Shown one piece after another: positions 1 through 64,000 of a DNA stretch of 64,000 nucleotides. The position numbers and the translations under genes were made by a program. Every line of letters begins with the position of its first letter. Position 1 is the first letter of the stretch. The notes beneath the pieces were generated by a model that worked only from the letters and a program-made list of their open reading frames with translations, made no database searches and was not told the origin of the DNA. Source of the DNA: Terrimicrobiaceae bacterium (GTDB lineage Bacteria; Verrucomicrobiota; Verrucomicrobiia; Chthoniobacterales; Terrimicrobiaceae); NCBI GenBank assembly GCA_044342325.1, contig JBIIPZ010000003.1, positions 1 through 64,000 of the forward strand. Reading direction: 5' to 3'.

Positions 1-450
1 CTCCTCCCCTGCCCCTTCGGAAATGTCGATCAAGTCAGCGAAGCGGGTGGAACTTGTCCAGGGCTTGTTGTCCTGCGCGAGGACGAGCGGCAGGATGGGA
101 GGGAGTTTCATTGCGCCGGGATTGTTGCGGAGATAGTCGTTCCAGATGCGGACCATGTAGGTGAGCAGGCGCAGGCCGATGAGCGGGTCTTCCTGGTTCT
201 GGTGCTCGAAGAGGATGTAGAGGAAGGCGGGTTGGCCGTCGATTTGCGCGGTGAAGAGGAGATCGCTCGAGGTGGCGGCGAATTCTGGATCGATGAAACT
301 GCCACTGACAAGACTCAACGAGTTCCAATCCATGCGGCGGGTGAGCTTGCGCGGGAGATTGGCTTCCAGAAAGGCCCGGGCGTTATCGGGATCGGAGAAG
401 GTCGACTTGACCAACTTGTCGTGGGGCTGGTGGAGAGGACTCTCGGGCAT
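1..450 (-). CDS. Rpn family recombination-promoting nuclease / YhgA-like putative transposase, N-terminal 150 aa (truncated by window edge)
   Basis: Manual translation from ATG at 450: MPESPLHQPHDKLVKSTFSDPDNARAFLEANLP...SFIDPEFAATSSDLLF...YILFEHQNQEDPLIGLRLLTYMVRIW...LPPILPLVL. The PHD, SD-L and EHQ motifs are typical of this PD-(D/E)XK-like family. No stop before base 1, so it is not in the ORF track. Confidence 0.85.
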   Translation of the reverse strand, partial: MPESPLHQPHDKLVKSTFSDPDNARAFLEANLPRKLTRRMDWNSLSLVSGSFIDPEFAATSSDLLFTAQIDGQPAFLYILFEHQNQEDPLIGLRLLTYMVRIWNDYLRNNPGAMKLPPILPLVLAQDNKPWTSSTRFADLIDISEGAGEE

Positions 451-609
451 GCTCGGAGAGAGTTAGGAACAACACGGGGCGTTTCAACGAGTGGAATGTT
501 ACGATTTTGACCATATTGAGGTGCCAGGTGGGTTCTGTAGCGGCGTCTCTATGAGCACCGGAGGTGGTTTGACAAAATCATGGATAGCAGAATTATTTTT
601 TGGGGGACC

Positions 610-635
610 CGCCTACGCACTTCGCGGCTACGGCG
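610..635. repeat. Short imperfect palindrome, REP-like element
   Basis: CGCCTACGCACTTCGCGGCTACGGCG: CGCC/GGCG ends, with GTAG tetranucleotides on the minus strand; intergenic. Confidence 0.3.
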
Positions 636-969
636 TGACACTGGGTTCATCGTCCTCGCATGACCCATTTTTCAGCCGCCCTACGGGTCGGAGAGAAGCG
701 GCGTTTCTGCGGATGCTGGGAATCGTCTACGCGGCGTGATGGGAACGAGACGCCGTGGTAGCGGAGCCGCTCAATCTTGGGCCATGCCAACCGAAGCCCC
801 GGGCGGGGCGGAGGAAGCACATCGCAGATGGCCCGGGGGGCGCAGCAAGCAGGCTTCCTGCTCGGAGAGCATTACAGCTCGGAGAGGCGTGAGAAATGCA
901 AAAAAAAATTTACCCTCCAAATGTTTGCGAGCTTCCGCGCGCGCGGGGGGGGGGGAGGTGGTTTTAATT

Positions 970-1440
970 TTAGCGAATGGGAATGCTGAGCGGCGTGGGG
1001 TTGAGGAGCATGATGGCCATGGCAGCGGCGTAGATGGCGAGGCCGAGGAAGACACCGATAGAGCCAAGACGGTAGGCAACGGTTTTGGAATCCCGGCAGA
1101 CGATGATGGCAGCGAGTGTTTGGACGATGTCCGGCTGGATGCTGCGTGTCAGCACCCATTTCACAGCGAGAACGCGGACGAATATCCAGAAACAGGAGGC
1201 CAGGATGAGGGCCATGGCGACGATGATAAGAATCTGGGCATGGGTATTTGTGCCGGCGATAAGCCTGCCGGAGAAGCCTGTGGTGGTGATGGCGACGGCG
1301 GCAAAGCCGATTACGACTTGGGAGCGTTGGTGGAGAATGTTCAGCTGGCGCTCGAGAAGGCCGAAAAGAAATGCTTCCTGGCCGGGGAAGGCTTTTACCA
1401 AATTTTGGGCTTCTTCCAGGGCTGTCTCAGGGATTTTCAT
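970..1440 (-). CDS. Hypothetical membrane protein, about 3 TM helices
   Basis: 156 aa ORF co-oriented with and 9 bp after the NUDIX gene; three hydrophobic segments. Confidence 0.75.
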   Translation of the reverse strand: MKIPETALEEAQNLVKAFPGQEAFLFGLLERQLNILHQRSQVVIGFAAVAITTTGFSGRLIAGTNTHAQILIIVAMALILASCFWIFVRVLAVKWVLTRSIQPDIVQTLAAIIVCRDSKTVAYRLGSIGVFLGLAIYAAAMAIMLLNPTPLSIPIR

Positions 1441-1449
1441 GGAAAAATT

Positions 1450-1959
1450 TTAGACCTCGCAAGCGGCGAGGTATGGGGCACTGGAATCCCAGTGGACATA
1501 TTTGGAGAGCATCGTGTCGCCATCGAAGTGGAAGTAGGCACGGAAGGATCCCCCCGCAATCACGCCAGGCAGCCAGTGGATGTCGTCGGCCCACATTTCA
1601 TGGTAGGGAATGGCATCAATCGCCGTCCAAATCGGAAGGGCTTCGTCGGTTTCTATGAGGGTTCCGGAGAAGGAATCGGCTATGAAAACGGTGCAGTGGA
1701 GGCTGTAGCCGTCGACGAATTGGAAATGGAGTTCTCCACGGGACTGGACTCCGTGCGGTGTGATACCGACCTCTTCCTGGGTCTCACGCACGGCGCATTC
1801 GTGCGGTTCCTCGCCGGGTTCGATGCGGCCGCCGGGGGCGTTGATTTTTCCGGCCCCGAGACCGCGCTTTTTACGGATGAGTAGGATTTGGGAATCCTTG
1901 ATAACGAAACACAGGGTGGCCCGCTCGCGCGGTTGCCACTGGTTCCAGAAATCGTCCAT
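1450..1959 (-). CDS. NUDIX hydrolase, 8-oxo-dGTP diphosphatase (MTH1/MutX-like)
   Basis: Nudix box GGRIEPGEEPHECAVRETQEEVG; KKRGLGAGKINAPGG and PYHEMWADDIHW are typical of MTH1-like enzymes. Confidence 0.9.
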   Translation of the reverse strand: MDDFWNQWQPRERATLCFVIKDSQILLIRKKRGLGAGKINAPGGRIEPGEEPHECAVRETQEEVGITPHGVQSRGELHFQFVDGYSLHCTVFIADSFSGTLIETDEALPIWTAIDAIPYHEMWADDIHWLPGVIAGGSFRAYFHFDGDTMLSKYVHWDSSAPYLAACEV

Positions 1960-1971
1960 TGTAGGAAGCGA

Positions 1972-3417
1972 CTACGGCAGGAAACGGATCAGCAGCTGCG
2001 GGTAGAATCCGAGAACGAGGATCAGCAGAGTGCAAAGACCAATGGCCAACTTGGAGAGGGGCGAAACCGCGACCTCGCCGCAACCTTCGGGGGCGGGCTG
2101 CCAATACATGGCGCGGATGACCTTGAAGTAGTAGTAGAAGCCGCTGGCCACGGTGACGACACCGATGAGGACGAGCAGGTAGAGCTCTTGATTCATGGCG
2201 GCTTCGAAGATGAAGAATTTGCCGAAGAACCCAACTGTGAACGGAACACCAGCCAGCGAGGCTGCGGCGATGAGCATTGCCAAGGCGAGGCCAGGAGAGC
2301 GACGGGCGAGACCGTTGAAGTGCGAGAGATCGTCCCCACCGGTGGCCTTGGTGACGGGCACCATGACGAGGAAGGCAAGGAAGGTCATCAGGAAATAGCC
2401 ACTCAGGTAGAAAACTACCGCGCTACCGGCGAAGGCATCTCCAATGGCGGCGAGACCGACGAGAAGATACCCGGCGTGGGCGATACTGGAGTAGCCAAGC
2501 AGGCGCTTGAAATTCGTCTGCGGGATGGCGGCCAAGTTTCCGTAGATGAGCGTGAGGGCGGCCAAGAGAATGAGAACGAGGATCAGTTTATCTTGGAAGG
2601 ATTCCAGCACGAAGAACGGTTGGAGCACCCGGATCAGAACGACAAATCCAGCGGCTTTCGACGCCACCGCGAGGAAGGCGGTAATGGGCGTTGGCGCGCC
2701 TTGATAGACATCTGGAACCCAGAATTGGAATGGGGCAGCGGCAATTTTGAAGCCGATGGCAACCAAGACCATTGCAAGGCCAAACAGGATGGCAGTGTGG
2801 TTCGCTTCGGGGACGATGGAGAGGTTATTCTGGATGGAAGCGAGGTTGGTCTCCCCCGTCATGCCGAAAATCCAGGTGATGCCGTAGATGAAGAATCCGG
2901 TCGAGAGAGCCCCAAGGACGAGGAACTTCGTGCCGGCTTCGAGGCTGGCGAGGCTGCGGCGGGTGTAGGCCACCTGGATGTAAAGTGAAATCGTGACCAA
3001 CTCCAAAGCGCAGAAGATCATGATGAAGTCGGAGGCGGAGGCCATCCACATCAAGCCTGCACAAGTGAAGACAGGCAGGATGAAAAACTCGCCTGAACCG
3101 GCTTCGGGACGCTCGGCCGGCACGAGGCGCTGGACGATCGGGATGTAGTCGATCGCCAGAATCAGGGTGAGGATGGTTGCGAGGAGAGCGAATCGTTTGA
3201 AGAAAAGCGACAGGCTATCTACCACATAGAATCCCGAATCCTGCATACCAACGGGGTTCGTTTCGATGAAGAAGCTGAGGATGAAAACGCAACCCAGACC
3301 AAAGATTGCACCGTGTGCGAGAGTGACTTTGTTGGATTTAAAGCTGAAGGATTCCGCCATGAGCAGGAAGATGCCCAGACAGACGACACAGATTTCAAGA
3401 GCGACGGGCGGGATCAT
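1972..3417 (-). CDS. nuoN: NADH-quinone oxidoreductase subunit N
   Basis: FKIAAAPFQFWVPDVYQGAPTP, KRLLGYSSIAHAGY; follows nuoM. Confidence 0.95.
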   Translation of the reverse strand: MIPPVALEICVVCLGIFLLMAESFSFKSNKVTLAHGAIFGLGCVFILSFFIETNPVGMQDSGFYVVDSLSLFFKRFALLATILTLILAIDYIPIVQRLVPAERPEAGSGEFFILPVFTCAGLMWMASASDFIMIFCALELVTISLYIQVAYTRRSLASLEAGTKFLVLGALSTGFFIYGITWIFGMTGETNLASIQNNLSIVPEANHTAILFGLAMVLVAIGFKIAAAPFQFWVPDVYQGAPTPITAFLAVASKAAGFVVLIRVLQPFFVLESFQDKLILVLILLAALTLIYGNLAAIPQTNFKRLLGYSSIAHAGYLLVGLAAIGDAFAGSAVVFYLSGYFLMTFLAFLVMVPVTKATGGDDLSHFNGLARRSPGLALAMLIAAASLAGVPFTVGFFGKFFIFEAAMNQELYLLVLIGVVTVASGFYYYFKVIRAMYWQPAPEGCGEVAVSPLSKLAIGLCTLLILVLGFYPQLLIRFLP

Positions 3418-4913
3418 GGCAGAAGCAAAGCGGGTGTAACGAGGTTCACGAGAATTTGCGGGAAGAATCCGAAGAACAGCATGATGACGAGAAGAATAAC
3501 GATTGCGGCATGCGGGAATCCGGAGAGATCGGTCAGGCGTGACCAGCGGTCAGATAGCGGCCCCATGAACACGCGGCGGTAGGCGCGGAGCATGTAGATG
3601 GCAGAGATCACGATACCCCAGATGGCACAGATGGTTGCAATTTGGTAGCCGTTGAAGCCGAAGACCTCTTTGCCGTCGAGGAAGCCCATTTGCGGTTCGC
3701 CTTTGGCGAAGGCTCCGAAGAAAACGAGCAATTCCCCGGCGAAGCCGACGAAGCCGGGGAGGCCGACGGATGCCATGGCAGCGAAGCCGAAAGCGAGGCC
3801 GAGTTTTGGCGTCGCTCGGGCCATTCCGCCGAGTTCCGAGAAATCCAAAGTGCCTGTGCGCTCGCGGATTTCACCGCAGAGGGCGAAGAGAACGGCGATG
3901 GTGAGGCCGTGGCTGAGGAGCATGAGCGAGGCGCCGGTGAGGCTTACTTGATTCAATGCCACAAATCCAAGGAAGATGTAGCCCATGTGCATGACGCTGG
4001 AGTAGCCGAGCATGAGGTCCAGCTTTCGTTGGGCAATCGTGCAATACCCGACATAAAGAATATTGCAGGCGAGCAGAGTCAGAAGGATCGGGGCAAATGC
4101 CTGAACGGATTCCGGAAGAATCGGAACAGCCAAGCGGATCAAACCATAAAGGCCGAATTTTTTTAATACACCGGCGTGGAGCATGGATGCCGGAGCGGGA
4201 GCGCTTGCGTAGGCCTGCGGTGCCCAGGTGTGGAACGGGAAGAGGGATACAAGGATACCAAACCCAACCAAAAGAAGCAGATAAACAACCGGCGAATCGG
4301 GAACTTGTCCCGCTTGGGCATTGGCCACCATCTGGCGGAGATCAAACGAACGGGCGCCCTCTGGTTGAATCAGATACAAGCCGATGATGCCGAGAAGGAG
4401 AATGAAACTGCCTGTCGCAAGATAAACGGTGGCTTTCCATGCGGCCGCCTGACGGTCCCCCGAGCCCCAGATGCCGATGAGGAGGAAAGTCGGGATGAGG
4501 GCCAACTCATGGAACATGTAGAAGAAGAAGACATCCACCGAAGCGAAAGCACCAACCACACCGGCCGAAATCAAGAGGATGCTGGCGTAGAACCAACGGG
4601 CATTTTCAAGCGGCGCACGGGCCACACAAACGGCTGCGAGCGTGACGATCACCGAAAGAAAAAGCATGATCAGGCTCAGTCCGTCGGCTCCCAATGTAAA
4701 GCTGATGCCCAGCTGAGGAACAACTGGGAAGCTGGAAACGAATTGGAAGCCTGCCTGCGCGGGATTGAAGAAAACGGCTACTGCCAGAAGGAAGAGCACA
4801 TTCAACGCCGCGCCGAGGATGGAAGTGAACCTCGGATTGGCTCCGGCCATGACAAGCACGGCCGAGAGGATCGGCACAAGAATGAGGAAGAGAAGCGGGC
4901 TGACGGAACTCAT
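3414..4913 (-). CDS. nuoM: NADH-quinone oxidoreductase subunit M
   Basis: FPFHTWAPQAY, LKKFGLYG, YSSVMHMG, GLPGFVGFAGE; 4-bp overlap with nuoN. Confidence 0.95.
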   Translation of the reverse strand: MSSVSPLLFLILVPILSAVLVMAGANPRFTSILGAALNVLFLLAVAVFFNPAQAGFQFVSSFPVVPQLGISFTLGADGLSLIMLFLSVIVTLAAVCVARAPLENARWFYASILLISAGVVGAFASVDVFFFYMFHELALIPTFLLIGIWGSGDRQAAAWKATVYLATGSFILLLGIIGLYLIQPEGARSFDLRQMVANAQAGQVPDSPVVYLLLLVGFGILVSLFPFHTWAPQAYASAPAPASMLHAGVLKKFGLYGLIRLAVPILPESVQAFAPILLTLLACNILYVGYCTIAQRKLDLMLGYSSVMHMGYIFLGFVALNQVSLTGASLMLLSHGLTIAVLFALCGEIRERTGTLDFSELGGMARATPKLGLAFGFAAMASVGLPGFVGFAGELLVFFGAFAKGEPQMGFLDGKEVFGFNGYQIATICAIWGIVISAIYMLRAYRRVFMGPLSDRWSRLTDLSGFPHAAIVILLVIMLFFGFFPQILVNLVTPALLLP

Positions 4914-6721
4914 TTGGAAATCAGGATGTAAAGAAGACCGACCACACCGGCGCCGAAGAAGAAGGCGTAGGCTTGGATATTACCGAGTTGAAGGAAGCGC
5001 AGAGCGAACCCGCAGGCCCAAGTGAGCTTGCTGGGAACTTGAACGACAAGGAGATCAACGATCCATCGATCGGCCCAAGAAAGGAAAGCCGCGCCGCCGC
5101 CTTGGATGTTGTTGACGAACCAGAAGTAAACATTGTCGATGTAGAGTCGGTTTGCGAAGAGCGGGATGGAGATGGGATCTTTCTGGGCTTTGAAGTAAAG
5201 CAGTGCCGAAAGGCCCGCGCCGCCGAAGAACATGGCGTAGAGGAGCGGGTGCAAGAGGTGTGGAACGAGTTCGTGGTCCGGACGGGCCAACTTGAAGAAG
5301 TGGTCTTGAATGAACGGGAACCCGGCAAAAATGGCGAGAACCGAGAGAACGAGCATCGGAACCAGCATGGTGATGGGTTGTTCCTTGGCGTGTTCCGCGT
5401 GCTCGCTGCGGGCTTTGCCGAAGAAGATCACAAAGAACTCACGGAAGATGTAGAAGGCGGTAAGACCAGCCGCTGCGGCAACGAGCCAGCCGAGGAACGG
5501 AATTTTCACGACAGCCCACTCGATGATAAGGTCTTTGCTGAAATAACCGCTCGTGTAGGGGCAACCGGCAAGGGCAAGCATTCCGAGGAAAAAGCAAAGC
5601 ATGGTCACCGGGGTCTTCTTGCGAAGTCCACCCATGTGCCACATATCCACCTCGTGGTGCATGGCGATCATGACTGAACCGGCGGCAAGGAAGAGGAGGC
5701 ACTTGAAGCAGGCGTGGGTGAAGAGATGGAACATCGCGACATCGGATGTCGGAGCGACGCCAATGCCGAGGACCATGTAACCGAGCTGGGAAATGGTGGA
5801 ATAAGCCAGAATGCGCTTGATGTCACTCTGCTGGGTGGCCATGAGCGCGGCGGCGAAGCAGGTGATGCCACCGACCCAGGCAATGATCTCACGGGCGTCC
5901 GGGACGATTTCCAGAATCGGGAAAATGCGAGCCAACATGTAAACACCTGCCGCAACCATCGTCGCAGCGTGAAGAAGGGAAGAAACCGGCGTCGGGCCTT
6001 CCATCGAATTCGGCAACCACACATGGAGCGGCATCTGGGCGGATTTGCCGATCGTTCCCATGAAGACGAGCACGCAGGCGACCGTGAGGTAAATCGGTGC
6101 TGTGGCAAGACCAGGAATGGCTTCGATCAACTCGCTGAAGACAACCGTGCCTGTTCCAAACCAGAGGAGAAGAATACCGAGCAAGAAACCGAAGTCGCCG
6201 ATACGGTTCACGATGAACGCCTGTTTTCCGGCATCTGCTGCCGAATCCTTCGAGTAATAGTGTCCGATGAGAATGTAGGAACTCACGCCGACGAGTTCCC
6301 AGAAGATAAACATCATCACAAAGTTATCCGCCAGCACGATGCCGAGCATGGAGAAAAGGAAGAGCGAGAGACCGGCAAAAAAGCGGGAATACCCCTCCTC
6401 ATCGCGCATGTAGCCGAGGGAGTAGGTGAAAACCAAGACGGAAATGGAGGTCACCACCAGAAGCATCACCTTGCTGAGGTGGTCAAGGGTCACGCCGATG
6501 GTGAGATTCAGCTCAGGACCAAGAGTCAGCCAATTCAGCGATAGCGTCTTGCCATCAACCGGCTGATTAAAAAGCCACCAACTCAGAACGCACCCTGTGA
6601 TGGCTGCGATGAGCGCTAGGGAGGCGCTGAGTGTTTTTGAGAATTTCCCGAGGAGGAGGATCAGCGCGGCGCTGACCAGCGGGGTGAAAAGAATAATCCA
6701 GGGCGCGGTTTGCGTGCTCAT
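4910..6721 (-). CDS. nuoL: NADH-quinone oxidoreductase subunit L
   Basis: NRIGDFG, GKSAQMPLHVWLPNSMEGPTPVSSLLHAATMV, HLFTHACFKCLLFL. Confidence 0.96.
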   Translation of the reverse strand: MSTQTAPWIILFTPLVSAALILLLGKFSKTLSASLALIAAITGCVLSWWLFNQPVDGKTLSLNWLTLGPELNLTIGVTLDHLSKVMLLVVTSISVLVFTYSLGYMRDEEGYSRFFAGLSLFLFSMLGIVLADNFVMMFIFWELVGVSSYILIGHYYSKDSAADAGKQAFIVNRIGDFGFLLGILLLWFGTGTVVFSELIEAIPGLATAPIYLTVACVLVFMGTIGKSAQMPLHVWLPNSMEGPTPVSSLLHAATMVAAGVYMLARIFPILEIVPDAREIIAWVGGITCFAAALMATQQSDIKRILAYSTISQLGYMVLGIGVAPTSDVAMFHLFTHACFKCLLFLAAGSVMIAMHHEVDMWHMGGLRKKTPVTMLCFFLGMLALAGCPYTSGYFSKDLIIEWAVVKIPFLGWLVAAAAGLTAFYIFREFFVIFFGKARSEHAEHAKEQPITMLVPMLVLSVLAIFAGFPFIQDHFFKLARPDHELVPHLLHPLLYAMFFGGAGLSALLYFKAQKDPISIPLFANRLYIDNVYFWFVNNIQGGGAAFLSWADRWIVDLLVVQVPSKLTWACGFALRFLQLGNIQAYAFFFGAGVVGLLYILISK

Positions 6722-7041
6722 CAGAACTTCAGCGTATTCAAGTCTTCAACATGTGTGGTCTGCTTGGCGCGGAAGAGCGCGACAATGATGGCGAGGCCTA
6801 CGGCGACCTCGGCTGCGGCGACGGTGATGATGAAAAACACGAGCACTTGGCCGTTGTAGTTCGGCATGCCGTCGGCAAGCAGGTTGAAGCGGGAGAAGGC
6901 GACGAGCGAGAGGTTGGCCGCGTTCAGCATGAGTTCGAGACCCATGAAAATGATGAGAATATTCCGACGCAGAAGAACTCCGCCGAGGCCGATGGCGAAG
7001 AGGAGTCCGCTGACGATGAGGTAATGCGCTAAGGTTGGCAT
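6721..7041 (-). CDS. nuoK: NADH-quinone oxidoreductase subunit K
   Basis: [32 protein letters not shown]. Confidence 0.96.
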
Positions 7042-7056
7042 GGAGAAATCAAAGAA

Positions 7057-7560
7057 TCACTTAAGTTCCTTCTTGCTGAGGAGAACAACCCCGACCGTGG
7101 ACACGAGAAGGAGGACGCCGATGATTTGGAAGGGCAGGTTGAAATTACGGAAAAGGGCGAAACCGACCAGGGCGACATCATTTGCCATGGGGTGGGAAAC
7201 AGCGGGTTTCACGACATCCAAGGCTGGGAGGGCGGAAATGACTTGGGTCAGAGCAGAAAGGAAGCCTCCGACCACGATGCCGCCACCAACCCATGCGGAC
7301 AGGCGGACGCGGCGGCGTTTTTCCTCACGCAGGTCGAGCAACATGATGATAAAAAGGAAAAGCACCATCACGGCGCCGGCATAGACAAGGACCTGGACGA
7401 CGGCGATGAAATAGGCATCCAGCGTCACAAAGACGGCTGCCAAGGCAACGAACGACATGACGAGGCACATGGCGCAGGAGACGGGGTTTCTCAGCAGGAT
7501 CACTCCCAGCGCAAAAGCAAGCATGAGGAGGGAGAAGATCGAGAAAAGGGCGAGTTGCAT
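7057..7560 (-). CDS. nuoJ: NADH-quinone oxidoreductase subunit J
   Basis: QVLVYAGAVMVLFLFIIMLL motif; position in the operon. Confidence 0.94.
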   Translation of the reverse strand: MQLALFSIFSLLMLAFALGVILLRNPVSCAMCLVMSFVALAAVFVTLDAYFIAVVQVLVYAGAVMVLFLFIIMLLDLREEKRRRVRLSAWVGGGIVVGGFLSALTQVISALPALDVVKPAVSHPMANDVALVGFALFRNFNLPFQIIGVLLLVSTVGVVLLSKKELK

Positions 7561-7604
7561 GTGGTGGTGTGAGGTGGCGTTCTAACAGCGTGAGGCGGGT
7601 TGTT

Positions 7605-8135
7605 CTACTTTTTTTCGTTCCACTTGTTGACAAGGCCGGGCATTTCGCCACCGAGTTCGCGGAGTTTGTGGATGTCGTGAACCATCTCGGCGCGGGAGAG
7701 GCCAGTGATGGAATAATCCTTGCGGAGATAGATCGCCTGCTCGGGGCAGACCTCTTCGCAGAGGCCGCAGTAGATGCAACGGATCATATCGATATCGAAT
7801 GTCTTGGGGCGTTTCTCCACCTTGCCCCAGCGCTCGTCGGCGGGGATTTCTTCAGGATGAATGGTGATCGCGCGGGGAGGGCAAATGAATTCACAAAGTT
7901 GGCAGCCCACACACTTGTCTCGTCCAAACTCATTACTCACCAGAGTCGGGGCACCGCGATACCAAGAAGGCATCTGAGCGTCCCACTTCTGCTCGGGATA
8001 TTGCATGGTGACTTTCGTCTGACCCGTCAGGAGGCGGAGCATGTGTTTGAGCGTGATCAGAAGGCCCGCGACAATCGAGGGCAGGTAGATCTTTTCGGCC
8101 AAAGTGAGGCGCGGACGCGTGACGGTGTAAGCCAT
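7605..8135 (-). CDS. nuoI: NADH-quinone oxidoreductase subunit I
   Basis: Two CxxCxxCxxxCP ferredoxin motifs (CVGCQLCEFICP, CIYCGLCEEVCP) and TMQYPE; start placed at ATG 8135. Confidence 0.93.
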   Translation of the reverse strand: MAYTVTRPRLTLAEKIYLPSIVAGLLITLKHMLRLLTGQTKVTMQYPEQKWDAQMPSWYRGAPTLVSNEFGRDKCVGCQLCEFICPPRAITIHPEEIPADERWGKVEKRPKTFDIDMIRCIYCGLCEEVCPEQAIYLRKDYSITGLSRAEMVHDIHKLRELGGEMPGLVNKWNEKK

Positions 8136-8247
8136 AAAGTTGGGTGGTTCTAACAATGTTCGTTCCGCATGGCAACTTTGGACTCACATTTTTTCGCGAG
8201 GCTCAGTAGCGAGGCTCACTTGGAGCATTCCGCGCAGAGCGGGAGCT

Positions 8248-10386
8248 TCAATTCGCAGGCTGAATCTGAGCGAGGCGGCGCTCGAGAACAGAATCCGGCT
8301 CGGCGCCGAGATCCTTGGCTTTTTCGTAATGCTTCTTGGCGAGCTGCAGCGAGGGGGGCTCGGCGTTGGCATACATGACAGCAAGGTTGAAGTGGGCGTT
8401 GGCGTAGTTCGGGGCGATGGCGAGACTTTGACGGAAGGATTCCTCCGCCTTGGCGGTGTCACCTTTTTTACCGAGAGCGATGGCAAGGTAATTGTGGGCA
8501 ACGGCATTTTTCGGGTCGGCAGGAATGACGCGATTGAGCACAGCGATCGATTCGTCGAAGCGGCCTTGGCGGCAGTAGACATTGGCAAGGTTCACCGAAG
8601 CGAAGATGTCGTCGGATTTCAGCGACAGGGCTTTTTCCAAGGCGACTTGAGCGGCTGAGAGTTTACCGGCCTGGATTTGAGTGACGGCGAGATTGGCGAG
8701 GGCGAAGTGATTTTCCGGCTCGATATCCACGACCTGCTGGTATTTTTTTTCGGCATCCGTGAAGCGCCGCTGCTTGGCGAGTGTCGAGGCCTCGGTAGCG
8801 AGTTTTTTTGCCTCATCGGAAAGGGCATCCGCCCCTCCAGAAGAGCGCTTGCGAGAGCTGTTGGCATTTGCGGACTTGACCACGGTCAGGGAGAGCTCTG
8901 CACCCTCGACATCGGGATCCTTGAGAACAACGAGGGGATCGCGAAAGAGGGCTCGTTCCTCGTCTTTCACGACTGGCGGAGGGTTTGAGAGAATTCCGAT
9001 CGAAGAGGCCAGCGCGTCGGATTGAACTTGGAGGCGCACGAGCTCCTTTTCCAAATCCGACACCACTTGAGTGCGCTCGCTTTGTTCGTGGATTTGGCGA
9101 ATGACAATCTGGCGGAGAAGCTGGCTCTCGGTGAAAAGGCGTTTTTGCTCCTCGCTCGGCTCGGGATTGAGGCGCAGACGAGCCAACTCGCCGGTGGCTT
9201 CATCAAGCTGCAACATGAGCGCCTTGACGCTGGCATCCCTCGCCACCAAGTCCTGACGCGAGGCAGCGAGGCGGTCTTGGAGCAATGCAATTTCCTCTTG
9301 GAGCCCCTCGGCTTCTGCTTGGGAAAGACCGCCCGAGCTGGAGGCCTCAGCGATTTTCTTTTCCGAGGCGGCCAGTTTTTGAGCGAGGTCTTTGTTATCA
9401 GATTCCAGCTTGGCCAAGCGCTCGAGGTCGGGTTTCTGAGTGGTGAGTTGTTTTTGAAGGGCGGCCTTCTCCACTTTGAGGGCGTCGAGTTCGGCGTCAT
9501 TGTCCTTGAGACGCTTGATGCGCGAGACGGCTTTGTCGCGTTCGGCGGCCACCTTGCGGCGATCCCCATCGGTGGCGGAGAGGGCTTTTTTGCTTTCGGA
9601 AATGAAGGCGGCGGCTTTTTCGAGTTTTCCGACGAGGCGGGCGTTCTCCTCCTGAAGGACTTCGTTTTCGGCTTCAGCACGCGCAATGCGATCAGAAAGC
9701 TTCTCAATCCGCTTGTCCTGCGGATCACCAGCTTTTTTCTTCAGGGCATCCCTTTCCTGGGTGATGTTCTGAAGAGCCCCGTCGGCCTGAGCGAGATTGG
9801 AATTCGTGGCAACAAGCTCGGTCTTTGTTTTTTCGAGCTCCATTTTGACACTGGCGACATCACCCTCCAAAGACTCGCGCTTTTTCTTCTCCTCGGCATG
9901 GAGTTTTCGATACTCGGCGACTTGACGCTCCAAGCTGGCGATCTGCTCGCGCGTGATTTCAGAACCCGACTCGGCCTTCTTCGCAGTCTCCGCCTTTTGC
10001 TGACGGGGACGGGTCGTGACGGCTGGCTCGGGGATATCGATTTCAAAGCCCCGCGTTGGCAGAGGATCCTCGTGCGAAGGTAGTTTTTCAGGCTCAGAGG
10101 CGACCATCGCGCGGAGACGCTCGATATTTTCCTGAGCCTTGCGCATGCGGAAGTTCACCACAATTTCCTGCCAAGAGGGGTCGTCTTTCCGGACCTGCTC
10201 CAGAATGGCGACGGTGGAAGCATACGAATTCATGGCATCTCTCAAGCGCCCATCGCGCTCGAATTTCTCTCCGGCTTGATAATCTTGGTAGGCCTTCAGA
10301 AAAAAATCCGCCGGGTCTCCTGCAAATGCAGCAAGAGCGGGAAAAAGCACTGCTGCGGAAAAAAGCGCAAGGATTCGGGAGATCAT
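8248..10386 (-). CDS. Exported coiled-coil protein with C-terminal TPR repeats
   Basis: Start placed at ATG 10386 (signal peptide MISRILALFSAAVLFPALAAFAG); long E/K/A/L-rich heptad region; TPR-like helices such as YANAHFNLAVMY. Confidence 0.85.
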   Translation of the reverse strand: MISRILALFSAAVLFPALAAFAGDPADFFLKAYQDYQAGEKFERDGRLRDAMNSYASTVAILEQVRKDDPSWQEIVVNFRMRKAQENIERLRAMVASEPEKLPSHEDPLPTRGFEIDIPEPAVTTRPRQQKAETAKKAESGSEITREQIASLERQVAEYRKLHAEEKKKRESLEGDVASVKMELEKTKTELVATNSNLAQADGALQNITQERDALKKKAGDPQDKRIEKLSDRIARAEAENEVLQEENARLVGKLEKAAAFISESKKALSATDGDRRKVAAERDKAVSRIKRLKDNDAELDALKVEKAALQKQLTTQKPDLERLAKLESDNKDLAQKLAASEKKIAEASSSGGLSQAEAEGLQEEIALLQDRLAASRQDLVARDASVKALMLQLDEATGELARLRLNPEPSEEQKRLFTESQLLRQIVIRQIHEQSERTQVVSDLEKELVRLQVQSDALASSIGILSNPPPVVKDEERALFRDPLVVLKDPDVEGAELSLTVVKSANANSSRKRSSGGADALSDEAKKLATEASTLAKQRRFTDAEKKYQQVVDIEPENHFALANLAVTQIQAGKLSAAQVALEKALSLKSDDIFASVNLANVYCRQGRFDESIAVLNRVIPADPKNAVAHNYLAIALGKKGDTAKAEESFRQSLAIAPNYANAHFNLAVMYANAEPPSLQLAKKHYEKAKDLGAEPDSVLERRLAQIQPAN

Positions 10387-10508
10387 TTCAAGACGGACGG
10401 GATGCGCGACATCCTGCCCGAGGCCTTGGAGGATTTCAACCGGAATCAAGGTCTCCGCGATTCCAAAATCGGCCTTGCCTTGGAACCCGTGCGAGACATG
10501 ATCACGCA

Positions 10509-10769
10509 ATGAGTGAGCTGGAAATTTATGCAGCCGGAGTTCGCCAGCCTGAGAAAATGCTCGGACTGGCTCTGGAATTGGATGTGATTCCGAACCTCTG
10601 CTACAAAGTCGATACGAACCATGATATCGTTTACATGGAATTCGGGGGCGGCGTGCCAACAGCGGGCAATCTGGAGTCGATCTTCACAAAGCTCGGCCTG
10701 AAGGCGCTCTTTGTCGGGCAAATCCCTCCAGAGGCGAACTCGCTCAAGAAGACTCAGCGCATTTACTGA
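10509..10769 (+). CDS. Small hypothetical protein (86 aa)
   Basis: Protein-like C-terminal part of the 10056..10769 ORF (MSELEIYAAGVRQPEK...); ATG at 10509; ends 20 bp before mlaE. Confidence 0.65.
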   Translation: MSELEIYAAGVRQPEKMLGLALELDVIPNLCYKVDTNHDIVYMEFGGGVPTAGNLESIFTKLGLKALFVGQIPPEANSLKKTQRIY

Positions 10770-10789
10770 AGCTCGCCGCCAAAATTCCC

Positions 10790-11578
10790 ATGCCAATTAT
10801 TGGAGTTTTTTCGAATCTTTACACCGCCTTCCTGACTTTTCTGGGTCAGGTGGCCATGCTGGCGAGCGAAACCATTCTTTCGATCTTCTGCGGCCGCATT
10901 CGACCGAAGCTGGTGATCCAACAAATCGCCGAGATTGGATTCCGCTCGCAGTTGGTGGTGATCGTCACCGGAGCGTTTACAGGAGCGGTTTTCACGGCGC
11001 AGGCGTATTTCCAATTTGCAAGCTTGAACATGGAAACCGCTGTTGGCCCTGTCGTCGCTGTCTCGATGTTCCGCGAACTCGGCCCAGTGCTGGCGGGGTT
11101 GATGGTGGCGGGTCGCGTGGGCGCCGCGATGAGCGCGGAGATCGGCACCATGAGGGTCACGCAACAAATCGACGCCCTGCGCGCTCTGGCCGTGAACCCG
11201 GTGGACTACCTTGTGGTGCCACGCGCGATGGCGATGTTTATTTCCATGCCGTTTCTGGTCGTGGAATGCGTCGGCTGCGGCATTCTGGCGAGCTATTATG
11301 TCGGCGTGAATGTTCTGAACATTTCCGGCGTTTACTTCCTCGCAAACACCCAGAAGTTCGCAGATTCGAGTGATATCGTCATGGCGCTTGTGAAGGGCTT
11401 TTTCTTTGCGGGAGTCATCGTATTCATCAGTTGCCGCGAGGGTCTGAACGCAAAAGATGGAGCCGTGGGAGTCGGACGCGCCACGACATCCACCGTTGTG
11501 AATTGTTCGCTCGCCATCCTCATCGTGAATTTTTTCCTTACTATGGCGCTCAATGTCATCTTTCCCGCTGGCCAATGA
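10790..11578 (+). CDS. mlaE: ABC transporter permease MlaE
   Basis: RELGPVLAGLMVAGRVGAAMSAEIGTMRVTQQIDAL, GAVGVGRATT. Confidence 0.93.
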   Translation: MPIIGVFSNLYTAFLTFLGQVAMLASETILSIFCGRIRPKLVIQQIAEIGFRSQLVVIVTGAFTGAVFTAQAYFQFASLNMETAVGPVVAVSMFRELGPVLAGLMVAGRVGAAMSAEIGTMRVTQQIDALRALAVNPVDYLVVPRAMAMFISMPFLVVECVGCGILASYYVGVNVLNISGVYFLANTQKFADSSDIVMALVKGFFFAGVIVFISCREGLNAKDGAVGVGRATTSTVVNCSLAILIVNFFLTMALNVIFPAGQ

Positions 11579-12330
11579 TGAGCACGCCTTTGATCCAAGT
11601 CCGGGACCTCGTCCAAAAAATCGGCGGCCAGGAAATCCTGAAGGGCATCTCGTTGGATATCCACAAAGGCGAAACGCTGGTCCTCCTCGGGAAAAGCGGC
11701 GGCGGCAAGAGCGTGTTCCTACGGCATCTGATCGGCCTCATGCGCCCGGTTTCGGGCAGCATCTTGTTTGAAGGCAGTGAGGTCACCACGCTCAAGGAAC
11801 GCCAACTCGAACCTGTCCGCAGAAAAATCGGCATGCTCTTCCAGGACGGCGCGCTTTTTGACTCGATGAATGTTTTTGACAATGTCGCCTTCCCGCTCCG
11901 CGAACGCGGAGAACGCGACCCTGCTGTGATCAAGCGGAAGGTCGACGAATCCCTAGCCATGGTCAACATGCGCGGACACGACAAAAAAATGCCAGTGAAC
12001 CTGAGCGGCGGCATGCGCAAGCGGGTGGCCTTGGCGAGGGCGATCATCTCGCCGCCGGATGTCATCCTCTACGACGAACCCACCGCCGGGCTCGACCCCA
12101 TCGTTTCAGACAGCATCAACAAATTGATACGCCGTCTACAGGCCGAACTGCATGTGACCTCCGTCGTCGTCACCCATGACATGGTGAGCTGCAACCACAT
12201 CGCCGACCGGGTGGCGCTGCTGAATGAGGGGCGCATCTATTTCACAGGCACAACAGACGACCTCCGCTCGACCACGGATCCGACGATCCGGGATTTTGTG
12301 GATGGAAGATCGGGAGAAACCATTTATTAG
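11575..12330 (+). CDS. mlaF: ABC transporter ATPase MlaF
   Basis: Walker A GKSGGGKS, LSGGMRKRVALARA, YDEPTAGLDP; ATGA overlap with the mlaE stop. Confidence 0.92.
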   Translation: MMSTPLIQVRDLVQKIGGQEILKGISLDIHKGETLVLLGKSGGGKSVFLRHLIGLMRPVSGSILFEGSEVTTLKERQLEPVRRKIGMLFQDGALFDSMNVFDNVAFPLRERGERDPAVIKRKVDESLAMVNMRGHDKKMPVNLSGGMRKRVALARAIISPPDVILYDEPTAGLDPIVSDSINKLIRRLQAELHVTSVVVTHDMVSCNHIADRVALLNEGRIYFTGTTDDLRSTTDPTIRDFVDGRSGETIY

Positions 12331-12340
12331 AAACCCACAC

Positions 12341-13210
12341 ATGAGCAGCGAAGACAGAGGCACACAAATCAAAGTCGGAATTTTCATCCTCATCGGACTG
12401 GTGACCGTGGGGCTCATGGTCGTCTATTTCGGACGACTCGGGGAGGGATTGTCCAACTACTACAATGTGAGAGTGGAATTCGCCAATGCCAGTGGACTTC
12501 TCCGAGGGTCTGAAGTTCTGCTGGCCGGGGCGAAGGTCGGGCGTATCACTAACGAACCCACGATTCTTCCCGACATGCGAGGGGTCTATGTGGATGTCCG
12601 CATTCTCGAACAGGTGCAAATCCCTGTGGGTAGCGTATTTTCCATAGGCAGTTCCGGCCTCCTTGGAGATAAATACATCGAAATCGCCCTCAATGGTAAC
12701 GGCAAAGAAACCGGCTTCATCAAGCCCGGATCAGTCCTCAAAGGCACCGAAAATAGCGGAGGCATCGCAGGCATGGCGGCCGGAGCGGGGGACTTGATCG
12801 CCGATCTGCGAACCACCGTGGGCAATATCAATGCCGTTGTGAAGAAGCTCGACTCGACCGTGCTTTCCAAGGCCGAACTGGATTCCATTTCGGCGACAAT
12901 GAAGAACCTGCAAACAGCCACAGGACAAATCGCAGAGGCTTCCAAAAATTTCGACACCACATTGGCCAGCGGCAAAGCGACGATGGACTCTGCCAAAAAA
13001 GCCGCTGACGAGCTTCAGCAGACACTCTCCGCCATGCACAAACTCGTCGAGCAGGCCAAATCGGGAAGCGGCGTGCTCGGCACACTCATCAGCAATCGGG
13101 ACATGGCAAACAACCTGCGCGCCCTGGTATTGAACCTCCGCAAGCATGGCATCCTCTGGTATAAAGACACCAGCACGCCTGCAGCCGCAGGGGATGCCAC
13201 GGAACCTTGA
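12341..13210 (+). CDS. mlaD: MCE/MlaD family protein with helical C-terminal extension
   Basis: N-terminal TM, FANASGLLRGSEVLLAGAKVGRI, SSGLLGDKYIEI; start placed at ATG 12341. Confidence 0.88.
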   Translation: MSSEDRGTQIKVGIFILIGLVTVGLMVVYFGRLGEGLSNYYNVRVEFANASGLLRGSEVLLAGAKVGRITNEPTILPDMRGVYVDVRILEQVQIPVGSVFSIGSSGLLGDKYIEIALNGNGKETGFIKPGSVLKGTENSGGIAGMAAGAGDLIADLRTTVGNINAVVKKLDSTVLSKAELDSISATMKNLQTATGQIAEASKNFDTTLASGKATMDSAKKAADELQQTLSAMHKLVEQAKSGSGVLGTLISNRDMANNLRALVLNLRKHGILWYKDTSTPAAAGDATEP

Positions 13211-13238
13211 TCTCCCATTTCACAGAACCCGACAGCGT

Positions 13239-13266
13239 TTGACTTGATACCCTGCCAAACTAAACT
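13239..13266 (+). promoter_or_regulatory. Putative sigma70-type promoter
   Basis: TTGACT-16 bp-TAAACT, 12 bp upstream of ATG 13279. Confidence 0.35.
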
Positions 13267-13278
13267 GCGACATAACGA

Positions 13279-15003
13279 ATGAGCCAGAAATCGAAACGAA
13301 GCGTTTTATTCATCTGCACAGGAAATGTCTGCCGGAGCCCGATGGCCGAGGCGCTGTTCCGCAGCATGTCCGCCGGATTGGATGATGTGCGCGTTTTTTC
13401 AGCCGGACTCAGCGCCCCTCAAGGAGCCCCAGCCAGCCGCGACGCTGTGGATGTCCTCGCAGCCCAAGGCATCGACCTCTCGAAATTCCGCAGCCAGCCG
13501 GTCACCGAGGATTTGCTGGAGAAGGCATCCCACGTCTTCGTCATGACGCGCGAGCACGAGCGTCTGGTGGACATGTTTTTCCCCGAATACATCCACAAAG
13601 TCCGCCTGCTCCGCTTCGACGAGCAAGGCGCCCCCGATGTGCCGGACCCGATTGGCCAAGGCCGGACGGTCTATGCTGAGTGCAAACGCAGCATCGAGCA
13701 GGCCATGCCATCCGTATTACGAATCATTAATCAAAAACCCATGACGACATCCGCCGAATCCCAAACGGGACTCTCCGCCCTCACTGAAACCGATCCCGAA
13801 ATCGCAGCAGCCATCGAAAAGGAATACAAACGCCAGTTCGAGCACATCGAGTTAATCGCCTCCGAGAATTTCACCAGCCGCGCCGTCATGGAGGCGCAGG
13901 GCTCCTGCCTCACCAACAAATACGCCGAAGGCTATCCCGGACGTCGTTGGTATGGGGGCTGCGAGTATGTGGACATCGTGGAAACACTCGCCATCGAACG
14001 CGCGAAGAAGCTCTTTGGAGCACAGCACGTCAATGTGCAGCCCCACAGCGGTAGCCAGGCAAATATGGCCGTTTATTTCAGCGTGCTGACACCCGGCGAC
14101 AAAATCCTGACGATGGATCTCGCCCACGGCGGCCACCTCACTCACGGCCACAAGGCGAATTTTTCTGGGAAACTCTATGAGGTTCACCACTACGGCGTGA
14201 GCCGCGAAACCGAGATCATCGACTACGACGCCCTCGCCCGCCAAGCCGAGGAGGTTCGCCCCAAAATGATCACCGCTGGAGCCTCGGCCTATCCGCGAAT
14301 CATTGATTTCAAACGCATGCGCGAAATCGCGGATGCCGTGGGAGCCTACCTCTTCGTGGACATGGCCCACATCTCGGGACTCGTTGCCGGCGGCGTGCAT
14401 CCCTCGCCATTCCCTTACGCAGATTTTGTCACGACAACGACACACAAGAGCCTGCGCGGACCGCGTGCCGGTCTTGTGATGTGCAAAGAAGAATTCGCCA
14501 AGAAGATTGACGGTCAGGTTTTCCCAGGCGTTCAAGGCGGACCGCTCATGCATGTCATCGCTGCGAAGGCCGTTTGCTTCCAAGAAGCCCTGCAACCCGA
14601 TTTCCGCAACTATGCCCAGCAGGTCGTGAACAATGCCAAGTCTCTCGCTGCCCGACTCTCAAAACTCGGCCACCGCATCGTCTCCGGCGGCACCGACAAC
14701 CATGTCCTCCTTGTTGACCTCCGCCCAGCGGGTCTTACCGGCGCAGAAGCCTCGGTGGTGCTCGACAAGGCCGCGATCACGGTGAACAAAAACGCGATTC
14801 CTTTCGATACCGAGTCGATCATGAAAACCGGTGGCATCCGCATTGGCACGCCTGCAATGACTACCCGCGGCCTCCGCGAGGATGACATGATGCAGGTCGC
14901 GGACTTCATCCACACAGCGCTCGACGCACGGAACGATGAATCCCGCTTGGCAGCACTGCGCCGCGAGGTGACGAGCTTCACAGCCCGATTCCCACTACCC
15001 TGA
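13279..15003 (+). CDS. glyA: Fusion of LMW protein phosphatase domain and serine hydroxymethyltransferase
   Basis: N-terminal CTGNVCRS (CX5R) and DVPDPIG; from Met at 13741 the SHMT motifs [21 protein letters not shown] and [12 protein letters not shown] (PLP lysine); one open frame. Confidence 0.93.
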
Positions 15004-15010
15004 GCCAGAC

Positions 15011-15538
15011 TCAGGGCCTCTGGGACTGGAGGCGCATCGCCTGCTCCAGAACCTTTCGCGCAGCCTCGTCTTGATTCACATGGGTCGAGTCGAAGCGAAA
15101 ATCCGCAGCCGATTCGTAAATCGGCCTTCGTGCCAAGAGGAGTTGATCAAATGTCTCACGCGGGTTTGGCGTTTGCAGAAGCGGACGCTTTCCACTCCGG
15201 ATTGCGCGATCGAAGAGGATATTCGGATCGGAATCGAGCCACACAACGATTCCGATCTTTTTCAATACCTCGCGGTTGGCCTGGCGGAGAATGGCCCCGC
15301 CTCCGCTTGAAAGAACCATACCGGCGACGCCGACGAGATCCGCGAGCACCCTTTGTTCGATTTCACGAAAGCCCTCCTCACCGCATGAGGCGAAGATTTC
15401 AGGAATACTCCTACCCTCGGCCTTCACGACAAGCTCGTCCGAGTCAACAAAGCGATGTCCTGTGAGGCTCGACAAGCGCCGACCAACACTGGATTTCCCA
15501 CATCCCATGAACCCTATGAGAACAAAATTTGGCAACAT
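15011..15538 (-). CDS. aroK: Shikimate kinase
   Basis: GFMGCGKSSVG, GEEGFREIE, SGGGA, RPLL. Confidence 0.93.
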   Translation of the reverse strand: MLPNFVLIGFMGCGKSSVGRRLSSLTGHRFVDSDELVVKAEGRSIPEIFASCGEEGFREIEQRVLADLVGVAGMVLSSGGGAILRQANREVLKKIGIVVWLDSDPNILFDRAIRSGKRPLLQTPNPRETFDQLLLARRPIYESAADFRFDSTHVNQDEAARKVLEQAMRLQSQRP

Positions 15539-15623
15539 GTGGTGACTCTCTCACAGCGATGCGGTCGCTGAAATCATTTTGAGTCCCGCTGGCATTTCCC
15601 GAAGCGGTTGCTATGGTTGTCGA

Positions 15624-16745
15624 ATGTCGCGACCCAAGCTTATTTTCGGATCCCCCGAGACCTGCGCGGACCTGCTTTACGCCACACATTTCCGCGCGCC
15701 GGACTCGTTCGCATTTCTGGAGGTCGATGGAAAAAAACATATTCTCCTCAACGACCTGGAAGTCGATCGCGGCCGGGTCGAAGCCAAGGTGGATGAGGTC
15801 GAATCCTACTCGGAGATCGAAAAGACAGCGCGCAAATCCCCAGACAAAAGGCCATCCCAAGCCAAAGTCACCGCAGTGTGGATCGCCTCCAAGGGCGTTA
15901 CAGAGTTGAGGGTTCCTGCAGATTTTCCACTCGGGCTTGCGCGCGAACTCAAAAAAGAAGGCCTGGAATTGAAGCCCGTCCGAGGATCATTTTACCCAGA
16001 GCGGGAAATCAAATCCCGACAGGAAATCCCATTACTCGAAAAAGCCGTCCATATCGCCGAAGCCGGCATGACCCGTGGCCTCGAAGTTCTCCGCGCATCG
16101 CGCATTCGCAAAGACGGCAGCCTGTCCTTCAATGGCGACACGCTCACCTCGGAACTCCTCCGCATAGAAATGGAGACCGCGGTCCTGCGCAATGGCGGCG
16201 AAGCCCGTGGTGATACAATCGTCGCGTGCGGCGAGCAGGCGTGCGACCCCCATTCGCGCGGCTCAGGCCCGCTTTTTGCAAACCAGCTGATCATCCTCGA
16301 CATCTTTCCCCGCGACGCCCGCACCGGGTGGTTCGGCGACATCACCCGCACGGTGGTGAGAGGCAAGGCGACAGATGCCCAGCGCCATCTTTGGGAGACT
16401 TGCCTCGCAGGACAAAAACTCGCCCACGATGCCATGAAGCCCGGCACTGAGGGACGGATCATCCACAACATGGTAAAAAACCATTTCGCCACCCAAGGAT
16501 ACCCTACCGAAATCAAAAACGGACGCTGGCAGGGATTCTTCCACGGCACCGGCCACGGGCTAGGGCTTGAAATTCATGAGTCGCCGCGTTTTTCCGACAC
16601 TACTTTCCTACCTGGTCAGGTCATCACAGTCGAACCCGGCATCTACATGCCCGGACTCGGCGGCGTGCGCCATGAGGATGTCGCACTCATCACAAAATCC
16701 GGCGCCCGGTTCCTGACCACGCTTCCGAAACCCTTTGAAATATGA
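15624..16745 (+). CDS. Xaa-Pro aminopeptidase (M24 family)
   Basis: DITRT, FFHGTGHGLGLEIHESP, TVEPGIY, GGVRHED; start placed at ATG 15624. Confidence 0.92.
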   Translation: MSRPKLIFGSPETCADLLYATHFRAPDSFAFLEVDGKKHILLNDLEVDRGRVEAKVDEVESYSEIEKTARKSPDKRPSQAKVTAVWIASKGVTELRVPADFPLGLARELKKEGLELKPVRGSFYPEREIKSRQEIPLLEKAVHIAEAGMTRGLEVLRASRIRKDGSLSFNGDTLTSELLRIEMETAVLRNGGEARGDTIVACGEQACDPHSRGSGPLFANQLIILDIFPRDARTGWFGDITRTVVRGKATDAQRHLWETCLAGQKLAHDAMKPGTEGRIIHNMVKNHFATQGYPTEIKNGRWQGFFHGTGHGLGLEIHESPRFSDTTFLPGQVITVEPGIYMPGLGGVRHEDVALITKSGARFLTTLPKPFEI

Positions 16746-18355
16746 CCACCGCAGAGCGCGAAATCGCGCGCCGGCGAACTTTCGCCATCATCTCGCATCC
16801 TGATGCGGGCAAGACCACCCTCACCGAAAAATTCCTTCTCTACGGCGGCGCAGTCCAACTCGCCGGCAGCGTAACCTCCCGCAAAAATGCGCGGGCGACG
16901 ACCAGCGACTGGATGGAACTCGAAAAACAACGCGGCATCTCGGTGTCATCCACCGTCCTGCAATTCGACTACCGCGACTGCGTGGTGAACCTCCTCGACA
17001 CGCCAGGCCACAAGGATTTCTCGGAAGATACCTATCGCGTCCTCACCGCTGTCGATGCGGCGGTGATGGTTATCGATGCCGGTAAAGGCATCGAATCCCA
17101 GACGCGAAAACTTTTCGAAGTCTGCCGCAAACGGGGAGTCCCGATTTTCACCTTCATGAACAAACTCGACCGCCCCGCGCGCCCCCCGTTGGAGCTGCTC
17201 GACGAGTTGGAGTCTGTCCTTGGCATCCACGCGCTCCCCATGAACTGGCCGCTCGGCGATGGACCCGAGTTCCGCGGCGTTTTCGACCGCAAGGAAAAGT
17301 CCGTGCACCTCTTCGAGAAGACGCCTGCGGGAGCCTACAGGGCGCCCGTCTCCGTGGCAGGTATTCAAGACGAAACCGTCCGAGCCGCATTGGCGCCGGA
17401 TGTCCATGCGAAAGTCTGCGACGAACTCGACCTGCTCGACGGCGCCGGGACGGATTTTGATTTCGAGGCCGTCCGTGCCGGGAATGCCACTCCTGTCTTC
17501 TTCGGCAGCGCAGCGAACAACTTCGGCGTGCAGCTCCTGCTCGACAATTTCCTGCAGCTCGCACCCCCACCAGCACCCAGAAACAGTTCGAGCAAATTAG
17601 TGGACCCTCACTCGGAAGCCTTCTCTGGTTTTGTCTTCAAAATCCAAGCCAACATGAACCCCAAGCACCGCGACCGCGTTTCGTTTATTCGAGTCGTCTC
17701 CGGCTGCTTCCGCCGTGACATGGTTGCCACCCACTCGCGTCTGGGAAAAACGATCCGCCTCGGCAATTCCCAGCGACTCTTCGCCCAGGACCGCGAGACG
17801 GTAGATGAAGCCTGGGCTGGCGATGTCGTAGGCATCGTCGGGAATTACGATTTTCTCATCGGCGATACGGTCTCGGAAGATCCCTCCCTCGCCTACCATG
17901 AGATTCCCCGCTTCGCGCCGGAGTGTTTCGCCTATCTGCGAAACTCCAGCACGGCGAAATTCAAGCGCTTCCGCGAGGGTCTCGACCAACTGCTCAAAGA
18001 GGGCGTAGCCCAGCAATTCGAACTCCCCGACGCAGTCCAGCGCGTGCCGCTCCTTGGCGCGGTGGGACCACTCCAATTCGAGGTCATGCAATACCGCCTC
18101 GAGACCGAATATAGCGCCGACTGCCGGGTCGAGTCCGCTCCGTGGCAATTCGCCCGCTGGCCACTGAAGGACGGCACTCCACTCACATCGCGCCCGGAGT
18201 TGCTCCTGCCATCAGGCTGCGTGCTCGCACAGGATGCCTCCGGATTTTGGGTCGTGCTCCTGCCCAGCAGTTGGACGATCGGCTACCTCGAAGAAAAAAA
18301 TTCCGCCTTCTCGTTCTCGGCCGAACCGCCGCCGCCAGCGAAGCTCGACGCCTGA
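16742..18355 (+). CDS. prfC: Peptide chain release factor 3
   Basis: RRRTFAIISHPDAGKTTLTEK, SDWMELEKQRGISV, DTPGHKDFSEDTYR. Confidence 0.97.
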   Translation: MTTAEREIARRRTFAIISHPDAGKTTLTEKFLLYGGAVQLAGSVTSRKNARATTSDWMELEKQRGISVSSTVLQFDYRDCVVNLLDTPGHKDFSEDTYRVLTAVDAAVMVIDAGKGIESQTRKLFEVCRKRGVPIFTFMNKLDRPARPPLELLDELESVLGIHALPMNWPLGDGPEFRGVFDRKEKSVHLFEKTPAGAYRAPVSVAGIQDETVRAALAPDVHAKVCDELDLLDGAGTDFDFEAVRAGNATPVFFGSAANNFGVQLLLDNFLQLAPPPAPRNSSSKLVDPHSEAFSGFVFKIQANMNPKHRDRVSFIRVVSGCFRRDMVATHSRLGKTIRLGNSQRLFAQDRETVDEAWAGDVVGIVGNYDFLIGDTVSEDPSLAYHEIPRFAPECFAYLRNSSTAKFKRFREGLDQLLKEGVAQQFELPDAVQRVPLLGAVGPLQFEVMQYRLETEYSADCRVESAPWQFARWPLKDGTPLTSRPELLLPSGCVLAQDASGFWVVLLPSSWTIGYLEEKNSAFSFSAEPPPPAKLDA

Positions 18356-18358
18356 CGC

Positions 18359-19111
18359 GTGCAGACTCCATTCGACCTCGCTACGCAGCAGTGCCTCTTC
18401 GCGGCCATGGCAGCAGTCTGCGTGGGAATCAGCAAATCCGGCTTCGGCGCGATGGCTATCCCTGGCATTCTTCTGATGACCCAAGTCATGCCCGCGAGGG
18501 AATCCACCGGCGTCATCCTCCCCATGCTCATCCTGGCCGACCTCTTCGCCGTTCACGCCTTCCGCAAATTCACCGTGTGGCGGTTGCTTCTCAAAATCCT
18601 GCCTGCAGCGGCGCTCGGAGTCGTTGTGGGCTGGTGGCTCATGCCGCTCATCCCAGCAGGTCTTTTCACACCTGTCATCGGCTGGATTATCCTCGCTCTG
18701 CTCCTGCTGACGATCCTTCAGAAATGTTCCAGTCAGCTTCAAGAAATCGCCGCAGACCACCCCGCCGTGTCTTGGCCACTCGGTCTTCTCGCTGGTGTCT
18801 CGACCATGCTGGCCAACGCAGCCGGACCCGCGATGACGGTTTACCTCCTAGCCAGCCGCCTGCCGAAATACGAATTCGTCGGCACAGCCGCTTGGTTTTT
18901 CTTTTTCATCAACATCATCAAAGTCCCCTTCAGCGCCTCGCTGGGCCTGATCACTTCCCAAACCCTACTCTTCAACCTCCTCCTCGCCCCCGCCGTCCTG
19001 ATCGGCCTTTTCTTGGGCAAATTCCTCTTGGGCAAAATCAATCAAAAAGCCTTCGAGTGGATTCTCATCAGCCTCTCCCTACTCGGCGCGCTGCGATTGA
19101 TCTGGGCCTGA
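18359..19111 (+). CDS. Sulfite exporter TauE/SafE (TSUP) family membrane protein
   Basis: Multi-TM protein; GISKSGFG, STMLANAAGP, NIIKVPF; GTG start. Confidence 0.85.
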   Translation: MQTPFDLATQQCLFAAMAAVCVGISKSGFGAMAIPGILLMTQVMPARESTGVILPMLILADLFAVHAFRKFTVWRLLLKILPAAALGVVVGWWLMPLIPAGLFTPVIGWIILALLLLTILQKCSSQLQEIAADHPAVSWPLGLLAGVSTMLANAAGPAMTVYLLASRLPKYEFVGTAAWFFFFINIIKVPFSASLGLITSQTLLFNLLLAPAVLIGLFLGKFLLGKINQKAFEWILISLSLLGALRLIWA

Positions 19112-19176
19112 AGATCGCACACGCGAGCACGAGACGGATGGATGCACGAGCCCGCCACCTCGTAATGGGCGGATCA

Positions 19177-20199
19177 CTACTGCAACTCGAAGTTGATGTT
19201 GATGGTGTAGGCGTCGCCGGTGCCGAGGCCGGTGGGGAGGGCGTCGATGCGGGAGACGCGGTTGAGGGCGGCGAGGACGGATTGGTCCATGAGGGGGTTG
19301 CCGCTGGGGCGGACGATTTCCGCGCTGGCGATGGTGCCGTCGCGCTTAATTTGGATTTTTACGGTGCAGACGAAGGATTTGTCCTGCTCGAAGATGGAGG
19401 TAGGCTGCTCCCATTGGCTGAAGAAGCGGTCGTGGATGAGTTCGTGATACCAGGCGAATTCGCTGGCGGTGCCCCCCGCTCCGCCTCTGCCAGTGCCGCT
19501 GGCTGCTGTGCCGCCTCCCCCACCGGATGCACCGGGTTTTCCCGTGCCTAGGCTGGCAGGTTTTCCATCGCCGGGCGATGCCGAGGGCTTTGCTTCACCG
19601 GCTGCCGCTCCTGGTGAAGACGAGGGGGAGGCTTTGGGCGAAGCACCCGGGGAGGCCTTAGGCGAGGCACCGGGTGAAGCTTTGGGCGTGGCTTTTGAAG
19701 AGGCGGATGGGGACGGCTTGGGTTTAGGACTGGTGGACGGCTTCGGAGAGGGGGTGGCTGATGGTTTCGGCTTCGGTGTGGGCGTCGGACTGGGCTTGGG
19801 TTTGGGAGTGGGCGTGGCGGTTGGCTTAGGTTTTGGGGTCGGCGTTGGAGTTGGTTTAGGCTTGGGCGTTGGAGTGGGGGTTGGCGTCGCCTCGACAAGA
19901 TCGGACTTTTCGGTTGTTGGCTCCGGGGTGGGCTCTGGAGTTGGTTCCGGAGTCGGTTCGGGAGTGGGTGGCGGGGTCGGTTTGGGTTCTGGTGTTGGTT
20001 CGGGCTCCTCTTCGACTTCCTGCGCTGGGTTTCCTCCGACGGCGGCGGCAGCGGCGGCAAAGGAACCCGGATTCACCCAAGTGATGTCGCCCTGTGGCTT
20101 TTTGATTTCGCGCTTGGTAAAATACAGGATTGCTCCAATGAGGAGAAGGTGAAGAGCGGCGACGACGATCAGGTTCCGCCTGAAATGCGGATTTTCCAT
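19177..20199 (-). CDS. TonB/TolA-type energy transducer
   Basis: N-terminal TM with SH-like motif (AALHLLL), long EP/TP/KP and KASPGASP repeats, C-terminal TonB_C-like domain (IKRDGTI...SGNPLMDQSVLAA). Confidence 0.85.
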   Translation of the reverse strand: MENPHFRRNLIVVAALHLLLIGAILYFTKREIKKPQGDITWVNPGSFAAAAAAVGGNPAQEVEEEPEPTPEPKPTPPPTPEPTPEPTPEPTPEPTTEKSDLVEATPTPTPTPKPKPTPTPTPKPKPTATPTPKPKPSPTPTPKPKPSATPSPKPSTSPKPKPSPSASSKATPKASPGASPKASPGASPKASPSSSPGAAAGEAKPSASPGDGKPASLGTGKPGASGGGGGTAASGTGRGGAGGTASEFAWYHELIHDRFFSQWEQPTSIFEQDKSFVCTVKIQIKRDGTIASAEIVRPSGNPLMDQSVLAALNRVSRIDALPTGLGTGDAYTININFELQ

Positions 20200-20200
20200 G

Positions 20201-20638
20201 TCAGCGGGCTTGGGCTGGTGCGTCGGGACCGTCTTTGAGAGTCATGACTCCGACTTTGGTGATTCCGACGCGCTGGAGAATATCCATGACGGAAATAAAT
20301 TTCTGAATCGGGAGTTCAAAATGGGGGCGGACGATGACAGCGGTTTCCGGCTTGTCGACTTTGAGAGCGACGAGGCGGGCTTCGAGGTCAGTGGGTGTGA
20401 CAACCGTATTGTCGATCTTGAGTATATTGTTTTTATCGATCGAGATATTGAATGCCTGTGAGGGATTCGACGAACCAGCCGCTGTGGAGCTTTTTGGCAC
20501 GACCAGATCCATGCTGTTCTCGATCAAGGGGGTGGTAATCATAAAAATGATCAACAACACAAAGACCAGATCGAGCATGGGGGTAATGTTCAACTCCGTG
20601 AGGCCGTGCAGCCCGTTTTTCGAAGAGTAGCGTCGCAT
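20201..20638 (-). CDS. ExbD/TolR family protein
   Basis: ELNITPMLDLVFVLLIIFMITTP. Confidence 0.92.
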   Translation of the reverse strand: MRRYSSKNGLHGLTELNITPMLDLVFVLLIIFMITTPLIENSMDLVVPKSSTAAGSSNPSQAFNISIDKNNILKIDNTVVTPTDLEARLVALKVDKPETAVIVRPHFELPIQKFISVMDILQRVGITKVGVMTLKDGPDAPAQAR

Positions 20639-20644
20639 GCGGTG

Positions 20645-21388
20645 TCAGAGGATCGGACGCCTTGATTCGCGGGAGCCGAAATCGACATAGCGGTGCTCGA
20701 TTTCGGAGGATAGCTCGGCCGCGAAGTTATCGGCCTGAACGAGAAGCGAGCGCAGCGTCGTGACAAGGAAATTGTAGCCAAACATGGCCGGTATGGCCAC
20801 GAGAAGACTGATGATGGTGGTGATGAGCGATCCGGAAATACCGGGCGCCATCGCGGCGAGGTTGGCATTTCCCGAGGCGGCGATGCCTGCGAAGGCGTCC
20901 ATAACGCCCCAGACGGTGCCAAGCAGGCCAAGAAATGGAGCGCCACTGACAGCTGTCGAGAGCACGATCATTTTGGACTCGAGCCGAAGGGCGGATTCCC
21001 CGACGGCGCGCTCCATGGCAGCTTGGACGGCGCGCATCTGCGCCGGGGTGATTTTTTCAGCAGTCTTGAGACGAGAGGAGAAGCTTTCATCGACCTCGAT
21101 GGAGCCCAGCATTTGAAAACAGAGTTCGTTGGCGCCGGCTTCGTAGATTTCGAAAATGTTCGATCCCTCGAAGGCAACGCCCGCCTCGAAGATTCGAAGC
21201 GGTTGACGATCCTGGTGGAAGAGATCTTGGAAACGGTCGTTCTGGCGTTTGCAAAAACTCAGGAAGCGAATCTTGGTCACCATGACGGACCAGCTGAAGA
21301 TCGATGCGAGAAATAGCACAAGGAGGATCAACTTCCCCTCCAGAGTGCTTTCCGTAAAAGCGTAGATAATACCTGCTGCGATCATCAT
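20645..21388 (-). CDS. MotA/TolQ/ExbB proton channel protein
   Basis: APFLGLLGTVWGVM, APGISGSL, VAIPAMFGYN; start placed at ATG 21388. Confidence 0.92.
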   Translation of the reverse strand: MMIAAGIIYAFTESTLEGKLILLVLFLASIFSWSVMVTKIRFLSFCKRQNDRFQDLFHQDRQPLRIFEAGVAFEGSNIFEIYEAGANELCFQMLGSIEVDESFSSRLKTAEKITPAQMRAVQAAMERAVGESALRLESKMIVLSTAVSGAPFLGLLGTVWGVMDAFAGIAASGNANLAAMAPGISGSLITTIISLLVAIPAMFGYNFLVTTLRSLLVQADNFAAELSSEIEHRYVDFGSRESRRPIL

Positions 21389-21522
21389 ATGAAAACCATG
21401 CCCTAAAACCGGAGACGCGATGTGAAATTGCCATCCATAACGGACACATAAAGACACCCGTCGCCTTGGAAATGCAAAACGATTCTTTTGCCAGAGCCGG
21501 AGGGCGAGGGATATAAGAGCTT

Positions 21523-22344
21523 ATGCGCATATTTCTTCCCATGCTGGCCATGACTCTCGCCCTTGCTTCTCCGCTTTGGGCGCAGCAGCCAGCGCCTCGT
21601 GAGAATCCGTATGATGTCATTGCAAAAATTTTCCAACCGCTCTGGGGGGTGCTTCTCTCGGAATCGAATGACAACAACCGCGCCGCCACAATTGAGTTTG
21701 AGATAACCGAAGTCAGTGGACGGCTTCCGCAGGAAATGAAAGGCGCCACCCTGCAAGCGGCGGTGCAATTTCCAGACAAGGTGAAACTGGTTGCTCCCGT
21801 CCTCGGAGAAACTTTCACGGTCTGCCGCAATGGCGATGAGGTGTGGGCGACTCCAGGAGGCAAAGTGGAATACCTCATCTCGCAATTCAAAGTCGTGCCA
21901 AAAAAAGGCACGAAACTGAAAACTCCGATCTTTCTACCGATCACTCCCCAGCAAGCGATCTTCCTACCTGCACTCTTCTCCGTGAGCCGCCCCGATGTCG
22001 CCGAGGTCGAGGAACTGCGTGGCGAGAACTGCCGGGTCCTCACAGCGGGGCTTATGCCGGAACTGGCGAAAGCCACGAAGGCGGAGGATTTCCAGACACG
22101 CGTCTGGGTCGCTCCAGGTCATAAAGTAAGGCGCATCGAGGTGAAGCGGCGGGATTTTTCAGCCGTCGTCGATGTGCGGGAAATGACCTTCTCCCCTACC
22201 CTGCCGGCATCAACATGGGAACCACCGGCGACGACGGCGGATGTCTTCCGCACCTCGCCGGATATGCTCGAGGGGTTGATCTACATCGTGATGAACTCGC
22301 TGAAGTCCGGTGCGCAAAGCACTCCTTGGCTTTCGGCCAAGTAG
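21523..22344 (+). CDS. Exported protein, probable LolA-like fold
   Basis: Signal peptide; QFPDKVKL...VCRNGDEVW and EELRGENCRVL resemble LolA/outer-membrane lipoprotein-sorting families. Confidence 0.55.
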   Translation: MRIFLPMLAMTLALASPLWAQQPAPRENPYDVIAKIFQPLWGVLLSESNDNNRAATIEFEITEVSGRLPQEMKGATLQAAVQFPDKVKLVAPVLGETFTVCRNGDEVWATPGGKVEYLISQFKVVPKKGTKLKTPIFLPITPQQAIFLPALFSVSRPDVAEVEELRGENCRVLTAGLMPELAKATKAEDFQTRVWVAPGHKVRRIEVKRRDFSAVVDVREMTFSPTLPASTWEPPATTADVFRTSPDMLEGLIYIVMNSLKSGAQSTPWLSAK

Positions 22345-22358
22345 GCACGGATCGTCAA

Positions 22359-22919
22359 TCAGAGCGGTTTCAAAGCCGCTTGGTGCGGGATTTGACCACG
22401 GTTGCGAAAAGTTTTTTCAAATGCTGTCAGCACGGTTTCGCGTCCATCGTCCCATGGAATTTCCGTCCAGCCTTCGCGGGTGAGTTCACGCATCTCGCCG
22501 AAGTAGGGCTCGTCGTCGGTCATGAGCCGGAGAACGCCATCCGAACGAAGAATGCGACGGATCTCGGTGAGGAAATTTTTTTGAAAGACTCGGCGACTGG
22601 AGTGCCTGCGTTTTGGCCAAGGGTCGGGAAAATAGAGATGAAAGATCGACACGCTCGCTGTCGGCAGGGGCTGAAGCGCCTCGGCTCCCAAGCCTTGAAT
22701 GGCGGCGGCATTGTTCAATCCGAGCCGGACGGCGCGGGCATTGCATTTGTCCACGCGGTCGGACTGTTTTTCGATACCAAGAAAATTGGATGAGGGATGC
22801 AGACCGGCCATGCCGATGAGAAACGCGCCTCGATGGCAGCCGAAGTCGATCTCCAGCGGCGGAGCCGAGGGGACGAGCCAAGACGAAGGAATGGAGTGTT
22901 GGTTTTCCGGTGTGGACAT
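22359..22919 (-). CDS. trmB: tRNA (guanine-N7)-methyltransferase
   Basis: EIDFGCHRG, FPDPWPKRRH, LMTD, TAFE. Confidence 0.9.
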   Translation of the reverse strand: MSTPENQHSIPSSWLVPSAPPLEIDFGCHRGAFLIGMAGLHPSSNFLGIEKQSDRVDKCNARAVRLGLNNAAAIQGLGAEALQPLPTASVSIFHLYFPDPWPKRRHSSRRVFQKNFLTEIRRILRSDGVLRLMTDDEPYFGEMRELTREGWTEIPWDDGRETVLTAFEKTFRNRGQIPHQAALKPL

Positions 22920-22950
22920 GAAGCGCGATGTCTATGAATTCAGGATGTTT

Positions 22951-23970
22951 TTAAAGCACCGCTGTGGCGCTGACGAGGGCGGGTTTGAGAAGCGGCGCGG
23001 AACTGCCGTTCAAAAGAGCCGAGGCCGCAGTGCGCCCGAGGCGGCGAAAATCATACCGCAGACGACTGATCGGCGCCGACAGGATGCCGGTGCCTTGCGT
23101 GGCGATGAGTGGAAAGACTGCGCCGACCTTGTGCAAAGGCGCGATTTTTTCGGCCAGAGCGCGCGCCACATAGTCCTCGGGACACACAAACAGGAAGCCC
23201 TTGCCGCAAAGTTGATCGGCCTGCCTCATTGCTTCAGAGAAATCCATGCGCGATGGTTTCTTTTCCGCCAATTCCGTCTCGAGAAGATCAATCGCATGGT
23301 CAATGACCGCATCACCCCGAAATGGAACAACCAGTATGACTCCCGCAAAGTTGCTGCGGTCGATCAATCCCCTCACGAGACGGGCACCATGCTTCTGATC
23401 GATGCTGACCGGAGCGCTTCTAAGCAATTGCAGCTTCGCTCCACCCGTGAACGGGGCTTCTTCAATGACCTCGGGAGCCCACAAATGGTCGAAGAGAAAA
23501 CCACAACATCCACGCGGGGCATTTTTCAAGATCGCATCAAGCTCGCGCCGCTGAATTTCTAGTGATGCGAATTGCGGGGGTTCCAGCGAATCGCCCTGCC
23601 GCAGCAAAGACGGCGCGGAACACAAAACAAAACTCCCCGCATTCGCCGAACACGCCTCCGAGACGCCTGAGAGGATTTCCTGATAGAGACGGCTCCAATG
23701 GCACATTTCGCGACCGATGAAGCAAAGCGGCTTGCCCCGCACTTGCTCAGCGCGGGCTGCAGCAGAATAAAACCTGCCACTCGGACTTTGCCAAACCACA
23801 CCCTCCGCAGCCATGTCCTTTAGAATTCGAAAAATTGTGGAAGCGTGGAGATTCAGATCCTTGGAAAGCACTGCCAAAGTTGGCAGGCACTGGCTGGAAT
23901 CAGCGGCAGCGGCCATTTCAACAAGCCGCTCGCGGGCTTGCCTGGCAAGAATTGTTGGTTTTCTGGGCAC
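22951..23970 (-). CDS. Transcriptional regulator: GntR-like wHTH plus divergent LacI-type ligand-binding domain
   Basis: LPTLAVLSKDLNLHASTIFRILKDMAAEGVV (HTH); C-terminal ISRLRYDFRRLGRTAA; divergent from the sugar operon. Confidence 0.7.
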   Translation of the reverse strand: MPRKPTILARQARERLVEMAAAADSSQCLPTLAVLSKDLNLHASTIFRILKDMAAEGVVWQSPSGRFYSAAARAEQVRGKPLCFIGREMCHWSRLYQEILSGVSEACSANAGSFVLCSAPSLLRQGDSLEPPQFASLEIQRRELDAILKNAPRGCCGFLFDHLWAPEVIEEAPFTGGAKLQLLRSAPVSIDQKHGARLVRGLIDRSNFAGVILVVPFRGDAVIDHAIDLLETELAEKKPSRMDFSEAMRQADQLCGKGFLFVCPEDYVARALAEKIAPLHKVGAVFPLIATQGTGILSAPISRLRYDFRRLGRTAASALLNGSSAPLLKPALVSATAVL

Positions 23971-24144
23971 GCTGGAATCCTCGCGAAGGCAAATCTATTT
24001 GCAATAGAAATAAGCATTGCGAATAAAAACCACCTCAAATTTAATGCACGCAGGCAGTGCGGAGACTTTCAGTTTGGACTGATCAAAGCCTGATCAGAAA
24101 ATTCCTGAACCACCTCGTTCGATACCTAATTTTAAGCATTTCCC

Positions 24145-25254
24145 ATGACAACATCAACCCCGGTAGCAGATATCATCAATGGATTCCGAGTTCATGGATC
24201 CTTTCTGGAAAGTAGCCCCTATGGCGGTGGCCACATCAATGACACCTTCGTCGCGGCATTCAGCCAGGCAGGCACGCGCGTGCGCTACATTTTCCAGCGA
24301 ATCAACGAGCGCATTTTCACCAATCCCGTGGCACTTATGGAAAACATCCAGCGCGTCACCGAGGAAGCTCACAGGCAGCTTGGAATCGCCGGAGTGCCCG
24401 ATGCCTCACGGCGCGCCTTGACAGTGCTCTCCGCAGAGGAAGGCCTTCCTTACCACCGCGACCAAGAAGGCAAATACTGGCGGGGATATTTGTTCATCGA
24501 GGGAGCCAGAACCTACGACATTATTAAGAGCGAGCGCCAGGCCTACGAGGCAGCGAAGGCTTTTGGCGGATTCCAAGGCCTCGTCGCTGCGCTTCCAGGT
24601 GCCCGGCTTCATGAGACGATCCTAAATTTCCACAACACCCGCTCGCGTTTGGAGCGCTTGAAACAGGCCGTAGCGGCGGATGCCAAGGGTCGGCTTGCCG
24701 AGGTTAAGGCCGAGTGGGATTTCATCCAGCGCCGCGAAGACATTGTGGACCGCCTGATCGATCTCTGCGCCAAGGGAGAAATTCCTGAGCGGGTCACACA
24801 CAACGACACGAAGCTCAACAATGTGATGATCGACGACGCCACGGAGACGGGGATCTGCGTTGTCGATCTCGACACCGTCATGCCAGGCCTCGCTCTCTAC
24901 GACTTCGGCGACATGGTGCGCACCGCCACTAGTCCCGCGCTGGAAGATGAGCCCGATGTTTCGAAGGTTCGCATGCAGATGCCCATGTTCGAGGCGCTCG
25001 TCGGCGGCTACCTGTCCTCGGCGCGTTCGTTCCTGAACGAAGCCGAAATCGCCCACCTCGCCTTCTCCGGCAAGCTCATCACACTCGAGATCGGCATTCG
25101 TTTCCTCACCGACTACCTCGAGGGCGATGTGTATTTCAAAATCAAGCACCCCACGCACAACCTCGACCGCCTTCGCACCCAACTCGCACTGGTGAAAAGC
25201 ATCGAGGATCAAGAAGAAGCCATGAACAACTTTGTTCGAAAGGTCACAAAATGA
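24145..25254 (+). CDS. Aminoglycoside phosphotransferase-family sugar kinase (N-acetylhexosamine 1-kinase-like)
   Basis: GGHINDT, QRIN, THNDTKLNNVM, DLDTVMPG, YDFGD, RFLTDYLEGDVYF. Confidence 0.85.
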   Translation: MTTSTPVADIINGFRVHGSFLESSPYGGGHINDTFVAAFSQAGTRVRYIFQRINERIFTNPVALMENIQRVTEEAHRQLGIAGVPDASRRALTVLSAEEGLPYHRDQEGKYWRGYLFIEGARTYDIIKSERQAYEAAKAFGGFQGLVAALPGARLHETILNFHNTRSRLERLKQAVAADAKGRLAEVKAEWDFIQRREDIVDRLIDLCAKGEIPERVTHNDTKLNNVMIDDATETGICVVDLDTVMPGLALYDFGDMVRTATSPALEDEPDVSKVRMQMPMFEALVGGYLSSARSFLNEAEIAHLAFSGKLITLEIGIRFLTDYLEGDVYFKIKHPTHNLDRLRTQLALVKSIEDQEEAMNNFVRKVTK

Positions 25255-26156
25255 AAATTCTCATCACAGGCGGAAGCGGGTTCATCGGCAGTCATGTCGT
25301 GGAGTATTATCAGGACATCGCAGAGGTGGTTGTTTTGGACAACCTGCGCAGCGGACACCGCAAAAACCTCGACGGTCTCAAGTGCCGGTTCGTGGAGGGA
25401 TCCATCATGGACAAACCGCTTCTCGACGAAGTCATGCAAGGGGTGGATTACATCTTCCACCTCGCTGCCCTCATCAGTGTGCCGGAATCCATGCAGCGAC
25501 CGGATGAAACTGTGGAACTCAATGTGCGCGGGCTTCTCAATGTCCTCGAAGCAGGCCGCAAGCACGGCGTGAAGAAACTCTGCTTCGCCAGCTCCGCCGC
25601 CGTGTATGGCGAAAATCCCATCCAGCCCAAGGTGGAAAGCATGACGCCGGATCCCCGGAGTCCCTATGCCATCACCAAGCTCGACGGCGAATACTACTGC
25701 AGCCTCTATGCCCGCGAGGGCTGGTTGCAGACGGCATGCATCCGTTTTTTCAATGTCTTCGGCCCTCGCCAGGACCCACGCAGCGCCTATGCCGCCGCCG
25801 TGCCGATTTTCCTCCACCGCGCCCTCAGCGGAGAGCCCATCACGGTCTATGGTGACGGTAGCCAGACGAGGGATTTCATTTTCGTGAAGGACATCGTGGG
25901 AGCGCTCACTTTTGCGGCGGAAACCCCGCACGCAACTGGCGTCTTCAACGCGGGCTACGGCAAATCCATTACCATCCTCGAGCTGGTTCAGGAAATCCTG
26001 CGACTCACCGGCTCGAAATCTGAAATCCGCTTCGAACCAGTTCGAGCGGGAGATATCCGCCACTCCACATCAGATCCCTCGAAGCTGATGGCCGCTGGAT
26101 GGAAGCCACGCTTTGATGTCCCAGCTGGCCTGCAGGCTTGTCAGGAATACAAATAA
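25251..26156 (+). CDS. NAD-dependent epimerase/dehydratase (UDP-hexose 4-epimerase-like)
   Basis: TGGSGFIGSH, SSAAVYG, YAITK (YxxxK), RFFNVFGPRQ. Confidence 0.9.
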   Translation: MKILITGGSGFIGSHVVEYYQDIAEVVVLDNLRSGHRKNLDGLKCRFVEGSIMDKPLLDEVMQGVDYIFHLAALISVPESMQRPDETVELNVRGLLNVLEAGRKHGVKKLCFASSAAVYGENPIQPKVESMTPDPRSPYAITKLDGEYYCSLYAREGWLQTACIRFFNVFGPRQDPRSAYAAAVPIFLHRALSGEPITVYGDGSQTRDFIFVKDIVGALTFAAETPHATGVFNAGYGKSITILELVQEILRLTGSKSEIRFEPVRAGDIRHSTSDPSKLMAAGWKPRFDVPAGLQACQEYK

Positions 26157-26209
26157 GTCGGTCAATTTTTCTCATCGAACAGGCAAGGCATTCTGATAAC
26201 CGCATAACC

Positions 26210-27208
26210 ATGACATCCCTAAACGCTCTCCTGATCGGCATGCCACACTACTTGCCGCAGGCCTACCCCGAGGCTCTGCGCGCGGAAATTGGCAGCAAGG
26301 TCCGACTTTTTCCTGATGCCATCAACGGAGCCGATTGGAAAAACCACACTACAGCCCTGGCAGAAGCAGATGTTCTTTTTGCGACTTGGGGAATGCCAAA
26401 GCTCTATGCGGAATTCCTCGCCGCCGCACCGCGATTGAAAGCGGTCTTTTACGCGGCAGGTTCGGTCAAAGGCTTTGCAACTCCCGAGTCCTACAAGCGA
26501 GGAATCCTGATTTCAAGCGCCTGGCAGGCGAATGCCATTCCCGTGGCCGAGTATTCCCATGCCACGATTCTTTTAGGTCTGAAGGGGTTCTGGTCTAGCC
26601 AACGCCTAGCACCGGCAGGCAAATTCAGCCACCAACATTCCCCTGTGGCAGGAGCATTTCATTCAAATGTCGGCCTCGTCTCCCTCGGGGCGATCGGACG
26701 CCTTGTAGCGGGACATCTGGCGAAACACGAAATCAACATCCTGGCCTACGACCCCTTCGCCACACCTGCCGCTACTGCCTCGCTCGGCGTTTCTCTGGTT
26801 TCCCTCGAGGAGCTTTTTGCGAAGAGCAATGTGGTGAGCATCCACACGCCTTGGCTGCCGGAAACTGAAAAAATGATCAACGGCCCGCTCCTCCGCGCGA
26901 TGCCCCAAGGCGCTACCCTCATCAACACCTCGCGCGGCGCGGTCATCGATGAAGCCGATCTCTGCGAAGTGCTCGCCGAGCGACAAGACATCACGGCCAT
27001 TCTGGATGTGACCCATCCCGAACCACCGCTGCCGGACTCGCCTTTGCGGACTCTGGAAAATGTTGTCCTCACCCCGCACATCGCCGGCAGCATTGGCGGT
27101 GAAATCGCTCGTATGGGTTACTGGATGAAAGACGAACTCGACCTTTATCTGGCTGGGAAAGCCCTTCAACACGCAGTCTCCGAGGACATGCTCGCCCGAA
27201 TGGCCTGA
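26210..27208 (+). CDS. D-isomer specific 2-hydroxyacid dehydrogenase
   Basis: NAIPVAEY, GLVSLGAIG, INTSRG, LDVTHPEP, TPHIAG; start placed at ATG 26210. Confidence 0.88.
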   Translation: MTSLNALLIGMPHYLPQAYPEALRAEIGSKVRLFPDAINGADWKNHTTALAEADVLFATWGMPKLYAEFLAAAPRLKAVFYAAGSVKGFATPESYKRGILISSAWQANAIPVAEYSHATILLGLKGFWSSQRLAPAGKFSHQHSPVAGAFHSNVGLVSLGAIGRLVAGHLAKHEINILAYDPFATPAATASLGVSLVSLEELFAKSNVVSIHTPWLPETEKMINGPLLRAMPQGATLINTSRGAVIDEADLCEVLAERQDITAILDVTHPEPPLPDSPLRTLENVVLTPHIAGSIGGEIARMGYWMKDELDLYLAGKALQHAVSEDMLARMA

Positions 27209-27219
27209 CACATCTTTTT

Positions 27220-27987
27220 ATGCTTCCCGGCCTCGTCTCCATCACCTTCCGTCAACTCACACCGCAGCAAATCGTCGAGCTGTGCTGCAAAAACCAACTT
27301 CAAGTCATCGAGTGGGGCGGCGATGTGCATGTGCCCCATGGCGACATCGACACAGCCACGCAAGTCGGCCGATTGACGCGCGAGCAGGGGCTGGATGTCG
27401 CCGCGTATGGCTCCTACTACCGGCTTGCGGCGAGTCCTGCCGATGGATTGCATTTCTCCGCCGTGCTGGCATCCGCCGTGGCGCTGGAGACTAAGGCGAT
27501 CCGGATTTGGGCGGGTAACCGGGGTTCGGCGGATGCCGATTCCGCCTGGCGAAACGAAGTCATTCAAGATGCCTTGCGCTGCGCAGATCTTGCTGCCGAA
27601 AAAGGCATCACCCTTTGCTACGAATTCCATGGCGGCACGCTCACCGACACACTGGAGTCCACCTGCGACCTGCTCGCGGCGACAGAGCATCCGTTCATCA
27701 AAACCCTCTGGCAACCGCCTCATGGCCGTCCGCTGGAAGAATGCCTCACCGGCCTGCGAACTCTGGCACCGAGACTTCATCACATCCATGGATTCCATTG
27801 GTGGCCGGATCTCTCGCACCGCCTACCATTGCGAACCGGTAAGGATCGCTGGACCGCCTATGTCTCAGAACTTCGCTCTCTTGGCCTGACTCCAAATATC
27901 CTTCTTGAATTTGTCGTTGGTGACTCCCCCGAGGCACTCACCGACGATGCCTTGTTTCTCAACGAAATCCTGAACGAACAGGGGTAG
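27220..27987 (+). CDS. Xylose isomerase-like TIM-barrel sugar phosphate isomerase/epimerase
   Basis: GLVSITFRQL, IEWGGDVHVP, IRIWAG, EFHGGTLTD, LLEFV. Confidence 0.85.
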   Translation: MLPGLVSITFRQLTPQQIVELCCKNQLQVIEWGGDVHVPHGDIDTATQVGRLTREQGLDVAAYGSYYRLAASPADGLHFSAVLASAVALETKAIRIWAGNRGSADADSAWRNEVIQDALRCADLAAEKGITLCYEFHGGTLTDTLESTCDLLAATEHPFIKTLWQPPHGRPLEECLTGLRTLAPRLHHIHGFHWWPDLSHRLPLRTGKDRWTAYVSELRSLGLTPNILLEFVVGDSPEALTDDALFLNEILNEQG

Positions 27988-29271
27988 CTACTCGTGCGCC
28001 TCTCGCAGGCGGCGGACTTGGAGAAGTGTTATGAGGTTGAGCAGAAAAAGGGCAGCAAAGTAGATGCTGTGGCGTTTCCAGTGGAGGGCGCCTGTGACGA
28101 CTTCATAGGTGCCGATGAAGTCGAGCGAAATACCCCAGACGACCGGTGCAGCGCCCAGGCCGAGGCTGCTGATCACTGTGAAGAGGGCAAAAAAGTGATT
28201 ACGCCCCATCTGAGGCATGGTTGCGAAGATGATCCTTGCGTTGGCTACATTGAAAGCAGCTCCGGCGACGCCACAGATGAAGTTCAAAAGACAAATGACA
28301 TGCCATTTGCAAGGTATGATGCCGGCAGCAACTAAGAACCAACCGGCTATGGCTCCACCAAAAAGAATGAGCGCCGCCGCAAGCACGGGCTTGCCGCCAA
28401 GACGCTCCAGCATTTTTCCGAGAAAGGGCAGGCTCGCGAGCGCCCCGATGAAGGAAACACCAGTAAGATAAAGGACCTTGGAGACACTAAATTCCGGAAA
28501 CTCGTGTAGATACTCCACGGTGAAAACTCCCAAACTGCCGACCACGATGACGAAGGACAGGTTGAAGAGCAGAAGGGAAAAAAACGGGGGGTAAAAAAGA
28601 ATCTGCTTCCAAGGCACAGGCTCGGAGGATTTCCGCATCTGCTCGCTGCCACACACATCAGGGATTCGCTTGATGAAAAAAAGAGCTGCGGTGCCAGACA
28701 AGGCGCTCACCAGAAAGACAAGCGAGTATTCCACGGAGGCCACGCTGCCGGACATGAGTAGTGCCGAACAGAGAAGCGCCATCAGCGAGCCACCGAACAT
28801 GAAAATCTGATCACGGGACAAGAAAACCGGCTTCTCGTCTTCGGGTATGAGAGCGGCGATCCATGGCATCCAGGCGGTGGACGCTATGCCTCGCAAGAAA
28901 TTGAACACGAAGAGCGACGCAACCAAGAGAACGATTTTTGCGACTTCATTGAGAAAAAGAAGTATTGGCACAGCAGCCACAATAAAAATGAAAATAGTCC
29001 GCAGTCCCCAACCCATTAAAACGAAACGCTTGTAGCCGTAAACCGGCAGCCACTTGGCGGCTGGCAACTGGAGCACCGTCATGAGAGGAGTGAATGCGGC
29101 GAGAATGCCGATCACACTGGATGTGGCCCCGATGCTCTTCGCGTAAAGGATCATAGGCGCTCCCAGGATGATCTGAAAAGACAACGCGTTCAGGAGTGAG
29201 AACCAGTGGATACTGTAGAATCCCGAAGATGTCTGCTGTTTCAATGGTCGAGTGACGACGCTTGCAAGCAC
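27988..29271 (-). CDS. MFS transporter
   Basis: 427 aa with about 12 hydrophobic segments; GKMLERLGGKP loop motif. Confidence 0.8.
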   Translation of the reverse strand: MLASVVTRPLKQQTSSGFYSIHWFSLLNALSFQIILGAPMILYAKSIGATSSVIGILAAFTPLMTVLQLPAAKWLPVYGYKRFVLMGWGLRTIFIFIVAAVPILLFLNEVAKIVLLVASLFVFNFLRGIASTAWMPWIAALIPEDEKPVFLSRDQIFMFGGSLMALLCSALLMSGSVASVEYSLVFLVSALSGTAALFFIKRIPDVCGSEQMRKSSEPVPWKQILFYPPFFSLLLFNLSFVIVVGSLGVFTVEYLHEFPEFSVSKVLYLTGVSFIGALASLPFLGKMLERLGGKPVLAAALILFGGAIAGWFLVAAGIIPCKWHVICLLNFICGVAGAAFNVANARIIFATMPQMGRNHFFALFTVISSLGLGAAPVVWGISLDFIGTYEVVTGALHWKRHSIYFAALFLLNLITLLQVRRLREAHE

Positions 29272-29295
29272 CGTCGGAAAGGCATCACTAAGCGG

Positions 29296-29673
29296 TTACT
29301 GGGGGAGCGCAGGCTGTGACTCAGCGCCAGCGGCCAGGGATGGCAAAATGTAAGGCGCTCCCGGGCGATAGATCGGAGCATCGGTCTTGGGAGGCTGGAT
29401 GAGACTGCGCTGGATGTAAACTGGGTTTGGCGCAGCCGTGAGATTGTAGCTTCCCTTGCCGTCCGGCATCATCGGCGTTCCCCAGCGTGTGCGGCAGACG
29501 ACCTCTTGGGCTTTGACGGGCGTTCCGTTGAGTGTGTGGTTCTTCATCTCAGGCAATTCAGGCGCTGTGAATGTGCTGATGATGGAACCGCCGGCGATGA
29601 GCAGAGGGATCATGATGAGAAACACGATAAGGCCATTCTGCAGCGAAATGCAATGTCGTCGCTTGAGGCTCAT
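29296..29673 (-). CDS. Hypothetical protein with a single N-terminal TM/signal segment
   Basis: 125 aa ORF filling the gap between MFS and the next gene; no recognisable family. Confidence 0.45.
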   Translation of the reverse strand: MSLKRRHCISLQNGLIVFLIMIPLLIAGGSIISTFTAPELPEMKNHTLNGTPVKAQEVVCRTRWGTPMMPDGKGSYNLTAAPNPVYIQRSLIQPPKTDAPIYRPGAPYILPSLAAGAESQPALPQ

Positions 29674-29720
29674 GAAGTTTTCTTCGTGATCCGGCGGCGA
29701 TATTTTGAGTTTCTTAAAAA

Positions 29721-30968
29721 ATGAACGCCATCCTTGTTTCAGGCCTGCTCCCGTTTGCCCTTGCTTCCAGCCCGGCGGAGGGTTGGATCAATGCCGCATT
29801 GCGCTTGGCCTCCCTGCTCGGTGGCATCTGGCTACTGTGGGCGGCGATCGCTGCGGCTGTGGGAGTCATGCTTGTGCCAAGGCCAACATCGAGCCTGCTG
29901 ACGAGGTGGCTTTCCAAGGGCATGTATGTCTTTTTCCACTTCTGCGCTTCACGGATGAGGAACTACGAGATGCTCGACAGGTTCCTCGCTGTGCAAGGCC
30001 CCTCAACCGTTTTGTTTTTTCTGGCAGTCTTTCTCGGGATTTTTGTGGCTGCCTTTGCGTTCATTTTCTATGGCATCACCGGCCTGGCTTTCTCCCAAGC
30101 CCTAAGTCAGGCAGGCTCAGGACTCACGGCACTGGGCATCACGGAATCACTCGGACCCTGGGGACTCGCGGTGGTTTTTGTAGCGGCATTCATGGGCAGC
30201 ACGGTGATCTGCGTATTCATCGGCTACCTGCTAACCCTCTACTCGGCCTACACGGCGAGGGAGACCACCATGAGCGAACTCGCACTGCTCTGCGGCGAGC
30301 CGTCCTGGGGCCCCGAGTTTCTTGTCCGTCTCAAACTCATCCAAGGATCGGTCGACGCGACATCCAGCGAAAAGCTGATCGACTGGATGTGCGGCCTGCG
30401 CGTTACGCATTACATTTATTCGATCCTGAATCATTTCCGTTCACCAACTCCAAACCGACATTGGGTCATTACACTTCTGAGCGTTCTGGATGCCGCGGCG
30501 ATCCGTCTCGCGGCGACGCGCGAGGAACCGGACCTGAAACTTGTGCGACTGATTGCCGAGGGGGCGGACACACTCCACATGCTCCGACTCAGCGAGCTTG
30601 CACGCACAAATGCTCGAATTGACGGTCAGGGCATGAGCACATGGCGTATTGAATCCGCAATCCTCCACCGCCAGGCGGAGTCTGACGAATCGGCTCAGGA
30701 TCCAGGCATCACTCGCAGCGAGTGGGACTGGGCGATGGGATTTCTAGTCGAGAACGGAATTACCCTGCGGGATGACTGCGAGGCATCATGGAAGATTTTC
30801 TGCCGGCTAAGGTCGCACTACTACGAACCCGCCTACTTCCTCGCGGAGACGCTTTTTGCTGTTCACGCCCCGTGGTCAGGCCCTCGAAGCCTGAAAGCTG
30901 CCTCCGGCTCGACCAATCTATGGCCGCAATTGGCTGGGCAGAGGCTGCGCACGAATCCCATCGCCTGA
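29721..30968 (+). CDS. Membrane protein resembling degenerate potassium-channel-family proteins
   Basis: TM-pore helix-TM pattern (SQAGSGLTALGI), then YSAYTARE, HFRSPTPNRHW, LDAAA. Confidence 0.6.
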   Translation: MNAILVSGLLPFALASSPAEGWINAALRLASLLGGIWLLWAAIAAAVGVMLVPRPTSSLLTRWLSKGMYVFFHFCASRMRNYEMLDRFLAVQGPSTVLFFLAVFLGIFVAAFAFIFYGITGLAFSQALSQAGSGLTALGITESLGPWGLAVVFVAAFMGSTVICVFIGYLLTLYSAYTARETTMSELALLCGEPSWGPEFLVRLKLIQGSVDATSSEKLIDWMCGLRVTHYIYSILNHFRSPTPNRHWVITLLSVLDAAAIRLAATREEPDLKLVRLIAEGADTLHMLRLSELARTNARIDGQGMSTWRIESAILHRQAESDESAQDPGITRSEWDWAMGFLVENGITLRDDCEASWKIFCRLRSHYYEPAYFLAETLFAVHAPWSGPRSLKAASGSTNLWPQLAGQRLRTNPIA

Positions 30969-30975
30969 TGTAGAG

Positions 30976-31386
30976 TCAGTTTTTCGAGCGGGTCAGCACG
31001 AATGTTTCCTGATCCCTCGTGCTGAACGGCACGGCATCCGAGTAGAAGCCGACAAGGGTGTTTCCCTTCTTCTTCAAAACCGCAGAGTAATAGGCCCAGC
31101 CATTTTCGGACATGACCAGATAAACATCCTCGCCCTTCACATGGCCCTCGACGGTGTAGAGACCGATTGTTCCAGTGATGCGGCTGGCGCTTTGCTGAAA
31201 TTTCGCCTCGCCCCAGCCTTCGTCGTCAGGCGTCCAGTTTCCCGCGACGCGCATGTGGCCGGAGGAGGAATTGGCGGCGAGCCAGGCTTGGGCGGCGGTA
31301 TTGTTTTTGGCGTAGCGCTCCTTGGTATTGCAACCGACGAGACCAATCGAGAGCACGAGGGAGGTGAGGCAGAGGAACTTCAACAT
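30976..31386 (-). CDS. Hypothetical lipoprotein
   Basis: Signal peptide ending in lipobox LVGC; beta-rich mature part. Confidence 0.7.
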   Translation of the reverse strand: MLKFLCLTSLVLSIGLVGCNTKERYAKNNTAAQAWLAANSSSGHMRVAGNWTPDDEGWGEAKFQQSASRITGTIGLYTVEGHVKGEDVYLVMSENGWAYYSAVLKKKGNTLVGFYSDAVPFSTRDQETFVLTRSKN

Positions 31387-31503
31387 GCGTTTTATATCCG
31401 CCGTGTTTTGCCGAAGGACAAGTGGAATGATGCAAATCCCCGCGAATTTTGACGGGCGGGTTGCGCCAACGCGATTCCTCGGGTTTAAATACCCGCCTTC
31501 ATC

Positions 31504-34795
<3,292 letters not shown>

Positions 34796-34798
34796 AAA

Positions 34799-35743
34799 AT
34801 GAGCTCATCGCTGGACCTTCTCCACATCATGCTCCCGGTATTTCTGGTCTTCGCATCCGGATACGCCCTGCGCCGGGCCGGAGTTTTAACCGAGGAGGGC
34901 GATCGCTCTTTGCTCGGCGTTCATGTGAATCTCTTCGTCCCCTGCCTCGCGCTGGATGTCATTATTGGCAATGAGGCTCTGGAGCGACCGGCCAACTGGA
35001 TTTTACCGCCGCTCCTCGGATTTCTTGTGCCCGCTATGGGTTACATGGTCTGCCTCGCGGGCGGTCGGCTGTTTTTGAAGGATAGCAAAACGGCACGCAC
35101 ATTCGCATCCGTCGCAGGACTTCAGAATTACGGCTACATCGCACTCCCAATCTGTCTGGCACTTTTCGACCGCGATGTCATGGGCGTGCTGATGGCGTTC
35201 AATCTGGGAGTGGACATCGCAATGTGGACTTTGGGCCTCGCGCTCCTGCCTGGCGGGGATACGAAAAGAGATTGGAAAAAAATCCTCCTCAGCCCGCCGA
35301 TTATTTCAGTCGCTACCGGCATTGCCTTGAACGCAATGGGAGCCGGGCGTTGGGTGCCGCAGGCAGTAGACGGAGCCTGGCACATGCTCGGAATCTGCGC
35401 CGTTCCCGTTGGGCTTCTTGTTACCGGCGCAGTGCTTGCGGATCACATGAGCCCAGGGATTTTGCGAAGCGGATGGAAAACAATTGGCCTCGCGCTGGTG
35501 CTGCGCCTTGGTTTGTTGCCAGCATTAATCCTTGCTCTTGGCCTCTGGCTTCCACTCGACCCTTCGCTCCGTAAAGTCCTTGTGGTTCAATCCGCCATGC
35601 CAAGCGCCATTTTTCCCGTGGTGCTCGCCAAAATGCATGGCGCCGACATGCCCACCGCCCTGCGAATCGTCGTAGGGACTTCACTCGCCAGCCTTGTCAC
35701 CATTCCGTTCTGGCTGGACTGGGCGATGAAATTCCTTCATTAG
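34799..35743 (+). CDS. AEC (auxin efflux carrier) family transporter
   Basis: QNYGYIALPI, SPPIIS, QSAMPSA; about 10 TM. Confidence 0.87.
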   Translation: MSSSLDLLHIMLPVFLVFASGYALRRAGVLTEEGDRSLLGVHVNLFVPCLALDVIIGNEALERPANWILPPLLGFLVPAMGYMVCLAGGRLFLKDSKTARTFASVAGLQNYGYIALPICLALFDRDVMGVLMAFNLGVDIAMWTLGLALLPGGDTKRDWKKILLSPPIISVATGIALNAMGAGRWVPQAVDGAWHMLGICAVPVGLLVTGAVLADHMSPGILRSGWKTIGLALVLRLGLLPALILALGLWLPLDPSLRKVLVVQSAMPSAIFPVVLAKMHGADMPTALRIVVGTSLASLVTIPFWLDWAMKFLH

Positions 35744-35755
35744 ACCGATACACAC

Positions 35756-36406
35756 TCAACGAACCACACGGAAGTGGCGCTGACGGTATTTGACCCAGCA
35801 GAAACCAGCGAGCGCGCCGCCAATGTGAGCGCCGTTGCCGATGTCGTTGAAGAGGCCTGTCAGCAGAAAGAAGAGGGAAAGCCCGACGACCATAATGCCA
35901 AGCCACATGGCCTGCATACGGACGGGTATAACAAAGAAGAGCAGAGCAGTTATGGGCATTCGCGGGTAGAGCGTGGAGAAGGCTGCGACTAGTCCTGAAA
36001 CCGCTCCAGAAGCTCCGATCAAGGTCGGACCAGGGTTGATCATCAATTGCAACACGCCGCCGGCGACACCGCAGAGAAGGTAGAGAAAAACAAAACTCCG
36101 CGCTCCCAGAACGCGCTCGAGGATATTTCCCGTGAACCAAAGGCCCATCATATTCACGGCGAGGTGGAGAATTCCTGCATGAAGAAACTGATAGGTGATA
36201 AACTGCCACAGCATCCCCTCCCCCAGTCCGGCGCCACTCAAACCGAGGAGATGGTCAGCCGCCGCCTGCTGCCGCTGCGGCAGGATTTCTATAAAAACAA
36301 AGGCCAGAATATTCAGGCCGATGAGGGCCTTTACCGGTGTGAGTTGGATGTTTCGGTAGCGGTTTAGCACGGGCGGAAAGTAGTAGCCGCATGGAGGAAT
36401 GTCCAT
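35756..36406 (-). CDS. Rhomboid family intramembrane serine protease
   Basis: WQFITYQFLH, HLAVNM, GASG, AHIGG. Confidence 0.92.
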   Translation of the reverse strand: MDIPPCGYYFPPVLNRYRNIQLTPVKALIGLNILAFVFIEILPQRQQAAADHLLGLSGAGLGEGMLWQFITYQFLHAGILHLAVNMMGLWFTGNILERVLGARSFVFLYLLCGVAGGVLQLMINPGPTLIGASGAVSGLVAAFSTLYPRMPITALLFFVIPVRMQAMWLGIMVVGLSLFFLLTGLFNDIGNGAHIGGALAGFCWVKYRQRHFRVVR

Positions 36407-36430
36407 ACGGAGACAGCCTGCCTGGGCGGG

Positions 36431-37968
36431 TTAGGATTTTCCAAACGGCAAATGGAATCGCGCGCCCTTGGTGCTGGTGGAATGGGCTCCGGGATTCAAG
36501 CGCTGCTCGGTGTAGCGGGCGAGGCGCACGAATGGCAGGCCGATGAGGAGATAGAAAGCCGCAACCAACAACCCCGCGCCGAAGTAGTCGAATGTCTGGG
36601 TGGCGATTTGCTTATAGGCACCGGTGAGGTCGACCAGCGTGACCATGGAGACGAGAGAGGAGTCTTTGAGGAGGCTGATGAAGTCGTTCGTCACGGGCGG
36701 CAACACGAGACGGAAGGACTGCGGAATCACGACATGGAAGAGACCCTGCCGCTGCGTCATGCCAAGCGCGCGGGCGGCTTCCATTTGGCCCTTGGGGATG
36801 GCGAGCAAACCGGCGCGGTAGTTTTCGGCTTCGTAGGCGGCGTAGTTCAGGGCAAGGCCGAGCACACCGGCCACGAATGGCTCGAGTTTGATGCCGATAT
36901 TCGGCAGTCCATAGAAAAGGATGAGCAACTGAATGAGCAGCGGAGTGCCGCGAATCAGCTCGATATAGAGTGTGGCGAGCCACCTGATAGGAAATGGGCC
37001 GTAGACCCTCATAATGGCGAGAGTGAACCCCAGCAGGACGGCTCCAACCATGCCGAGGAGGCTGACTTCGACCGTCAAAAGCGAGGCCTCCAGCAGCAGT
37101 GGCCAGAAGCGGGTGTAGCCGATGATGCGGTTCAAAAGGGTGGGTTGCTCGGCCGTGGAGGCCACAAAGGCCCGATACTCGGTGTCGGGAAGCGAGGGAT
37201 CCTCCGGTTGTCCGAATGTGTCGGCGACCATCGCGGTCCAGAGTCCCCAGCGCGAGAGGATGTCGCGCATTTCTCCGCTGGCGATGACACGGGCGAGCGC
37301 GGCGTTCATTTCAGCCACGAGGGCGGAGTTCCCCTTCGAGAGGGCGATCCCGTAGCTGATCTGGCCGAACGGCGGGCCGGTGAATTTCAGGTTCGGATTG
37401 GCAAAGGCGTAATATTTCGCAATCGGATAATCGAGGAGCACACCGAAGATACGGCCGTTCGCAACATCCGCATAGGCGTTCACCTCCTCGTCGTAGGTTT
37501 TGACGATGACTCCGGGAGTTTTGGAGAGCATGTTGAACGAGGCCGTCTGACTGAGGGTGCCGACTGGTTTGCCTATGAGCTGCTCGAGGCTGGTGACCGG
37601 ATCGGTGCCTTTCTTCACGACGAATTGCTCGTAGGTCACATAGTAGGGATTTGTGAAAAGCACCTCCTGCGCCTTGTCAGGAGTCACCTCGATACCGCAG
37701 ATGACACAGTCGTAGAGTCCTCGGCCGAGGCCGGGAATGAGGCCGTCCCAGTCATTGGGCACGAAAACAGGCTCGCGCCCCATCTCGCGGGCGATGGCCT
37801 GGATGACCTCGTATTCAAAGCCGGTCAGCTTGTTGCCGGGGCCATAGAAGGCATAGGGCGCGTTGCTGTCAGTCGCCGCCGCCCAGCGGAGAGTCTTGGT
37901 GTCGGCCAGCGCGGAGGATTGCAGAATGACAGCCAGTGCCAGCAACAGAAGTAGGGTGATTTTTTTCA

Positions 37969-37969
<1 letters not shown>
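36431..37969 (-). CDS. Polar amino-acid ABC transporter, fused substrate-binding protein and permease
   Basis: Signal peptide, SBP family 3 domain (GFEYE, WDGLIPGL), then IRGTPLLIQL and EAARALGM. Confidence 0.9.
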
Positions 37970-38736
<767 letters not shown>

Positions 38737-38867
38737 TGGTGGCGATGTCCTATGCTGGGCCTTGGCAGGAAACAAGGTCTGAAATGTGACCAATTTGTTG
38801 AAAATGCGGAGGCACTCTTAGGAATACAGCCTTTCCATTCCCTGCCACAGTCCTTTAGCGTTACATC

Positions 38868-39665
38868 ATGAAATACGCGTTTCTCGGAGCAGGAAAAATG
38901 GCATCCGCCATCATTCAAGGAATGTTGCGCGGCAAGGTCTGCAATGCGGAGGACATCATCGCCTCATGTCCAGAAGTGTCGATTCTGCAAAGCCTTCAGG
39001 ATGCCACCTCGGTGCGCGTAACAACCTCAAATGAACAGGCCGCAGGCGCAGCTCCCGTTTTGATCCTTTGCGTTAAGCCGCAGGAGGCCGCGACCGCCAT
39101 TGGACAGGCCGGTGCGGCCCTTGATGGAAAACTCCTCATCTCGATTGCTGCGGGACTTAGTCTGGCAACCTTGGAAAAAATGGCACCGAAATGCCGCATC
39201 ATTCGTGCCATGCCAAATACGCCCGCCCTCATCGGCCGAGCCGCGACGGCATTCACGGGTGCTGACAACGCCACTCAAGCCGACAGAGACTGCGCCGAGG
39301 CGATCTTCGCGAGTGTGGGGGTTGTTTCCTATGTTCAGGAAAAACTCCTCGATGCCGTCACCGGCCTGAGCGGGAGCGGCCCGGCTTATATTTTTCTGGT
39401 CATCGAAGCCCTCACAGATGGCGGAGTTTCTTGCGGACTTCCTACGAACTTGGCGCGCCAACTCGCCATCCAAACCGTGCTGGGAGCGGCCGAACTCGCC
39501 AAGGAAACCGGCGAGCATCCCGCTATTCTGCGCGAAATGGTGACGAGCCCCGGAGGAACCACTGCTGCTGCTCTCGGCGAACTGGAACAGCACGGAGTCC
39601 GCGCTGCGTTCATCCAAGCCGTCCGCGCCGCTGACCGGCGCTCGAAGGAACTCTCCGGACAATGA
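38868..39665 (+). CDS. proC: Pyrroline-5-carboxylate reductase
   Basis: GAGKMA, RAMPNTP, TGLSGSGPAY, VTSPGGTT. Confidence 0.96.
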   Translation: MKYAFLGAGKMASAIIQGMLRGKVCNAEDIIASCPEVSILQSLQDATSVRVTTSNEQAAGAAPVLILCVKPQEAATAIGQAGAALDGKLLISIAAGLSLATLEKMAPKCRIIRAMPNTPALIGRAATAFTGADNATQADRDCAEAIFASVGVVSYVQEKLLDAVTGLSGSGPAYIFLVIEALTDGGVSCGLPTNLARQLAIQTVLGAAELAKETGEHPAILREMVTSPGGTTAAALGELEQHGVRAAFIQAVRAADRRSKELSGQ

Positions 39666-40330
39666 TCCGCCGCGCTGCCGTTCGCTTGCTTCTAGCGGCA
39701 TGCTCAATGGGAATTGCACACAGCCTGTCTGCCGGAGAATCGGAGAAAAATTTTAGCCCTCGCACTCTAGCTGCAGCTATTGCGGAAGGGAATGTGGCTT
39801 TTGAACGGAAGGATTACAGCGCTGCACGAAACGCCTACTCCCGCGTTCTTGCTCTGGATCCGGACAACCTCATGGGTCTTGTGAACCTCGGCATGGTGGA
39901 ATTTTATTCAGGCCATCCCGACAAGGCGGAGGAACTACTGAAGAAGGCCGTCCGTCAGCGCCTCGAATCCGCTCCAGCCTGGCTCACGCTTGGCATGATC
40001 TACATGGACCGCAATGAACCGGACGCCGCCCTAGCCGCACTCTCACAAGCCATGGTGCAGGATCCGCTGAACGCCCGGACTCGCAATTTCCTCGGGGTTG
40101 TCATGGGGCGACGGGGTTGGATCGAAGGAGCCCAGCACGAACTCCGCCGCGCCGTCGAACTCGACCCCTCGTATGCGGATGCCCACTACAACCTAGCCGT
40201 TTTTTATCTGGAGGAAAAACCGCCCGCGATCGAGCTTTCCCGCCGACATTATCAGAAGGCTCTCGAACTCGGGGTTGAAAAAAATCCCGAAATGGAAAAG
40301 TTATTCAGCACACCGCCAAAAAAACCTTAA
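39662..40330 (+). CDS. Exported TPR repeat protein
   Basis: Signal peptide followed by tandem TPR-like helices (YADAHYNLAVFY). Confidence 0.85.
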   Translation: MIRRAAVRLLLAACSMGIAHSLSAGESEKNFSPRTLAAAIAEGNVAFERKDYSAARNAYSRVLALDPDNLMGLVNLGMVEFYSGHPDKAEELLKKAVRQRLESAPAWLTLGMIYMDRNEPDAALAALSQAMVQDPLNARTRNFLGVVMGRRGWIEGAQHELRRAVELDPSYADAHYNLAVFYLEEKPPAIELSRRHYQKALELGVEKNPEMEKLFSTPPKKP

Positions 40331-40339
40331 CTTCACGAC

Positions 40340-41173
40340 ATGACCGCCCGCCTGCTTCCAGCATTTCTTTGCCTCCTCGCCATCATCCCACTTCAAGCCG
40401 CACCCGTTCCAGAGATCAGCGCCAAGTCGGCGATTCTGGTGGATGCGAACACCGGCAAGGTCCTCTTCTCAAAAAACGACACCGCACAGCGCGCAGTCGC
40501 AAGCACTCAAAAGCTCCTCACTGCCCTCATCGTCGCCGAGGCTGGTGATCTGGACAAACGAGTCGAAGTCGAAGCTACGGACACAAACTGCGAGCCCACT
40601 AAAATCTATGTCAAACCAGGACAGAGCTACACACGGCGTGAACTTCTGAACGCCCTCCTAGTGAAGAGCGGCAATGATGTCGCCCGCACTCTTGCTCGCG
40701 ATAATGCCGGAAGCGTGAGCGCGTTTGCCGATAAAATGACTCAGCGCGTTCGCAGTCTTGGTGGGTCGAATTCAAATTTCGAGAATCCCAACGGACTGCC
40801 AGCCAAGGGGCAGTATTCTACCGCCCGCGATATGGCCCGCGTTGCCCGCATGGCCTACCGCAATCCAGCGCTTCGCGAGATCATGAGGACGAAAAATTAT
40901 AACTTCCGCTTTTCTTCAGGAAATGTCGTGCCTCTCCGCAACACAAACCGCGTCCTTCGCACCTACTCGTTCTGCAATGGAATGAAGACAGGTTACACAC
41001 ACCTGGCCGGCCATTGCCTCATCTCCAGCGGATCCTATAACGGGCGAGATGTCATAGCCGTCGTTCTCGGGAGCACAAAATCACGCATCGCCGACGAGTC
41101 GGCAAAACTTCTCGCCTACGGACTGAACATCCCTTCATCCAAGCTCGGCGCGCTGCGCATCTCGCAAAACTAA
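40340..41173 (+). CDS. D-alanyl-D-alanine carboxypeptidase (peptidase S11)
   Basis: STQK (SxxK), SGN (SxN), NPNGL, KTG. Confidence 0.92.
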   Translation: MTARLLPAFLCLLAIIPLQAAPVPEISAKSAILVDANTGKVLFSKNDTAQRAVASTQKLLTALIVAEAGDLDKRVEVEATDTNCEPTKIYVKPGQSYTRRELLNALLVKSGNDVARTLARDNAGSVSAFADKMTQRVRSLGGSNSNFENPNGLPAKGQYSTARDMARVARMAYRNPALREIMRTKNYNFRFSSGNVVPLRNTNRVLRTYSFCNGMKTGYTHLAGHCLISSGSYNGRDVIAVVLGSTKSRIADESAKLLAYGLNIPSSKLGALRISQN

Positions 41174-41180
41174 AACCGGC

Positions 41181-43214
41181 GTGGCCCGCTCCTACACACT
41201 GCAAGCGCCTCCGGCCTCCTCCAGCGGCATCGACTACCCCTCGGAACTCAATGACCAGCAACTCGCCGCTGTGACATCTCCCGGCGGCCCGGCGCTGGTC
41301 ATTGCCGGCGCTGGCAGTGGAAAAACACGCACACTGACCTACCGCGTGGCTTGGATTCTGGAACAAGGCGTTCCCGCCCGCTCCATCCTGCTCCTCACTT
41401 TCACGAACAAAGCCGCGCGTGAAATGACCGAGCGGGTGCACACACTCATCCCCGGCGCCGCCGATGGACTCTGGGGTGGCACATTCCACTCGATCGGCAA
41501 CCGCATCCTCCGCCGACACGCCGAGGCCGTCGGGTTCCGCCAAGGATTCAGCATTATGGACCGCGAGGATGCCGAGGACATGATCGCCTCCGTTGTGGCC
41601 CAGGAGGGCATTGTTTCCACCGACAAGCGATTCCCAAAAGCTGGCGTGCTCTCCGACATCTTCAGCTATTCGATCAACACCGGCCTTCCAATTTCAAAAG
41701 TGCTCGTCGAGAAATACCGCTACTTCATTCCCCTCGCCCAAGACATCGAACGCGTTCAGACCGCCTACGAATCGAGAAAAAAGGAGGCGAACTCGATGGA
41801 CTTCGACGACCTCCTCGCTAAGACCCTCGAGCTTTTCCTGACGAATCCCGAGATCGCTGCGCAATACCAACGCCAATTCCAACACATCCTCGTCGATGAG
41901 TATCAAGACACCAACCGACTCCAGTCCGAACTCATCGACCTCCTCGCTGCACACCATGGGAATGTGATGGTCGTAGGCGACGATGCGCAGAGCATCTACT
42001 CGTGGCGCGGGGCGAATTTTGAAAACATCCTGCGTTTTCCCGAGACACACCCCGGCGCACAGGTCTTTAAAATCGAAACAAACTACCGCAGCGTGCCCGG
42101 CGTTCTGGATGTCGCCAACGCCGCCATTCTCACAAACGAAAACCAATTTCCAAAAAACCTCGCGCCCGTGCGCAAGCCGCATGCGGTGAAGCCCGCCCTC
42201 GTTGCCTTGCCGAACAACAACCAGCAGGCAGCCTTCGTCGCGCAGCGCATCATTGAACTCTCGGACGAGGGCGTGCCGCTCGAGCAGATCGCCGTCCTCT
42301 ACCGCGCCCACTACCACTCGATGGAGATGCAGCTCGAGTTCACACGGCGAGGCATCCCCTTTAGTATCACCAGCGGGCTTCGATTTTTCGAGCAGGCCCA
42401 TATCAAGGATGTCGCCGCATTCCTCAAATTCACCGTCAACCCGCGCGATGAAACCGCCTTCAAGCGCATGATCCGCATGCAACCGGGCATCGGCAACAAA
42501 ACCGCCGAGACGCTCTGGCAAAAGACCTCGGCGATCCTCGATGGGAAAACCAATTTCAAAGACCTCGCTGGCCTCAAGATTCCTGCCAAAGCTCAAAAGT
42601 CGTGGGACCAATTTATTCACACCCTTGGAGACCTCGCTCCTGCCGAGGGCCCCATGAAGCCAGCCGAGATGATCTCCTGCGTCCTCTTCGCCGTTTACGA
42701 GGACTACATGAAGGAGAAATTCCCGAACTACGACGCCCGCCATGAGGATCTCGTCACGCTGCAGGAATTCGCCGGGCAATTTGAAACGACATCCGACTTC
42801 CTCTCCCAACTCGCCCTGCTGGGCAGTTTGGAAACGGCCAACGCCTTCGCCGAAGCGGGTGAAACCGAGAAAGTGACCCTCTCCACACTCCACCAAGCCA
42901 AAGGCCTCGAGTGGAAAGTCGTCTTCCTCATCTGGCTCGCCGACGGAATGTTTCCAAGCAGCCGCAGCATCGAGGACCCTCGCGCGCTCGAGGAGGAACG
43001 CCGTCTTTTCTATGTCGGCGTGACCCGCTGCATGGACGAACTCTACCTCACCTACCCCGAGATGCGCCTCGCCGCCGGCTACGACCAGTCATTCTACTCC
43101 CCCTCGCGCTTCCTCCGCGAAGTCCCGGAATCCCTGTTTGAATGCTGGGAAGTCAATCAAGCACCGCGCACCTTCTCCTCCACCCGCCACGAAGACGGCG
43201 AAATCCCGTTTTAA
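41181..43214 (+). CDS. UvrD/PcrA-family ATP-dependent DNA helicase
   Basis: AGAGSGKT, TFTNKAA, VDEYQDTN, NYRS, HQAKGLEW, EERRLFYV; ends in an SSB-like acidic tail EDGEIPF. Confidence 0.93.
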   Translation: MARSYTLQAPPASSSGIDYPSELNDQQLAAVTSPGGPALVIAGAGSGKTRTLTYRVAWILEQGVPARSILLLTFTNKAAREMTERVHTLIPGAADGLWGGTFHSIGNRILRRHAEAVGFRQGFSIMDREDAEDMIASVVAQEGIVSTDKRFPKAGVLSDIFSYSINTGLPISKVLVEKYRYFIPLAQDIERVQTAYESRKKEANSMDFDDLLAKTLELFLTNPEIAAQYQRQFQHILVDEYQDTNRLQSELIDLLAAHHGNVMVVGDDAQSIYSWRGANFENILRFPETHPGAQVFKIETNYRSVPGVLDVANAAILTNENQFPKNLAPVRKPHAVKPALVALPNNNQQAAFVAQRIIELSDEGVPLEQIAVLYRAHYHSMEMQLEFTRRGIPFSITSGLRFFEQAHIKDVAAFLKFTVNPRDETAFKRMIRMQPGIGNKTAETLWQKTSAILDGKTNFKDLAGLKIPAKAQKSWDQFIHTLGDLAPAEGPMKPAEMISCVLFAVYEDYMKEKFPNYDARHEDLVTLQEFAGQFETTSDFLSQLALLGSLETANAFAEAGETEKVTLSTLHQAKGLEWKVVFLIWLADGMFPSSRSIEDPRALEEERRLFYVGVTRCMDELYLTYPEMRLAAGYDQSFYSPSRFLREVPESLFECWEVNQAPRTFSSTRHEDGEIPF

Positions 43215-43240
43215 AAAGGGCTCGCGCAAGGCACATCCGG

Positions 43241-43295
43241 CTTGGCAGGAGTGCCCCGACCTTTTGCCAAGACAGGTTGCATGGCTCTCCATGCA
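43241..43295. terminator. Two hairpins between convergent genes (possible terminator)
   Basis: CTTGGCAGGAG...CTTTTGCCAAG (43241-43271) and TGCATGG-CTCT-CCATGCA (43278-43295). Confidence 0.4.
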
Positions 43296-43319
43296 GGACA
43301 ACAGCCGAGGTTCGATCTA

Positions 43320-43625
43320 TCAGATAGAATCAGAAACTGAAAGCTGCTGCTCGACCCACTTTGGCTTCCGGCGGCAATCCAAAACTCGATAGACAACGAT
43401 ATCGTCGCCTCTGACCTTGTAGTAGATGGCGTAAGGAAATCGTCTTGCAATTAGCCTGAAAAATCCCAGGTGAAGCGAATGGATTCCTGCAAAGACCAAT
43501 AGGGAATCGATTTCAGAAAAGAAGCTGTCAAAAAAGTAATCTCCGAGACCATCGCCTTGGAGGTCATAAAATTTTCGCCCCTGAGAAAGATCCTCGATGG
43601 CGGAGGTTAGAACCCGCAGGTTCAT
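43320..43625 (-). CDS. Type II toxin, RelE/ParE family
   Basis: AIEDLSQGRKFYD...GLGDYF...RFPYAIYY...VLDCRRKP; overlaps the antitoxin stop. Confidence 0.88.
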   Translation of the reverse strand: MNLRVLTSAIEDLSQGRKFYDLQGDGLGDYFFDSFFSEIDSLLVFAGIHSLHLGFFRLIARRFPYAIYYKVRGDDIVVYRVLDCRRKPKWVEQQLSVSDSI

Positions 43626-43837
43626 TCAAATTCTTTTCTGAGCTTTCTTTTGGCCTCTTCCCAGTCGATCGCCTGGACTCTCCCAAGTTTGAAGTCCCTT
43701 TCTGTCTTTCGGAGTTCTTCGCCATGCCAAGAAGGGCTTTGAAAAAGCGCGTCCTCATCCGCAAGGTCAGACCAAAGAGCCTCGACAATTTGAAGCTTTT
43801 CCCGGCGGGGGAGTTGGCGCAACTCGGCGATGCTCAT
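43622..43837 (-). CDS. Addiction-module antitoxin (TIGR02574-like)
   Basis: 71 aa, MSIAELRQLPRREKLQIVEALWSDL...SPSWHGEEL...IDWEEAKRKL; last part of the spurious 43622..45166 ORF. Confidence 0.85.
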   Translation of the reverse strand: MSIAELRQLPRREKLQIVEALWSDLADEDALFQSPSWHGEELRKTERDFKLGRVQAIDWEEAKRKLRKEFE

Positions 43838-43893
43838 GGGCTGAAATTTATGCCATCTGTCAACAGATGCAAGGCAATCTCGGACATCACCTC

Positions 43894-43920
43894 CTCTGTG
43901 TTCCCTGTGCGCTCTGTGGT
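43894..43920. repeat. 9-bp-period triple repeat
   Basis: CTCTGTGTT CCCTGTGCG CTCTGTGGT. Confidence 0.6.
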
Positions 43921-44005
43921 CAATCCATCCAGACGCCGGTTTACCCACCACTCGTATCGGTTTGCAGGAGCGGACTGTTCCACATAAGATCCGCCTTTTT
44001 CCAAA

Positions 44006-46546
44006 ATGAGCACGCAGCGCAAGCAGTATCCGTTCACTGAATTCGAAACCCGTTGGCAACAGCACTGGCTGGAAGCTGGAGCATTCCGCGCAGCCAATCC
44101 GGGCGATGCCAATTTCGACGCCTCCAAGCCGAAATACTACATTCTCGACATGTTCCCCTACCCCAGCGGCGATGGCTTGCATGTCGGCCATGTCGAGGGA
44201 TACACAGCCACTGACATCCTTGCGCGCTTCCACCGCATGCAAGGCTTCAATGTTCTCCATCCCATGGGCTGGGACGCCTTCGGATTGCCTGCGGAACAAT
44301 ACGCCATCAAAACTGGACAACACCCGCGCGTCACCACGGCCCGAAACATCGACAACTTCCGCCGTCAACTCCAGGCCGTGGGTTTTAGCTACGATTGGGA
44401 TCGCGAAGTCAGCACCACCGACCCCGGCTACTTCCGGTGGACGCAGTGGATTTTCCTCCAACTCTACAACGCCTGGTTCAACCCCACGACACACAAGGCC
44501 GAACCCATCTCCACCTACACCGGCAATGATACCGACTCCGTGCGCCTCGCCTATGTCGCCGAAATGCCGGTGAACTGGTGCCCACAACTCGGCACCGTGC
44601 TGGCCAACGAGGAAGTCGTCGACGGCAAGAGCGAAGTCGGGGGATTCCCCGTCGAGCGCCGTCCACTCCGCCAATGGATGCTCCGCATCACCGCCTTCGC
44701 AGAGCGCCTTCTGGATGGACTCGATGGACTCGATTGGCCTGAGGGCATCAAACTTCTCCAGCGAAACTGGATCGGCCGTAGCGAGGGAGCCTTGGTTAAA
44801 TTCCAAATCGAAAACGCGCCGTGCGAAGTGGAAGTCTTCACGACACGCCCCGACACTCTCTTCGGCGCGACCTACATGATCCTCGCGCCCGAGCATCCGC
44901 TCGTTACCGCCATCACCACTCCCGAACAACGCGAAGCCGTCGAAAAATACAAAGCCTCCGTCGCCTCCAAGAGCGACCTCGACCGCACAGAACTCAACAA
45001 GGAAAAAAGCGGCGTCTTCACCGGCGCCTTCGCCATTAATCCCGTCAACGGCGACAAAATCCCTGTCTGGATCGCCGACTATGTGCTCATGGGCTACGGC
45101 ACAGGAGCCATCATGGCAGTCCCCGCGCACGACGAGCGCGACTTCGAATTCGCCACAAAATTCCAACTCCCCATCCGCGAGGTGGTGCGTGGCAGCTCAG
45201 CAAATGAAGCCTCCTCCTGCTTTGCAGGCGAGGGAGTGGCTGTGAACTCGGGATTTCTCGAAGGCCTGCCGACCTCCGAGGCCAAGCAAAAGATCACTGT
45301 TTGGCTGGAGGAAAAGGCCCTCGGCCGAGGCACTGTGAACTACAAACTTCGCGACTGGCTTTTCTCCCGCCAGCGCTACTGGGGCGAGCCATTCCCCATC
45401 GTGTGGGAAGGCGGACGCCATCGCGCACTGACCCAGGACGAACTTCCCGTCATCCAGCCGGACATGGAGGATTTCAAACCCACTGGCACGCCGGAGCCAC
45501 CACTCAGCAAGGCTCTCGAATGGTTGAAATACTCGAACTCCGCACAGCGTGAGACCAACACCATGCCTCAATGGGCCGGTTCCTGCTGGTATTACCTGCG
45601 CTTCTGCGATGCCACAAATTCCGACCGCTTCATCGGCAAAGAAGCCGACGAATACTGGATGGCGCGCAATGAGAAGCCCGGCGGCGTCGACCTGTATGTC
45701 GGCGGCACCGAGCACGCCGTGCTGCATCTCCTCTACGCCCGCTTCTGGCACAAAGTCCTCCATGACCTCGGCCATGTGGCGACGCCCGAACCATTCCAGC
45801 GTTTGGTCAACCAAGGCATGATCCTCGGACCCGACGGCCAAAAAATGTCCAAGAGCCGGGGCAATGTCATCACGCCCGACAGTGTGATCTCGGAATACGG
45901 CGCCGACTCGCTGCGTCTCTACGAAATGTTCATGGGCCCACTCGAACAAATGAAACCCTGGAGCATGAAAGGCGTTGAAGGAGTTTACCGCTTCCTCGCC
46001 CGCGTCTGGCGCTTGGCCATGGAGGAAAACCAGGAAGGCGAATGGATCCTCTCGAGCGACCTCGCCGAGATTCCGCTCACCTCGCAGCAACTCCGCATCG
46101 CCCACGCGACCATCAAGAAGGTGACATCCGACATCCGCCTGCTCGCCTTCAACACAGCGATCTCGCAAATGATGGTTTTCACAAACGAATTCGTGAACGC
46201 CAAGCCACGTCCACTCGAAGCGCTGCGCATCCTCCTGCCACTCCTGAGCCCCTTCGCGCCGCACCTCGCCGAAGAACTTTGGAGCCGGCTTGGTTTCTCA
46301 GGCCTCGCCTCCAAGCAAACTTGGCCCGTGCACGACGAATCCCTCCTCGTCGAAAACGAAGTCGAACTCGCCGTGCAGGTGAACGGCAAAGTCCGCGAGC
46401 GACTTGTCATTTCAAAAGAGGCCACCAAGGAGGAAATCGAAAAAGCCGCCCTCGAGAGCCCAAAAATCCAAGAAGCCACCGCAGGACAAAGCATCGTCAA
46501 AGTCGTCGTTGTCCCCGGAAAACTCGTAAACATCGTCGCCAAATAA
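44006..46546 (+). CDS. leuS: Leucine--tRNA ligase
   Basis: [47 protein letters not shown]. Confidence 0.97.
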
Positions 46547-46637
46547 AACCTACCAAGCAACCAGCGCCGCTCGCAAAAAACAGGATTTTTCCCCTTGTCA
46601 AAGCGGCTCCGGCGCTTAGTTTCTTCCTCCCCAACAC

Positions 46638-46712
46638 GGCGCCTTCGTCTAGCGGTTAGGACACAGCCCTCTCACGGCTGGTGCACGGGTTCGATTCCCG
46701 TAGGCGTCGCCA
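46638..46712 (+). tRNA. tRNA-Glu (anticodon CTC)
   Basis: Acceptor stem GGCGCCT/AGGCGTC, anticodon arm CAGCC-CTCTCAC-GGCTG, T-loop GGTTCGATTCCC, encoded CCA; 75 nt. Confidence 0.95.
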
Positions 46713-46820
46713 TTTTTTTACCCTCCACTTTCACCCCATCAACCGCGCAACAAAATTAGTTCAGCCGGTGACTCTGCATAGTTTTGAGAGTTTCTTGAAG
46801 TTCGGTCTTCTTTGAAATTT

Positions 46821-47133
46821 TTTTCATGAAGCTGTGACAAAACTGGCCTGAGAGTTAGGCAGTCGAAAGTCGCGATCTTCGGCCAAGATTGGTCCAAGGT
46901 TACGAATTTGTAACATGCGTCCCATTGCAATCGAGGTGGCACACAATAATTCAACAGGGTGCACTTGGTGTGAGAATCAGTGCAACAGGAACAGGCGGGG
47001 GCAGCGCCTCCGCCTGTTTCACAACTCCGCGAAGATCCCAGTTTGTATTCTCGGCAACTCGTCTTTTGACTGAAGAACCAGTCAACCCAAAACAACAGAT
47101 CAAGCCCGTTTCCTTTGTGACAAGATTGTAACA
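46821..47133 (+). promoter_or_regulatory. Three 11-bp-period GTnAC direct-repeat sites (Pho-box/OmpR-family-like)
   Basis: TTTTCATGAAGCTGTGAC (46821), GTTACGAATTTGTAACA (46899), TGTGACAAGATTGTAACA (47116). Confidence 0.45.
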
Positions 47134-47181
47134 TTACTCCGGTTGCCGGGTCTGGGTCCGACTGCTGACCTACTGCGCTCA

Positions 47182-48822
47182 ATGATTCGGAGTTCTCACA
47201 CCATCCGCTTCAGACGCTTGATCCTTCACTTGGTATTGGGAGTCTTTGTCGCCCTGTCTGCCCGCCTGGCCGCACAGGACGCGAATCCTTTTATCGATGA
47301 GGAACCGCCGCCAGTCGTGGATCCCGAGCCTCCGCAGACATTTTCCATACGCGAATTCCGCGTGGTGGGCGCCAAGACACTTCCGACCGGAGCGGTGGAC
47401 AAGGCGCTCTACAGCCACACCGGGCCGGGCCGCACGCCGGAGGATGTCGAAAATGCCCGTATGGCCCTCGAGAAGGCCTACCATGATGAAGGCTACCAGA
47501 CCGTTTCCGTCTCCGTGCCGCCTCAAGGCGTGAATACCGGCGTCATTGTGCTGCAGGTCACCGAGGCGACCGTTGGACGCCTACGCGTAAAGGGTTCCCG
47601 CTTTTTTGACATCGAGAGGATCAAAAAAATGGCACCGGCGCTTGCAGAGGGCACGGTGCCGAATTTTAACGATGTGCAGCGCGACATCATCGCCCTCAAC
47701 CAGACAGCCGATCTCCAAGTCACTCCATCACTGGCTATTGGAAAAACACCGGGAACTGTCGATGTCGATCTGACGGTGAAGAACAAGTTTCCCCTGCACG
47801 GCAGCGTGGAGCTGAACAACCGCTACAGCACGAATACAACGCCCCTCCGCCTCGACGCCTCAGTGCGCTATGACAATTTATGGCAGATGGGTCACACGAT
47901 CGGCGCAGGCTTCCAGATCGCCCCGCAGCGCCCGAGCGACGCCCTGATTTTCTCCGGTTATTATATAGCACGCACGCCATCCATCGACTGGGTTGCGCTC
48001 ATGCTCCAAGCCACACGCCAGAACAGCGAGGTCTCCACACTCGGCGGCACCGACTCGCTCGGAAACGGCGAAATCTACGGCGGGCGCTTCCTTTTCAACC
48101 TCCCCGCCAAGACCGGATTCTACCACTCGGCCAGTATGGGCATTGACTACAAGGACTTTGCTCAAGATCTCGTTGTGGGCAACCAAACGGTTTCCAGTCC
48201 CCTCACCTACTGGCCGTTTTCGATCAACTACAACGCCAGCTCGATCGGCAAACACTACGAAACCGAGTTCGGTGCCGGCGTGACCTTCTCTTTCCGTGGA
48301 ACAGGCACGCAGGAGGCGATTGATTTCGACAACCGCCGCTACAATGCGAATGCGAATTTTTTCTACCTGCGCGGCAATCTGGCCCACACGCAGAAGCTGC
48401 CTTGGGATTTCCAACTCTTCGGCGAGGTGCAGGGCCAGGCGACGGCGAATCCCCTCGTGGACACCGAGCAATACAGCCTCGGCGGGCAATCCACCGTTCG
48501 CGGTTACCTCGAATCCGTCGTCACGGGCGACAATGCCATCGCCGGCACGCTGGAATTCCGCACTCCATCGCTCCTCGGTTGGCTTCCGAAAGGGAACGAG
48601 TGGCGCTTTTTCGTCTTCATCGACGCCGGCTACGCCATGCTCAACGATCCCCTCCCCGAGCAGACCTCGACCTTCAACCTCTGGAGTTACGGCGTCGGCA
48701 CCAGCATTCGTCTCGTGGACCACATCAATGGCGATTTCTTCATCGGCATTCCTCAGATCACCCAATCACCCTCCGAGGCCTACCAACCGCTCTTCTCCTT
48801 CAGCATCTCCGCAGAACTTTAA
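47182..48822 (+). CDS. ShlB/FhaC/HecB-family two-partner secretion translocator (TpsB)
   Basis: Signal peptide, POTRA-like segments (LEKAYHDEGYQTVSV, EATVGRLRVKG), conserved VRGY loop (LGGQSTVRGY), beta-barrel C-terminus; start placed at ATG 47182. Confidence 0.9.
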   Translation: MIRSSHTIRFRRLILHLVLGVFVALSARLAAQDANPFIDEEPPPVVDPEPPQTFSIREFRVVGAKTLPTGAVDKALYSHTGPGRTPEDVENARMALEKAYHDEGYQTVSVSVPPQGVNTGVIVLQVTEATVGRLRVKGSRFFDIERIKKMAPALAEGTVPNFNDVQRDIIALNQTADLQVTPSLAIGKTPGTVDVDLTVKNKFPLHGSVELNNRYSTNTTPLRLDASVRYDNLWQMGHTIGAGFQIAPQRPSDALIFSGYYIARTPSIDWVALMLQATRQNSEVSTLGGTDSLGNGEIYGGRFLFNLPAKTGFYHSASMGIDYKDFAQDLVVGNQTVSSPLTYWPFSINYNASSIGKHYETEFGAGVTFSFRGTGTQEAIDFDNRRYNANANFFYLRGNLAHTQKLPWDFQLFGEVQGQATANPLVDTEQYSLGGQSTVRGYLESVVTGDNAIAGTLEFRTPSLLGWLPKGNEWRFFVFIDAGYAMLNDPLPEQTSTFNLWSYGVGTSIRLVDHINGDFFIGIPQITQSPSEAYQPLFSFSISAEL

Positions 48823-48831
48823 CCGCACGAT

Positions 48832-50787
48832 ATGAAAACAACCGCATTCATCCGAACAGCCCTTCTCGCCGCCACGGCCCTTGTTTCCGTCACAGCGAAC
48901 TCACACGCCTGGTGGAACAAAGATTGGACCGCCCGCAGGCCCGTCACAATCGATACCACCAAGACCGGATTTGAAATCAGCGAACCGGTCGGCACCGCCA
49001 CCATCCTCCTGCGCCTCCACCAAGGAAACTTCGATTTCTCGACCGCCAAAGAGGACGGCACCGACATCCGCTTTGTCACCGAGGATGACAAGACACCCCT
49101 CGAATCCCGCGTGGAAAAATGGGACGCCCTCATGAACGAAGGCTTCGTCTGGGTCAAAGTCCCCGACATCAAGCCCGGCGCCCAAACCAAAATCTGGCTC
49201 TACAGCGGCAACCCCGAAATCACCGCTGAGGAAGCCGCAGACCCGCTCGCAGCCCACGACACCGACACCATCCTCGCCTACAACTTCACCGTCGCCACCC
49301 CAAAAGACGCCACAAAAAATGCCAATAACGCCACCTCCGGCGGCACGCTCTCCGAGGGTGCCCTCATCGGCCCTGGCATGCGTCTCTTGGGCAATACCGC
49401 TACCAAGATTCCCGGTTCGGAAACCCTCCGCGCCGATGCTGGCCAGCCCTTCACCCTCTCGACATGGTTGAAACAATCTAGCCTCAACGAAAAAGGCGTC
49501 CTCTTTGATTGGGGTGATGACTCCGCCCGCTTCCAGGTTGTTTTCCAATCCGGCGCGCCGGTCGTTGTCATCAAATCCGCTTCCGGCACTTCCAAATCCA
49601 CACCCGCCGACCCAGTCGCTCCCAATGTCTGGAAACACATTGCCGTGGTCTCCGACGGTTCGAGCACGAAACTCTTCGTCGATGGCAAGGAATATTCCTC
49701 CGTCGCGGCAGGTCTCCCCGCCATCGTGGGCGACGCGACACTCGGCGCCGATGCGGATGGCAAAAACGGCCTCATTGGCGAAATTGACGAGTTCAGCCTC
49801 TCGAAAACCGCCCGCCCCGCAGGCTGGGTCCAACTCGCCTACACCGGCCAAGCCGGCAACGACGCCAGCACCAAGCTCGTCGCCCTCGGCGAAGGTGAAG
49901 GCGGGGCCAGCGCAGGCGGTCACGGCGGCGCGATGGAGCATGTCATGCTTTTCGGCGACATCGCCAAGAACATGATGTTCGACGGCTGGATCGCCATCGG
50001 AGTCTGCGTGATCATGATGGCAGCCGGCTGGACCGTTGCCGTCGTCAAATTCATTAACCTCGACAAAATCAAAAAAGGCAACGCCGAGTTCCTGCGCCTC
50101 TGGAAAGATGTCGCCACCGACCTCACCGCGATGGATCTCGACAACCCCGAATCCTCAAAAACATTCGGCGGCAAGATTGGCAAAAAAGGTCTCACCCTCC
50201 TCGCCGACTCCCCCCTCTACCACATCTACCATGTCGGCTCGGAGGAAATCCGCCACCGCCTCGGCTTCGGCAAAAACAAGGGCCAAGGTCTCTCCGCCCG
50301 CTCGATCCAAGCCATCCGCGCCTCGTTGGATGCCGCCCTCGTGCATGAACAGCACCGCTTGGGCAACGGCCTCGTCTACCTCACCACCAGCATCGCCGGC
50401 GGCCCCTATGTCGGCCTGCTCGGAACTGTCGTGGGCGTTATGATCACCTTCGCCATCATCGCGAAATCGGGCGAGGTGGATGTGAACTCGATAGCCCCCG
50501 GTATCGCCAGCGCGCTCCTCGCCACCACAGTCGGCCTGCTGGTCGCGATTCCCGCGCTTTTCATGTATAGCTTCCTGAATACCAGCATCAAACACACCGT
50601 TTCAGCCATGCAGGTATTCATCGACGAGTTCGTCGCCAAGGTCGCCGAATTCTACCCCACCCCAGGAGATTCGGCCCTCACGGTTCCCATTCGCCAAATC
50701 CGCACCCCAGAAGAGGCCGCCCGCTACGAGGAAACCAAAGGCGATGAGAATGCCGCCATCATGGACGGCCTCATCAAACGCAAATAA
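48832..50787 (+). CDS. DUF2341 + LamG/ConA-like + MotA/TolQ/ExbB fusion protein
   Basis: WWNKDWTARR, DGTDIRF, WVKVP (DUF2341-like); WKHIAVV...LFVDG...GEIDE (LamG-like); PYVGLLGTVVGVM, APGIASAL, VAIPA (ExbB). Confidence 0.88.
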   Translation: MKTTAFIRTALLAATALVSVTANSHAWWNKDWTARRPVTIDTTKTGFEISEPVGTATILLRLHQGNFDFSTAKEDGTDIRFVTEDDKTPLESRVEKWDALMNEGFVWVKVPDIKPGAQTKIWLYSGNPEITAEEAADPLAAHDTDTILAYNFTVATPKDATKNANNATSGGTLSEGALIGPGMRLLGNTATKIPGSETLRADAGQPFTLSTWLKQSSLNEKGVLFDWGDDSARFQVVFQSGAPVVVIKSASGTSKSTPADPVAPNVWKHIAVVSDGSSTKLFVDGKEYSSVAAGLPAIVGDATLGADADGKNGLIGEIDEFSLSKTARPAGWVQLAYTGQAGNDASTKLVALGEGEGGASAGGHGGAMEHVMLFGDIAKNMMFDGWIAIGVCVIMMAAGWTVAVVKFINLDKIKKGNAEFLRLWKDVATDLTAMDLDNPESSKTFGGKIGKKGLTLLADSPLYHIYHVGSEEIRHRLGFGKNKGQGLSARSIQAIRASLDAALVHEQHRLGNGLVYLTTSIAGGPYVGLLGTVVGVMITFAIIAKSGEVDVNSIAPGIASALLATTVGLLVAIPALFMYSFLNTSIKHTVSAMQVFIDEFVAKVAEFYPTPGDSALTVPIRQIRTPEEAARYEETKGDENAAIMDGLIKRK

Positions 50788-50793
50788 CCAATT

Positions 50794-51192
50794 ATGGACG
50801 CTGGCGACGACAAATCCTTCGACGACATCAATGTGACCCCGATGGTAGACCTCTACCTCGTGCTTTTGTTGATTTTTATCATCATGACCACAGCCGGAGT
50901 CCAGGGAGTGAAAATCGATCTCCCGAAAGGCAGCAAGGCCCCGGCTCTCGGCGGCCCCAAGGGAAAATCCATCACCATCAACAACGAGGGCAAGCTCTTC
51001 CTCGACACCGTGCCGGTGACCATCGCCGAACTCGAGGCCAAGCTCAATGAGCACAAATCCAAGGTGCCCGAGTTCCCCGTCGTCGTCCGTGGCGACCGCG
51101 CCACGCAATACATGATGGTCATGGAAGTCCTCGATGTGCTCGGACGCCTCGACATCAAGCAAATCGGCCTTGCCACCCAAGCGCCCAAGTAA
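50794..51192 (+). CDS. ExbD/TolR family protein
   Basis: INVTPMVDLYLVLLLIFII, VRGDRATQY. Confidence 0.92.
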   Translation: MDAGDDKSFDDINVTPMVDLYLVLLLIFIIMTTAGVQGVKIDLPKGSKAPALGGPKGKSITINNEGKLFLDTVPVTIAELEAKLNEHKSKVPEFPVVVRGDRATQYMMVMEVLDVLGRLDIKQIGLATQAPK

Positions 51193-51201
51193 CCCAAGAC
51201 C

Positions 51202-51894
51202 ATGCCCGACGAAGAAGACGACGAGCCAAGTTTCTTTGCGAAGCACAAAATCAAGATCATCCTTGGTGGCGTTCTCATCGTTGCGTTGGGCATTTACTTC
51301 ATTGGCGCACCAAAATCGGCTCCGAAGAAAAAATCCTCCGGCCCGGTCATGATTTCCCTGCCGCCGCCTCCGCCACCACCTCCCCCGCCACCACCTCCTC
51401 CGCCACCCAAGGAGCAACCGCCCGAGCCCGACACGGTGAAAGAGGAAAAATTCACACCCGAGGAGGTTTCCGAGCCCGAACCTCAAGCCGCACCCGAACC
51501 CGCCCCGATGGGCACGAACCTCGAGGGCAACGGCCCAGACGCCTTCGGCCTCGCCAAAGGCGGCGGCAGCGGCATGATTGGAGGCACCGGCACAGGGAAA
51601 GGCGGCAAGAGTTCGAAATTCGGCGGCTATGCCTCCCAAGTCCAAGGCTCCGTCGTCCAAGCCCTCCGCAACCACAAAAAAACCAAAGCCGCCGCCCTCA
51701 ATGTCACCGCCCGTATCTGGCTGGACGCCACCGGCCGCGTGACCCGCGCCACCATCTCCGGTTCCTCCGGCGACCCCGCCACCGACGCCGCCCTCCGTAA
51801 CGAAATTCTCACCGGTCTGCAAATGCAGGCTCCCCCACCGGAAGGCATGCCGATGCCCATCGTCATGCGACTCAAAGCCACTCGACCCAACTGA
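51202..51894 (+). CDS. TonB-like protein
   Basis: N-terminal TM, polyproline tract, Gly-rich linker, TonB_C-like domain (WLDATGRVTR...SSGDPATDAAL). Confidence 0.82.
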   Translation: MPDEEDDEPSFFAKHKIKIILGGVLIVALGIYFIGAPKSAPKKKSSGPVMISLPPPPPPPPPPPPPPPPKEQPPEPDTVKEEKFTPEEVSEPEPQAAPEPAPMGTNLEGNGPDAFGLAKGGGSGMIGGTGTGKGGKSSKFGGYASQVQGSVVQALRNHKKTKAAALNVTARIWLDATGRVTRATISGSSGDPATDAALRNEILTGLQMQAPPPEGMPMPIVMRLKATRPN

Positions 51895-51898
51895 TCCC

Positions 51899-53977
51899 AT
51901 GAGCCTGCCCACCACACTTCGCCAACTCTCCGCAGCCACGCTGCTGGCCACCACCATCCCGCTCAGCGCGCAGGACTACACAGTTAGCGAACCCGCAAAA
52001 AACAAGATCGTCATCGACTACGCGCAGAATACGGCACCAGCCCCCACGCCTGCTCCAGTCGCTCAGCCGATCACCGACGCCCCTCTCCCGCCGGTTCCAA
52101 TTTCAACTCCAACGCCGCAACCATCGCCGACTCCCGCTCCTGAGCCTGCACCGGCAGCGACGCCTGAACCCAAGCCGATCAACACCACCGTCCAAGAAAC
52201 CCAATCGAACGCCGCGCCACTTCCCGTTGTCGACTCCCCGCTTCCCTCGACTCCATCCACCCCCACCGGCAATGTCACCATCAACCTCATCCAAAAACTC
52301 GTGAAACGCGGCATCCTCACCCAAGAGGAAGCTAACGAAATGATCCGCCAGTCGGAAGCCGAGGCCGAGGCCGTCCGCGCCCAGAGCCAGACCGACATGG
52401 TGGCCATCGCCCAGGCCGCCGCCGTTCAGGTCGTCGCCACATCCGCCCCCGCAGGTTCCGACCTCCCACCCTCCTCACCGGATGACATCCGCGTGACGCA
52501 CATCCCCCAACCCGTCAAGGATCAGATCAAAGAAGAGATCAAACTCGAACTCGCCACCAACCGCACACCTCGAGAAATCAACGCCGCACTGCGCCTTCCG
52601 AAGTGGGTTGAAAATGGCAAAGCCGCTTACGACCTCCGCGTGCGTTACGCCGGCACCTTCTTCCCGACCGGCAACGACGCCTCGGGCGCCTTCCCGAATT
52701 TCAATGCCATTAACACCGGCGCTCCCTTCGATACCACCGGCACCCAGTTCGCACCCCAGCTGAATGTTGACCAGAACCGCAACCAGTATCTCCTCCGCGC
52801 CCGCTTCGGCATGGACTTCGCCATGAGCGAAAACTTCTCCTCTGGCTTCCGCGTGGCCACCGGCAGCAACAACTCACCCGTCTCTACCAACCAAGGCATG
52901 GGCGTCGCCAACTCTGCCACCCAAGGCCAAGGCGGCAACTTCAGCAAATACGCCATCTGGCTCGACCGCGCCTTCATGCGCTACGATTTCAATGTCACCG
53001 AGGCCATCAAGACCACCGCGTGGGCCGGTCGTTTCGAGAACCCGTTCTTCAGCACCCGCCTGACCTGGGATGACGACCTCGGCTTCGACGGCGCCGCCCT
53101 AACCACCAAAGCCAATATCACAGAAAACTTCGCCCTCTTCGGCACTGGCGGCGCGTTCGTTGTTTACAACACCGACTTCAACTTCTCCTCCAACCAGCCA
53201 GCAAAATTCGCCAGTTACGACAAATACCTCATCGGTGGACAGGCTGGCTTCGAGTGGAAAATCGGCGAAGACCTGACATGGAAAACAGCCGTCGCCATTT
53301 ACTACTTCGACAATATCGAAGGCCAACTCTCCGATCCCTACACGCCCCTCACCGTCAACGACGCCGGCAACACGGATAACAGCCGTCCCTCCTTCGCCCA
53401 AAAGGGAAACACCTACATGGCCATCCGCGACATCGTTCCAGATGCCAGCAACGACTTCGGCGCGATCAACCAGTGGCAATACTACGGCCTTGCCACTGAG
53501 TTTACGGAACTCGCCCTCACCTCCCAGATCGACTACGATGGCTTTGAGCCCGTTCGCATTTCCCTCGTCGGCGAATATGTGCAGAACGTCGCCTATAACG
53601 AAACCGACATCAGCGCCATCGCCGTCAACAATCGCGGCGCGATCGACGAGAACGGTCTCACCGACATCGGAGCCTTCGAGGGCAGCCCCTACGGCTGGTT
53701 TGTCGATCTCCGCGTCGGCACGCCTGCCCTTACCAAACGCTGGGACTGGCTCCTCTCCGTCGGCTACCGCTGGATCGGTTCCGACTCCGTGGTTGACGGC
53801 TTCAACGACTCCGACTTCGGCGGAGGCGGCACCAACATGCAGGGCTTCACAGCAGCCGGCTTCCTCTCCCTCTCCGAGAATGTCTACCTCGGCCTGCGCT
53901 GGATGGGCTCCGAAAGCATCGCCGGACCGCAATACGACACCAATATCTTCTACCTCGAGCTCAACTCCAAATTCTAA
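51899..53977 (+). CDS. Putative outer-membrane porin with long periplasmic N-terminal extension
   Basis: Signal peptide, Pro/Thr-rich linker, NLIQKLVKRGILTQEEA helix, amphipathic beta-strands (DLRVRY, RARFG, WLDRAF), C-terminal beta-signal LELNSKF. Confidence 0.8.
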   Translation: MSLPTTLRQLSAATLLATTIPLSAQDYTVSEPAKNKIVIDYAQNTAPAPTPAPVAQPITDAPLPPVPISTPTPQPSPTPAPEPAPAATPEPKPINTTVQETQSNAAPLPVVDSPLPSTPSTPTGNVTINLIQKLVKRGILTQEEANEMIRQSEAEAEAVRAQSQTDMVAIAQAAAVQVVATSAPAGSDLPPSSPDDIRVTHIPQPVKDQIKEEIKLELATNRTPREINAALRLPKWVENGKAAYDLRVRYAGTFFPTGNDASGAFPNFNAINTGAPFDTTGTQFAPQLNVDQNRNQYLLRARFGMDFAMSENFSSGFRVATGSNNSPVSTNQGMGVANSATQGQGGNFSKYAIWLDRAFMRYDFNVTEAIKTTAWAGRFENPFFSTRLTWDDDLGFDGAALTTKANITENFALFGTGGAFVVYNTDFNFSSNQPAKFASYDKYLIGGQAGFEWKIGEDLTWKTAVAIYYFDNIEGQLSDPYTPLTVNDAGNTDNSRPSFAQKGNTYMAIRDIVPDASNDFGAINQWQYYGLATEFTELALTSQIDYDGFEPVRISLVGEYVQNVAYNETDISAIAVNNRGAIDENGLTDIGAFEGSPYGWFVDLRVGTPALTKRWDWLLSVGYRWIGSDSVVDGFNDSDFGGGGTNMQGFTAAGFLSLSENVYLGLRWMGSESIAGPQYDTNIFYLELNSKF

Positions 53978-53983
53978 CGCCAC

Positions 53984-54634
53984 ATGAAAATCAAAACTTA
54001 CGCCCTCCTGGCCGCAGCCGCCGTCCTCCTCGCGCCTATCCTCCTCGCGCCTATCCTCCACGCCGCCGAGGAAGACCCCACCGCAAAGTTCCGCGAAGCC
54101 CTCAAGGACACCATGCTCAAGCTCCGCGCCGCGCAAACCGACCTCGCCAACGCCCAAGCCGCCCAATACGCCGCCGAGGCCAAGGCGACCGAACTCACCG
54201 CGAAAACCGAGTCCCTCAACAAGGAACTCGCCAACGAGCGCAACACCTCCACCAACATGATCGCCGATCTCAATAAAAAGATCGCCGACCGCGACGGCTC
54301 GATCCTTGAACTCAACGCCGCCCTCGCCAAATGGAAAAAATCCTACGGCGAAGTCGCCAAACTCGCCTCCAAACGCGAAGGCCAACGTGCCACACTCGAC
54401 ACCAAACGCATCGAACTCGAACGCAAAGTCCAAGACGAACAACAAAAAAACATCGAGATGTATCAAGCCGGCATGGAAATCCTCGACCGCTACGAGAAAT
54501 TCGGCCTCGGCGACGCCATCCTCGCCCGCGAACCCTTCACCGCCGCCAAACGCGTCAAATTCCAAAACCTCGTCCAAGACCTCTCCGACAAACTCACCGA
54601 CGCCCGCATCCCCGCCGACGCCCCTGAAAAGTAA
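53984..54634 (+). CDS. Exported coiled-coil protein
   Basis: Signal peptide, A/E/K/L-rich helix, C-terminal EPFTAAKRVKFQNLVQD. Confidence 0.8.
   Translation: MKIKTYALLAAAAVLLAPILLAPILHAAEEDPTAKFREALKDTMLKLRAAQTDLANAQAAQYAAEAKATELTAKTESLNKELANERNTSTNMIADLNKKIADRDGSILELNAALAKWKKSYGEVAKLASKREGQRATLDTKRIELERKVQDEQQKNIEMYQAGMEILDRYEKFGLGDAILAREPFTAAKRVKFQNLVQDLSDKLTDARIPADAPEK
54024..54059 (+). repeat. 15-bp perfect tandem repeat, 2.4 copies, in frame
   Basis: TCCTCCTCGCGCCTA twice plus TCCTCC; encodes LLAPI-LLAPI-L. Confidence 0.9.
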
Positions 54635-54680
54635 CCAGATCCGTCCAATCAGCCCGATCCGTCCAATCCAAAAACCCACC

Positions 54681-55556
54681 ATGCTCCGCCAAACCACCCT
54701 CGCCCTCCTCGCCGCCACCTCACTCACCCTCCCAGCCCGTGCAGCCGACTCCGTCATCGCCCGTGCCGGCGACCGCGACATCACCGTCGCGCAAATCCAG
54801 CCCTACCTCTCCAGCCTTAGCGAAGCCGACCGCGCCGCCCTCAAGCAAAACCCCGCCGCCCTCAGCCAAGCAGTCCGAACCCTCATTCTCCAACAAGTCC
54901 TCCTCAAAGAAGCCAGCAACGCCGACTGGGACGATAAGCCCGACAACCAGGCCCTCCTCGCCCGCGTGCGCGACGCCGCCATCGCCGAGAGCTACCTCGA
55001 ATCCGTCACCAAAGTCCCCGCCGACTTCCCCTCGGATGCCGAAGTCAAGGAAGTCTACGACGCCCGCAAGGCCGAACTCACCCTCCCCAAGCAATACCGC
55101 CTCGCCCAAATCTTCATCGCCAACGGCACCGACCCCGCCAAAGCCAAGGCCAAAGCCGACGCCCTCGCCAAACAGGTAAAATCCGGCGACTTCGCCGCCC
55201 TCGCCAAAACCAACAGCGACGAACCCCGCAGCGCTGCCAACGGTGGCGAGATCGGACTCCTCCCCGAAGACTCTATCCAGCCCGCCATCCGCAAAGCTCT
55301 CACCGGCCTGGCCAAAGGCGCCACCGCCGGCCCCATCGAGCTCGGCGATGGACTCTACTTCGTCAAAATCCTCGACATCCAAGAACCCCGCACCGCCACC
55401 CTCGACGAGATCAAACCCCAAATCATCCGCGCCCTCCGCACCGAGCGCCAGAACCTAAACCGCCAAGCCTACCTCCAACGCCTCCAAGCCCAAGCCCCCA
55501 TCACCCTCGACGAAATCGCCTTACCCGCCCTCCTCAAACCAGACGACAAAAAATAA
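54681..55556 (+). CDS. Parvulin-type peptidyl-prolyl isomerase / PrsA-SurA-like chaperone
   Basis: Signal peptide from ATG 54681; YRLAQIF, FAALAKTNSDE, ANGGEIG. Confidence 0.87.
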   Translation: MLRQTTLALLAATSLTLPARAADSVIARAGDRDITVAQIQPYLSSLSEADRAALKQNPAALSQAVRTLILQQVLLKEASNADWDDKPDNQALLARVRDAAIAESYLESVTKVPADFPSDAEVKEVYDARKAELTLPKQYRLAQIFIANGTDPAKAKAKADALAKQVKSGDFAALAKTNSDEPRSAANGGEIGLLPEDSIQPAIRKALTGLAKGATAGPIELGDGLYFVKILDIQEPRTATLDEIKPQIIRALRTERQNLNRQAYLQRLQAQAPITLDEIALPALLKPDDKK

Positions 55557-55564
55557 CCCCGCAA

Positions 55565-55581
55565 GTTACAAAATCGTCACA
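55565..55581 (+). promoter_or_regulatory. 11-bp-period direct repeat (Pho-box-like) upstream of the giant exoprotein gene
   Basis: GTTACA-AAATC-GTCACA; same half-sites and spacing as the reverse complement of the site at 47116-47133. Confidence 0.45.
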
Positions 55582-55640
55582 CAACCAACCCTAAACCCAA
55601 ACCCAACCCCGCCGATCCTAAACCCTCACGATCCATCCAC

Positions 55641-55708
55641 CGTCAATAAGGTCACCAAGGTCAATCAGGTCATCCCGCTCCGTCAGACTTGCCCGATCCG
55701 CCCAATCC
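55641..55708. repeat. Two adjacent 9-bp-period repeat arrays
   Basis: CGTCAATAA GGTCACCAA GGTCAATCA GGTCATCCC, then TCCGTCAGA CTTGCCCGA TCCGCCCAA TCC. Confidence 0.6.
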
Positions 55709-55724
55709 ATAAAACTCACCACCC

Positions 55725-58700
55725 ATGTTGAAAACCGGCCACCGCACCAAATACCACCTCCGCGCATTCGAGTTCCTCGCAGCGCGTAGGCGTTCGCGTG
55801 CCGTTCTCACATGCACCCTCCTCGCCTCCTTCCTCGCCACCATGCCCACCGCTGGTCTGCAAGCCGGCGACATCCTCCGTGGGGGAGCCAGCGGCGGTAA
55901 CGCCAAGCGAAACTCCGAAGCTCGTGCCAACGCCGGAGCCGCTGCAGCCGAAGCCGCCAAAGTCCGCGCCCAAGACCGCCTCGCCCGCACCACGAAGGCC
56001 GTCAACGACATGCGCGCTCTCCAAGCCTCCGCCCGCGCCGCAGCCGCAGCAAATACCATACCCAACGGCCTCATAGAAGGCGGCTTGAACCCGATTGTGG
56101 GAGGCACATGGACAGGAGCCAACCCGGCAACAGCCTCGGGCAACAATGTCAACATCAAGCAAACTGCCGCCCAAGCCCTTCTCCACTGGAGAACCTTCAA
56201 TGTCGGCAGCCAGACCACCCTCAACTTCGACCAATCCGCTGGCGGAGCCGACTCTGGCAAATGGATCGCCTTCAACAAAGTCTTCGATCCGGACGCCAAA
56301 CCCTCCCAAATCCGAGGCAAAATTAACGCCCAAGGCCAAGTCTACATCATCAACCAGAACGGCATCGTCTTCGGCGCCGGATCCCAAGTCAACGCCCGCA
56401 CCCTCGTCGCTTCTGCCCTTCCCATCAACGACAATCTGGTCGCCAACGGCCTCCTCAACAACCGTAATGCCGAGTTCCTATTCTCCAAGGATTTCGCAAA
56501 TGATCCCACCGCCACATTCGGCGATATCGTCGTTGAACGCGGGGCTCTCTTGAGCAGCCCCGAAGGCGAAGGCGGCAACGGCGGACGCATCATGCTCTTA
56601 GGCGCGAATGTCCGGAATGCCGGTGAAATTTCCACCCCCTCGGGCCAGTCAATCCTCGCCGCAGGCCTCCAAGTCGGTGTCGCAGCGCACGCCGAATCCG
56701 ACCCCAGCCTTCGAGGGCTTGATGTATGGGTTGGAGATGTTGGAAGTTACGGCGGCACTGTCGCCAATTCAGGCTTAGTCGAGTCCCAGCGCGGATCCAT
56801 CGTCGCTGTCGGCAAGCAAATCACCCAATCAGGCGCCCTGGAAAGCTCTACCTCCGTAAACCTCAACGGCCGCATCGATCTCCTCGCTAGCTATGGCGCG
56901 GTGGGCTTTCCGGGATACGATTCCTCCTTCCAACCTCCATTCTTGAATCGCTCGACCGGAATCGTGGAGTTTTCGTCTGGCAGCACAACTCGAATCCTTC
57001 CAGATTTCTCCTCCAACAAAAAAATCCCTGGCACCAAGCTCGCCCAGTCATCCCAAGTAAATATTGAGGGCTTGGGAATCCACTTTGCGGGAGGCTCTTC
57101 CCTCATCGCAACCGCGGGTGCCGTCGGCATCCGCGCGGGAATCTGGCCGTTTGTGGACACCAACAACGACGGCATTGTCACAAACGCTACTGAAGCCTCT
57201 CAGCAAATCAGCAACGGACGCCAACGCTTCCTCCTATCCGGGGGGCAGGTCAATATCGCCTCCAGCGCACTGCTCGATGCCAGCGGAACGATGGATGCCT
57301 TTGTGCCGCTTGCGAATAATTTCCTCGCCGTCCAACTCCGCGGTTCCGAACTCGCCGACTCTCCCCTCCAGCGCTCCGGCGGCCTTCGAGGCAAACCTCT
57401 CTTGGTCGATCTACGTCGCTCAGGCAGTTACGGAGGACGCGGCTGGATCGGCACGCCGCTCGGCGACCTGACCGGTTTTGCCAATATCACTGAACGCGAC
57501 ATCGCCCAACTAACTACTCACGGTGGATCGATCTCTATCTCCGCCGGCGATTCGGTCAGTGCCGCCACCGGGGCCACCATTGATGTATCGGGAGGCTATT
57601 TCACCCACGAGGGAGGGGCTGTCAGAACTTCACGCCTGTTGCGCGACGCCAATATTGTAGACATGCACAACGCCACCCCGGATGTCGAGTATGATGGCGT
57701 CTATGACGGCCTCTCGACTTTCGGCTCCTCAAAATGGGGAGCTACCGAAACCTACACCCACCCGCTTGCCCCGCTGGGTGGTGGAAACGAACGCTCTCAT
57801 GTTGAAGGCGCTGCCGCTGGAACATTGTCCATTACAGCGCCAAAAATGGCTCTGGCTGCCGAACTCCTCGGCCAATCGATCACCGGCCCTCGCCAGCAAC
57901 TCCTGCCGGCAGCCCAAGGAACGCTCCAAATCAAATTCCAAGGAGAGACCAAGTTTTCGACCGGTGGTTCCAACTTTGTTTTCCTGAACCAATCACCGGC
58001 ATCACCGAATGTCGTGTTTACCAACAACTCTCCAAGCGCAGCGCCTTTTGATTTCAAGGTGGTCGACGGAACTCCAACAGAGATGCCCTTCAGCGCAGGG
58101 GCCACTTTTGCGGTTTCGTCGGACTGGTGGGAGGAAGAGGAAGGAGGTTTCGGAAACATCGAAATCGAAAACACCGAAGGAGACATTACGGTGCCCTCTA
58201 GCAATCCCCTCGCCCTCCCCGCTGGCGGCTCGTTGAAAATCGCCGGTCGCAACATTTCGGTGAACTCGAATGTTTCCGCTCCCGGCGGATCAATCCTCAT
58301 GACCGCCTACAACTACACGCCGATGGCCTATGCCCGGGCAGCGGCGGAAGGCTTGTTCCAAAATGTCGCCGCCCCGGCCGCCATCGCAGGCCAAGGAACG
58401 GTCCGTGTCGCAAAAGGCGTATATTTGGATGTTGCTGGACAATTTGCTGATGAACGCCCCTCCTCGATCAATCCTTATCAAAACAAGGTTCTTCTTTCGG
58501 GCGGCACGGTCTCTCTCACGGGCTACTCGGTCTTGCTTGAACCCGGATCGCTGGTGGATGCCTCCGGTGGCGTTCGAGGCAGACCAAGTGGCAAATTCCA
58601 ATACGGCAACGGTGGCTCGATTTCCATACTGGCCGGAAAGGATCCATCCCTCTCGACCACGACGGGCGGCAAGCTACAGCTCGATGGCACGCTCCAAGCC

Positions 58701-61700
58701 TACTCGGTTGCCAAGGGCGGTTCCCTCTCGCTTCAGGCAAATACAGTTCAAATCGGCGGCACCTCTGCGCCCGAAGGCACGTTTTTCCTACAACCTGACT
58801 TTTTCCGTAAAGGAGGCTTTACGAATTACTCGGTCCAAGGCATTGGAGCTCGCGCCACAGATGGATCTTATGTGCCCGGCGTGAAAGTAGTCTCGGGAAC
58901 CGTCATCGAGCCAGTGGCAGAACAATGGCGTCACTTGCCCATGGCAGATGCGAAAAAACTATCAAATGCCATTGCTCGTCTCGGCGATCAGGAAAGCGCG
59001 CAAACCGCATCAATTTTGGCCGAAGCGGGATCATACTCGGATTTGAGCAGCTTGGGATTCCGCCGAATGGGCATGGATGCCCTGTTCCCTGTGCTTTTGC
59101 CCGAGGGTCTGCGCCAACCAGCCAGCCTGACACTTTCCGCTTCAGGTTATGACGATGCCTTCACCGAGGATCGGGTGGAAGCCCTCGGCATAGTGGATTT
59201 CCAAGAAGAAGCCAAGATTCTCACCGATGCAGGTGCAACTGTTCGGATGTCGGGTGATTTTGTTCGAGTCGCCGGAGAAATCAGCGCGCCGGGTGGCACG
59301 ATAGAAATAACCGGTCGGTCTTCATTCCGCCTCCCCCAAACGACCGTGGCCAGCTTTGCTTTGCCTACTGTCCACCTGACACCCTCCGCCAAGCTTTCTG
59401 TGGCGGGCAAAACAGTCCAACTCGATGACCCCTACACATGGAACGCCGGCATCATCCACCCCGGCGGCACAATCAAGATCTCGGGCAACATCCTCGCCGA
59501 ATCCGGATCTCTGCTCGACGCTTCAGGCACATCGGCCGTTCTGGATTTTCACCCCTCGCGCCTTGACCCGGAGCTTGTCGGCAAAGCTCCCGCCAACTCC
59601 GGTTTGAACTCGGCCCCATGGCAACGCCAGGCCGTTGCGGTTAGAGTGGACAGCGATGGCGGTCGCATCGAACTCTCGGGCTCGCAATTTCTTTATGCAG
59701 ACTCGACACTTCTGGCAAAAGCCGGTGGCGAAACGGCGGTTGGTGGAACTCTTTCAGTTTCCTCGGGGAGGTTCTACGCCTCGGGCGAATCCCGAACCGG
59801 CGCTGACACCAATCTCTTCCTGGCGGCAAGCGGCCAAGCCTCGCGCATTGCTTCCACCTCCACACTGTCGAATATTTCCAGCGGCCTGCTCGCCAGCTCA
59901 ACGCCGGACGCCTACCTTGCCTCCACACTCCTATCGGCCACGACAGGCTCTCAAGGCGTCGGGTTCTTCGCCATGGATCGTTTCATAAGCGGTGGATTCG
60001 ACTTCCTCGACCTCGGATTCAAATATTTCAAGGACGCCTCGCCGATTCCATACGGCGGCAATTTGGAATTTCTCGAATCTGTATCGATCAATGCCAAAGG
60101 TGCGGTTCGTCTCGCCGGTGGCGGGGTCATTCGCTCCACATTCCCTGTCTCCGTCTCGGCCCCCTATGTTGCCATCGGCCAGGAATTCCTCGCACCACTC
60201 AACCCCGCAGACCCCTACCAACCTTTCCGCGAATTCAACGCAGGCACAGGAGGAACTCCATCCTACAACTTCGCGCCTTCTTTGGGTGACGGCTCTCTCA
60301 CCGTCTCAGCGAAGCTGATCGATATCGGAACACTCGTCACCAGGGGAATCTCAAACACCAAGTTCACCTCGGAAGGCGATATCCGGGGCAACGGCATCGT
60401 CAGCGTTGCAGGCAAGCTCTCTTTCCAAGCCGCCCAGATGTATCCCACCACCGGCTCTCGCTTTGATGTGTTCGCCTACGACAGCGGTGCCACGAAAGGC
60501 TCGATCTCCGTCACCTCGACATCCACCCCCTCCCTTCCTCTTTCCGCCGGAGGCCGACTCCGCATGTTCGCCGACTCCATCCAGATCGCCGGAAATCTCC
60601 GCGCCCCGATGGGGTCGATTGTCTTGGGTTGGGATGGAACCGCCTCCTCCAAGCCAGAAAACATTGTTGTCGGCAGCACAGCCACCCTCTCAGCCACTTC
60701 CAGCTTGAGCTTGGCCAAGGGAGCATCCATTTCCGTATCGGGCGTCGATCCCACAACAGGAACTGAAATTCTTGTTCCCTACGGCATCAGCCCGGATGGC
60801 CTAACTTGGATCGATCCACGCGGCGTCGATATCACTGTTTCGGGCCTCCCAGACCGCGGTGTCAGCCTTGCAGGAAATAGCGTCGCCATGGATTCCAGCG
60901 CCACCATCGACCTGCGCGGCGGAGGCGATTTATTGGCCTACCGCTGGATTCCAGGCATCGGTGGATCGGCTGACCCTCTCGGCACTGCCACGCGCTCTTG
61001 GTCTTCGGGCTCGGAATACAATGCTGGCGACCTCGTGAGCCACAGCGGGAAAACATGGTCGGCCCGCCGCGATATCGACCCGACCGACTTCACATCCTCT
61101 CCCACGCCCTCCGAAAGCGTCTATTGGAGTCTCGTTCCCGAATCCTACGCCGTCTTGCCGGGAACAGCCCTTAACTTCTCTCCTTTCAACCCCTTCAACT
61201 CCGGCGTGAACTCTGGCAGCCTCTCGGGCGATCCAGGATTTGTCTCAAGCTCCTTGCGGGTTGGCGAGCAGGTCGAACTCCCCGCTTCAAGCGGACTTGC
61301 CGCGGGATCGCACACACTCCTGCCCAGACGCTATGCGATCCTTCCCGGAGCCTTCCTGGTTGTGCCTCAAAGCGGATCACTCACAAACACAAGCGCCGTC
61401 AGGTCCACCCGCAGCCCTGGGGCACTTAAATCAGCTCCTTCGAATACCCAAGCAGTCGAGATGGCGGAAGGCTCGCGCTTTGTCTCGGGGCGGACTCTCA
61501 ATGGACTTACCTCAACCACCGAAACCTCGCCCGTGCTCTCCCGCTTCGAGGTAGTCCCTCCGACCGTCATCGCTGACCGCGTGCAGTTCGACACCTACAA
61601 GGCCAATGAATTCCTCGCAGCGGCAGCAGCCCGACTTGACCTGCCTGAAACCCAAATGCTCCCAAAGGACTCGGCTCCGCTCCACATCCAAGGAAACCAC

Positions 61701-64000
61701 CGCCTCTCTCTCGAAGGAACAGTCCTCTCCCCCAGCGTTGTCGGAGGTCGAGGCGCGCGCGTGGACATAGGGAGTGATGCTAATATATATATCATTGGTG
61801 GAGAAGGAACAGCTCCGGGAGGAATCTCCGCCATTCTCTCAACGCCGATCCTGAACTCCTGGAAAGCGGACAGCCTATTCATTGGCGGTCTCCGTGAAAA
61901 ATCCTCCACTGGAACGACTGCCAGCATCCGGACCAATTCGATCACTGTTGCCAATGCCGGGGATACTCTCGAGGCACCAGAAATCACCTTGGCATCAAAG
62001 TCCAGCATCACCCTCTATGCCGGTTCCTCTCTCGCAAGCTCCGCACCTCCTTCGACTTCAGCTGAAAACATAGCCATCGCGGGCGATGGAAGTCTCCTGC
62101 GGGTTTCAGGGGATTCCTCCGCCTCCATCACTCGCACAGGCGCAACCTCCTCCTCGGCACCATCACTTTCCATCGGGGCCAATGCCCGCATTACAGGAAA
62201 AGGAGTGATATTGGATTCGACGAACGCCTCGATTATTGCCCCATCGTTGAACCTGGCAGCCTCGGCCCTTACTCTCGGAAGCGGTCAAATCAGCGTTCTT
62301 TTCGAGCCACAGCCCACCGGATTGGCGGGTTCTGTAGTAAACAATCATCTAACTCTTCAAGGCGATTTCCTGAGAAACGCCTTTGCCTCGAATGCACTCA
62401 CGCTACAAAGCTACCGCACGATCGACGTGTATGGCTCCGCAGCGTCCACTCATCAACTAAACTCGCTCAAACTGCTCTCTTCCGGTGTCCGTGGCTACAC
62501 ATCCGCAGGCACAAACATCCAACTCAACGCATCGGATGTCCTCTTCTCCAATCCGAACAGCGCTGCTGGACTTGCCAATCCCAGCACCAACACGGGGCTC
62601 CTTGCCATCACAGCACAGAACATCCGCTTCGGGGAGAACGGATTTGCAATCGCCGGATTCAACTCTCTTGATCTGGCATCAACCAACGGTGCCAAAGCCG
62701 ACTCCAAGGGGTCGTTCTCGACAACAGGAAGTCTTTCGCTCTCCACTCCGCTTCTGACAGCCTCCCAAGGTATATCCTACAGCCTCACGGCATCTTCTGC
62801 GTTATCGATGCTCGCATCAGGCCATTCCTCAACCATCACTCCGGGTCTTGGAGCAACGCTAAATCTCGCAGGTTCCTCGGTGAGTTTAGCGTCAAATATA
62901 GCTCTACCAAGCGGCTCACTCATTGCAACCGCCTCATCGGGAGACATCATTGTTTCAGGAACCCTGATGGCAGAGGGAACTGCGAAAAATTTTTATGATG
63001 TGACCCGATTTACCGATGCAGGAGCCATCGAGTTGAACGCCAAGGCCGGTAAAGTGACACTCGCCAACGGCAGTCGTGTTTCGGTCGCCGCTTCTTCCGC
63101 AGGCGGCAACGCAGGTTCGCTGACTATCAAATCTCCGAGCGGAATTTTTGTGAATGATGGGCTCATCTCCGGTGCCGCAGGTCTCGCCGGACTCGCTGGC
63201 ACATTCTCACTCGATGCAGGAACAATCGCCTCATTTGCCGATCTTTCAACCGATCTTGCCTCATCCGGCTTCAGCCGCGAACAAAACCTGCGAGTGCGCA
63301 ATGGCGATATAGCAATTGATCAAAATCTGACCGTTCAGAAATTCACCCTTTCCACAGATAATGGCGGAATTGTTGTGAATGCTCGCATTGACGCATCAGG
63401 TCAGACTGGTGGTCGGATCGAACTCATTGCGCGGAACAATCTAACCCTTTCGCCAACTGGAAGCCTGACCGTGGCGGCCCAGCGCTTCAGCAATGCCGGA
63501 AAAGGTGGCCACATCCACCTGGAGGCAGGCTCGGCGGTCAATGGATCTCCAAACACCGCCGCCCTCCTCGATCTCCAATCTGGTTCTAACATCAACCTCT
63601 CAGTCTCCGAGTTCGTCGCGGGCGATTACCTCACCGCCGGGTCCAGCGCCTTCAGCGGCAAATTCCAAGGAACCCTCCACCTCCGCGCTCCACGAAGCGG
63701 CAACGATGTCCGCATCGACCGGATAGACTCCACCATCACCGGAGCCTCAGCCATCTCGGTGGAACCATTCCGAGTCTACGAACCGGCTGGCGGCACCATG
63801 AACATTGTCTTGAGGAATACTATCAACACAGACAACACCTCGTTCATGAACGCTGGCGAAGCTGCGATGCTTGCCCGTCTTCTCCCCAGTGGGAGCACAT
63901 TGGGAAGCGCTCTAGCCATCACTCCAGGTGTTGAAATCCTCAACCGCACCGGCGACCTCACTCTAGGCCTGGCCAACAACTCAAACGCAGGAAGCACCAA
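55725..64000 (+). CDS. Giant filamentous-haemagglutinin-family exoprotein (TpsA), at least 2758 aa, 3' end outside the window
   Basis: Manual translation from ATG 55725: extended signal peptide, then a TPS domain (KQTAAQALLHWRTFNVG...GQVYIINQNGIVFGAGSQVN). The same frame reads as protein where spot-checked (57156, 60960, 63960). No ORF-track entry lies in this frame, consistent with one uninterrupted ORF. Confidence 0.9.
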   Translation, partial: MLKTGHRTKYHLRAFEFLAARRRSRAVLTCTLLASFLATMPTAGLQAGDILRGGASGGNAKRNSEARANAGAAAAEAAKVRAQDRLARTTKAVNDMRALQASARAAAAANTIPNGLIEGGLNPIVGGTWTGANPATASGNNVNIKQTAAQALLHWRTFNVGSQTTLNFDQSAGGADSGKWIAFNKVFDPDAKPSQIRGKINAQGQVYIINQNGIVFGAGSQVNARTLVASALPINDNLVANGLLNNRNAEFLFSKDFANDPTATFGDIVVERGALLSSPEGEGGNGGRIMLLGANVRNAGEISTPSGQSILAAGLQVGVAAHAESDPSLRGLDVWVGDVGSYGGTVANSGLVESQRGSIVAVGKQITQSGALESSTSVNLNGRIDLLASYGAVGFPGYDSSFQPPFLNRSTGIVEFSSGSTTRILPDFSSNKKIPGTKLAQSSQVNIEGLGIHFAGGSSLIATAGAVGIRAGIWPFVDTNNDGIVTNATEASQQISNGRQRFLLSGGQVNIASSALLDASGTMDAFVPLANNFLAVQLRGSELADSPLQRSGGLRGKPLLVDLRRSGSYGGRGWIGTPLGDLTGFANITERDIAQLTTHGGSISISAGDSVSAATGATIDVSGGYFTHEGGAVRTSRLLRDANIVDMHNATPDVEYDGVYDGLSTFGSSKWGATETYTHPLAPLGGGNERSHVEGAAAGTLSITAPKMALAAELLGQSITGPRQQLLPAAQGTLQIKFQGETKFSTGGSNFVFLNQSPASPNVVFTNNSPSAAPFDFKVVDGTPTEMPFSAGATFAVSSDWWEEEEGGFGNIEIENTEGDITVPSSNPLALPAGGSLKIAGRNISVNSNVSAPGGSILMTAYNYTPMAYARAAAEGLFQNVAAPAAIAGQGTVRVAKGVYLDVAGQFADERPSSINPYQNKVLLSGGTVSLTGYSVLLEPGSLVDASGGVRGRPSGKFQYGNGGSISILAGKDPSLSTTTGGKLQLDGTLQAYSVAKGGSLSLQANTVQIGGTSAPEGTFFLQPDFFRKGGFTNYSVQGIGARATDGSYVPGVKVVSGTVIEPVAEQWRHLPMADAKKLSNAIARLGDQESAQTASILAEAGSYSDLSSLGFRRMGMDALFPVLLPEGLRQPASLTLSASGYDDAFTEDRVEALGIVDFQEEAKILTDAGATVRMSGDFVRVAGEISAPGGTIEITGRSSFRLPQTTVASFALPTVHLTPSAKLSVAGKTVQLDDPYTWNAGIIHPGGTIKISGNILAESGSLLDASGTSAVLDFHPSRLDPELVGKAPANSGLNSAPWQRQAVAVRVDSDGGRIELSGSQFLYADSTLLAKAGGETAVGGTLSVSSGRFYASGESRTGADTNLFLAASGQASRIASTSTLSNISSGLLASSTPDAYLASTLLSATTGSQGVGFFAMDRFISGGFDFLDLGFKYFKDASPIPYGGNLEFLESVSINAKGAVRLAGGGVIRSTFPVSVSAPYVAIGQEFLAPLNPADPYQPFREFNAGTGGTPSYNFAPSLGDGSLTVSAKLIDIGTLVTRGISNTKFTSEGDIRGNGIVSVAGKLSFQAAQMYPTTGSRFDVFAYDSGATKGSISVTSTSTPSLPLSAGGRLRMFADSIQIAGNLRAPMGSIVLGWDGTASSKPENIVVGSTATLSATSSLSLAKGASISVSGVDPTTGTEILVPYGISPDGLTWIDPRGVDITVSGLPDRGVSLAGNSVAMDSSATIDLRGGGDLLAYRWIPGIGGSADPLGTATRSWSSGSEYNAGDLVSHSGKTWSARRDIDPTDFTSSPTPSESVYWSLVPESYAVLPGTALNFSPFNPFNSGVNSGSLSGDPGFVSSSLRVGEQVELPASSGLAAGSHTLLPRRYAILPGAFLVVPQSGSLTNTSAVRSTRSPGALKSAPSNTQAVEMAEGSRFVSGRTLNGLTSTTETSPVLSRFEVVPPTVIADRVQFDTYKANEFLAAAAARLDLPETQMLPKDSAPLHIQGNHRLSLEGTVLSPSVVGGRGARVDIGSDANIYIIGGEGTAPGGISAILSTPILNSWKADSLFIGGLREKSSTGTTASIRTNSITVANAGDTLEAPEITLASKSSITLYAGSSLASSAPPSTSAENIAIAGDGSLLRVSGDSSASITRTGATSSSAPSLSIGANARITGKGVILDSTNASIIAPSLNLAASALTLGSGQISVLFEPQPTGLAGSVVNNHLTLQGDFLRNAFASNALTLQSYRTIDVYGSAASTHQLNSLKLLSSGVRGYTSAGTNIQLNASDVLFSNPNSAAGLANPSTNTGLLAITAQNIRFGENGFAIAGFNSLDLASTNGAKADSKGSFSTTGSLSLSTPLLTASQGISYSLTASSALSMLASGHSSTITPGLGATLNLAGSSVSLASNIALPSGSLIATASSGDIIVSGTLMAEGTAKNFYDVTRFTDAGAIELNAKAGKVTLANGSRVSVAASSAGGNAGSLTIKSPSGIFVNDGLISGAAGLAGLAGTFSLDAGTIASFADLSTDLASSGFSREQNLRVRNGDIAIDQNLTVQKFTLSTDNGGIVVNARIDASGQTGGRIELIARNNLTLSPTGSLTVAAQRFSNAGKGGHIHLEAGSAVNGSPNTAALLDLQSGSNINLSVSEFVAGDYLTAGSSAFSGKFQGTLHLRAPRSGNDVRIDRIDSTITGASAISVEPFRVYEPAGGTMNIVLRNTINTDNTSFMNAGEAAMLARLLPSGSTLGSALAITPGVEILNRTGDLTLGLANNSNAGST

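Follow-up and report, generated by a model that had tools for sequence, protein, structure and literature searches.

Positions 47182–64000 of the window, by which is meant the whole 64,000-nucleotide stretch of DNA analysed here, contain eight genes on the + strand, identified from the window's open reading frames (ORFs) with Pfam and NCBIfam profile scans. They follow a tRNA-Glu gene and leuS. The cluster opens with tpsB (47182–48822), encoding an Omp85-type transporter of two-partner secretion (TPS), and continues with motor subunit A (48832–50787), an ExbB/TolQ-type channel protein; motor subunit B (50794–51192), of the ExbD/TolR type; a TonB/TolA-like transducer (51202–51894); a Porin_5 outer-membrane barrel (51899–53977); a secreted coiled-coil protein (53984–54634); a periplasmic parvulin-type PPIase/chaperone (54681–55556); and tpsA (55725–64000), encoding a giant PdtA-like exoprotein whose frame is still open at the window end after 2758 aa. 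The first-pass annotation of this DNA had named the same eight co-oriented genes, with gaps of 4–9 bp across the first six, and the scans bear out both the gene calls and the spacing. From tpsB to the coiled-coil gene the gaps measure 9, 6, 9, 4, and 6 bp, with 4 bp between the stop codon of the TonB-like gene and the start of the porin gene. The parvulin ATG is at 54681, so the last two gaps are 46 bp (coiled-coil gene to parvulin) and 168 bp (parvulin to tpsA). The gaps of 4–9 bp suggest that the first six genes form one transcript. A sigma-70 promoter scan of 46400–56000 returned 0 sites, terminator-like signals in the same interval were no more numerous than in shuffled sequences, and an Rfam scan of 44000–64000 found tRNA only.

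The first and last genes of the cluster encode the TPS pair. TpsB consists of a signal peptide, POTRA domains (POTRA_2, PF08479, E = 7e-12), and a barrel (ShlB, PF03865, E = 7e-17), and its translation contains STVRGY; VRGY is the conserved loop-6 motif of TpsB proteins. The transporter FhaC is plugged by an N-terminal helix that precedes POTRA1. A comparison of TpsB proteins of this module finds the N-terminus before POTRA1 to be short, variable, and Pro/Ala-rich, with the conserved helix absent. TpsA matches TIGR01901 (E = 4.5e-18, 64.9 bits against a cut-off of 29.1) and the TPS domain PF05860 (E = 6.3e-18, 66 bits against a cut-off of 33.5), the latter when the first 1000 aa are scanned alone; a Pfam scan of the whole ORF missed it. 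The protein is collinear with the TpsA of a Methylosinus module (26.6% over 2715 columns, E = 1e-136) and with that of relative locus L078. In its family the start of the mature protein is conserved (GDILRGG), and an Ala-rich helical stretch of ~90 aa lies ahead of the TPS domain. Annotated proteobacterial TpsA proteins of the module are 4121–4128 aa long and carry DUF3739 at their C-termini. Profile scans of the window TpsA found no recognisable catalytic or phosphate-related domain, and its CBM_5_12 match is sub-threshold. The parvulin combines a signal peptide with a Rotamase domain (Rotamase_2, PF13145, E = 4e-19). Its gene is present in 47/73 loci and is therefore accessory. In Bordetella, the parvulin Par27 is a periplasmic chaperone of FHA, a TpsA.

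Between the transporter and the porin lie the genes of a proton motor. Subunit A begins with a signal peptide and periplasmic DUF2341 and LamG (Laminin_G_3) domains, which are fused to a MotA_ExbB channel (PF01618, 95 bits). Among NCBIfam models it scores 104 bits with TolQ and 71 bits with ExbB, both below their cut-offs, and it falls below every equivalog cut-off. The predicted structure has a beta-sandwich at residues 30–350 (pLDDT about 90) and then TolQ-like helices, which match TolQ structures with a TMt of 0.78–0.86. Loci of Klebsiella and Aquabacterium encode the same DUF2341-LamG-ExbB fusion. Subunit B matches the ExbD family (PF02472, E = 2e-25, 89.8 bits); its best NCBIfam score is with TolR, ahead of ExbD, at 89.5 bits and below the cut-off. 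Its transmembrane aspartate, D19, is kept in 61/61 aligned ExbD proteins of the module. The transducer has an N-terminal TM helix, a poly-proline spacer, a Gly-rich stretch, and a C-terminal TonB domain (TonB_2, PF13103, 26.9 bits against a cut-off of 22; TIGR01352, 33.9 bits against 27.1), with a weak NCBIfam match to TolA. An alignment of 26 sequences (A3) agrees with this architecture. All Tol-family matches of the motor proteins lie far under the curated cut-offs. A second, ordinary ExbB-ExbD-TonB set is encoded at 19–21.5 kb of the same window, and the motor of the cluster is therefore a dedicated paralogue. The first-pass annotation had seen no TonB-dependent receptor, and none was found: among 52 chosen ORFs, namely the eight of the cluster and 44 others of at least 150 aa, there is no match to the Plug or TonB-dependent receptor families.

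The porin matches PF16930 (Porin_5) with 578.3 bits, against a cut-off of 22, over model positions 2–535 of 535. In the predicted structure (pLDDT 76 overall, barrel mostly above 90), residues 1–124 form a signal peptide and a disordered Pro-rich stretch, helices lie at 125–136, 142–177, and 204–221, and 16 strands follow over 240–691 with the plug absent. The protein thus models as a plug-less, 16-strand general-porin fold with a periplasmic helical stalk, a description that is new here. The hallmarks of a TonB-dependent transporter, a 22-strand barrel and an N-terminal plug, are absent from the model. Its best structural matches are OmpM1, MOMP, OmpF/OmpC, and DcaP. The trimeric porins OmpM1 of Veillonella and DcaP of Acinetobacter (8bys, E = 5.5e-15, TMt 0.69–0.73; 6eus, E = 8e-10) likewise place a 16-strand barrel after a periplasmic helical stalk, at a sequence identity to the window porin of 12–15%, and a sequence search against solved structures gave no match. 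Neither is known to share its locus with motor or TPS genes. The N-terminal domain of the porin, which is periplasmic, is conserved among the porins of the module. In the alignment it contains a VRVxYVP-type strand motif around residues 196–203, of which V199 and P203 are nearly invariant; this strand is at most a candidate TonB box. The plug-less fold makes a classical TonB-gated mechanism less obvious, and we know of no TonB-gated channel with a plug-less 16-strand barrel. Neither a peptidoglycan-binding domain, by Pfam scan, nor an SLH domain was found on the porin. The coiled-coil protein has a signal peptide, belongs to no Pfam family, and occupies the position of Pseudomonas aeruginosa PA0697. 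Its homologues extend across Verrucomicrobiota and Proteobacteria and share a C-terminal AREPF...RVK...QDY block (alignment A4), and its gene is present in 76/77 loci. Searched in the ESM Atlas, it retrieved only proteobacterial clusters and generic coiled-coil folds.

Conservation was followed through the porin. A locus query with a 20-sequence porin subset (A2, from the 41-sequence A1) and its pattern, [LG]GGTN[AM]KG[YF], gave 586 hits, the best 80 of which were used as porin-anchored loci; 73 are labelled Verrucomicrobiota and 5 Alphaproteobacteria, and both the pattern and the choice of the best 80 favour close relatives of the window in the sample. Where the flank is long enough, the TonB-like gene is present in 54/54, exbD in 52/52, the ExbB fusion in 51/51, and tpsB in 46/46. 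TpsA is encoded within 10 kb in 29/35 full-flank loci and is absent in 6/35. The first six genes of the cluster, from tpsB to the coiled-coil gene, thus make up an almost invariant core, usually with the parvulin and the giant TpsA beside it. The association also holds when approached from TpsB. On plasmids, the best 12 of 87 records matching TpsB are exactly the 12 that bear the porin; the TpsB ranked after them comes from a plain TPS pair. The co-occurrence check proposed with the first-pass annotation therefore comes out positive in both directions: motor and porin accompany this TpsB/TpsA subtype. The other refuting condition named there, an ordinary receptor encoded just downstream, finds no counterpart either: no TonB-dependent receptor was found among 108 flanking ORFs of relatives or in 5 annotated proteobacterial porin loci. 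Neither check refuted the first reading.

The same gene order is annotated on plasmids of Klebsiella, Methylosinus, and Cupriavidus. In Aquabacterium the order is permuted (TpsB-TpsA-motor-porin-hypothetical), with no parvulin annotated. A Methylomagnum plasmid carries the porin and the subtype's TPS genes with no annotated motor nearby, according to the PLSDB table, which is incomplete. Its porin keeps the N-domain motif despite this motor-less neighbourhood, and the candidate TonB box is thereby neither supported nor opposed. The eight-gene arrangement is far from chance, because dozens of genomes repeat this order; it is also not unique, in line with the first-pass annotation.

The closest described system is that of P. 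aeruginosa. There, pdtB-exbB2-exbD2-tonB4-PA0696 (a putative porin)-PA0697-PA0698-PA0699 (a PpiC PPIase) form one operon (PMC4971064, PMC7035377), so the first-pass annotation was correct in its parallel with pdtA/pdtB, exbB2-exbD2, and the genes downstream. The association of TPS, motor, and porin was already in print in 2009 (PMC2729926), and the PA0690–PA0701 layout has been published, with the motor and the genes downstream of it, the porin included, termed uncharacterised (PMC7035377, PMC9769906). The PUMA3-regulated PA0690–PA0699 genes comprise the same components in the order TpsB-ExbB-ExbD-TonB-porin-helical protein-PPIase, together with a giant TpsA (PMC4971064, PMC7035377, PMC2729926). 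Judged from homology and gene order, the cluster is the verrucomicrobial (Chthoniobacterales-like) version of the pdtA/pdtB-exbB2-exbD2-tonB4-PA0696-PA0697-PA0699 module. The correspondence between the window and PAO1 rests on the Klebsiella (L081) and Methylosinus (L082) loci and on the annotation given in the papers. The Klebsiella plasmid locus has exactly the layout of P. aeruginosa and is homologous to the window in porin, TpsB, coiled-coil protein, ExbB fusion, and part of TpsA, and Porin_5 homologues of Pseudomonas spp. are 59–61% identical to the Klebsiella porin. The two versions differ in phylum, Verrucomicrobiota for the window, and in the position of tpsA, which follows the operon in the window and precedes it in P. 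aeruginosa. Unlike the P. aeruginosa cluster, the window lacks phdA, YbjN (PA0698), the LysR gene, and the vreAIR signalling genes; the Methylosinus locus has sigma/FecR/STN genes, whereas the window has no vre-type signalling genes. A literature search found no description of the module in Verrucomicrobiota, as the first-pass annotation had expected, or outside the PUMA3 papers.

Three Pho-box-like repeats lie in the two promoter gaps of the cluster. Repeat 1, GGTTAC-N5-TGTAAC (46898–46914, + strand), and repeat 2, TGTGAC-N5-TGTAAC (47116–47132, + strand), are 268 bp and 50 bp upstream of the tpsB ATG. Repeat 3, TGTGAC-N5-TGTAAC (55565–55581, − strand), falls between the parvulin gene and tpsA, 144 bp ahead of the start codon of the latter. 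The pattern has no other match in the 64 kb (shuffles, mean 0.00), and repeat 3 is the only independent match in the window, repeats 1 and 2 having defined the pattern. The repeats were compared with the Pho box consensus of E. coli (PMC3465305). The element stands before tpsB in the place of repeat 2 in 24/46 relative loci, against about 1.6% expected. Similar sites are found upstream of tpsA in three relatives (L002, L014, L030), and in one (L012) the element precedes two further genes, one for an alkaline phosphatase and one for a phosphoesterase. The repeats before tpsB and tpsA, and before the alkaline phosphatase gene of this relative, are new here as predicted sites.

The neighbourhood of the module points in the same direction. 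In two loci (L036, L073), pstSCAB lies directly upstream of tpsB and is co-oriented with it. PstS-type proteins or phoU adjoin the module in L079, L020, and Methylomagnum, and genes for 5'-nucleotidase and alkaline phosphatase surround it in several relatives. Other neighbours are sulfate ABC genes (L022, L024) and molybdate-type ABC genes (L018), so some of the adjacency to phosphate genes may be chance. In P. aeruginosa the operon is dependent on PhoB and VreI, and PdtA, PA0696, and PA0698 are among the proteins of that species most enriched under Pi limitation (PMC4971064, PMC7035377, PMC9769906, PMC5422565). Phosphate starvation regulates the P. aeruginosa cluster, and the window has its Pho-box-like sites, which are predicted from sequence. 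The module probably responds to phosphate shortage, and its phosphate link appears ancient. The interpretation offered in the first-pass annotation stood in its gene identities and its P. aeruginosa parallel; the phosphate link and the plug-less general-porin fold had escaped it. The PMF-energised machine that it proposed, which would export, move, or retract the giant exoprotein or import through the porin, is putative.

The mechanism that we favour, tentatively, is phosphate-starvation scavenging with motor-driven uptake through the porin. Phosphate shortage would lead a PhoB-type regulator to switch on both promoters. TpsB, aided by the periplasmic parvulin, would then export and display the roughly 4000-aa, beta-helical TpsA. 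The proton-driven ExbB/ExbD-type motor would work through the TonB-like transducer, whose target would be the N-terminal domain of the porin in the periplasm, with the VRVxYVP strand as candidate contact and the coiled-coil protein as candidate adaptor. TpsA would capture or release a phosphorus-containing substrate at the cell surface, and this substrate would enter through the porin. The whole scheme would apply to phosphorus, with a dedicated motor, the logic of HxuA-HxuB-HxuC of Haemophilus influenzae. In that system the genes of a TpsA/TpsB pair accompany the gene of an energised importer in the outer membrane; TpsA, on the surface, frees a nutrient and the importer takes it up (PMC5422565), a precedent that counts for the uptake scheme by coupling a TpsA to a TonB-dependent importer. 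The two differ in that HxuC is a classical plugged TonB-dependent transporter using the general TonB of the cell, whereas the window has a plug-less porin fold and a dedicated motor, and in the nutrient, which is haem for HxuABC and would be phosphorus here. Several observations count against uptake. A plug-less porin barrel normally passes small solutes without energy, the motor scores nearer TolQ/TolR than ExbB/ExbD, TpsA is devoid of a phosphate-related or catalytic domain in the profile scans, and the LamG-DUF2341 domain on the motor has no role in the scheme. To these are added the motor-less neighbourhood in Methylomagnum and, in the 2009 study, single PAO1 mutants in tpsA, tpsB, tonB4, and PA0696 that showed no change in zebrafish virulence (PMC2729926).

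The motor may instead serve secretion, a possible but somewhat unlikely reading in which the Tol/Ton-like motor and the TonB-like protein act on TpsB or on TpsA in transit. The task of the motor would be to open the transporter, to pull on or retain the ~4000-aa protein, or to keep TpsA anchored or under tension, while the LamG domains, the coiled-coil protein, and the parvulin handle the unfolded chain and the porin is a structural partner or second conduit. In its favour, the cluster starts with tpsB, only 9 bp ahead of the motor gene here, and tpsB is present in 46/46 loci; TpsB has no conserved helix before POTRA1 to plug it as in FhaC; the GDILRGG N-terminus and Ala-rich helical stretch of TpsA could be a periplasmic docking site; and the exported protein is giant, more than 2758 aa here and longer in the annotated proteobacterial loci, with a parvulin chaperone at hand in nearly two-thirds of loci. 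TonB-dependent protein export also has a precedent in Oar/PopC of Myxococcus, although, to our knowledge, neither that system nor Par27 is part of a TPS-motor-porin operon. Secretion by this route would nevertheless leave the porin, which is as conserved as TpsB, without a role; tpsA is missing within 10 kb in 6 of the 35 full-flank loci; export mechanics alone do not account for phosphate regulation; and TPS export is described as needing TpsA and TpsB only (PMC5422565). The Tol-like scores of the motor bear on a further explanation, quite improbable in our judgement, that a TolQ/TolR/TolA-type motor links the inner to the outer membrane via the stalked porin and the coiled-coil protein. Such a Tol-Pal-like tether would stabilise or remodel the envelope at the fibre anchor or during phosphate-starvation membrane remodelling, with no motor-controlled substrate. 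The motor subunits of the window score and fold most like TolQ/TolR, the third protein matches TolA weakly, and the top structural match of the porin is the stalked OmpM1, described as an 'outer membrane attachment porin'. The order of motor, motor, transducer, outer-membrane protein, and coiled-coil protein parallels that of Tol-Pal, tolQ-tolR-tolA-tolB-pal-cpoB, and both systems have a transducer of the TolA/TonB type, a partner in the outer membrane, and a coiled-coil protein in the periplasm. Against this reading, every Tol match is far below its curated cut-off, none of the eight cluster proteins matches the TolB or Pal families, the Pfam scan found nothing on the porin that would bind peptidoglycan, and the strict tie to one TpsB/TpsA subtype is not accounted for. 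The LamG-DUF2341 ectodomain and the link with a TPS pair are likewise unlike Tol-Pal. It is very unlikely that the locus merely houses separate systems, a TPS pair, a spare Ton system for receptors elsewhere, and a phosphate-type diffusion porin, which share a Pho-regulated island and are only co-regulated. The pstSCAB, alkaline phosphatase, and 5'-nucleotidase genes around the module in several relatives, the Methylomagnum porin and TPS genes with no annotated motor, and the unchanged virulence of the single PAO1 mutants would fit such an island; the invariant order with gaps of 4–9 bp in two phyla, the mutual specificity of TpsB and porin in both directions, the module-specific fused LamG domain, coiled-coil protein, and TpsA family, and the ordinary ExbB-ExbD-TonB set already in the window oppose it.

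Taken to its full extent, motor-driven uptake would imply that a dedicated Tol/Ton-like proton motor, equipped with its own lectin-like domain in the periplasm, operates a stalked porin that has no plug, in concert with a TPS transporter, and that this is conserved from Verrucomicrobiota to Gammaproteobacteria, to win phosphorus via a giant surface fibre. We regard this wider proposal as doubtful. If true, it would be a third energised outer-membrane passage, standing beside plugged TonB-dependent transporters and Tol-dependent import.

Textbooks describe two-partner secretion as working without any energy source in the envelope. Against this view, one TPS subtype comes with a proton motor of its own and with a porin, in two phyla at least. 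P. aeruginosa makes its version strongly when phosphate is limiting and in infection (PMC7035377, PMC9769906), and what is added here is the six-gene core, a phosphate link that is seemingly ancient, and a porin predicted to be a stalked general-porin fold and not a plugged receptor. Harmless, cultivable carriers of the module are found in Prosthecobacter, Chthoniobacter (C. flavus), plant-associated Pseudomonas (P. chlororaphis, P. fluorescens), and Methylosinus. Should the motor drive uptake or fibre handling, the module would also matter for how Verrucomicrobiota of fresh water and soil cycle phosphorus.

The genes from 47182 to the end of the window form one conserved, tightly packed module. 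It unites a two-partner secretion (TPS) pair with a stalked porin, a transducer of the TonB/TolA type, and what looks like a functional proton motor, and it has Pho-box-like promoters. All eight share one orientation. The series opens with tpsB (47182-48822, +; ShlB and POTRA_2 families), followed by motor subunit A, a single protein uniting a signal peptide, DUF2341, Laminin_G_3, and MotA_ExbB (the ExbB fusion; 48832-50787, +), by exbD (50794-51192, +; ExbD family), and by a TonB-like protein with a transmembrane helix, a poly-proline region, and a TonB_2 C-terminal domain (51202-51894, +). Next come a Porin_5 protein (51899-53977, +; 578 bits), a 216-residue coiled-coil protein with a signal peptide and without a family match (53984-54634, +), a Rotamase_2 parvulin (54681-55556, +), and a giant tpsA (55725 onward, +) that reaches 2758 residues and is still open at the window end. 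The intergenic gaps are, in order, 9, 6, 9, 4, 6, 46, and 168 bp. The TPS domain of the giant ORF is recognized by TIGR01901 (NCBIfam, E 4.5e-18) and, with the first 1000 residues scanned alone, by PF05860 (Pfam, E 6.3e-18); a Pfam scan of the whole ORF did not pick it up. Family matches and coordinates bear out the co-oriented cluster described in the first-pass annotation, with the parvulin start slightly corrected.

On the 5′ side lie tRNA-Glu(CTC) (46638-46712), between leuS and the module at the upstream edge of the cluster promoter region, then leuS, a UvrD helicase, and further housekeeping genes. Between uvrD and leuS, at ~43320-43820 (−), a small addiction-module antitoxin match (Unstab_antitox) ends a long spurious minus-strand ORF and is adjoined by a 101-residue ORF (43320-43625), with which it may form a toxin-antitoxin pair. 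The first-pass statement that no TonB-dependent receptor is encoded in the window holds among the 52 ORFs scanned. A second, ordinary motor set at 19177-21457 (−) comprises ExbB (20645-21457, −), ExbD (20201-20638, −), and a Pro/Thr-rich TonB matching TonB_2 and TonB_C (19177-20199, −), and no receptor gene adjoins it. A 574-residue ORF at 13279-15003, joining a low-molecular-weight phosphatase (residues 9-144) to a serine hydroxymethyltransferase (168-544), is either a true fusion or two genes merged by the ORF call.

The arrangement is a conserved module rather than a local accident. Porin relatives number 1911 representatives at E ≤ 1e-3 in a 50%-identity library, and a 20-sequence porin alignment yields 586 confirmed relatives in species-representative genomes. 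The best 80 of these 586 were taken together with flanks of at most 10 kb (loci denoted L); record titles assign 73 to Verrucomicrobiota and 5 to Alphaproteobacteria and leave 2 unlabelled. The closest are Chthoniobacterales and Terrimicrobiaceae (57-73% identity), and Prosthecobacter, Haloferula, and Akkermansiaceae are also represented. All ORFs of these loci were searched with the window proteins, counting only loci with enough flank. Co-occurrence of motor and porin with TpsB is confirmed throughout, with the TonB-like protein in 54/54 loci, ExbD in 52/52, the ExbB fusion in 51/51, and TpsB in 46/46; the coiled-coil protein is found in 76/77 (L076 lacks it), parvulin in 47/73, and TpsA within 10 kb in 29/35. 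The invariant core therefore consists of six genes, and what varies is parvulin and the placement of tpsA. TpsA is not within 10 kb in L012, L017, L019, L036, L058, and L073, and is upstream and divergent in L004, L005, and L016; exbD is duplicated in six loci. The usual tpsA place in L058 (13120-21909) holds a 2930-residue protein with HYR, 5′-nucleotidase C-terminal, Calx-beta, and two choice-of-anchor I domains, in which no TPS domain was found. Large Calx-beta repeat proteins (~1000-1200 residues) lie just upstream of tpsB, co-oriented, in the Prosthecobacter-type loci L031, L033, L041, L048, L053, L056, and L058. Two MAGs each carry two module copies (L002 and L007; L022 and L023), and parvulin is present in one copy of the L002/L007 pair and absent from the other.

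Specificity also runs in the reverse direction. Searched against a plasmid collection, the porin hits 12 records (two each from Klebsiella, Burkholderia, Cupriavidus, and Variovorax; one each from Methylosinus, Ralstonia, Methylomagnum, and Aquabacterium) and TpsB hits 87. The top 12 of the 87 (33.6-45.8% identity, 239-449 bits) are exactly the porin-bearing ones; the 13th (27.7%, 155 bits) belongs to a plain TpsB-TpsA pair, with neither motor nor porin. Annotation was inspected for five of the 12. The Klebsiella quasipneumoniae plasmid encodes, in order, an FHA-family protein, TpsB, a 612-residue ExbB, ExbD, TonB, a putative porin, a hypothetical protein, YbjN, a PPIase, a hypothetical protein, and LysR. 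Methylosinus has STN-domain, sigma, and FecR genes, then the same set with a 4128-residue TpsA, and in Cupriavidus the set adjoins a type II secretion system. Aquabacterium (porin identity 27%) retains TpsA, with TpsB directly upstream, DUF2341-ExbB, two ExbD, TonB, porin, and a hypothetical protein. Methylomagnum is the exception: phoU and a gene for a PstS-type protein adjoin its porin gene, TpsB and TpsA of the subtype are encoded 8 kb away on the opposite strand, and its incomplete gene table annotates no motor. By coordinates, the seven further records have TpsB and porin on the same strand ~3.3 kb apart, a spacing compatible with intervening motor genes.

Published cases of this arrangement come from P. 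aeruginosa and a few proteobacteria, in which the function is described as uncharacterised; Verrucomicrobiota is a new phylum for it. The PAO1 papers describe PA0690 (pdtA), PA0692 (pdtB), exbB2, exbD2, tonB4, PA0696 ("putative outer membrane porin"), PA0698 (YbjN family), PA0699 (PpiC PPIase), and PA0701 (LysR), with a single promoter driving phdA through PA0701 (PMC7035377, PMC4971064). The Klebsiella plasmid matches this published layout gene for gene, and the first-pass parallel to P. aeruginosa was right on that basis. Llamas et al. 2009 already note tpsB-exbBD-PA0696 associations in other proteobacteria (PMC2729926). A literature search found no description of the module in Verrucomicrobiota, as the first-pass annotation had supposed, and no explanation of the motor; the word "ExbB" does not occur in the available part of a TPS review (PMC5422565). 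The coiled-coil protein is homologous across phyla (alignment A4, of homologues from Verrucomicrobiota and Proteobacteria), and the ExbB fusion architecture is common to both. TpsA aligns with that of Methylosinus over 2715 columns (26.6% identity, E 1e-136) and with that of L078 at 27% identity, and partially matches C-terminal parts of the Klebsiella and Aquabacterium TpsA. Porin_5 proteins of Pseudomonas spp. share 59-61% identity with the Klebsiella porin.

In the P. aeruginosa literature, the cluster genes require PhoB and the VreI sigma factor, and PdtA, PA0696, and PA0698 are among the most enriched proteins under Pi limitation (PMC4971064, PMC7035377, PMC9769906, PMC5422565). The 470-bp gap 5′ of tpsB contains two copies of an 11-bp-period repeat, TGTNAC-N5-TGTAAC. 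The pattern, derived from these two sites, matches exactly three times in 64 kb (shuffles, mean 0.00), the third match lying in the parvulin-tpsA gap, which apart from the one before tpsB is the only sizeable gap in the cluster. With one mismatch there are 6 strand-hits at 4 places in the window versus 0.82 expected; one such copy lies within the 5′ end of the ExbB-fusion gene, at 48889-48905 (−). The repeat is Pho-box-like because half-sites TGTAAC, TGTCAC, and TGTGAC occur among listed PhoB sites; the E. coli Pho box has the consensus CTGTCAT-A(AT)A(TA)-CTGT(CA)A(CT) (PMC3465305). In 24/46 loci a loosened form falls between −350 and +60 relative to the estimated start of tpsB, versus ~1.6% predicted from the overall rate (51 sites in 1.27 Mb); it also occurs 5′ of tpsA in L002, L014, and L030, and 5′ of tpsB in alphaproteobacterial L078. 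In L012 it precedes a gene for alkaline phosphatase (PF00245) by 143 bp and one for a calcineurin-like phosphoesterase by 51 bp; a choice-of-anchor I protein is also among the Pho-box genes there. Co-oriented pstS-pstC-pstA-pstB lies directly 5′ of tpsB in L036 and L073 (all above NCBIfam cut-offs), PhoB-like regulators lie upstream in L034 and L019 (below cut-off), and the module has PstS-type neighbours in L079 and L020. Sulfate (CysT/W/A) ABC genes follow it in L022 and L024 and a molybdate-type gene (ModB) in L018; with pstSCAB these may represent an oxyanion theme or chance. Such neighbours, together with flanks that mostly consist of unrelated genes, call for caution in reading the phosphate link. 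Pho control of the module is predicted in Verrucomicrobiota, and the phosphate link seems old.

The porin model (41-sequence alignment; pLDDT 76, pTM 0.66) describes a stalked, plug-less fold. A signal peptide and ~100 disordered Pro-rich residues precede modelled helices 125-136 and 142-177, a linker with the most conserved periplasmic motif (VRVxYVP; V199 and P203 nearly invariant in the alignment), helix 204-221, and 16 long strands. The structures it most resembles are those of Veillonella OmpM1 (E 5.5e-15, TMt 0.69-0.73), MOMP, OmpF/OmpC, and DcaP; no solved structure related by sequence was found. Motor subunit A (pLDDT 79) is modelled as TolQ-like with a lectin-like ectodomain, a confident beta-sandwich (residues 30-350) matching generic ConA-like lectin folds, followed by helices resembling TolQ structures (TMt 0.78-0.86). 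TolQ and TolR outrank ExbB and ExbD in NCBIfam scores, all below cut-offs, and the ExbD transmembrane aspartate is conserved in 61/61 module sequences. Ahead of POTRA1, TpsB has a short N-terminal segment, Pro/Ala-rich and variable. Over residues ~45-130 of TpsA (window 55725-56120) and the same region of 51 related TpsA, the family shows a conserved mature N-terminus (A-GDILRGG) and an Ala-rich helical stretch of ~90 residues ahead of the TPS domain, which may constitute a periplasmic docking segment. Domain scans found no catalytic domain in TpsA.

We infer that the parts form one envelope-spanning apparatus, turned on by phosphate shortage. HxuABC, as described in the TPS review (PMC5422565), provides a pattern of a TPS pair with an importer. 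On this analogy, a scavenging model is tentatively favoured, in which TpsB and parvulin would export and display the giant TpsA, and the motor would act via the TonB-like protein on the periplasmic domain of the porin, so worked to admit a phosphorus-bearing substrate. The main weakness of this model is the plug-less 16-strand porin, a type of which, to our knowledge, no member needs or accepts TonB energy. Somewhat less probable is that the motor serves the giant TpsA itself, in export, anchoring, or tension. A Tol-Pal-like tether is improbable, and separate systems that are merely co-regulated are very unlikely.

The layout itself is no surprise. What is added here is the six-gene invariant core with its two-way specificity, the breadth of 586 matches in species representatives, the predicted Pho control in Verrucomicrobiota, and, from models, the stalked plug-less porin fold and the TolQ-like motor with its lectin-like ectodomain. 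Together these pose a well-defined question about a widely conserved module.
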